Below, one piece after another: positions 1-64,000 of a stretch of DNA of 64,000 bases. Every line of letters begins with the position of its first letter. The stretch's first letter is position 1. Source of the DNA: Botryllus schlosseri (Eukaryota); NCBI GenBank assembly GCA_051294905.1, contig CM119379.1, forward strand, positions 10,664,001 to 10,728,000, read 5' to 3'. The translations under genes and the position numbers were made by a program. The notes beneath the pieces were generated by a model. That model was not told where the DNA came from and made no database searches. It saw nothing but the letters and a program-made list of their open reading frames with translations.

Positions 1-134
1 GATAAATTCTGCGGGAGAAATCAAATCTGGATTTAACACATCAACGAAACTGCTAGTGATGTGATGTTGATTTTAACCTCATCTAGCTACGTAGAGATGA
101 AATAAATTGGGCAGAAAGTACACCAGACAGGTTC

Positions 135-352
135 TAGTGAATTTGCATTAGAAATGTAAAATCTGTTACTACTATGAAAGCGAGCCATTAATATTGGAGC
201 AATAGAGATTCGCAAATGAATGTTTTAATGAATTTGAGCACTTGGTCAATGAGGCATGTTGAATTCGGCACTTGCATACATTGATGTATTTGGGTTAGGA
301 TTAGATTTGGATAGGGGTACGTTAGCATTAGCGGTCAACCAGTGCCGAATTC
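135..352. repeat. Dispersed degenerate repeat (second copy at about 41425-41880) with a ggttagg-rich segment
   Basis: Shared blocks ...aatttg(g)cattagaaatgtaa..., aatgaatgttt and gaattcggcact; boundaries approximate. Confidence 0.55.
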
Positions 353-544
353 CCTACATCCAAATCAAGGGAATGACTAGTACATTGTGATGCCATGCAT
401 CTTCCCTGCATCACAATGGATAATCATGTCATGTCATCCACAGAAAAACTTTGCCCGCACCAATAACTTAGGGTCCTGGCTACACAGTAGACATATGGTG
501 ACAATGTTACACTAAGAAAAATCGATACGACCTCGTAAACATAC

Positions 545-688
545 CAAAAATATTATCTTGTCTCTTAATATTCTTTTTGTGCATTTTGTCCAGTTGTTTC
601 TTAGAAACCGTGACGCTCCACGCCTCGGGCTCGTCTTGTTTTATACTCAAATCGGGGTCCTGTTCGAGTTCCCCGAGTAGATCGACTG
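545..688 (-). CDS. AKAP13: RhoGEF exon: pre-DH linker and start of DH domain (AVDLLGELEQDPDLSIKQDEPEAWSVTVSKKQLDKMHKKNIKRQDNIF)
   Basis: Long T-tract acceptor ttttag at 689-690, donor G|gtatgt at 544; 144 nt, phase 1 to 1; Lbc-family EAWS...KRQD motif. Confidence 0.9.
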
Positions 689-3600
689 CTAAAAATAAAA
701 AAAAAAACGATTCGGTCAGACCCTGCGCAAAAAATGGGGCGGTCCAAAGTGAACACGTACCATCGTCTATCGACTCGTTCGATCCCGAGACACTGAAAAG
801 AAACAAAAGAGTTCAAGAACAAATCCGTTGACCTTTCCGCTGTTTGCGCACTGCGCAGCCTATTGTCGAACTTTCACGCCAAAGTAAATTCTAATAAAAT
901 AATACCAATGTGTTTTGTTAGCTCAACACCGCGCCCCGTAAGGAAAGAAAACAAGATTTCATAGGGCCACCCGCCTTTCCCAGAGTCTACAAAGTTTGAC
1001 GATTCCAGATGTAATTCACGTTATATTAGCACCATCAACATCCTATCATTTTCAAGGTAGTGATATCCTAGGAATTGCATGCTACATCAGTAAAACTGCA
1101 ACTCCTGTGGCCTTACAAAAACGATGTTTGATACTTGAATTGTACATCTGCAATGGCCCACAAGAACTAGAAAATGCTCTTGAAAGTACCCCGTTACCGA
1201 ATTAAGGAACAATAAAGCATGACTAAACAAACACCGCACCCAGCACCTACAGGAAGACTATGGGTGGGTATCTAGCACTTCAAAGAAAGCACTGCTACTC
1301 CTAGACATGTCCTAACCATAACGAAAGTGCGATTATGAAAACAAAACCAGTCTTGTAGCTCACAAACGATTGATGTCAAGGCTAGTTGAGAGAGTCGTAA
1401 CACTGAGATATTACCTTGTAAAAGTAAAATCTACGTAGACAATATCCTAGGTCCTGGGTCTCGCTAAGCATGAAGAACTGCCTCAGACACAAGCCTATTT
1501 TTGATGCGTTCAAAGCCACAAAATACAAGAATACCAAACTCGATATACTCACGTGTTGTGATGTGACAAATGAGGCGGAGTCCTTGATCCGGAATGGATT
1601 GATGAGGAGTCGCCGTCGTCCTTATAAAATCTAATAGAAGAAATGCAACAAATAAAGAGGTGGCCAACGTAGTCCAGTAAATTGTTACAAAAAGTTGATT
1701 TGGTTGAGGGATGCATATGTTGGCAGTTAATCGGAGGTGAGTAATTTGCATCTTCTCGGACTAAGGCAACGCGGCTAATGGCAATACAAACGTGCAATTT
1801 TTGAAAAACAAAGTTAGTTGTCATGGAACAGAAGCTGGCTTGCCCAGTGGTATTACATTTCCTCTTGATTGAATGCATGAGAAAGTCGACACTAACCAAT
1901 GCATCAAAGCTATGCAACAGTTCACCCCTGTTCACCAAAACGTGACTTACCTTGAAAACCTGCCATCTGTGGAGTCCGAAACTCTACTGCCAGTTTCGTA
2001 AGTCTGTAAAATGGATATGAGTTACCTTTCAGTTCAAACACCGAGTAAACCCGGAACCCCGGAAAATAAGACGTGGGTACGCACCGAGTTGGGTCGAAAC
2101 GCTGGTCCTGGTCTCACGGGCAGGCCGTGGACTCGTCCGTCGGGTGCGAAGAATGGCGTGGTGGTGGCCGGCACTGAGAAGCACAAAAAAGTATGAGCTT
2201 ACCGGCATACATATATATGTCATGCAATCAGTCGACTGGCGTTGGAAATTTGCTAAGAGTTCAGATACACGACGCGATCAAACGGAAATTCAGTCAGAAT
2301 ATTAATCGGCCAGTTAAAACGCAGCATTGACTAGCCTGTTCGACTGCTAACTGTGCTGAACACCGAGTCTAAATATAATATAAAGCACCACAAGTTTGGT
2401 AGCTGGTCAATTCTCCATTTATGCAGCACAATCAACACAATCAACGCAACTAGATACTCACATGAGTTGCCGTAATTTGTGAGTTGCTTATTGATCATCA
2501 TACTGTTAGTTCGGTTGGCGTTGCCGGAAGACTGTCCTTTCTGAAATCAAAACCACAATGTATTACCATGCAACGATTCAAAGCGAATCACTAAGAAACG
2601 CGCGCCCGCTCTGAACCAAGCGCAAATTTCGTACCTTTTTGCGCAATCGCACCTCCTGCATAAACATATTCGACGCTACTCAGGGCGCAGCATTGTTACA
2701 AAACACAGTGTAGGATACCGCTAATTTGCATAGCGCGAACGGAACTTCAAATGATAAAGTGTGACACGCGCATTCAAATCACAAATCGTGATGTAAAAAC
2801 ATAATGCTTGCTTCAATGCGGGTCGCGATATCACGGCGTTGGGGATGTCAAAAATTGTTGTACCATAGAACGTACAAGCAACAAGTTCGCCTTAGGATTT
2901 AACGACACCACGACCTGATTGCGACACGTTTAGAAAACATGAACATGTCCATAAGTACCTCTAAAACTACAAAGACACCGCGCGATTTAGTCAACAAATC
3001 GATCACTAACACAGCTAGCTAAAGGCGTGCAATGAAATACCATACCGCTTCACTACCTATCTCAATAACATTATTCAGCAAGCAGCGCGCTAGACGGCTG
3101 TGTAATGCGGGCGATAGGAGGAAGTGTATATAGCAGTGTCGCATTAACACCTCCAAGTATTGTCTTTCTCGAAAGAGGGCTGGTATAACTCGATGATATG
3201 ATGAGTAATGACAGAAGGATCTAGCGAGTGAGTGATTGCATTTCTAACTTTTGCCTGGTGACTGTTGCGTGTGCGTGAGACTTGCATTCACAGACAGAAA
3301 ATCGGCGGAAAGCGCTGACTATAACAATACGCACAGCAAAGTCAAGGTTGCAATGGACGGGACGTAAAATCTCGCGTTATAACTATATACTGCAAATATT
3401 AGTAATCTTGAATGTTAAAGCCGTATTTTACCTCACGCTGATCAATGAATCAAAGAATGTTATGCAATCGATTCATACTTGATACCCTGTGCAGCAGTCA
3501 GAAACAGAGACTGACACACACAAGACCGGTTTAAATCATCAAGCGCACATACTCAGTGGGTCGGATACTGTTATAATTGGAGATTAAAAATACAAGCTTC

Positions 3601-6600
3601 AATAGCGGACACCGCGTCAACGCGAAATGCATTGTAAACACCGCAGCGGAGCATCTACTTTACTTCGTTACGAGTCACATCTTTCCAATTACACCAAACG
3701 TGCTCTGATTAATGACTACAAAACCGGCAATATCTTATAAACATAGGGGCGCAAATTCATGAAGGCGAAACAGTAATTTGTGTTCGGATTAGCATTGTCG
3801 CAGCACATGACGTCACACGTTCGTGGTCAAGTCCAACCTTCTACAACAGTTCGTATTCACAAGAACCGGGGCCCGCACCATTCCTAATTATTATTGCTGC
3901 GGGGACCATTCATCACTATATTTGCCTACCACTTTAGGACCCGTTTTCACGAATCGAATTTCCGTGACAAACCGTCGAAAAACCGCTTGCTAATCGGTGA
4001 CACTTTCCGTATTTCACCATATAAAGCGCGCGGCAACGGCACGACAAATCGGTTACTTTGAGCGCCCCGCCGTAACCCACAGAAATAAGAATTACTAATA
4101 CCGACTAGTAGCTGACGTGACACCACGCGGCGTCACGGGTATTTACGGTTATGTCTAATCGGATTATAGAAATTTCGACGCGTAGAGATCTCATCCAAAT
4201 AACGAGTCTATTGGCGATAGATAATCGGGCATCTGTTATTGAAACAAACGTCATCTGACAGTAGAATAACTAGTCCAATTCTGCACAGAATTATCGAGTT
4301 GCATCGTAACGCAGTTCGAGCGCGTATGGTTGACCAGCATATCGGTGACATATACTCCCAAAAACAGGAAGATAGCTGCAACCAAATCACCTAAATCACA
4401 CTAAAAGCTTATGGTCGCAAATGTCACCACGCATTACCTCTTACGGCTCGCAAATAGTTTTGGTGACACTTTGATAAAAGTACCCGCGAAGAGGGCTGAA
4501 CACAATGATTAGATTAGACTGGTGAAAGACTATTCTTTCAGGTACTGAAAACATACGACCCTTTCGCAACAGTAAGAGTTATATTATCAACGAGAATTTT
4601 AGTTTCTACCACCTAAAATCGAAATTAATCCTCACAATTTCTAGTTTCACGTTTCATGATATTATCGTATTCTGTTTTTTCGCACTTCTGTCATGTCACT
4701 CACCACATTGTTGTTTATGAGATATTTTGATATAGTAAGACCATACCTAGAGCAGCAAGCCTATCTGTTGACTAGGCTCGCTTCCTCAAGTTAGTTTGGT
4801 TATGTTGATATCATTTTGTGTGGCTTTGTCGCCAATTCCTTCAATTTCATCGCATTATCGTCATTAATGCCGCTAAATGTGTTTTTCTTGGACTAGGTCA
4901 CCAAGGTGGTCCATGCGAACTCCGAAACAAATTTATGGGTCCTGCTAAAACAGTACAAGAGCCGCGGAATGCTACAGTGCCGTACAATACCTTTGGTACG
5001 TCAACATGGGACGCAGACCTCTCTTCCACGCGAAAAGGTGCGGGGGTATACGCGTACCACTTAGAATTGGACCGTTCGTCTCGCACAAGATTTTTCAGAT
5101 GCTTATCGCCGCCCGGGCTCTTTTTGTGCGGGCTGGCGTTGGCCGACTGCGTGCCGGACCGAGTCGGCCGCTTGGTCAGGGCGGCGAAGCTGTGCTTTCT
5201 TTTCACGTGGCCCGAGCTACCGCGCCTGTCGGGCGCGCGGTCCTTGTCGCGGTAGTCCTCCCGTAAGAAGTCCATGGAGATTGACAGATCCCTCGCAGGG
5301 ACACATGGATGTTTATCGCTACTATTCTCGTACGGACTGTCGCATCTTACAATGCTAACAACTGGGCAATGGGCATATTCATATTCTGAGAGTATGCTGA
5401 AACCCAAAAAATCTAAAATGTGACCAATAGAAAAAGCAGGGCGAAATTTTCGCACTGTGATATTACACCAGAGGACAGAGGGGTCAGGTCAGTAACTAGG
5501 CCTAATCACTTCCACTTTCTCGGAGCAGGCTACTCAAGAAGATTCTGACGACGTGCACTGAAATGCCAAGTGGTTATGAGTTGACAGTACTTTAACATGC
5601 AGCTTTTCAGTTTTTTTAAAGCAAACCTAGGCATAGAAATACTAGACGTTTTAACATACTGGAAAATCGCTACTTCTACTTGAGCACTGTCCACAATTAC
5701 TACTTTGACCACATCTGTATTATCAGCCATCGAGGTGGTGGGGCAGTCCGAAACGTAAGCAGATAACACCAAATGAGTTAATCTCCTATCGATTTTGCGC
5801 CAGTCTACGCTGACACCTCTCCCTGAAACTCTCGCCAAGCAAAACCATCATGGTACTTGAAACGTTGGTAATCGATATCGACTTGAATATCCGTCGCTCA
5901 CTGGTCAATGCATCTATGCTCTTCAACGGCATTTAAAAGATTAGAACCACAACCAAAACCTACGTTACTATTATGGATGGCGGCCCGTAGCTAACACATC
6001 GTTGCGGACCGTGCCACAACCACACAGTACTTTACTTCCCAGCGACTTTCTCATTATCCTACCACCAGGCGAAGCAGCTGTAATTGAGAAGTGCAATCGT
6101 ACCACAGAAACTAACGCATATCTCGGGACGAAATACAATCAACCCGGCCAGATTTTCCGCCCACAACTTCCAATTCTGCATCAAAACTACTCGATTGACA
6201 GAGTCTAACATCGACATGACGCAACCTACTCTTTCCTATAGCCAGATAGCAATCGCTGATGCATATACGTTCCGTAGCGGATGTCAGCGATGAATAGACC
6301 ACACGAAGCCAACAAAACGAAATCGCATTACAACTCAATAGCAATGCTCTTCCACGCACAACATCGCGTGAATTCAAAGAAACAAAAGGCAAACCGCAGA
6401 ACACGACAGAACCGCAGTAACGTCCATACTGAAAATCCATTACGGTCTCGCTATGCCGTTTTCACTCTACAATGCGGCAGTAAAGTCACGAATATACTTT
6501 ATTTCAGGAAGCGGTTATGGAAGAGCGCTCGGTGCGAGTCACATACGCGACAACGCATGCGTAATGGCGTGTGTAGAAACGGCGTCGCAGAAAGATACGA

Positions 6601-9600
6601 AACAATAACGGCTAAGGATCAAGTAAACAGACCGGATATCATTGCATAACGCACATAGTTTTGGGATTGTCTCTATTGCCAGCTTGAAGACATTATTGAA
6701 AATCGATGGCCATTGGCCATGCGTCTTTTATTATCACCATCACAATTCGTATATGCATAAATACACCACAGGTCAGGATGTGGTTTTATCCTATGATTTA
6801 AACCTCGCGATGTTTATCGCCTCCTCGTCAGCTATTCACTGTGTCTTTTAAGTATGCCACGGAACGCGGGCCGTACTCGCTGTTCGAAAATTTCGAGCCG
6901 TTAGGTCGCGCCAGACACTAACGAGGTAATCGCGTTATGAATTATAGATTTCAGAAATCAGCTGATAGATCGAAAACATAGACCGATGACACGGGTCAGG
7001 AAATACTGCTTTTCTCGTGCGTTTTAACGCCATCAAGTCGGAATCGAAACTGGCGATAACGGAAGGGGAAGAAGCCTTCGACGCTTTACAATGTCAGCCT
7101 AAGATCAATATTCTTAAATAAGAAAAAGGTTGCTTCAAAGAGCAACAAAGGGCAGAGGGAAAGTAACAGGTAAACTACTGCCGACCCGATGAGTACAACG
7201 TAGACTACACACGGCTCCATACAAGCACAAAATCAGTTTCTCCTTACCTTGGGTTTATTTTTCACAGCCCGCCAGGAAAAATCTCTGGTCCCTTCTTTAT
7301 TTGCAGCTTCTTTATCTTTATTCTCGGTAAGATTATCTGCAAAGGAGATGAACACAGATTAGGTAAGGTCTCCAAAACGGAAGAGTCAGATATTCGAGCG
7401 ATATTCCTTAGCCAAGTACGGCGCTTCGAGCTCAACTAACAACCGGGCTAGTACGAAAAGACATGTTTCATCTGTAACTGCAGCTACCCGACTCTTGCAG
7501 TTCAAACTGTATTCACTCAGCTAACAACAGGCCATTTCCCTTCCAATACTACGGAATGCATTTTCGCACTGTACTAAATGTATGCACTGACGCGAGGTAT
7601 TCAAATTACGAAAACCGACAATGCTAATCACGGACACGCGTCACGACAAAAACATGCTGCAGTTACAGCTAGGCAAAATCAAGTACCACGGTTATTGATT
7701 TCAGATCGAGTATTAAGGTTGCGAGGTTTCTAGTATTACTGGCTGAGAGTATGGACGATGCGGAACTTCATATATGCAACGGCAATCAAAATATTTCCCC
7801 GTCTTCACCATATTATGGTACCGACATTACCTATTTCATTTCACTTGCAATAATAGTGCGGGTTGCTCACGACTTTACAGAAATTACGTTTAAACTAAAG
7901 TGCGTAAATCACTACTGAATGCTTTGAATGCTGTGATAGGACTAGTCAAGGGTTCCAAGACTTCCACGACGGGGAAAAGGTCGAAAATCCACCAACTCCT
8001 CAACTAGCAAACCTGACCTATGGCGACACTTTGAACTTCAATCTAAATATCGCAAGAAGCCATTTACCACACCCAGCAAACCGACACCACACTCTGCATC
8101 GAGACACGAAACTTTCGTAAAGCAACAGTTCCGCCGGCGGAAGGCGCGCGACGATAAACACGCATCGTCGGTTTCCGACTATATCAAGGCGGCTTTATTA
8201 TGCTCGGGGAGAGTAAATATCTTAGCCTCGGCTGCGTATGACTCATCGCAGCACTCGGCAAAGGTCTCCGAACGCGCACAGTCTGCGAATCGCGAGGCCT
8301 CCCGCACTAAACGCGACACAACGTCAACAAAAACCTGACATTCGCAAAGCAGCCGGCGCGTGTACGCACATCGCGCAGACGGTACAGCAAGTTTGACCTA
8401 TCTCAGCACATTCTAAATATCGAGTAATAATTCCAGGTCAACGCAGTAGACTGCGGTTGATGCACAATGCATCGTTTCTCTTACCTCATTATTAATATTA
8501 GCAATAAACGTTAAATGGCGGGTTATCCAGTATCCTTTGTCCCGTAAGAGTCGTCAATAGAAAGTGTGAACCAAAGCTATTTATATGCAACTGCTGAAAA
8601 GAGTATTCCATAATGAAGACACATGTTGACCTTTCGAGCAGCAATTAAATACACAACGTTCCATTTGTTTATAACGATACTGCGCGGGATCAAATTTATC
8701 TTGCGCATGGGCATATTCAAATGATTACAGTCGCCGGGTACACAAATCAGGCGACTATTTCTGACTCGACAGGCACCGTAATTACCTAGCCAGTAACTAG
8801 GTATGATGTTATTATAAATATAAGGGTAACAAAACGTGCGCGCGAGATATGGAAATGTAAAAATATCAGTCGGCGACGGTCGAAAATAAATTTTGAGTGC
8901 TCTTCATAATAGCCATTAACTATCATCCCTTCTAGTCTACGTTTTTAGATCAGTACAGTATGATATTATGTACATGTACATATTGTACAGTATGCTGCGA
9001 AATATTTACAAGCAAACAACCAGGATGCTGCTTTTCAAATCACCACGGTTGCTAAGGAGATCAGATATCTACTCTTCCTAGTAATCACCTTATTGCTCAA
9101 GTACAAACGAGATTAATTTTGAAACTGCCCCTAACGTAAGGACATTAGATGCATACTGTACCAGTTATGGTCAAACACAATTTTAATTGTCGATAGCGAC
9201 TATTCCATAGTTTTTACTACGTCTGAAAGTAAAGCAGAAAAGAAAAACATTGATTTTAAGATCAAAATGACTACACATAAATGTAAACACGATCAAAGCC
9301 TCAAAATCGAAAAAAAGCTAATATACGCGAAACAACGCCTGATTACTACGAAAAATTACAACGATCTACATCTCAACAGCGATCTATCAAGATCACAAAT
9401 ACCTCACCAACACTAATTGGCGTGCGAAGCGTATCAAAGTCATGCACGACACGCGACGCTCCCACATGAACTACACCCTTCTATATTCATACCGTCATTA
9501 CGCGCGCAATGCGGTAATTAAATAGATCTATCTGCCCCTCGGTACACGTAGCTGACTTTCGCGAGCGCTCGCTTTCACTACAATCTATCACGCGTTAGAA

Positions 9601-12600
9601 CCATAACCATTTACAGCATTATCGACGGCTGTCGCAATCTCATAGCTCGTACAGTACACCCGCATGGCGAAACGGCATTAATAAAGTCACAAGCTCGAGA
9701 CGCAGTCATAAAGAGCTTCCATAACAAAGATATCGCGTACGCCGTACGCTACGCGTCCTACCACCACAAGCGACCTCGGGGCGACAGGTGTCTCTCGCCG
9801 ACGATAGCGAGCGATATTTCGTCTCCTTTTTCTTATCGCCGCGCAATTTCTCTCAATGCCAATACCGACCGAAGTGACCTCAATATTTATATTTACCAAT
9901 TATATTCATATCACGTATGATTTGTCATAGTTACGAAAGGAAAAGTTTATGCGCATTTACAGCGAACTGTGAACCACACTATATTCAATATTCATATTCT
10001 GACACTGTTCTTATGTCGCTGAACAACGTAGGTGATAAAAGCTACTTGAATGTATTTCGTCATCCCACACATCACGTCCAAAAGGAAACGCTGCGGATGT
10101 AGCACCTTGGGTGCAAAAATAGTTCCGAGTAACATATCACAATCACCGAGCAACTGCTTATTGAATAACGAGAATTTCTGGCCGTTATTCAAAACGAATT
10201 TCTAATAAGTTCCAACGCCTACGGTTCTCAGATCAGGGTTCTGCTGATGCGTAGACCACCGCCGCACGTAAATAATACTAGAACGCTGTGATAAATCCGT
10301 CGCTAAGTAGGTCGCTGATACGTTTTACACGTGATTTAGAAAATTGACAATGCTGGTATAGGTCCGCAAAACAAACATTACCGCCGATTCATCAAGTTGT
10401 ATCGCCCGACGCGGATTTCAAAGTTTTTATGATCGCTCCCTATCGTTTTTCGTCTACTGTCCACTTTCAGAACGCTGACACACATTCCCGTTTTGAAACG
10501 GGGGAGCTTATCGGTTCCACCTTCTTCAACCGCAGTGATCACGCACCCACTGTATATTCGACAATGGAACTAGAGTCGCCACGTCATAGCACGGTAATGG
10601 CTTGGTGGCGTTGAAAAGCACGAAAAATACGAAAGGGACTTCAAAATGGGGTCGAATGCTTTGTAGTCGCGCACGTAGCCTGGAGTCGATTTGCGGTGTA
10701 CGAAAGCAACGAACCGCGGCAGCTATAATCAGATTTTTTTTAATGATTATATCGTCACCACGCAGAAAACTTGACACCGAAATTATTCCAGAGGCGGTCA
10801 AGGTCGGTAGGAAGTAGTTCTATTTCCGACGTGTACCCGAGAGTCAAGAGGTTATGATTTCAGGTTAATTTACTTCTTACCACCTTTCAGTACACTACTG
10901 TTTTGCTTGCACATGAATAGTAATGTTGCGACATAACTTGGGCCAACTATGAATTTTTCACGCATGCCACTAAGCTACAACTTCACGTTTATGCGATCTA
11001 CTACAGAAACGTTAGATATTACCAGGGTTGTAACTAAGTCACAAGGCTCCGAGTCACAAGTCAATCTCACTTTTATAGTTTTGACTCGAGTCAAGTCGAG
11101 TCATTTCAATTCACCACCGAGTCAAGTCCGAGTCCAAGTCAGCGAGCAGAGGTTCGAGTCCGAGTCATGGTATTATGACTCGAGTCCGAGTCCAAGTCAT
11201 TGTGTTCAGTTTCCAGTTAAAGTCTTGGTAAACCCACTTTTTATGACTATGTTTGGTGATATCGAATGGTTCGCATTTATAATATAACAATTTCCCTAAT
11301 TTTCAGCAGTTTCTGGTCGCATTTTCAAGTAACAGTACCAACAGACGAAATCCCAATGGTGTGTTGGCTTCGGAATTACAATGAAATGTCGGTATTGGCC
11401 GTCACAGTCTCGAGTCAATGACTTGGTTCGAGTCATGCGCAATGAATCGAGTCCAAGTCGAGTCAATACACAGATTGACTCGAGTCGAGTCGAGTCATTT
11501 TCGTATTTTGAAAAAATGACTCGAGTCAAGTCGAGTCATCAGAAAATCGTGACTCGAGTCGGACTCGAGTCGAGTCATGACTCGAGTTATTACAACCCTG
11601 GATATTACAGTGTTGTTATGGAATATGAAACACTAACGTCAATTGCCACGGTAATCTGTAAGTCAGGTTGTGTCACGCTCACGGACACATCAATTATTTC
11701 ATTACCGACACCCTTAAAACACCGATGGTCTAACGACATGCACTTGAAGAGCAACATAACACACGTTTCCGACAGCACGGAACATACCTCTACGTAGCGG
11801 ACACGCGACGCTAATGCGTCATCGGCTTACGTTTCTCGAAATCACGAGTCCGAGATGCATATCAATACGCCCAATTTCAAAATAGCGAGAATGAGCAATT
11901 GGGCGTTTCGAAACAGATCTAAATAGGTCGGGGCAAGTGCTTTTTATAATCGGCTGATTCACCAGTTCTTATCCTTGTCGTAGCGACGGGCGAGTAAATT
12001 TGTAGTGTAAAAATACGAAGATACAATACACCGAAAAAATATCTCTATCTCGACGAACCTTACTCATATCGCCTAGGGCACCGCTTGGATGAAAGAATCA
12101 ACGGTCCTAACAACGAGTGGGTGGCGCTGGCACTTGACGTAAACAATTTTAAATCACATTAATCCACTTCGATTAGCAGCCGCAGTACGCAAGAAACACG
12201 ATACGACTTGAGAGTTATCATCAGGGGAAAAGTCCGCGACGAATCAGATACAATTCCGCCCTGCCGCAACACAGACACCGCATCGAATTGGGGAAGATCA
12301 GTCGCTAACTATATCTTTAAAAAGAGTCAGCGATAATCTCGGAACTGTAACAAAACTAACAAGGCGACACAAGTCTGCGTGTTTCTGAGTATCGCGCAGG
12401 TTTCTAACTGCAGTAACCCGAAAAAAGTTACCGGGATACAAAATCTACTAACGTCGCCGGCGCGTTGCCTACAAACATTCCGGTGTTGATAATGACAACA
12501 ACCTCTCTGAGCGTGAATTTTAATCGATCTCAGCCCGGCTAAGTACGTTAAGCTGCACTCAAAGCCTACTTCGCGAGGCTGCTGATGCCAGCGTTCTTGA

Positions 12601-15600
12601 AACCTATCGTAATGCTCGAGCGGTGGCCGCAAGCTATTTAATATCGTGGGAATGAATAGAAAAATCTGCGGTACGGGCAAATTCGGCGTCGCAACAGGCT
12701 GGTGGATATTCTCGAAGATTCGAAATCCAAATTTTTTCATCTTTCAAATTTTTTTCATTTCATGTTAAATCCACGGTTGCCGACGGCAGCATAGAGCACC
12801 AAAACACACCGAGGAGCAGATAAGGATAATCAAGAAGCATGCTGCGCTGATATCACGAATAAACATATCTGTATTCCAGCGCAAAGCTAGAGAGATATGG
12901 CTTCAGCTGGAAACTTTCTACTAAGCTTCCACAGACGTGAAATTGAAGTAAATTACATGTCTACACACAACATTCGTCAGGCACAACAGCGTGAAATCGT
13001 CGAGGCCAAACACGCTTCCATACATCACGATCCCGATGCCATGTTTCGATGGAGATATCGAGATAACGCAACGTCTGAGTAAATTGATTTCGGAAGATAA
13101 GATTGAAGACATTTGGAGATACTAAACTACAGTATACAATTGACTATAATATTCAATAAAATTTTCAAATTACTGAATATAAAACTATCTACCATACCTC
13201 AAATCCAAACGGCTGATTCTTCTCAAAGAGCTATCGTGTAAGTAATGTTTTATTATCCCACCAGCGCAGGGTACGTCACGAATTTTTCATTACTTTCCGC
13301 CGCACGCGAAGTCGGCATTTACAATAGTGCGCGGGACTTAATTAACTCCAAAACGCATAATGTCAATATACAATAGACACGCAACTGCCGAATATTACTC
13401 ATACTGGATTATCGAGAACTTTAAACTTGATCATGGATACCAGGTATACAGTGCTGTTGAAACAATGATTGCAACACAGGGTGTTATCTACGCGAATCAA
13501 TGCTTCCAATCACCGTGGTTACCACGACAACGAAGTCCACGGCTATTTCCGAATCGGAGATTCCGGCGTAACGTACCGCTTATTTTTAGGCATAACACGC
13601 CAACAAAAGATTACAATGTAAGGTTTTCAGCACGTTTTATCGATCAAAGCTCACGGCGGCTAAGCACTTGCGAACACTGATGCCCCGCGTATTTTGTCCG
13701 AATGCGACAGATTAAGCGGTATTTTGAATATGGACTAAAACCCGATGACTTAATGGTTTGAAAATGTAGCGGCGTTATTTGCAATGGCGCGTTCGCTCAA
13801 TTGCGTAATACGCCTGATTCGTACTGAAATCGCGCGCATTACATTTTCTGTAGTTATCGCAATTCCAAGGAGACCACAACCACAAAACCGCGCGAAACAC
13901 GAGTGTCATAACGGGTATTCGGGTCATAACCAGATATTATCACCTTAACAACCACACAAGGATCCCCGTCTGACAAGCATACTAGCAGGTATGGACCAAT
14001 GGACGGTACATAAAGGCACATGAGATCTCATTAAAACTATCAAGAACCATGCTGTGCGAATACTATTTAATAGCTTTCTATTATTGGTCGACAACATAAC
14101 TTGGACATAATAAATATGTGACGCAGCAAATGTCAAATATAATTACTCTCTACCTAGGCACCGGAATGGTAGAAAACTGCATCAGCCCCGGGTTAGAACC
14201 TTGCAATTCCGCAAGGTAGCAGGATAGTATAATAGTGATCGCCTTATCTCCACTGGTACGTAATTTGGAATGCTAAACGAGGCAGCAGGACAAAAGTCAC
14301 CGCGCCACACGATTCGAGTCGCTATCTCGGATAACATCGCGACAGCTTGTTTGCGTTGTGGGAGACGAATCAGTTTACGGTATCTACAAGTTTTCTCCCA
14401 CGCCGAGACGGCAAGATGGCAAATATTTGCCGAATCTCGGCGATAATGGCGCGGACGCATTACGACAAGACACAAAATATACTCCTTTGAACGACTCTCG
14501 ACAGTGTTGTTGTCCAAGTTCAAATTTTGGGAAAATGAATGGTCGGAAAAGTTTGCAACTTCTACGACACTGAGCTTACGAATTTCATATCGTGCAGAGC
14601 AACGAAATGGAGGCACGTTACGCCAAAAGCACAAGCATAGTTGTGAGGTTTGGGACACACTTCTAAGCATCAGGCGAACAGATTTGCAGAATTTACTTAT
14701 GACATACGAAATATCAACTTCGATCTAGGCGTCTTCAGGGCACCGGGCTGTCATGAAGGTTAGCGAGGGCTGCAACCGCCCAGATATTCAAAGCGAGCAA
14801 CAAGTTGCGATTTGCAGTAAAATACAGAACTCTCGACTCACCATCCTGTTTATAAGATCCATCGTGTTTACGTTTTCGTTCTGTGCCTTTAGAAACCATA
14901 TCGCTCAAGTGGCTAATAAGGCTAGATATTGTCGCTAGAATCTGCTCAAGACTATGATATGTATCTTAAATTTTGCCACGATGGACTGTCCAGTCGTCCA
15001 CTGTAACCGTAGACTATATTGTGTTGACCATATATTTTCGAAATAATGTGATCGGATATCAAGCACGAAGAGTCGATGGAGCAAGACTAAACTAAACATA
15101 GGTGTGATTCCGTGCCCATGCCCAATTGACCATATACATACAGCCCCCAATTCTTTCCCCACAAGGGAGCATAGAATCATAACATTGCATAACCTATAAA
15201 AGCATATTATTGGCTAACGAGATGATATCATAGACTTTCTTATTTGATTACCGGACAAGTATGCATTTGGTCACAACGGTCGGCAAGGAACACGAATTCC
15301 TAGACAAAGACGCGCCCACGGTAAATTCTACCATTAAATTTGAAGAGGCACACAGTTAAAGCCACGTAGTATGCGCAATGGCAATGTAAGATCACAGGTT
15401 CATAATCCCGAATCACAAATCAAAGAACCAATGACGTCAGCCATCCTGCAAACACCATCACAATCCGAAACTAAAACGACAACTTCACCTGGTAATGCCT
15501 GCATGTGTACGTCACAGAACCAATATCGAGTATTGTCCAATCGTACTTATAGCACTTATCCCCTTACTCAGATCAACAAATCACCCTGTGACACTAGTTG

Positions 15601-18600
15601 ATAGACAACACTTTTTTTATTGATGCCAGTGTGTCATCAATCGTTGGATCACAAACGTCCGCCCACAAAGCGTAAAAATTTCCGTTTAACATCACCAGTA
15701 ACATTTTCGCATTACAGGGTGCACCATCCGGCGACGATCCGCGCGCAAGTTGACTGACACACTGTAAACGAGCCCCTTGCGAAACACTCAAATTTGGGCA
15801 ACGATATGCGCATAATAATCATCGCCACGTTAACTAGGAAACCACCTGTTCGTCCTGCCGCATAACCGCAAACACACCGAAAACCAACATCAAACATTTG
15901 AAGTACCATATGACCAGCATCGCGACCTTATTATAACAACACAAGCGACGAAAATACTCTACGCGTCCGAAACGCATGAAGGGAGTACAGCTCCACGTAT
16001 CACGAAAAATGTCCCATGCAAACACAAACTGCGTATAAAGCGAGATTTGTATCTCGGTTGTCACAAGACTTAACCCTATCCTGACTATTGTAACCCTGGC
16101 GAGGTGAACATTGAACAACCAAACATTACCTCTTTTACGAGGTTTGTTGACTTTCTTCCACACCGTGGTAACTGCCAAAGTATTTCTCCTTTCCGCGAAA
16201 TTGGATTCGGAAACCCCCACCCCCAATCACAAAAGAAGATATATTTATCCCATGTGGACGCGAGGTCTCAAGTAATGGACCCGCCGTTATGCACATTGTA
16301 AATACGAACCGTTCCGCGGATGAAAGCAAAAAACGCCGCGAGTATTTTCATTGCCCACAGTGCGTTGACAAGTACCCTTATGGGGTGTTGGATTTGCAAC
16401 ATAACCTGTGGATCGGGTGGGTGCAGACATTTTATATCCCGTGTTACAGCATGTCTTACTTATAATATCGATCTATTTTTATGGTGTTATTACTGTACCT
16501 ACCGTTCACTGTGCAGGGCAGTCTATATCCAAACGATTTTACGAATATTTGCAGGCAGAATTGGGTGCTATATCAGTGTTTCATCAAACCAAGTAATTTC
16601 GAATCGTTCTTATTTTTTTGTTGTTATATCTTAATCTAGGGGTGTTTTGAACTGATACAAATCGCGATAAAACGATACTAATCATACAAAACCAGCATTC
16701 TATTTCTGGGAGAGCACCACGTGATATTGAACCATAGCTGTATAAAATTTTTTGTTCGTGAGCGTGATTAATCACCAATTTGACTCACGATCACGAGCGC
16801 AGTTTGCTTGAGACGTTGAGCAATTGGCATATTAAGTCGCGGCCGCGCACAGCTTAAAAATCAACAACTTGAAATTGGCACTTGGCAGTGCCACAAAGAT
16901 CTTTCCGGGCTGCCAAGTACGCAGTCAGCGCGCTGGCATCCCAAACTGGCCGTTTCGTCCGCTATGCATCACGCTGAATACACAACGAGTGGCGACAGAA
17001 TTCGCAAAGAACTGCCAGCACCGCCTTGTGACCGTAATCAACATAGACCAAACGGGAAGTAACATTGTCAACATGTTTGAAATATCCGCATCGGCGATTT
17101 CGATGGAATGTTCGTTATACATTAACAGCGGTCATAGGACATATTCATGAATACGCTTAGGACACCAACAATATCATATGTATTATAATTACATACCTTT
17201 ATGCTTGCAGTATTTTCGACAGTGGTAACATGCAGCTACAGCACTCCTCTAACGCGGTAAAATGTACCAATTCGGAGCACTAATATTCGAATCGTGACAG
17301 TATATCGAATAACCTCAATTTAGTTGATTTGTACCCATGATAAAGATTAAAAATATATTGCTACGCCTGCAAATCACCATACACGTACCATCTAAATTTG
17401 TGAAGAACAGGGGTATAATTATCGTTTGCGCTATTCAAGAGAATCCTATTTGCGAGTCCCCTTAATGAGGTCACTTAGCTATTTTTAGATCAAAATGCTC
17501 ATGATCAGTCGTATAAGATAGTGACGTAACACGAATTCCATCGCCATCAGCTAATCACCAACCGGCGTAAAGGGTCATTGGCGAAATGGTAGGAATGTCA
17601 AATATTGCCATCAAGCTGCACACGATAAGCAAAACATGGCGATGGAGCGACTATCGGGTTACAATTAGACGCTGGAACAGCGGGAAGGATTCGTCACAAA
17701 GGCCACCTTCAATGTAAACTATCCTTTCGCTACTCGACAATATTGGACGTGACTCACGAACGGGGAAACGATCATAGAACAAAGCGGGTGCGACACTGTG
17801 ACGTAACAGCGAAACAGGATTTCACACGGCACTTGTCAACCACAGAGGGACAATGTAACTGCGATGCCAACTGTGAAAGGATGTAACTCTTAGCAAAACC
17901 TGGGAGAGATTAATAGTTGATATAAACTTGTGAATGGATCTAGTTCAGCGCGATGAATCTATATAAAGAGCCTACGAACGGATTAAAGTAAGCCGATTTA
18001 AATCACATCCACCCCATGACACTCGTAAAACCGAGAAAACCATAAAATCCTCATTAACACAAACAAACACCTCGATATTCCGAAATCAACAATTTTTAAA
18101 CGTAAACATTCCAGGAATGCCATGTCACCACCAGCAAAGACATACATATGGTTTCCAATCATTAACGTTGCGATTTGCCTTCAATTTCCAAACGGCACGA
18201 TTCTTTTAGACGACCCAGACAGTCTCGCAAATGAAATGAAATGAAATACTTCTACCATGATGATAACAGAGCGGATACCAGTAAACAGAGCGGCTACCTC
18301 CCACGACTGCATAGTACTAGATTTTGCGCCACAGTAAACAGTTGTAAACTTGACAGCACAAAGCCACTCAGCGTCCTTGTTACTCATGTGGTGAAGTAAA
18401 TTTGTGGTCTCAATACAAGCTAGATTTAGTTCCATAAAAGCGAGAAGAACACTGAAATATCTTGGGAATGTACATTCTTTGTACCTGGTTTACAGAGTTA
18501 ATAATGCAGGCGGGGCCTACGATGCAGGTAATTTTCGAATTTAGGGAGTCCACAGGTCCACATTGGCACGGTTGAACTATCTTGTTTGTTGGTGGAATGG

Positions 18601-21600
18601 AGGAAGAAACCTTGAAGGATTGAAATAGCCCTAGTGCAGATATAATTTGGCAAAAGTATCTCGTCACCAACCAGCGCTGCATTACCCATAAGTGCAGATT
18701 CTGACACAGCATCGAAAAACTTCAATTATTCCATTTCCAACGCCATTTTCTTACTATTCAAACAGATCGCGGTTACTGTTCAACCGAAAATCGATTGTGT
18801 CAACAAGATTGAGGTGAAAAGACGGGTCAATGTCCCAGACCCTTTTCCGTACTTCAATATATACAATGTATAATGCGAGGCGCGCGATCGATTCAATTTC
18901 AAGCTTTTCAGATAATCGCGCTGACGCACGCCCATCATGTCGCGGGCACCTCTGGTATGAAAGCCCAACTGGCCAAACTCATTATCAATATTGACCGAGT
19001 CAAAAGCAGTTGCGCTTAATTATAGTATCAATCTTCAATAATAATATAATTCATCGTGCGCAACACAAAGGATGTTTTGAGGACCCGCGTAAACTACGAT
19101 GTCAACGGCCATGACGCGGCTGGCATCACGAATTACGGGAAGGTAATCGCAGTGAGTGAGTGACATCCACAGACATGGTAAGTCGGTGTCGGGAGTTGAT
19201 CAAATTCGAATAATAACGTGACTCCAAAGCCGTCTAGTTAACGTGATAAGGTAGAAACAAAATAGTGTACAAAACTCGTATAGGTTTCAATAAGAAAAAT
19301 CATTGCATTCGGTGAATTTTCCGTGGGTAATCCCCTTGAACGTATTGGAGAGGTTTTTTCGGAAGTAATAGCCGTGTATTGTATCTCTGTGCTCTGTGCA
19401 AGTTAATTTACCAAAGATTGCCGAGAATGGGAAATCCCCATGATATCCTCATTATCGTTAATTACTAGCCTACTGCATGGTATGGAAACTAGGTTTCATT
19501 ACGCCACACGTTACATCGAGATCGTCAAGCCTACCCTACATAACTATTCTCAACAACATGCCAGGTACAAGCAACTCAAACATTACGCGCAACAATCTTT
19601 CAACGCGATAACACAGTCGGGAAAGCCCTCGCATACTAGATCTCGCACACCAGCAATGCTGGTAAAACATAGTAATTGTTAGGAGGAATTGTATGGAATA
19701 GTGCAGTCACGTTGTTAAGGTAGATTTAGTACAGCCTCATATTTCCATAGGTCTTGATTTTTTTTAAATAGTCGGCCATGTTTGATAGCAGCTACAGGCC
19801 GGTGTCACACTGTCCCTGGTACCAAGCAATTAGTTTATTTATCCGTAATCCCGCGTGATACACCGAACGCGCCGTGATCATTCGCTGGATTATTCCGAAT
19901 TGCCGCCATTCAACATTTTTCTCCCTAACGAGCATTCCTAATGGAGAGGACAAACAATTACCGACATTCTCAAGTGGCCGCTAACAACGTTGCCACGATG
20001 AAATTTCCCGGAAAAGATATCGCGGCAAACGGTTTTCGCGAAAATTTCCGCAACCGCGTTCGTACGTCCAAAGCAACGTTATGAATTTACCGAATGGCAG
20101 ACCGGTGTGAATTCATTGCATTCACTTCAATTTCAACGCGGAGACATGTTTAAAGATGCGCGGAGACAACGAATCTCTCGGACACTCAACACCGGAAGAG
20201 AGCCCAGAACGAGCGCGGCAGTCTCGATTTCGTGAATAACAATGAGAATTATACGTGAAAACTCAAGTCCATAAATTATAAAGACTTGACATGTGACAAA
20301 AAATCATAGGTGATCAACTACAATATACTTATACTGCTACACGAGTACGAATGATGGCTACTGTGAACTACTCTGTAAATATACCGATAACATAAGGGTT
20401 ACCATATTATGAGAACCGAGAAAGAGAATACTTTTTACAAGTGACATTAACAAACATTGAAAGATTTTCAAGGTAAATGTTTTTTCAGAGCTGGTTCCTG
20501 AAAACCAGCTTACAGGCTTTCAGCTTACCAGGTCACGCTGGGTTGACCTTTTTTAGACGAAATGCGGGTCAATTGTCAATTGTACAGAAAGCCAGTTTTC
20601 ACGATTCTTTTTTCGCGATATTACCATTTTAGTTGACTCTATGCCATCACCTAACACTCACGACAATAAAAGAGGACGATTTGCGAAAAATGGACATTTG
20701 GGCTTCTTCGGCACACATTTCGGTATTCTTGAAAAGAGAGGACAAATTCTCTTAATAGAGCATATAATATTCTGGTCTCCCTAGATAAAACGTTTGTGTG
20801 CGTGTGTGTGTATGTATGTGTGAGTGGACACGCCTCCCTATCGCAAAATCATTCGCGCGAAACGAATACATCTAATCCAATTCCTACTACAATAGCATTG
20901 CTTTGAAGCATACAAGCATAGCATCGTTCGCCCAGAATAGAAAAGGCCTATGCCATAGTATAGCAAGCCGACACTCAACAACCGGGTCATTTAATATGCG
21001 AGCGCCCGGTGCTATTAGTTGGCAAATCGCCCTGGGAAACGACGGCTCCGGTATTTCCGCGAGAACACTCGACATCGCAACGCTGCTGCGGTTAACAAAA
21101 CATGACAAAATCGGTAACTACGCGAACCCTGCGTATGTTGGTGATACAAACACCGGCATCAAGCGCGAAAAGTCATGATAACATTCACCGACGCTGTCGC
21201 TGTTACACGCGCGATTGCAAATCTTCCCGATAGCGGAATCTGCGTTCGATTTCTTCACAGTGTCGCCACAAACAAAAACAACGTCGCGGCGTTGACTTGA
21301 AGAGCGCGGTTGATGAAATCGCGCGGAGTCGGCATTGTTACCCGCGAATTGCTGGAGGCGTTGCGAGTTATTCCGCATTGAATTGCAGTTCATGGACAGA
21401 TTAGAAAGAGGTGGTCTATGACGAAGCGCTTATGTCTACTTCAGAGTATTCAAGTAAGTTTTGCCTTGTTGCACTACGGTACTTCAATTTTTCATGATTT
21501 CAGATACTTCCACTTCCACGTGAACAGTTTTAGGCAAACCGACTCACTTTTTACAGTATGGGTTATGACAAGCAGAATGTAGGTTTGGAGAGTTTGAACG

Positions 21601-24600
21601 ACTATTACGAGAGATATGGTCATTGGTCTTAAGAACCGCGTGAAATGGTCCCTTCGTCACTGTAACTGCATTTATTTCCGACGTTTTCATCAATTGGCAG
21701 TGTGTTTTCATTTATCTATAACGCATCCCACAAGGAACTAAATTGTTGGAATTTAAAACAGGGAGCGAAATAGTGTGATTCTCGCTGACGCATAAAACAT
21801 AAGACCGGGCTTGGCCATAAGGATAAGAACGGGCTTGGCTTTGTAAACACAAACTTGGGGCTTTCAGTCGCGGATTTGTACATTATACTTATGAGCTCAA
21901 GTACAGAACTTGAACTTGAAAATATAATACCCACTAACCCATGGCAGACAACACACGAATTCATCGTTAGTAACAACACATTTATCTGCAATCAACCTAA
22001 AACCGTGAAAACATCCCACTTCGACGGAGTAACGCCCTATTACCACTACCATAATTACAGTGCAAATTACAGCAGACATCGCCATGAACCAGCATAATTC
22101 GACTCCATATTTTTCAAGCGCGCAAATTCCGTATCGCGGCCGAAATTTTTATGCCACTTACGACGCAGATAAACACGACACGAAAACTTGACAATAAGAC
22201 GTCACAACGACGGGGATAGCGCATTCCGAAACGCATCTCAACGCATGGAGAGCGTCTTGAAGTGAGAAGCAACATAATTTCGGTTTTCAAGTACGTAACG
22301 GAACACAATGCCCGAGTGGCCGACTGCGTTACCGCAATGGGCTAGGGATAGCAATCGGTCACCAACAACAAGATGAAAGTGCACTCGAAACATTCAACGT
22401 GCGGACAGAGGTCGCGGTAGAATCCGCCCACGTTGATATGCCGGTCATCGATTACATTACCGAGATTAATAGGAATTTTTCTCACGTTTACGCAAACAAT
22501 AGTGTTCCGTACCCTCCAAGGCGAAAATCATTGAAACACACCAATCCTTATTTATCATAGCCCATGGTGCTAGAGCCTTCTGGAGCGGTACACGAAAACA
22601 AGCCACGTCACCCCTTGTTATATATCTTCCATGAGAAGGGGCGTATTTACATCGTTTTTGAGAATGGGTGTGAGTGCGAAATTTTCATGAAATACCGTAG
22701 AACCGATTAATTTTACCCTATGCTATGGTGGAAATCCTCCAAATACACAATTGCCGTTTATAGTGTAGGGAGGTGGTTCTCAAACTTTCAAGACACGCCC
22801 CCTCAAGATAATGAAAAATTCCACGCCCCCTTATCGTCACATCACAAAATGCAACCAGAATGCTTGAGATCCCAACGTACAGTTTGATGGCATGGAAGGT
22901 TATGACTGTTGACGGGAGATTTCTCAGATATGAAATTACGGCAATACACAGAGTACTAACTATGAATTGGAGATAAATCGCGCAGAGTACGAAAATAATT
23001 TTCAGTTGGCCGCAGCTTCGCGCCCCCAGTTTGAGAATCACTGGTGTAGGGCATATATCGAGTCAACCGCACTTTCTAGCTGGCGAAAATGGGCTCTAGA
23101 GTGGTTTTACGCGTTCGTTCTTCAAGTGTAGGGGGCAATAGTCCACAGAAAACAGCTCCAAATGAATTGTAATGAGACGTCATATTGTAATTTTTTCATA
23201 TCAATCACAGCAATAGTATATTGATCCAGTAAAAACACTTGTGATTGTCGCAGTCTGCGACTCGCGGATATATATCTTACATAATACTATCGTTATTTCC
23301 CGCCAGGTCACAAGACACCGATCCTCAATCAATTCGGATGTATTTTCGATAGTCGAGACTGCGGCGATAGCAAATGACAGCCCCACGAACCGCAAGCGTG
23401 CGCCGTCTACACGAGGACATCGCCGGATCCTTTAGAATCAGAGACTATAAAGACTGACGCAGGAAGGTAAACCCGGTTTACGTGAGTGTATAATCATACG
23501 TTTGCGTTGCTTACGCGGATAATTCCCTTTCATTACATCGATTTGTAGACAATGGAGCGATACAGCGCATCGTTAAATACTTCCGGGAAAGTATCGAGTC
23601 CGTGCAGCCCCGAAAAAATTTCTCAGAAGCCCTCCCGACTTGCGAAGGGAGCTGCTAAACAACGCAACCCATGACGACCATTGATTTTGCAACATCTAGA
23701 CATGAAATTAGCCGCGTATTTATAAAGAATACAGCAGCGTAACCTACCAACAGCCTGAGACTTCTATTATCTATCGATCACGCTGGCCTGAAAGTGGCAC
23801 AAATTGTTTTTCATATCAGAAACACCGCCAATGCTAAGTATACAGAATATTTCCGCACATGGGAATTCGCTATGTAATACCACACTGGGCCCGAATTAAC
23901 ATAACAGACACGGAATTTACACAGTGGACAAAAATTGTGCAGCTCAATACGCAGTTTCGAGAATACGATAAGCGACCGTAATCGTGCCCAAGTAGAGTTC
24001 TCGGACGGTTGACAGGAATATGCTAAATCCACAGCAACGGATGTATCCGACACTAAAGTCGAAGCAAACACCGAAACACGTAATGAAACAGCAAATACTG
24101 TAGCAACTACATAACAAGCTACGAAAGCCGGAGCGTTCCTAGGTAAAGCCAGATATATCCGACGGAAATTCTCACAACCGCAATGAAGAGAAGAATACTA
24201 CCACGGATTAGTGACGACGGAATCGTCGATATCAACAGATAAGACGTAAGTTCATCCGGACAGTTCGAAACCAAGATTTCAAACCTGCGAAACCGATTAC
24301 GAACTGCGACTCACCAGCTCCCTCGCGCGAACACAAAACAACATACCCAGATTCGTAATTCTCCTATGCTTCGGCCTGGGCAGTGTCACGGCCTCTCGTC
24401 CTTCCCAAGTGACGAAGTCGTCTTTAAAATCCAAGCGATCGCCTTTATCCACGCTGTTGTGTCTAGGCTTCAGCGATTCGGTCGCTATTTCCTCAGGCGG
24501 GCCTACTGCCGGGTACAGGCTAGCCAGCGACGACGCGATAGACGATGCAAACTGGGAAGCTTCCTCAGAACATTGCGTCTGCGCTACACCGGTCCGTCTC

Positions 24601-27600
24601 GTGACTGCGTTCACAATGGTGGTGAGCAAACTTTCCTGCGATTTAGACCTTCGATTTTCTGCGATTTTCCCGCTGTGTTTTGGCAGTTTGCGATGCCGAG
24701 GCAGCGTCACGTTAGCCACTACCGACGGGGGTATGTAAAAATTATCATCTTCTTGACAGCAAGCGCCCGTCGATTCGTTATCCGCCGAATCGCTGTCCGA
24801 TATGGAGCATTGCGTGACTATAAGAGACACGGGGCTGCGCGGACGCGGTTGTAAACCATCATTGTGCTCTACAATCAGCCTATCGGGAGAGAGCGCAGTT
24901 CGAGAGCGACCGACCGCGTGGTTGTCCGTGAAAGCGCGCCTGCGATTTGATTGGCTAACGTCACAATCGTCGTCGCTCGACCGTTCAAAAGACGAATGAG
25001 AACAGTTCGAGGCCGAATGGTTGGATACGCGGTCTAACTGCGGCGAGCCGTTGGCTCCAGAGGCTAGTTTTCTAGCGCGTGCGAGCGCAGACAAGGCCGG
25101 CATCGATTCGGTGCCGCAAAAGGAGTGCAAAATCGGATGGCTGATGTCCGGCGATTCCGGCGATTTCGCGCCCTTTTTCTTGTACTTCCTCTGCTTCTTG
25201 TTGCTGCGAAAGCTTTCGAACAGTCCGCCCTTGGAGTCTGCCTTTCTGCGCGACAATTTCATTCCATTCCTCGCGTTGCTGTTGTTATTATACGCGCTCA
25301 GCGCTGTGTTCTCCTTCATAACCGGAAACGCACCGACGGCCAGAACGCTGTCCTTCACCACGTAGGCCCGTTCTACTTCCGATGGTAGCATCCTGCAAGT
25401 CAGTATCGCAGCCTCCTCGATAATCACGTCCTGCGGACTGGTTACCATCGCCACTTTGCGCTCCTTTTTTGACCGGATTCCGGTGAAAAATCCGGACATT
25501 GATGGTCGCCTGGGCACCTTCTTGTGTTCCATGGTCGCTGCGGTTGACATACTATCGCGGCACTTACGCGACAAGGCGCGTTCGTAAATAAATAGGTCGA
25601 TAACTGCTCAATGAATCGCATACAGCCGTGGTTAGCGAGTTGTCAATGAAGAAATCCGATTACAGAATCAATCAGAAATCCGATTACAGAATCAATCGCT
25701 ACGACTGATACGGTATTTCTACGTCATAGTATCTGGGCTTGCTCTGATTGGCCACGCGACACAAACTATCGAAACCAGTGGAGGAAAGCATATACACTAT
25801 AACGATAACTCTGTTGAATGAAGGGTACCTACAACCTGATATGGTGTCGGAAAATATTCGACAATGAACTAGTAATGCTCACGCTAATACGAAGTCCTGT
25901 CATTAAGATAATGTTAATGGATTTACAAATCGATAGACCGATGTATAGCACTTCGCAGTGTCGGGTCAGTAGATCATCTGCCACGTGGGATTTCGGCGAT
26001 TCGAGTATGTTGACGCGATTCGCATTCTACTATTTTTCAACGCGAAAATCAGTCTCTCATCAATCACATTAACTGAGCAACGTGGTTGAGAATTGACTCA
26101 TTGCGTAAAATACCAGTCGGGCCGAAGATAATCTGCACTAATACGCGGAATTAACGGGCGTTGATTAAAGATGAGTTGTGCGGATTTCTGATGACTATCG
26201 CGCCAATTGTGACTAGTTATGAATCACGCTCTAATCGACAGATAAATCAACGTAGATTGACAGAAATCGGCGCAGTTCCGTTGTATTGCAGGAGTTGGTT
26301 GAACCTTTTTTTGCTTATATAAATGTTCTATGAACTCACGAAATTCACCCGATACCGACCCATAAATGAGGACTGTTCACCAAACCACCGTGCTGTATAC
26401 TCTCAGGAGTCAACATTCATTTTTATTCAATCGCTGATGACTTAAAATGCAGATTTATCAGCAATTCCTGTTCCGATAGAGATAGGCTACAAGAGGTAAA
26501 AACGCATTCTGCTGGACCTCTCAGTAAACCGCACTGTTTTTATTTTACTCTTAAATCAGTATTCCGGATGTACTGCGGCCCTGAACGCCACCATCGACTG
26601 TAGTACACTTGTACAGCTCTGTCTTTAGAACGAGAATGCTTTCGCAACAGTTCACATCGCCAATGACGCAGAATTATGATCGACCGGTCGCTCACAGCCG
26701 CCCTACATTCTAACCCCGCGTTTTCGAGAGCCCCCAGAACAGTTGTTACGCGCTTTCGCGCTTCTTCAAATACTACACGTTACGGAATGTTATCACTCAT
26801 CCTTAACACAACAAATTTCCCCAGCATTGCAACGGAGGAGTCCTTGATCATTGTTGGACCTTCGAGAGCGCTGCCAGCTATGCACTTTCTTAACTCAACA
26901 AGCAACGAACGTGGCCAGATCAATACCAGCGATAATCTCCTTTGTCTGAAGGATCCCAGACAATTCTAACTGCCGGGAAGAGGTAACAGATAATTCAAAC
27001 GTTCCCTCGCTACAAATATTCCTACACACGGAGCCACGATTGCATTACCGACAATAATTATTCGCTTCAGCCTCCAAGGAAAAGCAACATCGATGCAAAC
27101 CGTGTACTGATGCGTATTTCGGAAATGATAAATTTGCGGCAATATCACAGCACGCGGCAAACTTCGTGTATTACGTCACGTCGAGTCTAGAACGTGGATT
27201 GGTCAGGAATACTTATGCCACAATACGTGATGTCCAAGCAATCTCGCATCCGGTTCGAAATACCCTTTCGAATCGTATCCTATTCGACTATGCCTTATGA
27301 CAGTGCATAAATCCCACATCTCTGACGCAAACTACCACCGTTTCGATAACGGATATAAGGTCAAATTCGTGGCGTGAGTGCAGGATCAGAAACGAAACGT
27401 TCCTACCTGGGTGGTACAAAACTATTATATTATTACGTTTGTATACTATGTCTTCCCAGAGATATATCCAACGAGAAAGCATATCAATTTACCAGAGAGA
27501 AATCCTCTTAGATAATGAAGGTTATACTAAAATAACATGCGAAGATCTACACGTAGCGCGATTCCGAAATAGACAGGTTTTCGCAAATAATTCGCTTAAA

Positions 27601-30600
27601 GTTACATCGCTCTCCGCTAATTGCGTTTAGCCTCATCGGACAGATATATACATGTTTCTCGTAACACGCTTGGGATTTTCAACCGCACAGTAATGAACTT
27701 CGCCGCCAACGAAATATGACAGGGAACTACTCGGGGAAGGGTATCTTTCGAAATATTACCTTGATACAGAAATTCACTATTCACTATTTTCAGTTATTAT
27801 CAATCGTGTCGCTAATACAGTGGCATTTTACTATTCAGATTGGACGTGAAAGCTATCACGAGCATGGAGCATGGATTGATTGATGGTGTAATCTCGACAT
27901 CAAATATGTGTACAAGGTTGAGAGATATTTTACGGACAGGCGACTGTTAGCGAGCGAATAATACGCATATTATAGCCAAATACTATTCACAATTAAATGC
28001 ATTGGGGTCACTGCATTGGAAATAACTTGACCGCTAACAAAACGCGACACTTACAAACTTACTAATCGCAGATTGGATACAGTATATAAGACCTGATTAC
28101 TTTTTAGCGGATAGTGATAAATGATGAATGATTACCAAGGCAAGCATAGTGGATAAGAGGTTTACGCGGCCGCTTCCAATGTGCCGGCAAAACTGGTCAT
28201 CGAGTCATCGACAGATACTAGGGATCGAAACATGGGCATCGAACTGTCCTAAGCGGAGTGATTCCACAAAGGGACTTTCCAATAATGATTCGATTACTTA
28301 CATCAACAAATATGCATGAATATACAAGAATCTACAAGAAAATAAAATTCCATATTGTTTCAACCTATCAGCGCCAATGAAGACTCGAAAACCACACAAA
28401 TCCGAAGCAAAACCAACCACTTAGCGAAAATATGTGTCAGACATGCGACTAACAGCGATACTCCGTCCCAATCAATACCAATCGCTTTTCGCATCCTGAT
28501 CAAGATCCGAATAAGGGGACAGTGCGACGCGGGTATGCATCATAACTGGGTTTTAGAAATTGGAAGTCAATGATAAAGCTACCCGAAGTGCATCAACATG
28601 GCAATTAATTTCATCAACTTGGCAACTACGGTTTGCAACGAATTTGAAAGACAAATCCGGGCGGGTAATTACAGATGGTAGGCTAGGTATACAGAAGAAT
28701 ATAAGTAGCTAAAGCGCGTTAATTAATGCCACAAATGGATTAGCAAATTTATACTGAAACTTCTTAAAAACTTGGATTTTTCGACAGCCAGTTGGCATTC
28801 CGAACACTATGTCACAAACCATTCGTAATACACTCATTTTTGAGATTGGCGTCAAAGGAACGTTTTCAAATTATCATCATTATCAACAAATCGATCTGAG
28901 GCGCTGGCCTGATATCGATCTACAATATTCGACCCCTACAAACGCCGCAAGCTTGCGATAGAGTGAAAATGTAGCAGGACCTCCAAACTACCAACAAATA
29001 ACCCTTTCCATAAGTCCAACAGTCGTAAACCACCGTCAACCCAGTATGGGTATTCCCCGGCTTAGTAAAATAATCAATAATATCCAATGACTAATACAGC
29101 GACGCAGGAGAAAATGGAGCTAACTCTCACCACAGTGAAATCTCATCTGTTACTAACAACTAGAAATTACAATATCTAAAACGCAGGTGAATTTTCCCGG
29201 CCCCAAGAAACATAGGCAGCGATCGTCAAGCCAAATAGCTTCACATTCCGAATTCGCACCGTGATAAAAAAAACGAAGCCCCATATCCTCGCGACGGTAG
29301 CTTGTAGCATAGGATTATTCACGGCTCATTTGCCCTTTATAATGTTTGTTTACGAGCGCACCGGCGGTCAAGTGGGTCCAGTCACATTTTCGGCTTACTT
29401 TACATTCAGCACAAAGGCCGCGCACATCCAGCATAGACAATTTGACAGATTTACGGTCGATCTACGATTATATTTAAAAGGTAATTGCTCCCGGCGATGC
29501 ATTGCGGCATTATGGCCGATGCAAAACCAACAGTTTCTCATAAAGCTCATAGATTGCGGCTATTGCTATGACGCGGTAGATGGTGCAAATTGGGGGAAAA
29601 CGCTGTGTTGTAGAAAAGTTACTGGAAACAAGAACCTTTTTCAGTAGTCGGGAAAATATCAACAATAAATACCTAATTCTGCGCTCGCGCTAAAACATTT
29701 CTGGCCAATCGTAATAGGACTCATGCCACCTCTCTGTTGCAACTTCTATTTAGATTAGCGTACACTGCTGAATAATATAAAGCCACGGTTTAAAATATGC
29801 GTATCAACACACCAATTCTTATGGAGATTTGTACCAGGGGAGTGGTGGGTTTGTTTCGTTTACCAGCCCACGAAATCCAAAAAGGTGCTACACGGCAAAC
29901 ATAACCTATACCGACCTTGGATATATCTCGATAAAAATTGGTGTGTTAACTGTCATTTGTACCCACTACAAGGGTGTGAGATTATACTTTCATACCTGGC
30001 AGAGCCGTTCACATGATTAGATCCCCACGTTGTGGTGGTAATCTGATAAATACACTTATTTTTCCACCCATGGATTTAGAGCGAGGCTATTCCGCAACGC
30101 TACATTCGCCACATACTCGGAGCGAGTGTGTTTTACTACCTTGACGCGCAGCTCAGCTGAACAAACGTCAGGCGGGGTCAGACCTTTACGACGAGAATTA
30201 AAAAAAGAATCGTGGCCGTTGACTCCTGAAGTACACAAGTAATCGAGCGACTGTGCCGGGCTATCCCACCGCAATTCCACATCAGGCTAACTGCGATATG
30301 ATCGTGCTTTGTGTATAAACTATTAAATAACACAGAAACGCCGAGAAATCAGCTAAAATCATTTGACACGCCTGCGCAATGCTTGCTAATCTACTCGCTA
30401 ATCATGAAAATGTCTTACGCCGACACAAAAACGGTACTGAAAATCACGATTTCGCAGATCAATACGCCGCGCTACCTGCCAAGGAAAGCACCAGTCGATC
30501 TATCTGCATATCTACAAGTCTCGGAAGGCTGACTGCCGATGAAAATGTGTTTTTCAGCCATAGTCAATTGTATGCTTCAAATGGCAGCCACGGGAACGAG

Positions 30601-33600
30601 AGAATATGGAGCGACAAGCAATATTTTACCTTGATCGATTAGCTCGTGAAGAAAATCGTATTAAGAACTTCGAATAGATCGACCTACACCAATAAGGAGA
30701 GATCAACGTACCGTTCCAGTGCCAAATATAATGCATTCTGTACGAAAACACATCGAAACCTGCATTACCATAAAGCAGTTTACAGACTGCGAAAGTTGCA
30801 TAACCTGCCCTACTGATCAGTTATCAAATATTGGGTAAAAATGCAAAGTTATTCAAAAACATGCTATAAACCATTTCTAGTATGGTTCTATTCTCTTAAA
30901 TTTGCATAACAAAGAGCTATATGATGTGTTAGCTGCATGCCACTATTATTTATGACACAATGGCTTGCAAGCAGGAAGTTCAACTACCCCTGCCAAGCAC
31001 GATCGTGCCCGAGCATTATGTAGAGAGATATCTTTATTAATTCTGTTGTTCAAATTTGAGATAGTTTCCCATTTAACGAGCGCTCAGGCGAGACCACCGA
31101 AAATTACATTTTCACATGGTCAATGGTCACCTTTTTCAGGCTATTGATTCTATTAGGTCGCAGAGAGTGAGTTTTTCTGTAATGTCTTGGGTGAAGTTTG
31201 CAGACCTAGGGGTTTGGGGTCTGTTATTTGACTTGTTTTAGGGGGGGGGGGGTATCGCTCTGCTGTTTGGCTTTTTTTGGGAAAATTATTACCGCATTGC
31301 GTAATTTTCTTGCTATGCGCCGGGAAATGGCAAATCAACAAATTTGACAGCTCAGCGGGAACTAAGTTAAACAATGGAACCTTTCGAGTATCTCATACTC
31401 TAATAATTCAATAAAATTGTGAATGCAACTTTTGTTAAAATTAAGTGCAACTTTCTCGCGATTTTAGTGCAACAAAAACTTGCCCTACTGATCAGTAATA
31501 CTAAAGCTGTTATGCGCGGAATCAAGAGCAAGATGTCTCGCTCATAGAAAGATAGCACGAATCACTCTGGACAATTCCAGCATTTTACGTCAACGTGGGA
31601 TGGCAATCGCTGCCCTGCTGTGTAATTCCGCGGTAGGCTACTACTGCCAATCAAGTAGTGTTAAGGAATACTTCGGTTACTAAAAACAGTCTACCAGCAT
31701 GAGTTGAATGACATTCGGTTGACAGTATTAGTATGAGCGGATTCGCCACAATGTAGCTCAAGACGCCAGTGTAATTGTTGGCGGATTTGCGTTCCTAATT
31801 CCAGACTTGAGCTCTCACCAAATTGCGATCAACATTACCATCATCATGTTACGGAATAAGAGCACTTCCAATATAGCAATTTTAAATTTTCAGTAACATA
31901 TGTGTACCTTCCCCCTTTAACCACAGAGCTTAACATATTCTTGATCCTTTCCAAGTCGTTAACATTGATGACGTGGGTAATACGTCACGGATGACCGCGA
32001 AGTTCGATTTTAACCATTAACAGTACGAGATCAAAGGCACACATGTCAAAGGGTCGCGACTGCAACAGTGCAACAGTCATGGAAACAGCTACGTACATCG
32101 ATCGCCCCCACCAATTTAACGATAAGAAATAATCTTAGACGCCATAATAAACTGCATGAATTCCAGGATGCAATCCAGGCTTACCACGTTTTGACCTCAA
32201 CTGACCTTGGTGATGGTTAAAGTCCTGAAAGTATAGGTTCCAGCACAGATTTGACATTTACAAGTCAAAAACCCAATAACACCTTTCACTGAATTTTCAG
32301 AGCTGGCTGAACATTTGGAAAACCAGTAAGCAATAAGCATCTGCCGGTGCCACCATCGGCGGAGTTCCGCTAAATCCCGACTCACGAGGGACAAAACACT
32401 TCAGCCGAAGTACGTTCTAAACTTGCGGCGCAGCGCCGCTTCCAACAAGCCCAAGGGCATTGTAGAATAGAAGTAGGCGTAAACCGTGTTGTTACCACAG
32501 ACCTAGTCGTGACAATATTACGCAATACGATGATAAACAAATGATACACAACTGTCTACAAATACATCCCTTGTGGAGACGGGGCACAACCAAGTTTTTA
32601 CGCGACGAACAGCTCGTTTTCACGCAAGAACTGAGCCAAGCACTTCGCCTCCGAAAAACCTACTCAAGTCGCATTCTTCACTAGCACAATCGAAGTTAAG
32701 CGACATAGACTATTGGCACTGCTTTACTGTTCTCTAGCGCAGATCATGCGTGGCAAAAAAAAGAGTAGCGCCAATTTTAAATGGCGTGCTGCCCGCGAAA
32801 TCGGTTTCTAATATAGCTAGTCTCGTGCGTGTGAGCGAAATTCAAGTGGGCTTAAGACAAGGGTCAAAGACACTGGAATACCCAAAATATGGATATGCAA
32901 ACTCTGCACATGAATTTTTTTGATAAATGGATTCAACTCCCCGAATAGAAATTATCCTCTTCGCGTGAGTTTCCTCCAGTTGTCCCGGATCGTTGTGTGT
33001 GTGTAATAAGATGTCGAACTTTATTGATTAGATTCGCTCTCGTTTTCATTAATGTAATCATTGGATGGTGGGTTTTATAACCTCAAATTCAACGCTTGCC
33101 CGTTAACGTTATATCCGGTAAAGTGTTCATACATTATGCGTGCCTCCTTGTTTATATTTTCTAGGCCAAGGTGGATGAAAGACCACAAGAAGTCATTTCG
33201 GCTACTGAACTAAAGGCTTTGTTCGGCCCTAGGTCCGGCTGCGCACGCCATATCCAGACAGCATGTCTATAAGGTTGAACACCACTGATTCAGTGCATTC
33301 AGTTTACGTGCTGGAAGACGCCACATAGCGTTCCACGCAATCACGCTATTCTCCGACGACACAGCGTCACGGCAGCATTTCATATCCGCATCGATTGCTA
33401 TAATAACAACCTTGCGCGGCGATTTCACTACGGACACATTGCAACGTACAGATTACGCACTCAACCTCTCGAAAGAAATCGGGTATAGAAGTACGGTCAA
33501 GAAAAATCAATACACCTTGACGCACTTGACGCGTTCGAGACGAGCAGACGCATAAATGATTCAGAGCACATCTGCCAATCAATCGCAGCATTTACAATCC

Positions 33601-36600
33601 TAGACCTGCTCCAGTGTATAGTACCATAAGGTGCGACATGTCTTATCTCGGCCAATATATAGCAGGCCCTACAAGTGGGTGGTGTCTGCGTTTCGCATCC
33701 CGTGTATTCGCATTAATTGTACAATTTCTATGCTCAAGATCAACAGCACAAGTACATACAAGGCATCCACTTCACTTCTCGAATCTAGATGCTAAAGAGA
33801 CCAGTCTTCTACCTTGCCATATACGCGACATTAAATTCTAGTCTTTGTTACCAACTAGATTCAACCTGGCCGGACAGCAATGTTATTGACCCAGCGACCC
33901 TAGCTCGGAGAAACCATGAAGAATATAGGCATTCTTAGGTTGTTAGCTCTAACGCCGTACCTAACGGTTATTATTGGGTTTCAATGACAAACCCAAAATG
34001 CAAGCTTCGCATCCGAAACCAACACGATTCGGTCAATAAATTACAAAGCTATTGTGAATTAGTTCGCAGGGCCGAGGCTGATGCAGAAGTTATAGAATGA
34101 GTGTTCGGGTCGTGACCCGCGCGTAGATACTTATAGAGCCGTTGTACGCCAATTCATCAACACAGGAAAAGCAGCAAATTGCAACGGAATTCGCTTCAAA
34201 CAACAACACCACGACAACCAGAAAATGTAGCCGCTTCCGCAGCTATACGATCAATCTCTATTCCGGACAGAAATTAGCGAGACAATTTGTAAAGCGCACG
34301 GTTCGCTAGCTAGCAACGGCAAATATGCTGCCGCAAAAACGTAAGGATTGATTCGTAGGTAGGTACCCTTCAAGTAAGTTGCTAGGTAACCCGCTATGGC
34401 GTGTGGCGGGCGGCCCGTGGTCCAGTGATATAACGCGAGGACGGTCAACAAATATGGGATGGTGTTTGAGAGACAACTTACTGCACAAACAGCTGTAGAG
34501 TATCAATCACGACTTTAAAACCCCCACAAGCGCTCGCGTTAAATTCTCATGATAATTATCATTATATTTATTATAATCGGACATAAAACTCAGAAAAACC
34601 TAACCTAACTACAGTTGTATGGACGTGTGCTCCGGGCAAATACATTCTGCGTGTAATGTGCACCAGACATTGGTAGCACCCGTTTTGAAAATATTTTTTA
34701 AACGTTTTCACTTGCTGATCGGGAATAGCAAGCAGTAGGAAGTAATTCAATATTCGTGACCAACTGAACAGGGCAGGCCACATGAAATGCGAAGTGCTAC
34801 TGTGTAATGAATTCCCGTAGAGGCGCGCGGCAATCTTTCATAATCATCTCTAATACGGGATAAACCCTGCTTCACTGCCTAAGACTTCTCGAGTACATCC
34901 AAGTGCATCTGATAACATTCTCAATCGTCCTAAACCTTCAGACACCACGGGTAGCTAAAATAAAACACGCGATCACACTCGCCGGCCAGATTCGAGCGGA
35001 AGAGACAAGTCAACGCGAGCGATGCGTACCGGGAAATATAGTTGTATTGACTAGATAAAGATCGCGCATTGTAGAGTCCGCAATACCGCGAATTCCGTCT
35101 ATCAATCGCGAATGACGCACGCGCGAAGGCGGAATTTTCAATAACGCCAATCAATTCAATCGATCGCTAACATGCCGAGTCGAGAGAACATCCCGACTTC
35201 GAATCAATCGCATTGCGACGCATGTAATGCGGACGCGCGACATATGCCGCTCCCGCGTATTTACAACAACCACAGCGCGATCTGGTCACTGCGAAACGCG
35301 GGACTGATGTCGCATTTCACGGGGCGCATGCGACGGCGCGTTTCCAAATTCGAATCGATCGCGAAATTGGGATAACGGGTTATTGACCCAGAGCGTGGTT
35401 TGGCGTTTTGATTACGCTATGGTAATGGCGCGAAACCCGCATCGGTATTCTTGTGTGAAATCTATACAGCTGCTAAGCTGCTTAAAGAACAATATTGCAA
35501 GTGCGTCCGTATGACGGCAATGCGCTGGCTAGTTTAAAAACTGGAAGATGTATCTTCGCGACGGACGAAAAACGACTACCGACGATGGAAATGGGTGCGA
35601 TCTTCGAAAATATATTCGTTACCCCTATCCCAGAGCTATTTCAAGCGGTTCATCTGACCATTCATCTCATAAAAGCGATGTAACCCAACCCAAAATCAAT
35701 TTCACTTCTCAAAATCCTAACTGTAAGCGATAATCCGAAAGCACGGACACTTCGACATTGCTATAATTCCAGACCAAAATATTCGATACCGCGCGATAGC
35801 TCCAGCTCCAGCCCCATTTCCACCAGGGATAACGCCGCGTTTCATGATGATGCATTTGAACCATTATCTGATGTATATAATCTCCCAATTACGCGCCTAA
35901 ATATAGCTAAACGACTGATCAAAAGGTAACATGTTAACATTGCTACTACCACCACATAACCAACAAAATCGGGCCATGCCGCTCTTATCACAAGACCCAC
36001 GTTGAAAGATATTGTAGATATTGTTAAGTTGCCAAAAACTCATAGAACAATCATATCATATCATGCGGTCTCTCGACTCTAACGTTCGAGCCTATAAATA
36101 CTGACACATTCGCTTCAATAGACACTGAACCAGGGGCGCTTATCCGCGAGGCGCGACTTTTACGCCGCCTGATTATAGTGGACACATGGAAACAATGCAT
36201 CGCGCTTTTAAAACGAATCATTTATGTTCTGTTTCGTTGTTGTTTCAAACTGGCGTTCGGGCCGAAATCCCACCTCCCCATACTTCAATGATTTGATAAT
36301 ATATCCCGACGGGACGGGCGTGGTAACGGCTCCTCGTGGGCCATGACCTCGTGAAAATATCCAGAGTAAGCCAAAGCGAATTTGCCAGATAGGAATGGCG
36401 ACAAGGCCCAATCGATATTACGTAATCTATAAATGAAAACGTTGCGTGGCCCCGGTTTTGTCTCGTCATAGTATGAAGCGATAGCCCATAGCCGCACAAT
36501 GGAAATAGTTTTCGAAAACTAACGTTACTGTAGCGATCACAATTACGATACTTTCACATGATAATGGCGAAGTAACCGAAAACCAAAATAATGAAAGGCG

Positions 36601-39600
36601 ACTCTATTGTTCCAATCTTAGGCTACAATCTATAAATATAACAGCCCAGATCGAGTACCAAACAACGATTATAATACCATTGCAAGGTTAGCCAAAATGG
36701 AAGTGAAAAAATTGATTGACCAACCACACCACAATGCCAAGTTCGCGTAACAGTCGTACGCAGAAGGCTTATTCGCGAGAGGTAAGCACTAAGCATGGGT
36801 TTCAATTTGAAATGAGAGCTTGCGAAGTTGGATTACAATTAGGATTCAGGCATTGGGATTTGGGGCCTTTTTTAACTTCAGAAGTGGGCGAAAGTGATCC
36901 GCATCCCAAATTTCGCGGTTAGGCTACTCGGAATGTTTGGGTGCCATCAACTTTTGATCCCTGTCGGAGGCGACCTCTATAATACGAATGACCGGATGAA
37001 CAAGAAGACCTAATTTCGACGCAAGTACGGTTAGGCGAAACAGAGTACATGAGAGATTCGATTCTATCGAGCTTAGGCTTCTAGTCGAGTCGATAATTTG
37101 AGTATCACCTGTTATGACGTCATAAGAGTATGAGTGACGAGGGAAGTTCGAATATGTACCTTTTATTCGACCAAATATGAATACAAATCCAGTGCTGCAT
37201 CAAAATGATTTCACAGATATGCAATTTCCATCACCGTGCGTAGCTTTGTAGTAAGGTGCATGTTTCGTAAGCTGCGATAAGACTAATCGAGGTTTCATCG
37301 ATTCCACAATGGAAAATTGTATGGAAACTACGATCACCGTCAATAAATTAACTATTAGTGGTAATTGGCGTATAATTAAAGTACTCGCAATCGCAAGAAT
37401 CGTATCTCACTAGCACTGGTAACAAGGCGTTCTCGAATCGGAAGCTCCATTAAAACGACACCTACGGGAGTCCACGCCAACAACCCTGTCCCGTGACAAC
37501 ATAAGAACACAACACATTGAAAAGAACAAGCTTCCCGGAACAGCGGATACCCGTACCGTGAACCGTGATCGTAATAACGTCAAAATATCGCGTGATCGAA
37601 CAGGTAGCCAGAGCCTATTATCGCATATTTGGTGTCTCATAAACGACGAGCAACTCCAAGGATGGAAACGTATCGACTACCGATCACTAGCTGGCACGCC
37701 GCTACTGCAATGACGTCAAACCAGATCATATATCATACGCATTTAGTCTGCGCCGCTTAGATGAGGCGTTATTGGTTACTAAGAGTGGTTCCTAAGGTCA
37801 CGGGAGCGATCATGTCTCAACTGAAAGCTTATTACTGCAACATTGCGACCGCTGTCACTTTCATCAGCGTTTCCATTCATAAGAACAACAACATGATTGA
37901 CGCGCGTGCGTTTGTGCGACGTCGCGCTAGCTTTGTTTCTGTGGCAGATAATAAGCCTAGTATTTCTGTGAAGTCTGGGATGCATCGGCTTACGAAAAAC
38001 AAGTGTATCGGATCAGATCCTGTTATTATGGTATGATGTGACACGGAGAAACTGGCAAAAAAATTTAGAAGCTCATAAATCACTAGCGAAGCTGACAATT
38101 GTACAATGTAAGGTACATGCACTGCAGTGTGGGTACGACCAAGTTCCAATTGTCGGTGATGCTGATGCATAACCGCATTAATACGGCATGCGTAGTCAAA
38201 CATGCGTCTGAACATTGTCGTTGTAATTATATAATCATGATTACAATTATTGGTTGATGGTATGATTCCATTATATTAATAAGTTTGTCAAGGCGTGGGC
38301 ACAGGGCGTCGAGTTTTATCTTCAGATTAGTGGAACTGATCCGGAACGGATATGTCCCGGATTGAAATAACGGAGAAATGAAATTAGAAGGAGTGCTTCG
38401 TTAATTCAAATTCACTGAGAGTGAGAGGAATTGTATTTGTGCTTGCGAGTAGCGTGAAAGCTGTATTGCGAGAAACGCCGTGTCAGTTTCGTAATGGTAG
38501 CTTTACTGAAAAGCCGGCAATGCAGCTCGATTCGAAGTGATTTCATCCGAATTGCTTGTAGTGTTATATCAGTTGTAGCGTTTGACAATACTGCGCTTAA
38601 CCCCAAATCTTCGAAACGGTCGTCAGAAGTATGTTACGTAAATTGCTACATCTTGCAGAAATGGCGTACTTGGACTCATGAAAGGGATCTAGCACCCGCC
38701 TAATAACAACCAGCATACTGCAAGACACCAAAACAAGGACGCTTCGAAAACTACGACACTGTCGATTTCTCTGCTTACGTTTATAATCCCGACAGCCAAG
38801 GCAGATTTTTTTTGTTCGTAGACACAAAATGATACATAGATCTACTCATCTGCATGCAGCATGTAAATTAACCACACGATCAGTTTCGACACCTATCCAC
38901 GCGTTTTTCAGCATGAATCGTTGACGAATTTTAGCAACACCGTTGCAGACTTGTAAATGTTCGCAATCCACAGCATAAAACAAGTGTGCAACTAACCGAA
39001 AATTCTACAATAAGGAAAAAGCACGTTTTACTTGAAGAGTTAACGACGGTCCCTAATCCATTGTCGGATTACGAGCGAATGCGAACGGTGCAGATCAAAT
39101 CTGATAATATAGAAAAACACGAAAGAATCGCAAGCCCGTCTCTATCATGAGCAATACATGACGCACGCTTCAAATCGCAGCGAAAACGCGCGGATTTACA
39201 GAAACGAAACCGACAAATTGACTTCGCTCCAAAGCTGATATGATCAGGCAGCTGTAAATCTACCGCGAACAATAACTAATATCGGACACGCGAAAAAAAA
39301 ACTACCTGCGCTGTAAGTGCAACCCGCTATGGAGACCATCTGATAAAAATGCGATCGGCGTTATCGTTTCGCTAAAATTGGTACCGAAAGTACTCTCTCT
39401 GGAACATAATCGCCTGCACTCCGCGTAAGAGAGAAAATCTATCGCGCAATTTACCGCTATTTCCGAACAAACTCGTAACGTTGTCCCGAAAACATGCACC
39501 GAAGAAGCTTGTACTACCGTGACCCGGCGGCTTTCCAAATACAGCATGAAGATCGGAACAAGATGCCATAACAGGAATGTTTACACTGGCAACGTAGCGT

Positions 39601-42600
39601 ATTGATTCAACAAGTTCGAGAAACTGCCTAACTACATTTCGAAGTTACTTATATATCCACGCCACTGTCGCCACATATAAAACATCCGCTTATGAAATCA
39701 CACATAAATAACATGTACAACAGCTCCCTTCATCATCTCCAAACATACGTCGATGACTTAGCAAGCATAGCGCTGGCATTCCAAACATTAAACTATGGTA
39801 TAGTATCTTTCATTGCTCTCAAATTCAAAGCATAACTGCCTGAAAGAGCTCAACAAATCCGCCATGAGCACGCCCCAACTATCAGCGTACGTACGTAAAA
39901 CAGCCGTATAGACTATTATCATCACCCTACCATTCGGAAACTTCAATCGGCAATAATAACACCAAAACCTTACATTTCTATTCAAGACCGCTACCGCTCT
40001 GGTCACGCTACATTTGTTCGTCAGAAATAATATTACTTTACGCACGGGTGCCAACGATATCGGCCCGGCAATTATCGGACTGTTTTCAGAAAGGTGATCG
40101 CGTGAGGACAGCAATGCCGTGACTGTTGTTAACCGCAATGACGACAAGGGGACACTAGTTATAGCGAACACCCGCCTACAAAAGCCGGGTCGAAGCTTCA
40201 GTCACGATCAGGCATGGGGCAAGCGTGATTTGCGATTGTAATCGATTATATTTGGAAAAATGCAAAGTATTGGTAATTGTAGTCCTTTATTTTGCATATA
40301 TAACCAATTGCTTTGTAAAAAATCAACTACAAAACTCTTCAGTCTTACAAGGACTATAGCATAAACTGAAAAAGAAACAATGCGCTGTGGCAAGTTATTG
40401 ACGGTAGAAACGCCGGATTTGTGAACTTCATTGTTCATCGATGTATCGTTATTCATTACCATTATCATTATTCATCACTTCAAATATTAGCTGTGCTCAT
40501 TGCGCATTTAGGGCGCCGTTCCGAATCGTATTCATTGCACAAGCTGTCTTTTTATAATGGTGGCTTGAGATATCCTTATTATATAAACGAAATCGCGACT
40601 TATCGTGATTAAATGTCGATGCAATCATAACTGCAACGGATTACTGCGAAATTTGGTTGTAATTGTAATCGCGATCGCGCGATTTGAAGTAATCATAATC
40701 GATTACATTCAGGCAGAAAACGCAGATTCCACACGAAATCAGGTGCTATATACGCATCTCTCTCAGATCTTGGACAAAGAGAAAACTATTCCGATGCTAA
40801 TAACTTGAAAATTGCGGCGACAAACTCAAAGATAAACTGACAAATTGATATAAACTTCCCTATCCACCACATGCCTAGCTTGGTAAGTGTAGCGTTGAAC
40901 AACAGCGCCCGCTAACGGTGGCCGCATTTACACGAGTTCAGCTATTCTGCTATCCGACGAAGGCAGCCAGTCGAAACCGTTTGCCGAACCTGCATGTGAC
41001 GTCTAACGTCGACTGCCTTTCAAAGTAAGGGTAATGACTAGAGCGCATCTTAATTCTGTATGACTCTAAGCCTGCCTATAATGTTCTTCACGCGATTGCA
41101 GTACCAGTAGGCCCGCCACACCATAGAAGCGTTGAAAGAGCTTCTTACCTTCAACGGTCAGAGTCCTTCCGCCAGAAGCCCCATTCTTGGAGTCGCCCGG
41201 TTTCTTCACCTACACACAATTTAAACGGGAAGGGTTATTAATGACAAAATCCATGATCCAGATCGAGTACGGAAAGATTGCAACACGCTCAGAATGAGAT
41301 TAGCCAGGCAATGTCAACATATATTACCAGGCGGCCAGGAGTATCACTAACGACAAGAATCACGTAATGTCACGTAAACGGGCCTTCTATTTCGTAAGAA
41401 ACTCTGTGCGCAAAGGACACGCATTAGTTAATTTGGCATTAGAAATGTAATAACTATTACTATTATTATGAAAGCAATAAATTAATATGAAATATTAAAT
41501 AAGAAAATGAATGTTTCACTGAATAATAAGCTTCTTGGAGGTACAGAACTTCAATATACAATTGAATAGTATATTCATATTGAAATAAACCCGAATATTT
41601 TCGGCTGACACTCGTCAGGGGTTGCTGACAGTTGCTGACGATTACCCCTGACGAGTGTCAGCCGAAAATATTCGGGTTTATTTCCATATGAATATACTAT
41701 TCAATTGTATATTGAATAATAAGCGTGAATTGCGATTATAGGGCACTTGGCGAATTCGGCACTCGGTATGTATGTGAATGATAGTGTATTCGGTTTAAGT
41801 GTGAGTGTTAAGGGTTATGGTAAGGGTAGGTTAGGATTAGGAGTCACCTAGTTCCGAATTAAATATGCCGTATTCACCGGTAAGTGGTAAACCATACAGC
41901 AATATCACGTAGGGTTAAGACAGGGCCGGCCAACCCGTGGCCCGCGAGATGGTTTTGAGTGGCCCGCGAGGTAATTTCCGAAATTTCTAATATCATCAAA
42001 CATGGATCGCACAAATTGTGAACTTGCAAGGCCAACCAAAAATTTTATTAGTCTGGTCGCAACACTTGAGATGCGATGAATAAAATATCAGTTTCGACTC
42101 ATTGACAGATCCATCAACCATTCACATATTGGTAGCCTATATCTTCGTACACTACAATACAGCAGAATAATTTGCGATAGATTTATCAAAGGTAAAAAAT
42201 TTCTACAAGCTTAGCGCAATATGTTGTCACTCGATTTCTTGTTTTTAAAATTGTTGCCCTTTTGTGAAAATTGAAGAACACCCAATGTATCAGATTGAGT
42301 CTAACTATATTCGCGATTACGAGACAAAGTGTCGTTCAACATATGCGACCTTGCGTTTGCGCTCGCAGTAAGACCGTCGACTATGAAACCTAGGCACGAA
42401 ATGATTAACGCATGTTGATCGCAGCTTTCGATATCGATATGTCCATGTGCCGAATAGCCCAGCCCTCGCAAACTTATCCTAACGATATACAGCAGGCCCG
42501 CAACATAGTCAAGTGGCAATATTATTGACCCATGAACTTTAAAAAATTTTCGCGCTTGGCGCAGATGGTGGCCCGCGCAAAAATTCGTCAATCGAATGTG

Positions 42601-45600
42601 GCCCTTTGGCTGAAAAGGTTGGCCAGCCCTGGGTTAAGACAATAACGCAATTCATCAATACAATATTCTTGAAATTAGGGGAAGAACTCGCATTTCAAAA
42701 TTGCCAGGGTTGATGATGATATTTGTCCATGTTCACGGAGACTGAACCTCATAAATCAGAACTAATGGCAGGGTCAGTTCATGGACAAAACACTTCCTGC
42801 ATAACAATAGAAGAGAGAATAAAAATCGGCACTATGGAAGTCAAATTCTAGTACAGACCGTCAATATGCCTCCTCTTCAGCATACTAAGCATATACATGA
42901 CATTTCATAAACAACTATACACTAATTGCAACGTACAACTTCAAAGTCTACCAAACACGCATGTTAGTTTTGTATTGAAGAACAAAATATTACACAATAC
43001 CCACAAATATACATTCAGGTCCTCGCATCCGTACTTCATACGTACCTTCGGCCGTTGACTGCCTCTCATTTTCGTGAGGAAGCTAATTTTCCGTGACACT
43101 TTGTTCTTCGACGGCTGTCCGTCCGGTTTCAGTGGCACTTGCGGCTTGGGAGGCACGGCAGGTGGCGGCGGCTTGCCACGTTTGCTCGGAGAGTCTTCGT
43201 CGACATCGAAATTAGTAGGGCTGCATTACAAACGAGCGAAAATTAGGATAGGATTTATATTGATGAACTTGCTTGTTACTTCTCCGGCTTCTACAATAAA
43301 TACTAATAAACATATATTTCAAGTGTTATTTCTCCAGCTGCAAAAAATAATGCAACGCTAAATTTGAGTTTATTATTTCTACAGTTACCTACTACAACTA
43401 ACTATGAAACACCATTTTGTGTGTTACTTTGCCGGTTACTACGCACCACAACAAAAAAAAACCATGCCAATGTAAATTGAGATGCAAATTTTGCTACAGA
43501 CTAGTTAGTCTATTTGGTAAATTTTTCGATGACGCCTCACAGCTAGATTTCCTGGAAGCATTATGACCTATGAATATTACAAAAGTGAACAATACAGAAC
43601 GCAATTGACAAATGTGCCAAGAAACATGAAATATAGCTACTTTTGCCAGAAAGTTTTCAATAAACATAAAAATATTTATGTTCACTCCAACAGTTATTCC
43701 TTTACCCAACAAATGTTAATGCAAACTTTAATATAAATATTGATAGTAATATTTATTCCAGCAATACAGGTAGTTCATACAAAGAATTAGGTCACCAGCA
43801 TATTCTTGATGGATGTGGAAAAAATTTAATGACATGAGCTAAGATTGATAGTCATTGATTAGAAGGAAACAAGACTTCAATCGAGTTTGCAATTCACCAC
43901 AATAAATTATTTTGCTTTTGTAGGAGATACTCATTAGGAATCAATGCCAGCAATTTGTGATTTGGCATAGAGTGTTGAGTAATCTTGGTTGCCTAGTCTG
44001 GTCTCATGACATTACATCAATTGATCCAGATGCTATAGGCCTACATATTAAAAAAAAAGTGTAGCAAAATTAGTTTCAAATAAGAACACAGAATGAACTG
44101 CTAAAATATTTGAACAGTGTTATGCATCCAAAAGCAAACTATAGTAGGGATCCAACATCAGATACAGTGTAAATCACCAACAAAAACATTTAAAAAATTC
44201 AATAATCATTGTACATGGCAATCATGGAAGTTTGCACCTGACACCACAATTATATCAACACCACATCATTCAATTATCATTAGATGTGTTGGTTGGTTTG
44301 TACAGATTTGCAAAGCAATCCCAGTGCTAAGGTATAGAGTGTGGATGCAAGGAGGCCTAATGTTAGTTTCCTCACAGAAATAAAGCGGTCAAGTCAGATA
44401 GTAGCCAGTACTTACTGAGTGCCCAATGAAAGATATATTGTAAAATATACTTTGGCTGTCTAACCAAGTCGGAGACTTTGAATATCAGACTCAAACCGCA
44501 AATTGCTTCGAGCACACCCACAGATTATCCCAGGAACTGCAATCTACCGGCATCAAGTCTAATGCATGTTGAAGTCAACCGGATCCAAGTTGTTTCAATG
44601 TCATCACCCTAACATAGAAGCCGAGACCACCCCGTCTCACAAAGCACATCACGACAAGGAGGCGCGGTCTCAGAAGAAACTTACTCTGCCAAAAACTCTG
44701 ACAACGACATTTTCTGGGTAGCATTACGTGATTCACTGTAATCCTCCGTTCCGTCGGTTTTCTCAATCATTTCGCTGTCCATGCAGAAGCGGTAGCGTGT
44801 GAGTAAATGTCGTTGGTTTATTAACTAACTCGCGGTATGGGTTGTGCGAAACGTGCCGATGCAAATTACGAGTGTGTAAAAATTCTCAAACCGCACGCGA
44901 CATGCAAATATGAAATCCACACTTTCCCCAGCTGGGAAGCAGGCAGAATATTTGCACCACAACCATTTGGTCGGTCGAAAACTGTGCCAGACATGCTAAT
45001 TTGACATTGACAAGATTAGACGACAACAATACAAATATGAGACAAGTACAATCGGTGTTTAAAATTGGTATATCTCTTCAAGGTAAACTTGTTCAATTCT
45101 CTTCATTTCACATGAAAATTTTAGGAAATCTTGGATGGCAAACTCAACAAGACAAATACCACTAACACCTAAGAAATGCCCATTAAGATAGCCTGGAATA
45201 GCACGGGTGTGTGATCATATTCATTGTAGAAAAATAGAAACTATGAAAACCAATGTGGAAGGAAGCGTTTTCCAGTCCAATAGCGGTGTTCGATCATCAT
45301 AAAAAAACTTTTTTTGTGTGTGACAGAAGACAATAAGCGACCATAATTTTGCAACCACGATATAGAAATCAACAAGTAGCAGATGAATTTAATTTTCACG
45401 CCACAGTACGACGAAAAACAAATGCGCGGCTGCACCTACTAGGGTTTATAAATGATTAGTTTGACCAATCTTACATTTGCTAAATTCCAGGTTGCGAGAC
45501 ATTGAAAGGGGTACAGCACATTGAAAAATGTTTTGTTAGCAACCTTATATATTGTTGACAGTTAAATACGACCATGCAGTCAGTATAATGTGCAAGTCAG

Positions 45601-48600
45601 GAACGTGCAACAATCATAAACAACATCCTAAGTGGAAACGCCGTATTCTTGAAAATGACCCGAAAAAAACGCAGCGAGTCGAAACATTTCAAAGATGACA
45701 ACCATGCTATGCTATATAGGTGTAATGACACCCAGTGTCATAGTTGAGACTGATAAAATCGCGCCAACTATTATGTAAGGCAGTGGTTCCCGACTTTTCA
45801 CAAGCCACAGTTGCCAAGTGCAATGCATCCTTATTATCCATGCCTATAAAATTTAGTTTGATGGCAACTCTAAGGTGAACTACATATAAAAAATGCTAAC
45901 AGAGTCTTATGTGTATTGTATGTGTCTCTTCAATTACATAGGCTACATCCCAAAACGACACAGGACTTCAAAATCCAATGCTAAATCAGCTACAGTAGGA
46001 ATATGCCACCGTAGGGTGGCGAATGTTACGCAGGCAATGCAAAGTCGCAAACACTACTACGATTGCAGTTTCAAAACTACTACTAGCAGTGCATGCTCGC
46101 AGTCTACAAACAAACATACTCATGTCGGCGTTGTAACTCTTGCAGTGCAGCAATGTACTCGCGATGGTTGCTGCGTGATAATAAATACCTGATAATGGCG
46201 CCGAGACACATTCGTCGTAACACGGACATTGCAGCAAACACAACAAGCATCACACCGAGTGAACTATCTACAAGTAAGCTAGCCTACTGTATGCAAGCGA
46301 AGGATCACACACGCACGCAAACACAAAGCAATACAACGTAAGCATTCACTGGCAGTCAACCGTACAAAAAAGTTAGAAAATAATCTTACGGTGGCAGCGT
46401 TCCTTCGCTAAAAGTGAATCTTCGATCTAAAAACACGAAAGTTGGTTAGTAAATAACGAGATATGCAAATGCAATCACACCTAAAACTAGGTAGTGAGTT
46501 ACTAGTGGTATACTGCGAATTGCGTATAGGCCTCGGAATGATATTTTCGAATGAAAATAGTCCTAGATTCACATTATTGTCTTGTGTGACATCAGCAGTG
46601 GGTGAATTAGAACCAGTAAAATCGACTACAGAAAGTAAATGGCATTGAAGTCCAGAATTGCAGATGATCAGAACAGGGTTGTAATGACTCGAGTCACGAT
46701 TTTATGATGACTCGACTTGACTCAAGTCATTTTCTCAAAATACGGAAATTACTCGACTCGAGCCAGTCTTTGTATTGACTTGACTTGAACTCGAGTCATT
46801 GCGCAAGACTTGAACCAAGTCATATGACTCGACACTCAGACAGCCAAGATCGACATTTCATTGTGATTTCGAAGAATAGTAAAGTAACCACACTATTCAG
46901 ACTTCGTCTGTTGGTACTGGTAATTGAAAACGTGACCAGAAACTGCTAAAAGTGAGGAAAATTAGTATATTATAAATGCGAACCATTCGATATCGCCTAA
47001 CAGAGTTATAAAAAGTGGGTTTAACAAGAAGTTAACGGGAAACTGGGCAATCAACACAGCGACTTGAACTCGGACTCGACCCTCTGCTCGCTTACTTGGA
47101 CTCGGACTTGACTCGGTGGTGAATTGAACATGACTCGACTTGACTCGAGTCAAAACTATAAAAGTGAGATGGACTTGTGACTCGGAGCCTTGTGACTTGG
47201 TTACAACCCTGGATCAGAATTACAAATTTCGGACATGGTCCTACTATTGTGGTAACATCAGTGAGCAGTGACAATTTATACCACCAGTGATGGTAACCCA
47301 CATATGCACTAAAATTCAGTTAACGCAAAATATATCACGGTTGTACAATATACATAGCGTTGTTTCATACTGCGTATACAGCTTACCTGCATCGACTGCA
47401 TTATTGTTGTTGTTAACACTAGCCATCACCGGGCCCAGCGAGCGCACTTTTAAAGCTCTCTGTAATGGGATATTGTCATCTCACATTGTCCTTATCGAAA
47501 GTAAATCGGTCAGAGCAAGGCAACACTACATTGAACATAGCGCTGTTAGAATTTTCCAAAAGGGCAGCGAAATGTTCACAGACTTGACTCAATTGCACTT
47601 AATATTCTGCTACTAGAGACAAGATTTGGCAATCGGACATTTTGTGAAATACTTGCATCCAACTGAATCTAAAAATATCCGCAGATATAATAGAATTGAG
47701 GTAATCACTTTGGACCTTCGGTATTATCCCACCGTTGAAATTTATCCTCCATGTTGCGACATCATACCAAGAGTGGCATTCAGTCTGTGCGAAAATTGGC
47801 GGTGATTCAATAATTTGACTGGAGTGTTCTCAAGTGCTATTGAGCAACACTGCTAACCATGAGTTAAGCCACTGTTAATGAACTCTTGAACAAAGTCCAC
47901 ATGGAAATATGTTGTAGTCAGTAATGTGGAAGTGGCAATGAGATAGCTTTTCCAAGTAACGTGATTTCAATAATTCGCTAACTTTTTCACACAACAGCTG
48001 TTGCTGAATTCGAGCTGTTTGTCATTTCTCAACTTGTGTGGACAGTAATATTGATGGAATTGAATAAACCTCGAAACAGACCGATAAACTGTGGGGGAAC
48101 AACAGCAAAATAAAACCATACTCACGTTCTCTTGACCTGTAAGTAAAAATACGGAGTGAATATCATTTCATAATTCCAACGGGTTACTTAATAGCTACCA
48201 TGAAGAATCCGGTTCAAATGTTGGCGAATCATAACTGAAAATGCTTCTACAAATGCGGGTTCTCGAAATCTAACAGGTTTGCTTAATTAAATATCTTGAA
48301 ATAGCCTTAGCAAGACAAAAATCGTGGCGTAAAATTGTAATACTTGCACTGGTAGCTCAGCATATCGATATGGCAGTTTTAAAATTTAGAGGAAACGATG
48401 TTCATATGCCGAGCGGGTGACAAAAATGGTCTCAAAGAGACAAGAAATAAGTTACATTCGAACCTTTTCAGGGCTCAACACAAAGACAAGATACACCAAA
48501 AATTAACCAGTTCCTTATGCGGATGGCAGTCACTGCACACTGTGTACAGGTGAGTCTACGGAAATCACTGCATCACACGCTGTGATCAGCACAGGGCATG

Positions 48601-51600
48601 ACAAGTTTAACATAGCAGCAGCACTTGCCCTGGTCTCACCAAAACCAAATCAGTTCTGATTGGTAACGGCACACCGAAGGTCTTATGAAGTGCTCGGAGA
48701 CGCTGTGACATAACACGCCCACGTCACAGAACAGATATCAGCGACCAATCAATGTCTAAAATATTAATCAACCGCCTTACCTACGACAGCAAATACACTA
48801 TTGTTGTTCCTGTGCTGACGTACTCTCCGTATTGCTGGCGACGCGATTGTGTCCTAAAAGGAGAAAATGCCGTCTAGTAAATTAGACATGCAAAATTAAT
48901 TATCGTGTACAGAACAAATCCGAGTGCTGATTAACAGGAGATGCATGCGGATGCGTCACGTTAGAAATCATTCAACTCCTATCATTTGAAACGTTATATT
49001 AAGAACCAACAGGTCGCTCGAATCTAATTCAAAAAACTGATTATAGCATCACCCCGGTGACGTATTCAGATGAGTGTTGATGTTCTTACGGCATATTTCG
49101 CAAAACGCCCAGAGAAAGAACCAGTGATGATCAAATGAAAAAAAAATGAAGGCTTGTTAAAGCCACTTTTTATAACTCTGTTTGGTGATATCGAATGGTT
49201 CGCATTTATAATATACTAATTTTCGTCATTTTTAGCAGTTTCTGGACGCATTTTCAAGTACCAGTACCTATAGACGAAATCCCAATAGTGTGATTACTTT
49301 ACTGTTCCTCGAAATTACAATGAAACGTTGGTCTTGGCCGTCTGAGTCTCGAGTCATATGACTTGGTTCGAGTCATGCGCAATGACTCGAGTCCAAGTCG
49401 AGTCAATAGTAAAATTGACTCGAGTCGAGTCATTTCCGTGTTTTGAGAAAATGACTCGAGTCAAGTCGAGTCATCTGAAAAACGTGACTCGAGTCGAGTC
49501 ATGACTTGTGTCATTACAACCCTGGCATCTACTACACGAGAGAGTAAGCAAAACTTTTGTACTTGTCGCGAGTTGTTGTGTTGTGATGCAATAAACATGA
49601 CGGTCAGCCCACTGCCCAACCTTACGTCACAGGAAAGTGGTGCTCTGGCTATTTATCATATAATAATCATTAATCAGTCAACCATTCCTGTGTTTGTTCA
49701 GAAATCAAAATAAGCGATCCGTCAGATTTTTGCACAGACATTTGGTGCAACTACAGATAAATCCAGGAGCGCATGAGCCAGAGAGCGTGAACATTTCAAA
49801 ACACGAGAATTTGCTGCGACCTTATCACGATTAGACAGAACACCCTGAGGTAAATAACTCGTTCCGCACGGCAGTAACTCAATGCTTGGGTGTTGAGTTT
49901 TGTATATAGAGACATAGGCTAAATATTTATGCTTTGGAGAATCCCGACAAATACTGTCATTCGACGAAACCAAGAAGATTTGGAAATTGTGTTGAGATAT
50001 GGTGTGGGTAGTGTTGACAATTAGTACTGTGAACTTCCCATGATAGCCTGGTGCAGGAATCCACATTCGGGAACGGGACATGGATTGACTGAGTGTTTCA
50101 GTTATAGAAATGGCTTCCACTACCAGCTAGAAATAAGGAGCAACGATAGACATACCGCTTGCTCTGCTTTTTCTTCCGGCGTCAGCTCAACTTGTCGTTC
50201 AGGCGAGACCCGCAATAATTCGTTGCCCTGGTAGCTTTGGCTGTATAGAGATACCGACGTAATCGCGTGTCGCTTACCGCGTCCGCGTACCTTCCTACCT
50301 TCGTTTATGAGATATCACATCCGCTTTCGGTATGACGTCCGGTTTGCTTTCATTGAGTTTTTCGACAGAATGCCAACTGTGCGGCCTTCTGCTCGGCGAG
50401 GATCCTCGGTCATCCTCATCGCTTTCCTCTTCGTCCTCCTCGCCAGTGCTCTAAAAGCAAGGGCGCTCAAATACTTTTCGGTACTTACTCAATAAGTGAT
50501 GCTACCCCTATGCATTTGTGTGTTCACAGGTGTTTAATCCTAGTGACCATCGAAATAGCCAAATTTAAATATCCAACAATGTGCACTCACATCCGATGTC
50601 GTTTCCAAAGCTTCCTCGTGCTGAGGATGGGGCGTTCGTACCGGATGAGGGGTTGAATGATCCTCAACACCGAACGGATCCAGATGGTCTGGAAACTAAG
50701 GACGAATACGATTGAAAGGATTAAACAGATTTTAAATGTAGCTCTGCCGGCGAAACTGAGCTTGCAAGTCTACTAACGCATGGTACTACTTGATGAATGC
50801 TTGATATATGCTTAAACGCCGCCACAGGACAACTATTCTAATGCAAGACTGGCCAATCAATTTAAAAAGCATAATTTATTGATCGTGTCCAACCAAAAAG
50901 AACCATTGTACGCATAGAACCGAAATGAGCATCACATCATCTACCCTGGTACATTCGTACCTCTGATTAGCCATATAAAATAAAGATATCACAGTAGGCG
51001 TATCAGGAAAGGCAATTTGGGAGGGCCCGGTGAACATTTTTGTGTGAAAAAACTTGAACATTGCTAAGTCACAGATAAGAGGTCGCACAGCGAATACCGG
51101 TACAGTCGACATTGCAATTTGTTTGTAAATTCAAATTTATGAAAAAAGCGACTTCTCGGCTATTGGCTACGATGTAACGCCGCTCAATATCTTGACATTT
51201 TCATAAATCAGTGGTTCCCAACCGGTGGGGAATTACCCTCTAGTGGGGAATTTAAAGATTTCTGGTGGGATACAGACGCACTTGCAAAATAACTACATGC
51301 ACTCTACTCATAAGTACAGCGACATAACACCACGATTACGGTTACTAGTTCACTGGTCTGAAATAGATGTGTCAGTAATTTTGTGGGTGTTGCCTACAAA
51401 AACTGATTTCGAACTCCGGATAACCAATATTGGGGTCAAAAACACGTTTAGTACAAACACAAGAAGTTTTATGTTGCAGTAAAAGGCGATTGTGCATGCC
51501 TACTGTCAGACGTACCGTAGTGAAACAAAGTCTAACTGAATTTTATAGGAGGGAGCATTTTAAGGGTTCAATAGAGGGAATTAAGTTTGTGGGTAATAAG

Positions 51601-54600
51601 GACCTGATAAAATCAGAAGTGGGGAATAAAAGAAAAAAGGTTGGGAAGCACTGTCGTAAATGGATATGAATTTAATGATACGACCATACAACGTTACCCC
51701 TTATAACAATAATCAACAGACAGAAAAATCGATATAAAAAGAGAGGGATTATTTGCTTCACCAAGTAACATCACACGCAATCAGTAAACAGACAGGCCAC
51801 AACATAGCCTAATAGCCCTGAAACGTCATGTTTTACAACAAAATCACAAAAGAGGTTCTTCCAGAACAATGACATGGGCCCGAAAAAAAAAACGCACTAA
51901 ACATACCTCGTCTTCATAGCCCTGAAGAACAAAACCACGTCTGGACCTTGCTGTAGAAGGCGATTCAAACGCCTCCAAAAACTCTGTATCTGAAGGGAAA
52001 TCTTCCAATTAGCTAATACACAATCTACAGACATTCCAAGTCTACTTTTAGTTCTATCTTACCCAAAGCACTATAACCTAATGATATAGTAAAAGGTCGA
52101 GGCTTAGACAGGCCCTTGCTTCTCATTCTCGTCAACCTAAGCATAGCGTGCGATGTTAACAACGCCACATTACAAATTGAACCGGTCCAAACCACGATCA
52201 AAGTATCATGCTCGCCATACCACCGACAATGTCACAAGTAGGCCTGAGGACTTTGAAGTAGCAGCGACTCATTAACACTGTGACAATGTCAATTTACGAT
52301 TCAATTTTGGCCGCGATTCAATTTCGGAACCGGACGGCAAGGTGTTAGGATGGATCGTCGGGAAGTATGCGATAAGTCAAGTGTGTTTTACGGAATTTCA
52401 TGTTACAAATACGGTGGAGATGAAATTCTGTAACGCAGCTAAAATGTTTAGAGACCGCAGTCCAAACATTGTTAGTGTGTAGATGTTGCGTAGATGCACA
52501 AAAGTCAATTTCAAGCATGTTTTTTCTCTGACCTCGTTCGGCTAAGCACAGGAATGCATTTTTAGCGAGCTGATGCCAAATGCAAGTTACGTAGGTATAT
52601 AGGTTGCCTTGAAATCAATTTTGCTTCAAAATGTTCAATTTTCCACTTAATTAATTTTCACATGCTCTGAAGACGATCAGAAAACTACTACTTGACGAGT
52701 AAATTAGGGGATTTTGAATATGTCTGCTATGTACTTGAATAACATCAGTGATCACCATTACAAATCCTACCTAGTGTCATATTCTGTGATATAATTGATG
52801 ATATACATTGTTCTTACCAATATGAATATACAATCCAAATTCCAAATCCTACCCTGTAATGCAGCGGTTCTCAACCTTTTTTGACACGCGCCCCCCTTGG
52901 CGATGGTCAAAAAAATCGCGCCCCCCTGACCCTCCCCTACATTTATCGCCATGTCAAAAAGAGCACATCATCTAATACAGAGGTGGGCAACCTTCTTGCT
53001 AATCATGGCCGCATTTCGATTACTTATGTGGCCTAAGGCCACATTCCTGGGCATAGCCGCAATGAACGATCTGAACGCAAAATACCTATGGTAAACTGTC
53101 CATATCCATTCCCGGTGAACTCCGGACTATTGTATTTTTCACAACGGCCTATAGTACGCACCGAAATCGCGAGTGGCAATGTTATCAATAGTTGCTGGGA
53201 GTGCATATTGTCGCGCGAAGCGCGAACATTTTTCAAGAGCCGCGAATGAATTGTCATTTCTTGAGGATTCTCATTCCTGCTCCAAGTGAGAAGGGCGCTA
53301 CTGCATTAAAATCGTTACTGCATTAAATTCCTGTCTTGTTGAATTGCGCGGAGCGCGAATAAAATTTCAAGATTAAATAAAATCTCTCAATTTCGGGAGT
53401 GAATTCGTAACTGCAATTTGCATGTCTACGGCTGCCAACACATACTAATTGAATTAGGCGTCGACGGCCGCACAAATTCCCTTCTACGGCCGCATGCTGC
53501 CGTACGGGCTGCCCACCCCTGATCTAATAGTATACATGAGGTATATCTTACGCCAATATTGAATCCGCATTCCAGTTGTTTAGTCTTTTACATTGCTGAC
53601 AAACTTCCCCAAACTTTTTTGAAAATAACAAAAAAACATTGAACAGGACATCAATTAATTTCAAGGTAGGTTGCACTGAGACTAATCCCGATGCTGGTAG
53701 TGACTACAGAGAGCACGGCGTCGTTCTGTCCTGCCATGCTAAATTTGATCAGTTTTGGAAATGAATTAAATAGTGTTGATTGATAGCCAAATTGAGGGCG
53801 AAACCGGGCAACCTATATTGCATCTAAGTCTGTCTTAGGCAGTAGGGTGGAGTGAAAAATGGAAAATTTTGAATTTCAAAACGGACACTTGATATGTGGT
53901 GCCAAATTAAAAAAAAATAATATCTGTAATAATTTTGGGCTCGTGCACCCTCTAGTGGTCGTGCAATTGCACCGAACGAGCCAAAAATAGCTAATTTCGC
54001 TATATATTGATGACCGCTTCCGCTAGAAAGCTGATTTTGGGCTCAAAAGATGCGGAAGCAACAAGTTTCTATCTCACTTCCACAGAACTTTGTCTTAAAA
54101 ATGAACAGAAAAAAAGTTACGAGTAAATTATTGATTTTTAGACCATTTTTCGGTAAAATTACGCACTGAAGCAGGGTACGAGGCCAAAAGCGTGTAGTGA
54201 TCGATCTTATGACTGACAACTCCATATTGGAAACACATAAATTGCTAATTCATATTGAAAACACAAAACCATCAATTCTATGTTGAAAAAAGATATATTT
54301 CGAAGATGGTTTCACTACCAGAGTACTAGTCTGCACAAACTTTAAAATCTTGTTTCGTATTAAAGGATTTCATCTGTTTTTGAGACTTCAGTTTTTCTCT
54401 GATTAAGCCATCTCTGCGTTAAATCCCGACACATGGGCAGATGCTTTGGTCACCACTTTAACGCCTCTTTCCACTGCCTGGTTGTGCCAAGGATGTTTGA
54501 GGAGATGACCTGAGATTTTCCATCTCGAGACATGGCGAGTTTTTGATTGCTGGTGGCTGTTTCATATCTTTTAGATTCAAGTTGACAATTTAGTGGTATG

Positions 54601-57600
54601 ATTTGGCCTTGATGTTTATAATTGGGATTTTAAACAATCTGATTCTAGTGTCAACATTGTTTTTAGGTTTCGTTTCATTAACATATCCTCCTTCGAAGTC
54701 GCTAATTGGAATCTGGTATTCTGTTTGATCTGCTCATAGTTGTAATCTGGCAAGTCTTCCGAGGCCTTCATCATCATCACCGAGCATTCCCAAAAAACAT
54801 TATCCGGATGTGCAAAATATGCTTTTCGTTGTAGCAAAGGTAGTGCAAGGTTGCGAATTCGTGTATCAGAAAGCTTTGTAATATGGGAAACTATGTTGCA
54901 CAAGTTTTTAGCACCATCAACAATGGAATTGTGACTTTTTATTTCAAACCATGACGGAAAATAAAACTCCATGCAGAATTAAGCAAGATAGTTCAGATTG
55001 CTTGATGGATGACTCTGTCGCACATGTATGCTACGTATAGAACCTCAAAATTTGGCATGTTCTATGTGGGACAGAGTCATCCATCAAACAGTCTGAACTA
55101 TCTTGCTCAATTCTGCATTGAGGTTTATTTTCCGTCATGGTTTGAAATAAAAAGGCACAATTTCATTGTTGATGGTGCTAAAAACTTCTGCAACATAGTT
55201 TCCCATGTTACCAAAGCTTTCTAATACACAATTCGTAACCTTGCACTATCTTTGGGAATGCTCGGTGATGATGATGAAGGCCTCAGAAGACTTGCAAGAC
55301 TACAACTATGAGCAGATCAAACAGAATATCAGATTCCAATTGACGACTTAGAAGGAGGATATGTTAATGTACCGAAACCTAAAAACAACGTTGACACTAG
55401 AATCAGATTGTTAAAAATCCAAATTATAAACATCAAGGCCAAATCATACCACCAAATTGTCAACTTGCATCTAAATGATGCGGAACAGCCACCAGCAATC
55501 AAAAACTTTTCATATCTCGAGCTGGAAAATCTAAGGTCATCACCATTAAGGATCAATCATCCTTGGCACAACCAGGGAGTGGAAAGAGACTTTAAAGTGG
55601 TGACCGAAGCATATGCCGATTGCCCATGTGTCGGGATTTGAACGTAGAGATGGCCTCATCACACAAAAACTGAAATCTCGAAAGCAGATGAAATCCTTTA
55701 TTACGAAACAAGATTTTAAAGTTTGTGCATACTAATACTCTGGTAGTGAAACCATATTCGAAATATATCTTTTTTCAATATAGAATTGATGTTTTCGTGT
55801 TTTCAATATGGATTTGCAATTTATGTGATTTTAAAATGGAGTTGTCAGTCATAAGATCAATCACTACAAGCTTTTGGCATCATAGCGCCTGCTTCAGTGC
55901 ATAATTTTACCTAAAAACAGCCTAAAAATCAATAATTTGCTTGTAACTTTTTTTAAGACAAAGTTCTGTGGAAGTGAGATAGAAACATGTTGCCTCCGCA
56001 TCTTTTAAGCCCAAAACCAGCTTTCTAGCATAAGCGGTAATCAATATATAGCGAAATTAGCTATTTTTGGCTCGTTCGGTGCAATTGCACGACCACTAGA
56101 GGGTGCACGAGCCCAAAATTATTATAGAAATTATTTTTTTTAAATTTGGCACCACATATCAAGTGTTCGTTTTAAAATTCAAAATTTTCCATTTTTCACT
56201 CCACCCTATTAGGCAGTGCAGTTCGCCAGCTATCAACAACAGCTACCTAGCGCACAGAGAATTAGGCTACTGCCAAAGCTATGAAGTGATGAATGACTTG
56301 CATGTAAAAAATCTTCAAATAATATCAAAAATATGCTCAAATGAAGTTAAGTCAGCCTATACTCCGTTGAGCGCGACTGCTGGAGTTTGAGTTTGGCAAG
56401 CTTTCTAGAATACGAATTAAGTTTAATCTTCAATAATCGTCTCTTCAGAATGGTTGTGAAACACAATGTGTCATGTTTAGTCCCATTTTATACAGACATT
56501 GACAAAATTGACAAAAATTTCTCGCGCCCCCCCTGAGAGCCTCCCGCGCCCCCCAGGTTGAGAACCCCTGCTGTAGTGTGTCCCCGACTGGATAGGGCAT
56601 GCAAGATGTTTATTGACGTGTACAAACCTGTTGACACAAACGATTCGTCCTTCCCAAGGTTAGGACAAGAATTGCTCAGCCGTACGTTTTCAGATGGACT
56701 GCTCTGCTGTAGGCGGGTAATGTCTTTTTGACGTATGTACTGAATGTCAGAGTGAATCTTCTGCAATTCTCGCAAGTTATCATCTGCAAAATTTTTTCCA
56801 AATCAATACCAAAATTTGAACTGGGCTCGTTAGGATTGTCAGGAGGATGACACAAAAGTTTGATAAGCCTCCAATATCTCTGATAATCGTCAGGCCCGTT
56901 AGAATTAAAGCAACCAGGGCCTACAATGCCTACAGTAATTTTCAAGCTCATGTTTACAATTAAATCTGAGAAACGATACATCACATCTAGTTATCACTGT
57001 TAAAAATGTAACACTTGACATAAAAGAACTGAAGACATCGTAGGCCAGGCGCAACAGACAGATGGCTATTAATGCCATAAAGGTGCGTGTGTAAAGACAC
57101 TGAAAAAATGACAAACCGACTGAATACCAACCAGAAAGAGCCCATCGGATGTATGATAGCTGAGCAAACAAATATCAATGGCACAATGTATATTCACTGC
57201 AAGATGGTTGGTGATAACATACCCTCATAATCTTCAAAGCTACATTCCGTACAGCACACGTTATTAATACCACGAAAAACACCTTATCAAGATTTTTCCT
57301 AAAACCACGGAGGACATTTCCTTGTAATTTCGAAGAATAGTAAAGTATCCACACTATTGGGATTTTGTCTATTGGTGCTGGTACTTGAAAATGCGACCAT
57401 AAACTGTTAAAAGTGAGGAAAATAGTAAATTATAATTGCGAACGATTCGATATCACCTAACAGAGTTATATAAAGTGGGTTTCAAAGACTTCAACTGAAA
57501 ACTGAGCCGTCAACACAACGACTTGGACTCGGACTCGAGTCATAATACCATGACTCGGACTCGATCCTGTGCTCGCTGACTTGGACTTGGACTTGACTCG

Positions 57601-60600
57601 GTGGTGAGTTGAAAATGACTCGACTTGACCCGAGTCAAAACTAGTAAAGTGAGATTGACTTGTGACTCGGAGCCTTGTGACTTGGACACTTGGTTACAAC
57701 CCCGTTCAAATCTGTGGCTTGAACGGAGACTTGAAATCCAGGGGCTTAAAGAATTCGGTCTAATTCGATGCCTGAAATCGCCTCTAGCACACCGTCCATG
57801 TAAACAGCGTTGAACAACCATAACGTCTCACCTAAAATACCAGGCACTCCCTCGGCTGTCACACCCTCGTCTTCATATCCATCCGTCGTTTCGTCCAATA
57901 TCGTGTACACGCCTGACGCATCGGGAGAGAGATACGAGCTGTCATCAATTTGCGGCGGGGCAGATATGTCATCCTCGTACAAGTCCATGGGTTTGGGAGG
58001 TACCGGCGGGGGACGATCGTCGTCATACTCTATCATCGAATGGACCGGCAAGGGCGGTACATCTTCGGAATTCCATGTGGCGTTAGCCGTGCCGTCTGAC
58101 ATCTCAAGGTCGTCGGACAGCGAGAATCGATTCTGATTCAGCCCGTTGTGCAAGGCTGCTTCGTCCAGTACGGCTTTGCTGGGCGGCGGCGGTTCGTGGT
58201 TCGTGCATATGAAAGCGATTTCTTGTTCTGAAATCATAGTTTCCAGGATTATCGAGTCCTTTTCTTAAAAGTGGAAAATGACTATACTAATTTTTTATTG
58301 ACTTGACCTGCACTAGACTCATTGCTCATGACTAGGGAATTTTTTTTGACATGTCATAAATGTCAAAATTCTAGACAAGTCAAAAATTTTTTAAAACCTG
58401 CATTTTGTTTGTATCGTAGATTTTGCACGACCGGGGAATCTACTTTATAGGCCTACCGTTGTAGACAGCCCACCGTCTGCTCATTGTGAATCATAAACAT
58501 TCAAATAAAATTGTTTCATGAAAAAATTTGTCAGTTTTTGAGTCACAAGTTTTTCAGGCCGAACTAGCCTACTTTGTAAGGACGGACAGTTCGAACCAGA
58601 AATGAAGATAAGTAGCACAATTCTAACATTATGTGGGAAAACACCTACCTTGCACACGTTACGGTAGGTCAAAATTTGATCAAGGTCAAAAAATGTAATT
58701 TTTTTTATTTTTTAGGCTAAAATCTTCCGATTTTAGGTTAAAAAAAATTGCCCTACTCATGACTAGAAACATCCAATATGTCTTATTCAAATGACTAGCC
58801 TACTTGTGTATCAAAATCTGAGTACTTTGACCAGCTGATGTAGTGTGCTCCAGATTATCTTATCAGCAATGACCGATGCCAGTGTCAGCCCTATGTCAAA
58901 CGGGGGCATCGCTTATAGGCCTACTCTACCAGAGAACATGTCCTCCTCAAGATTGATAACCGGAGCGATTCCTCATACATCAAGTTGAACGAATCCCTAT
59001 CTGACGGCAAAGTTATCATATTTTGAGATCTGAAAAACAGGATACTTCATACAAGTTACAATATGGGACGAGAAAACGGGTAATTGGGAAATTTTTACGG
59101 CTAATGTTGTTAAGCTGACTAAAAAAAAGACATTTGCCGGACTCGACTCAAATAAGACGGATTGGTTAAGATTGACGTTTATTTAATTTTTTTCAGTCGA
59201 CCTACCTGCGATCAGTGATCACAAGGGAAAGTTTTGGTTGCACTAATATCGCGAGAAAGTTGCACTTCATTTTGACAAAAGTTGCAGTAAAAATTGGTAT
59301 AAAAAATAGAGAAAAGTTGCAAAAAGTTGCACTATAAAATCCCTCCATACAGCGTAAAACATCATAGTACATATATTGTGATTATCTAGGAAGCTGTCGG
59401 AAGCTATAAAAAAAAGTTGCAAAAACTTGCCCGCCCTAGTGATTACTATGTAAATTTCCTGCTAAAGAACCCAGTTTTCACCTCTATTATGACATTTTAG
59501 TTGTCTTTTGACAGTCGCCTAACTCTCAAAGCTGTAAAAAGAGGAGGATTTGCGAAAAAAGAGGACATTTGGGGGTCCTCGGAGTACATTTTACATTACT
59601 CGAAAACAGAGGACATAATATGGGATCCCTACCCAACACCCAATTTCAAAAGACGCTACACGTTACCGATTGGTGGAAAATCGCCGTCATGCATGTCCGA
59701 CGACATTGTCACCGTTCCAAAGCTGTGTTGCTTAATCGTAGTTGAAGGGGTAATGTGATGCGTTGTTTCCCAACGAATAACTCCATGCGCATGAGGGCTG
59801 GAAAATGGAATCAGAAATTCCCTTTCTCGGACATGATACTCACTAGTTCTATCCTCGTAAAGGAAATACGAGTGACAAATGGTTGATCTATTTATTAGCC
59901 CTACATTTCCTATTAGTGTATGCCAGACATTCTCAAATATTATGTCCTAATGACTTCCACGACTAGATTTGAGCACCTCCAATATCCCCGTTGAGGAAAT
60001 GATAAGGAAGTAATTGACAAGCGATATCAGAACTAGGGCATGTAGAGTAGATTTGACTTCATTTTTTCGAGTAGAATCCATCACACTTATGGTCTTATCA
60101 CAGAGTTTTCCCATGAGGCAACACCAAAGCTTCATGTAAAATTCAGGAAATAAACTTGAATCATGATTGTCATTTCATATCAAAACCGGTGTGAATTACA
60201 AGTAGGCCCACTGATGTTTGCCCTATAGGCTAGCGAGACTTAGGTAGACCCTCCTACCACTGTGTAGATAAGAAAAGTCTGGTTTAGAGCAGAGGGTAAA
60301 ATCAGTGGCTACCAAGGAAAGATTTACCAGGATTTCGCCTTGCAAACATTTCAACAGAATGTAATATCAAAAAGGTAGCAAAAAATTTCTCGTTGCAATT
60401 AAAATTTGCAATCTTTGGTGTTAAGTTGAATACATTCGCCATGATTACATTGAAAAATAAAATCTTTTTCTCTGGTCTGGTCATGAAGTCAAAAAGGTTG
60501 AGCTCAATTGAGTTATCGATTGCACCGTAATAGCACTTTGTCTGTACCTTGGAGAAAATAAAACTAACTATGCCTACTCACTCTGTAATCAAATCAGCTA

Positions 60601-62829
60601 AGCCATTGTAGCTCTTGTTTCTCGCGATATCTTGCGCCAGCTCGTTATGCTTGTTCCGAATTCCAAGGCACTCGGCGGCTCCACTCTTCTCGAGAAGTAA
60701 GGTCACGAAACTCGACAAGCCGAGGCGGGCAGCAAAGTGAAACAGCGTCTCGCGGGGGACGTGAGCTAAAACAGAATTGCATTAGGCTGCGTTTTCACAT
60801 GGTCCAGGAGCATGCGGCATGCAAAAATCACTTCAAACGGAAGTGTAAAACTAGATAACCACGTCATTCTCTCTCTACAGCAGGGATTCCTAAACTAGGA
60901 GACGCGACCGCACTGGGGTCGTTTCCCTATTTTTTGGGGTCGCGAAGACGAAAATTAAATACCGATGACTATTATAAGAATGTCAATTAAGGGGATGCTA
61001 TCATTTCTGAATATTTTAGTTCATTTTTGAGTTAATAATTCTGGAATCACCCACCGGCAATGCTATTTTTTAAAATCCGAAACTTTCAACCGCAATAACT
61101 TCGCATATCTACCAGTTGTAATTTCGCCAAAATTGCAATGCATCGTTTATTTATAGTCCTGTAGAATTTGGTCTAAAAATTGGTCAACCTAGAAAAAATT
61201 CTTATAAAGACGTATTATATACCGGTGGAAAGATTATTTTACCAGCTTTTCAATGATAGGTTTTGTCACTTTTTTACCTTGGGGAAAAAAAGTTATGACC
61301 AAAAACGTGCCATGGGGTAAAAATTGAAATTGGGGAAAAATTAGCACAAAAATATGAACAAAAGGCTAGAAACTAATGAAATATCAACAGAAAATATAAA
61401 AACAGAAACAGAAAAAGGATATAGATGCAAAAGGAGTAAATGAAAACAAAAATATAATTATATATCTGTTTCAGGGAGTAAGGGTGAGCAGGACAGGGGG
61501 TGTGGGGTCTGGGGGCGCAAGTAGAGCTGTCGTTGTTCGTTATAACTTCATTATGTTATTGTTTATTTACTATGGTCCGTCTCATTTACCTTGCTTGTTT
61601 TTTTAGATAGTGCTTAGTCAAAAGGAAACAGCAATTTGCGTTAAGTGTAGAAAAGGCTATCGGACTGGAGATTCAATGTGTCCCATTGCAGCTTATTTCT
61701 GCGAGAGTGATAGTATCACACACCCTTAGGACTAGAGTTGCATTTAAAACAAAAATCAATTAAAAACAAACATGTTTAAAAGAAGGACCTAATTTAAAAC
61801 ATGTTTTTTTTGTTTTTAAACCATGACGTCATGAATATTCAATTGTGACGTCAAGGATTGAAATTGACTATTGAAAATATAGGGTAAATATAACCTCTTT
61901 GACAAAATATCTGTACTACAACTGTTGAACCGACTATTTTGAGGGTTCCAACTTCCATCCATCCCATAACGATATACGTCGGCTAAATTGGGTGGTAATT
62001 GTCCGTGTGCTCATACAACATGATTTTGGAGAGTATTTACACAATTATGGCATAATTTTATAACTTAAAAAAATACAATTTTGTTTTTTTTTAATATGGC
62101 TTTTGTTTAAAATATTTTTTAAACAGATTGTTTTGCAACAGCATTTCTTTTAAATGCAACCCAACTTTGGACACTATAATTGGTCATTCATTGAAACTGG
62201 ATTGTGAAACGCTGATCGCAACTTTTCCGAAAAATTAAGAAAATGGCCATATTACGTACATCCACACGTCATGCCGTAATTTATTGGGAAACAATGCGAG
62301 ATCCAAGAAACGTTTGTGGTGGCTTTATCGAAAAATTGGTATTTCTTCACTTGCAAATAATCTTTCTCTGAGAAATGTTATTTGACCTGTCGGGTTCAGA
62401 TTGCCACGATAGAATAATTAGACACGAGCCATTTAGACAGCTATGGACAATTAGATAGGCTTATATTTATTTCGAAGTTCACGGTCAACATAAGGGCAAC
62501 AAAGGTTTTCTCGCAGATTGGCACACTTTTTAGAATACTATATTGGCAAATACTTCGTATGTTTTTTTGCATCGCGGCGTGGTAATGGTCGAAGTCGAAA
62601 TGCCTATTTTTATTTTCTATAAATCATGATTTTTGGTGGGGGACGGGTACTCAATAATCAAAAATTTGGCAAAATGAAATCCCGTCCAGCGCGAAAGAAA
62701 TTGAAAAGAGTTGCATAAATTGTTAATAAGAGATGTATAAATAATTTATGTTCATTCACCGACATAATTTCGTGCCCCTTCGAGCTCGGGACCCCCAATT
62801 GGACGATTTAGGATGCGGCAGTTACGGTC
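545..62829 (-). CDS. AKAP13: Multi-exon Lbc-family Rho guanine-nucleotide exchange factor (AKAP13/ARHGEF28/ARHGEF18-like); partial, with the 5' exons and the DH-PH/C-terminal exons outside the window
   Basis: GT-AG exons join in compatible phases across the window. Diagnostic peptides: PRETLFHFAARLGL (ankyrin-like N-terminus; AKAP13 recalled as PRETLMHFAVRLGL), RRPHSW...HKRSQSYQG, KVSRKISFL, and EPEAWSVTVSKKQLDKMHKKNIKRQDNIF (pre-DH/DH start, xAESWS...KRQDVIYE in the family). The symbol marks the family; this is probably a co-ortholog of the vertebrate paralogs. Confidence 0.85.
761..792 (-). CDS. RhoGEF exon (VSGSNESIDD)
   Basis: tttcttttcag acceptor, G|gtacgt donor; 32 nt, phase 2 to 1; 72-nt intron to the next exon; resembles the family SxESLxDEG motif. 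Confidence 0.8.
1553..1630 (-). CDS. RhoGEF exon (FYKDDGDSSSIHSGSRTPPHLSHHN)
   Basis: ttcttctattag acceptor, AC|gtgagt donor; 78 nt, phase 2 to 2, open in the required frame. Confidence 0.75.
1951..2003 (-). CDS. RhoGEF exon (TYETGSRVSDSTDGRFS)
   Basis: ccattttacag acceptor, AG|gtaagt donor; 53 nt, phase 0 to 2. Confidence 0.75.
2085..2173 (-). CDS. RhoGEF exon (PATTTPFFAPDGRVHGLPVRPGPAFRPNS)
   Basis: Strong ttttttgtgcttctcag acceptor, TCG|gtgcgt donor; 89 nt, phase 1 to 0; locally GC-rich; 81-nt downstream intron. Confidence 0.65.
2504..2540 (-). CDS. RhoGEF exon (KGQSSGNANRTN)
   Basis: ttttgatttcag acceptor, A|gtatga donor; 37 nt, phase 0 to 1; bridges the phase-0 donors at 7248 and 4991 to the phase-1 exon at 2173. 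Confidence 0.6.
4991..5275 (-). CDS. Probable alternative first coding exon (MDFLREDYRDKDRAPDRRGSSGHVKRKHSF...HVDVPK, 95 aa)
   Basis: GC-rich part of ORF 4898-5455; first in-frame ATG at 5275; AAG|gtattg phase-0 donor; no good phase-0 acceptor upstream. Confidence 0.7.
7248..7336 (-). CDS. RhoGEF exon (DNLTENKDKEAANKEGTRDFSWRAVKNKPK); common phase-1 acceptor exon after the 34-kb intron
   Basis: catctcctttgcag acceptor, AAG|gtaagg donor; 89 nt, phase 1 to 0. Confidence 0.8.
10881..10914 (-). CDS. Candidate short alternative first exon (MCKQNSSVLKG)
   Basis: ATG open to a G|gtaaga donor in phase 1, compatible with the 7336 acceptor; no homology support. Confidence 0.3.
11023..11600 (+). mobile_element. 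hAT-type MITE, GACTCGAGTC-rich family (full copy)
   Basis: TIRs cagggttgtaa / ttacaaccctg; perfect 8-bp TSD gatattac (11015-11022, 11601-11608); clusters of subterminal gactcgagtc palindromes. Confidence 0.9.
20590..20783. mobile_element. Degenerate agaggac-motif MITE fragment (related copy at about 59470-59631)
   Basis: Shared aaaagaggacgatttgcgaaaaa...gaaaa(g/c)agaggaca blocks ending in ...cccta; boundaries approximate. Confidence 0.5.
20795..20825. repeat. Imperfect (TG)n microsatellite
   Basis: ttgtgtgcgtgtgtgtgtatgtatgtgtgag. Confidence 0.7.
22771..23043. mobile_element. hAT/Buster-type MITE (273 bp)
   Basis: Ends (ag)gtggttctcaaact / agtttgagaatcactg; 8-bp TSD gtgtaggg on both sides. 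Confidence 0.8.
24347..25550 (-). CDS. Large (401-codon) probable alternative first exon encoding a Ser/Arg/Lys-rich disordered N-terminus
   Basis: 425-codon ORF 24297-25574 (TTG start); first ATG at 25550, ACCATGG context five codons later; CTGG|gtatgt phase-1 donor at 24346 fits the 7336 exon. A second donor, CTG|gtgagt at 24314, is phase 0. Confidence 0.8.
25650..25697. repeat. Perfect 2 x 24-bp tandem duplication (agaaatccgattacagaatcaatc)
   Basis: Directly visible, about 100 bp upstream (minus strand) of the 25550 ATG. Confidence 0.9.
25719..25753 (-). promoter_or_regulatory. Putative internal promoter elements: NF-Y CCAAT box (ggccaatcag) and CRE-like TGACGTAG
   Basis: Motifs 170-200 bp upstream of the large exon's ATG; function not demonstrated. 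Confidence 0.4.
31420..31487 (-). mobile_element. End of a TAGGG/gttgca-motif MITE (same family as 59223-59438)
   Basis: The reverse complement tagggcaagtttttgttgcactaaaatcgcgagaaagttgcactt matches the 59223 left end; flanked by ctgatcag. Confidence 0.65.
32185..32257 (-). CDS. Candidate alternative first exon (MSNLCWNLYFQDFNHHQGQLRSKR)
   Basis: ATG just after an in-frame TAA, 24 open codons, strong G|gtaagc phase-1 donor. Confidence 0.4.
41149..41209 (-). CDS. RhoGEF exon (VKKPGDSKNGASGGRTLTVE)
   Basis: ttgtgtgtag acceptor, G|gtaaga donor; 61 nt, phase 0 to 1; links 43046 (phase 0) to 7336 (phase 1). Confidence 0.75.
41590..41626 (-). ncRNA. Minimal type-I hammerhead ribozyme motif (Penelope-like), on the same strand as the host pre-mRNA
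   Basis: 5'-aaccc CUGACGA G ugucagc C GAA AAUAUU C ggguu-3': core CUGANGA/GAAA, 5-bp helix I, vestigial helix II, palindromic helix III AAUAUU, UC cleavage site (between 41593 and 41592). Confidence 0.65.
41644..41677 (+). ncRNA. Minimal type-I hammerhead ribozyme motif (Penelope-like), inverted partner copy
   Basis: accc CTGACGA G tgtcagc C GAA AATATT C gggt; predicted cleavage after 41673. Confidence 0.6.
41921..42631. mobile_element. hAT/Buster(Charlie)-type MITE (711 bp)
   Basis: TIRs cagggccggccaacc / ggttggccagccctg; perfect TSD ggttaaga; subterminal ggcccgcg repeats. Confidence 0.9.
43046..43220 (-). CDS. RhoGEF exon (PTNFDVDEDSPSKRGKPPPPAVPPKPQVPLKPDGQPSKNKVSRKISFLTKMRGSQRPK)
   Basis: tttgtaatgcag acceptor, AAG|gtacgt donor; 175 nt, phase 2 to 0; KVSRKISFL resembles the recalled AKAP13 KVSRTFSY motif. 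Confidence 0.85.
44685..44774 (-). CDS. RhoGEF exon (EMIEKTDGTEDYSESRNATQKMSLSEFLA); could also be a first exon from the ATG at 44782
   Basis: GA|gtaagt donor (phase 2); ggacag acceptor after an AG-free tract gives phase 2 to 2; an in-frame ATG lies 8 nt upstream of that acceptor. Confidence 0.65.
46120..46170 (-). CDS. RhoGEF exon (NHREYIAALQELQRRH)
   Basis: tattatcacgcag acceptor, GA|gtatgt donor; 51 nt, phase 2 to 2; amphipathic-helix-like peptide. Confidence 0.7.
   Translation of the reverse strand, partial: QPSRVHCCTARVTTPT
46674..47211 (-). mobile_element. GACTCGAGTC-family hAT MITE (full copy, opposite orientation to 11023)
   Basis: cagggttgtaa...ttacaaccctg; perfect TSD gatcagaa. 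Confidence 0.9.
48126..48136 (-). CDS. 11-nt microexon (GTCAAGAGAAC; VKR plus 2 nt)
   Basis: tatttttacttacag acceptor and gtgagt donor 11 nt apart; supplies the phase 0 to 2 change needed between the 50156 donor and the 46170 acceptor. Confidence 0.6.
49150..49524 (+). mobile_element. GACTCGAGTC-family MITE, 5'-truncated copy
   Basis: Aligns with 11225-11600; ends ttacaaccctg. Confidence 0.85.
50156..50240 (-). CDS. RhoGEF exon (QSYQGNELLRVSPERQVELTPEEKAEQA)
   Basis: ctctatacag acceptor, GCG|gtatgt donor; 85 nt, phase 2 to 0; 58-nt upstream intron. Confidence 0.8.
50299..50450 (-). CDS. RhoGEF exon (STGEEDEEESDEDDRGSSPSRRPHSWHSVEKLNESKPDVIPKADVISHKR)
   Basis: cttgcttttag acceptor, AG|gtagga donor; 152 nt, phase 0 to 2; only this frame is open. 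Confidence 0.85.
50591..50688 (-). CDS. RhoGEF exon (HLDPFGVEDHSTPHPVRTPHPQHEEALETTSD)
   Basis: ttagtttccag acceptor, GAT|gtgagt donor; 98 nt, phase 1 to 0. Confidence 0.75.
51209..51653. mobile_element. hAT/Buster-type MITE (445 bp)
   Basis: TIRs cagtggttcccaacc / ggttgggaagcactg; TSD tcataaat / tcgtaaat. Confidence 0.85.
52978..53521. mobile_element. Nested hAT/Buster-type MITE (544 bp)
   Basis: cagaggtgggca... / ...tgcccacccctg; perfect TSD atctaata. Confidence 0.85.
54430..54972 (-). pseudogene. hATm-like transposase C-terminal fragment (left arm), frameshifted
   Basis: YFPSWFEIK...IVDGAKNL...QRKAYFAHPDN and HPWHNQAVERGVKVVTKA (PCHxQAVERxVKxVTEA-type motif). Confidence 0.75.
55100..55641 (+). 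pseudogene. hATm-like transposase C-terminal fragment (right arm), frameshifted, with a deletion
   Basis: YFPSWFEIKRHNFIVDGAKNFCN and HPWHNQGVERDFKVVTEA; lacks the AYFAHP segment present in the left arm. Confidence 0.75.
56628..56783 (-). CDS. RhoGEF exon (DNLRELQKIHSDIQYIRQKDITRLQQSSPSENVRLSNSCPNLGKDESFVST)
   Basis: aattttgcag acceptor, G|gtttgt donor; 156 nt, phase 1 to 1; lies within ORF 56488-56775. Confidence 0.75.
57321..57703 (-). mobile_element. GACTCGAGTC-family MITE, truncated copy
   Basis: Reverse complement of about 11023-11390; ends ...gagccttgtgac...ggttacaaccc. Confidence 0.85.
57832..58258 (-). CDS. RhoGEF exon, acidic Tyr/Pro-rich (DSIILETMISEQE...YDDDRPPPVPPKPMDLYEDD...GVPGIL)
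   Basis: ORF 57746-58237 extended upstream to an AG (58258 phase 0, or 58263 phase 1); TTAG|gtgaga phase-1 donor. Confidence 0.8.
58333..58755. mobile_element. TAGGG-ended hAT MITE (423 bp)
   Basis: taggg-aattttttt / aaaaaaattgcccta; perfect TSD ctcatgac. Confidence 0.85.
58930..59029 (-). CDS. Possible RhoGEF exon (SQNMITLPSDRDSFNLMYEESLRLSILRRTCSL)
   Basis: ctgtttttcag acceptor; only the phase-2 frame needed after exon 60582 is open; weak CTG|gtagag donor (phase 0). Confidence 0.4.
59223..59438. mobile_element. TAGGG/gttgca-motif hAT MITE (216 bp)
   Basis: aagggaaagttttggttgca / ttgcaaaaacttgcccgcccta; TSD gtgatcac / gtgattac; repeated aaagttgca motifs. Confidence 0.7.
60582..60765 (-). 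CDS. AKAP13: RhoGEF exon: N-terminal ankyrin-like module (HVPRETLFHFAARLGLSSFVTLLLEKSGAAECLGIRNKHNELAQDIARNKSYNGLADLIT)
   Basis: ttctgttttag acceptor, GA|gtgagt donor; 184 nt, phase 1 to 2; TLxHFAAxxG ankyrin signature. Confidence 0.9.
61733..62164. mobile_element. TAG-ended hAT MITE (432 bp)
   Basis: tagagttgcatttaaaa / ttttaaatgcaacccaa; TSD cttaggac / ctttggac. Confidence 0.75.
62760..62829 (-). CDS. Possible upstream RhoGEF exon (DRNCRILNRPIGGPELEGARNYV)
   Basis: tgatctcttaccag acceptor, G|gtgaat donor; phase 0 to 1, matching the phase-1 start of exon 60765; no homology support. Confidence 0.4.
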
Positions 62830-64000
62830 CTGGTAAGAGATCAAAGTTCGGTCGCTGTTACCTGGTTGCGATTTTACTATTGGAAATATTTTGCGCTTCA
62901 ATCGCATATATATATATTATTTGCATGTGGTATATTCGGGGTCAAATCAAGGTCGTTATAACAGTCATCGCGGTCGGGCTCATACCATGTGCTTCGAATC
63001 AGATGTACGCAATCCGAATTCCCATTTGATGTGATTGGCAATACGGGAAATTAAATGTATTGGGTTTTGTTTTAGTGCTTTGTGTGACTATGGTAAATCA
63101 ACATGGGAATGTCATGGAGATATCTGCCCACATTGAATTTGGTACTGCACCCAGTTATTCATTTTAACACGAATGTATTCCAAACAAAGCTCCGCTCCGC
63201 GACGATGTTGACTGCATATGATTTCTTAAATATAGTAGCCTTAACAGCCCCTAAAGCACGGTAACTGAATATATTTTCGAATATTACACCAATGCATGGG
63301 TATTGTGTTATTATAAACATTTTGCGTTAGTCGAGAAAATAAATGTTGCGATTTCGTATGTAGCAACCTCCGACTAACTGTCGAAAGTATGCACCCTCCC
63401 CCCGACCAAATATACTTAGATATTTCTGCCACTTGAAGTAGTTTTCACGTGTCTTAGAAATTACTACTTATACTATTAATTGAGTAGAAAATATAGGGCG
63501 TTACTTGTGCTACCTTTAGCAACACCTATCACTTTTGCAATTTCTAGTTCAGTGGTTCTCAACCGGGGGTCTGCGAAGCCTCTAAATTTACAAAATAGTT
63601 GATAACCTAATTTATATTGTTAAAATTAGGAAAATCACGAGGCTGCAGTTTTGCTTCATTACAGTAGAACTCACATCAACAGGAAGGCCGTCTGAGATGG
63701 AATATCCTGCTGTGTGGACTCATTTTAGTTGCTAAATTGCCAATAGCCCACTGATACAAATATTTGGCTGTATAAACGTGTTTTGTTGGGCATTGTGTAA
63801 AAACAAATGGTTGGATTAGTAAAGTCAATCACGAAGACTTCGTAATGTTCGCAAAAATCCGTTTTCGCCTGTGATATAGGCCTACATAACCATTTTCCCT
63901 AATAACTCCAAGGTGAGCTGCTAGATATAAATTAACAGGCTTGACGTTATATGTTCAATAAAAAATATCGTTTGTCAATTTTGGTGTCATCATTGTTGCG

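What the first reader, a model, noticed from the sequence alone, without database searches (positions are those of the whole stretch)
7337..41148. Possible variable-first-exon array: one constant acceptor fed by several phase-1 starts along a 34-kb intron
Seen: the 7336 exon needs a phase-1 donor. Besides the mainline exon at 41149, ATG-to-donor units in phase 1 occur at 32257-32185 (G|gtaagc), 29146-29131 (MRFHC, G|gtgaga), 27482-27407 (MLSRWIYLWEDIV..., G|gtagga), 25550-24347 (401 codons, G|gtatgt) and 10914-10881 (G|gtaaga), with weaker ones at 15504-15489 and 12067-12064. About half of the strong G|GT donors I noticed by eye fit phase 1 with an open ATG frame; others (e.g. 20528, 8483) do not. 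The intron is CpG-rich and has fewer MITEs than 42-62 kb. Inference: a promoter-switching system that puts interchangeable N-termini on one RhoGEF core, conceptually like the protocadherin or UGT1 variable exons. The short candidates could each be chance matches.
Basis: partly seen in the sequence, partly recalled or inferred. Interest (0 to 1): 0.7.

Follow-up and report, generated by a model that had tools for sequence, protein, structure and literature searches.

The report
Two-start RhoGEF gene, not an array
In a sea-squirt Rho-activator gene, one conserved 401-codon exon inside a 34-kb intron is a real alternative start spliced onto the shared exon, but the other proposed mini-starts occur no more often than chance predicts, so this looks like an ordinary gene with two starts, not a protocadherin-like array.

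Summary
As a set they are not unusual. ATG-open, phase-1 donor units number 7 of 16 strong minus-strand donors, against 4.9 +/- 2.3 in 150 dinucleotide shuffles (P about 0.24). The other phases and the plus strand give similar counts.

One unit is real. Exon 25550-24347 is single-copy. It is conserved from its ATG to the G|GT phase-1 donor in seven ORFs from other ascidians. A contig of run X1 runs from 24347 straight into the first 11-12 bases of exon 7336.

The two short candidates inside the one stretch I could lay reads on (27482-27407 and 29146-29131) have no coverage and no loose end, though depth was low.

The constant part is an Lbc-type RhoGEF (DH + PH_16; nearest solved relatives ARHGEF28, ARHGEF18, AKAP13, ARHGEF2).

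The upstream exon ending at 41149 fits by phase with its neighbours, but I could not test it with reads.

Verdict: alternative first exons, probably two, as is common in this RhoGEF family. The array idea is not supported. Interest is low.

The parts
7248..7336 (-). Shared ('constant') exon, 89 nt. Strong acceptor ttgcag| before 7336 and donor AAG|gtaagg after 7248. It enters in phase 1 and leaves in phase 0.
   Evidence: Sequence and the only open frame. The frame is conserved in sister contig L011:1038-1136. Its first 11-12 bases follow 24347 in a run X1 contig, and that word is unique in 124 kb.
24347..25550 (-). Alternative first coding exon: 401 codons plus one base. Conserved ATG at 25550 and conserved phase-1 donor G|gtatgt after 24347. 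It encodes a Ser/Arg-rich region with no known domain.
   Evidence: Seven ascidian ORFs at 30-57% identity align from the ATG and diverge right after ..N[LVI]G, which is G|GT. Single copy in the genome. No Pfam family. Contigs of X1 and X2 and all 3 reads of X16 lie on it. The junction to 7336 is seen in X1.
25551..25705 (-). 5' leader of the 401-codon exon (minimum extent). In-frame stop at 25610-25608. The 24-nt tandem duplication at 25697-25650 is polymorphic.
   Evidence: A contig of run X2 covers 25301-25673 and runs on with 8 letters that match 25705-25698, as if one repeat unit were missing. Upstream stop. Whether X2 is RNA is the tool's guess.
25721..25751 (-). Putative core-promoter motifs: GGCCAATCAG (CCAAT at 25751-25747) and TGACGT (25726-25721), 201 and 176 nt before the ATG.
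   Evidence: Motif search. Inference only. The sister contig L001 has inverted CCAAT at -278 and -245, but the flanks do not align.
41149..41209 (-). Upstream exon of the presumed long isoform, 61 nt. Acceptor tgtgtag|, donor AAG|gtaaga (score 7.0), phase 0 to phase 1.
   Evidence: Sequence. Its phases chain with 43220-43046 and 50450-50299. Its junction to 7336 was not tested with reads.
43046..43220 (-). Presumed upstream exon (proline-rich), phase 2 to phase 0.
   Evidence: Open frame and splice sites read from the sequence. No homologue found.
50299..50450 (-). Presumed upstream exon (acidic, serine-rich), phase 0 to phase 2.
   Evidence: Open frame and splice sites read from the sequence.
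4991..5257 (-). Next conserved coding exon after 7248. The start at 5257 is the only phase-0 acceptor (GAG|GA) shared with the sister species. The acceptor at 5397/5396 does not fit the phase.
   Evidence: 57% identity to P0009 and L011:2592-2933. Phase reasoning. The boundary is not confirmed by RNA.
544..689 (-). First DH-domain exon of the RhoGEF core. The rest of DH, PH_16 and the coiled coil lie below window position 1 (L004, L005).
   Evidence: Pfam RhoGEF and PH_16 on the following exons. PDB relatives ARHGEF28, ARHGEF18, AKAP13 and ARHGEF2. Exon order conserved in L011.
32185..32257 (-). Short ATG-to-donor unit (24 codons): judged a chance match.
   Evidence: Exists. Single copy. No enrichment of such units. 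Not covered by the read test.
27407..27482 (-). Short ATG-to-donor unit (25 codons): judged a chance match.
   Evidence: Exists. Single copy. No coverage and no loose end at 27407 in four runs, at low depth.
29131..29146 (-). Short ATG-to-donor unit (5 codons): judged a chance match.
   Evidence: Exists. No coverage of the unit and no loose end at 29131.
10881..10914 (-). Short ATG-to-donor unit (11 codons): judged a chance match.
   Evidence: Exists. Single copy. About 100 nt from a young MITE at 11014-11609. Not covered by the read test.

Best explanation
This is a sea-squirt Lbc-type RhoGEF gene on the minus strand with alternative 5' ends, most likely two.

The long form comes from exons above 41 kb. 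Its last upstream exon (41209-41149) is joined across the 34-kb intron to exon 7336-7248.

The short form starts inside that intron, about 150-200 nt upstream of the ATG at 25550. It reads a 401-codon first exon and is spliced from the phase-1 donor at 24347 to the same acceptor at 7336. This puts a lineage-specific, probably disordered and phosphorylation-rich N-terminus in place of the long one, on the same DH-PH-coiled-coil body.

Shown: the exon's conservation and boundaries, the 24347-to-7336 junction, and the identity of the core.

Inferred: an internal promoter (CCAAT and CRE-like motifs), the 41149-to-7336 junction, and what the N-terminus does.

The short ATG-to-GT units elsewhere in the intron are chance matches.
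For: - Coordinates and phases of all units check out.
- There is no excess of phase-1 ATG units over shuffles, other phases or the other strand.
- The 401-codon exon has homologues in seven ORFs from other ascidians, one of them Styela clava XP_039272338. Identity runs from the ATG and stops at the G of G|GT.
- Sister contigs have an in-frame stop 9 and 5 codons before the ATG and no acceptor in between, so it is a first coding exon, not a cassette.
- A contig of run X1 ends its match at 24347 and runs on with ATAATCTTACC(G), then an adapter-like tail that also caps another contig. That word occurs once in 124 kb, at 7336 on the minus strand.
- All 3 reads of RNA run X16 in the 6-kb stretch fall on the exon.
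- The exon is single-copy.
- Exons after 7336 are conserved in the same order in the sister contig L011 and lead into DH and PH_16.
- Phases chain 50299 -> 43220, 43046 -> 41209 and 41149 -> 7336.
Against:
- No TSS data exist. The leader contig comes from a run that only may be RNA, and that run also covers intron pieces.
- The junction rests on one low-depth (5.6x), partly chimeric contig and 11-12 bases.
- Depth in the raw-read runs was very low (3 and 0 reads). The lack of signal at 27407 and 29131 is therefore weak, and five candidates (32185, 15489, 12064, 10881 and non-coding first exons in general) were not tested with reads at all.
- Phases upstream of 50450 do not chain with the strongest sites, so the long form's 5' part is unresolved.
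Confidence: 0.68

Rival explanations
1. Variable-first-exon array, the first reader's idea: several of the short phase-1 units, each with its own promoter, are used in different tissues or stages and give many N-termini on one core.
For: All units exist with the right phase. Phase-1 units are nominally the most frequent class on the minus strand (7 against 4 and 3 at score 4 or more). The intron is CpG-rich and repeat-poor. Most candidates were not tested with reads.
Against: The excess is within shuffle noise (P about 0.24). About a quarter of all donors in any phase have an open ATG by chance. The units share no similarity with each other or with the 401-codon exon. Their peptides of 1-25 residues look random. 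There is no coverage or donor-end signal at 27407 or 29131. CpG enrichment is spread over the whole intron without peaks at the candidates.
Confidence: 0.04
2. Single start: the RhoGEF gene begins at the 401-codon exon. The exons above 41 kb, including 41209-41149, belong to a separate upstream gene or are not exons, so 7336 has only one partner.
For: Only the 24347-to-7336 junction was seen. No homologue was found for the 43-kb exon. The ankyrin-like piece at 60.7 kb is below Pfam threshold, and ankyrin repeats are not typical of Lbc-type GEFs (the latter is my own knowledge). CpG observed/expected drops above 42 kb.
Against: Exon 41209-41149 has a strong acceptor and the strongest donor in the region (score 7.0). 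It is open and ends in exactly the phase that 7336 needs. Its phases chain with two upstream exons. An internal exon must be spliced to something downstream, and no other partner is evident.
Confidence: 0.13
3. Same two mRNA forms, but the short one is made by spliced-leader trans-splicing onto an acceptor upstream of 25550 in the long pre-mRNA, not from an internal promoter.
For: About half of expressed genes in the ascidian Ciona receive a spliced leader (PMC1488885). AG sites preceded by pyrimidines lie at 25563 and 25552, just before the ATG. No TSS evidence is available.
Against: A contig of run X2 runs without a break from the exon through those AGs to about 25705, though that run may hold DNA or pre-mRNA. 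CCAAT and CRE-like motifs sit 176-201 nt before the ATG. No spliced-leader sequence was seen.
Confidence: 0.1
4. Nested independent gene: the 401-codon ORF is a separate gene inside the intron, as its homologue is annotated in Styela clava (LOC120346637), and is not part of the RhoGEF.
For: RefSeq lists a 336-aa 'uncharacterized protein' for the homologue.
Against: Conservation ends at a phase-1 G|GT in all five ORFs that reach that point, not at a stop. The X1 contig continues into exon 7336 in frame. The Styela model lacks the conserved C-terminal third, so it is probably a fragment.
Confidence: 0.03

Closest known systems
Alternative-promoter or alternative-first-exon isoforms of vertebrate Lbc-family RhoGEFs (AKAP13: AKAP-Lbc, Brx, proto-Lbc; ARHGEF18: p114RhoGEF and LOCGEF forms; ARHGEF2). 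From my own knowledge; my paper searches found no usable source.
   Same: Same protein family by DH and PH_16. One catalytic core receives different N-terminal regions through different 5' exons joined to a common downstream exon.
   Different: The 401-residue N-terminus here has no detectable relative outside ascidians. No C1 zinc finger was seen between it and the DH domain.
Clustered protocadherin and UGT1A variable-exon arrays
   Same: A 5' exon chosen upstream is spliced to one constant acceptor.
   Different: Those arrays are tandem paralogous exons, each large, coding a homologous domain and carrying its own promoter, and they are conserved as arrays. Here the candidates are unrelated to each other, mostly 1-25 codons long, at chance frequency, and only one is conserved.
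ECT2-like RhoGEF elsewhere in this genome, with two alternative first exons conserved across ascidians (earlier scan note s1-300868; not checked here)
   Same: Another RhoGEF of the same sea squirt in which alternative first exons swap the N-terminus.
   Different: Different RhoGEF family and a different kind of N-terminus (membrane anchors there, a disordered Ser/Arg-rich region here).

Membership tests
Variable-first-exon array (protocadherin / UGT1A type) | Three or more alternative 5' exons, each joined to the same constant acceptor | tested here: inconclusive
   One junction was seen (24347 to 7336). 41149 to 7336 is inferred from phase. There is no signal at 27407 or 29131, but depth was low.
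Variable-first-exon array (protocadherin / UGT1A type) | Variable exons are tandem paralogues of one another | tested here: not met
   None of the candidate units overlaps any intra-window repeat. The 401-codon exon has a single match in the whole genome. Three short candidates are single-copy.
Variable-first-exon array (protocadherin / UGT1A type) | Candidate units more frequent than chance, or conserved in relatives | tested here: not met
   No enrichment over 150 shuffles, other phases or the other strand. Only the 401-codon exon has homologues.
Variable-first-exon array (protocadherin / UGT1A type) | Each variable exon has its own promoter or TSS | not testable with these tools
   No CAGE or TSS data. 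The raw-read runs gave 3 and 0 reads on the stretch.
Gene with alternative first exons (two 5' ends) | An intronic exon with its own start codon, joined to the common downstream exon | tested here: met
   Conserved ATG with upstream in-frame stops in three species. Conserved phase-1 donor. Junction contig.
Gene with alternative first exons (two 5' ends) | The upstream exon set is joined to the same downstream exon, skipping the intronic first exon | not tested
   Supported only by splice-site strength and phase chaining.
Lbc-type RhoGEF (ARHGEF2/18/28, AKAP13) | DH (RhoGEF) domain | tested here: met
   PF00621 matched on two exon pieces above the gathering score. Best PDB matches are AKAP13 and ARHGEF2.
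Lbc-type RhoGEF (ARHGEF2/18/28, AKAP13) | PH domain of the PH_16 type following DH | tested here: met
   PF17838, E = 5e-17. PDB matches: ARHGEF28 3e-19, ARHGEF18, AKAP13, ARHGEF2.
Lbc-type RhoGEF (ARHGEF2/18/28, AKAP13) | C1 zinc finger before DH and coiled coil after PH | tested here: inconclusive
   No C1 match on the exon pieces scanned, but small exons were not all scanned. Charged, heptad-like ORF pieces follow the PH domain, but no coiled-coil prediction was run.

The most novel reading that the evidence does not exclude
Some of the short phase-1 units, or non-coding first exons that the ATG/phase filter cannot see, are used in particular tissues or stages. The CpG-rich, repeat-poor 34-kb intron would then be a multi-promoter landscape feeding acceptor 7336 with more than two 5' ends.
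Probability: 0.05. Interest if true: 0.55.

Novelty: new member of a known kind. Interest (0 to 1): 0.2.

Why it matters
If the two-start reading holds, annotation of this gene and of its Styela clava homologue should merge the 'uncharacterized' 401-residue ORF with the RhoGEF. That gives a defined, ascidian-specific N-terminal module whose effect on a RhoA-type exchange factor can be tested, for example on localisation, 14-3-3 binding or kinase control. It also illustrates a general point for the scan. ATG-open, phase-matched donor units arise at about 25% of donors by chance, while the true donor here is a weak one. Conservation and junction reads, not donor strength, decide the question.

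Tried and rejected
1. Cassette-exon reading of the 401-codon exon. The window has two AGs (exon start 25606 or 25603) that would accept phase 1 in frame. Sister contigs have in-frame stops 9 and 5 codons before the ATG and no such AG. Rejected.
2. Alternative strong donor at 24315 (CTG|gtgagt, score 6.2, phase 0). Conservation stops 32 nt earlier, at 24347, and the contig breaks at 24347. Rejected.
3. Promoter conservation by DNA alignment. Only the exon aligns between the window and L001-L003. Uninformative.
4. CpG islands as promoter marks. Enrichment is diffuse, with no peak at the candidates.
5. Are the short candidates derived from repeats? No, they are single-copy. Uninformative.
6. Homologues of the 43-kb exon, to anchor the long form: none found.
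7. Pfam on the other long ORFs of the intron: nothing.
8. ESM Atlas search for the 401-residue region: no credible relative.
9. Rfam over the whole window and over the conserved element at 6.5 kb: nothing.
10. Literature searches for isoforms of ARHGEF18 and AKAP13 gave no usable source, and one hit is a retracted paper.
11. The acceptor at 5397/5396 for the next exon does not fit phase 0. A conserved GAG| acceptor at 5258 does.
12. Run X20 laid no read at all, so it is no test.
Full report
**Where and what.** The window is G000:C9:10664001-10728000 of a 495-Mb genome. The only named homologue of the key exon is from the ascidian Styela clava, and an earlier scan note calls the genome a sea squirt. 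The gene lies on the minus strand. Exon 7336-7248 follows a strong acceptor (ttgcag|). Only one of its frames is open, and that frame needs one base from the preceding exon, so the acceptor is phase 1.

**The shared body is a RhoGEF.** A 9.3-kb contig from a related species (L011) carries the same exon in the same frame. It is followed in the same order by the exons at about 5.2 kb, 2.5 kb, 2.1 kb, 1.6 kb, 0.78 kb and 0.6 kb, and then by the exons below window position 1. Those last exons match Pfam RhoGEF and PH_16. Their nearest solved relatives are ARHGEF28, ARHGEF18, AKAP13 and ARHGEF2.

**Checking the observation.** Each starts with ATG, is open, has length 3n+1 and ends before GT at the stated coordinates.

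Whether that is more than chance is a separate question. I scored all minus-strand GT sites in 7337-41148 with an approximate donor matrix whose frequencies come from memory. For each site and phase I asked whether an ATG lies upstream before any stop.

- At score 4 or more, 16 donors were found. Of these, 4, 7 and 3 have such an ATG in phases 0, 1 and 2.
- 150 dinucleotide-preserving shuffles give 18.7 donors, with 5.7, 4.9 and 5.3 such units. 24% of shuffles reach 7 in phase 1.
- The plus strand gives 7, 4 and 1.
- At looser thresholds every phase sits at 24-28%, which is what one ATG per three stop codons predicts.

The impression that about half of the strong donors fit is within noise. 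The one donor that proves to be real scores only 1.4. CpG observed/expected is 1.31 in the intron against 0.92 at 42-62 kb, but it is diffuse and has no peaks at the candidates. Intra-window repeats cover 2.3% of the intron against 7.4%.

**The one real unit.** ORF 25550-24347 has homologues in seven ORFs from other ascidian assemblies at 30-57% identity. One of them is Styela clava XP_039272338.

- In the alignment, similarity begins at the initiator Met (MST..EHKK..RR.S.SG.F).
- Similarity runs to ..TWEGRE..TLPRP.HR.I.N[LVI]G and then vanishes in all five ORFs that reach that point.
- That final G is the G of G|GT, so both the donor and its phase 1 are conserved. These homologues are genomic ORFs that read on into the intron.
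- In two related species an in-frame stop lies 9 and 5 codons before the ATG with no acceptor in between, so this is a first coding exon and not a cassette.
- The window does have two AGs that could accept phase 1, but they are not conserved.
- The exon is single-copy in the genome. It has no Pfam family and no credible relative in the ESM Atlas.

**RNA evidence.** Only one read-laying run of 6 kb was allowed. I spent it on 24000-29999, which holds the long exon and two short candidates.

- A contig of run X1 matches 24466 down to 24347 and then continues with ATAATCTTACC(G). After that comes an adapter-like tail (GCTCAAACAC) that also caps another contig of the same run.
- That 11-12-base word occurs once in the 124 kb I assembled around the window, at 7336-7325 on the minus strand, which is the start of the shared exon.
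- The join keeps the frame (..N L | D N L T E..).
- The contig is low-depth and partly chimeric. Even so, a break exactly at the conserved donor followed by the exact start of the phase-matched exon is very unlikely to be an accident.
- All three reads of RNA run X16 in the stretch lie on the exon.
- Contigs of run X2, a divergent haplotype, cover 24711-25673 and run on to about 25705.
- No run covers 27482-27407 or 29146-29131, and no loose end sits at 27407 or 29131. Depth is too low for that to be more than weak negative evidence. Run X20 laid nothing.

**The upstream partner.** Exon 41209-41149 has a strong acceptor and the best donor in the region (score 7.0), and it ends in phase 1. Using the strongest sites, phases chain as follows: 50450-50299 (phase 0 to 2), then 43220-43046 (2 to 0), then 41209-41149 (0 to 1), then 7336. 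No homologue was found for the 43-kb exon. Phases further upstream do not chain. A single-start gene therefore remains a live rival, at about 0.13.

**How it most likely works.** There are two 5' ends.

- The long form is transcribed from above 50 kb and skips the intronic exon.
- The short form starts roughly 150-200 nt upstream of the ATG at 25550. GGCCAATCAG lies at -201 and TGACGT at -176. This form splices 24347 to 7336.
- The result is one DH-PH-coiled-coil core with either a long N-terminus or a 401-residue Ser/Arg-rich region carrying RRxS-type motifs. That region is probably a regulatory or localisation module.
- The internal promoter is an inference. About half of expressed Ciona genes receive a spliced leader (PMC1488885), so trans-splicing onto the long pre-mRNA is a possible alternative route to the same mRNA.

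**Comparison with known systems.** The arrangement works like the alternative-promoter isoforms known for vertebrate Lbc-family GEFs (my own knowledge; no usable paper was found). It does not meet the defining features of a protocadherin- or UGT1A-type array. The candidate exons are not paralogues, they are not enriched, and only one is conserved.

**Verdict.** This is a new member of a known kind, of low interest. About 5% probability remains that further 5' exons, possibly non-coding ones, feed 7336.

Noticed in passing
window 6481-6569 (minus strand), matched to L011:2172-2260: A conserved non-coding element lies in the intron after exon 7336-7248. About 45 nt are almost identical to the sister species, while the rest of the introns do not align. 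It has stops in all three frames, contains AATAAA and a GGAA (ETS-like) core, and has no Rfam match. It could be an enhancer, an intronic poly(A) site or a poison exon.
   Followed up: partly
window 11014-11609: A young MITE-like element of about 590 bp with internal inverted matches. At least 40 copies at 93-96% identity occur across the genome.
   Followed up: partly
window 30821-31497: An older dispersed repeat, with at least 40 copies at 77-83% identity.
   Followed up: no
window 25650-25697: A 24-nt tandem duplication in the leader of the 401-codon exon. The haplotype in run X2 appears to carry only one unit.
   Followed up: partly
L007/L008, window coordinates -27163..-28656 and -31890..-33572 (minus strand): Two near-identical reverse-transcriptase-like ORFs (498 and 561 aa), with a tail reminiscent of a GIY-YIG nuclease (my impression: Penelope-like), lie beyond the RhoGEF gene's last recognisable exons.
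   Followed up: no
Styela clava XP_039272338.1 (P0002): RefSeq annotates the homologue of the 401-codon exon as a separate 336-aa 'uncharacterized protein LOC120346637'. The model lacks the conserved C-terminal third and is probably a fragment of that species' RhoGEF gene.
   Followed up: partly
window 4991-5396 and 759-2543 (minus strand): The obvious acceptor at 5397/5396 does not fit the phase left by 7248, whereas a GAG| acceptor at 5258 conserved in the sister species does. Small conserved exons lie near 2543-2487, 2165-2109, 1626-1558 and 797-759.
   Followed up: partly
window 24315: A much stronger donor (CTG|gtgagt) lies 32 nt beyond the real, weak donor at 24347. It would give phase 0 and appears unused.
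   Followed up: yes
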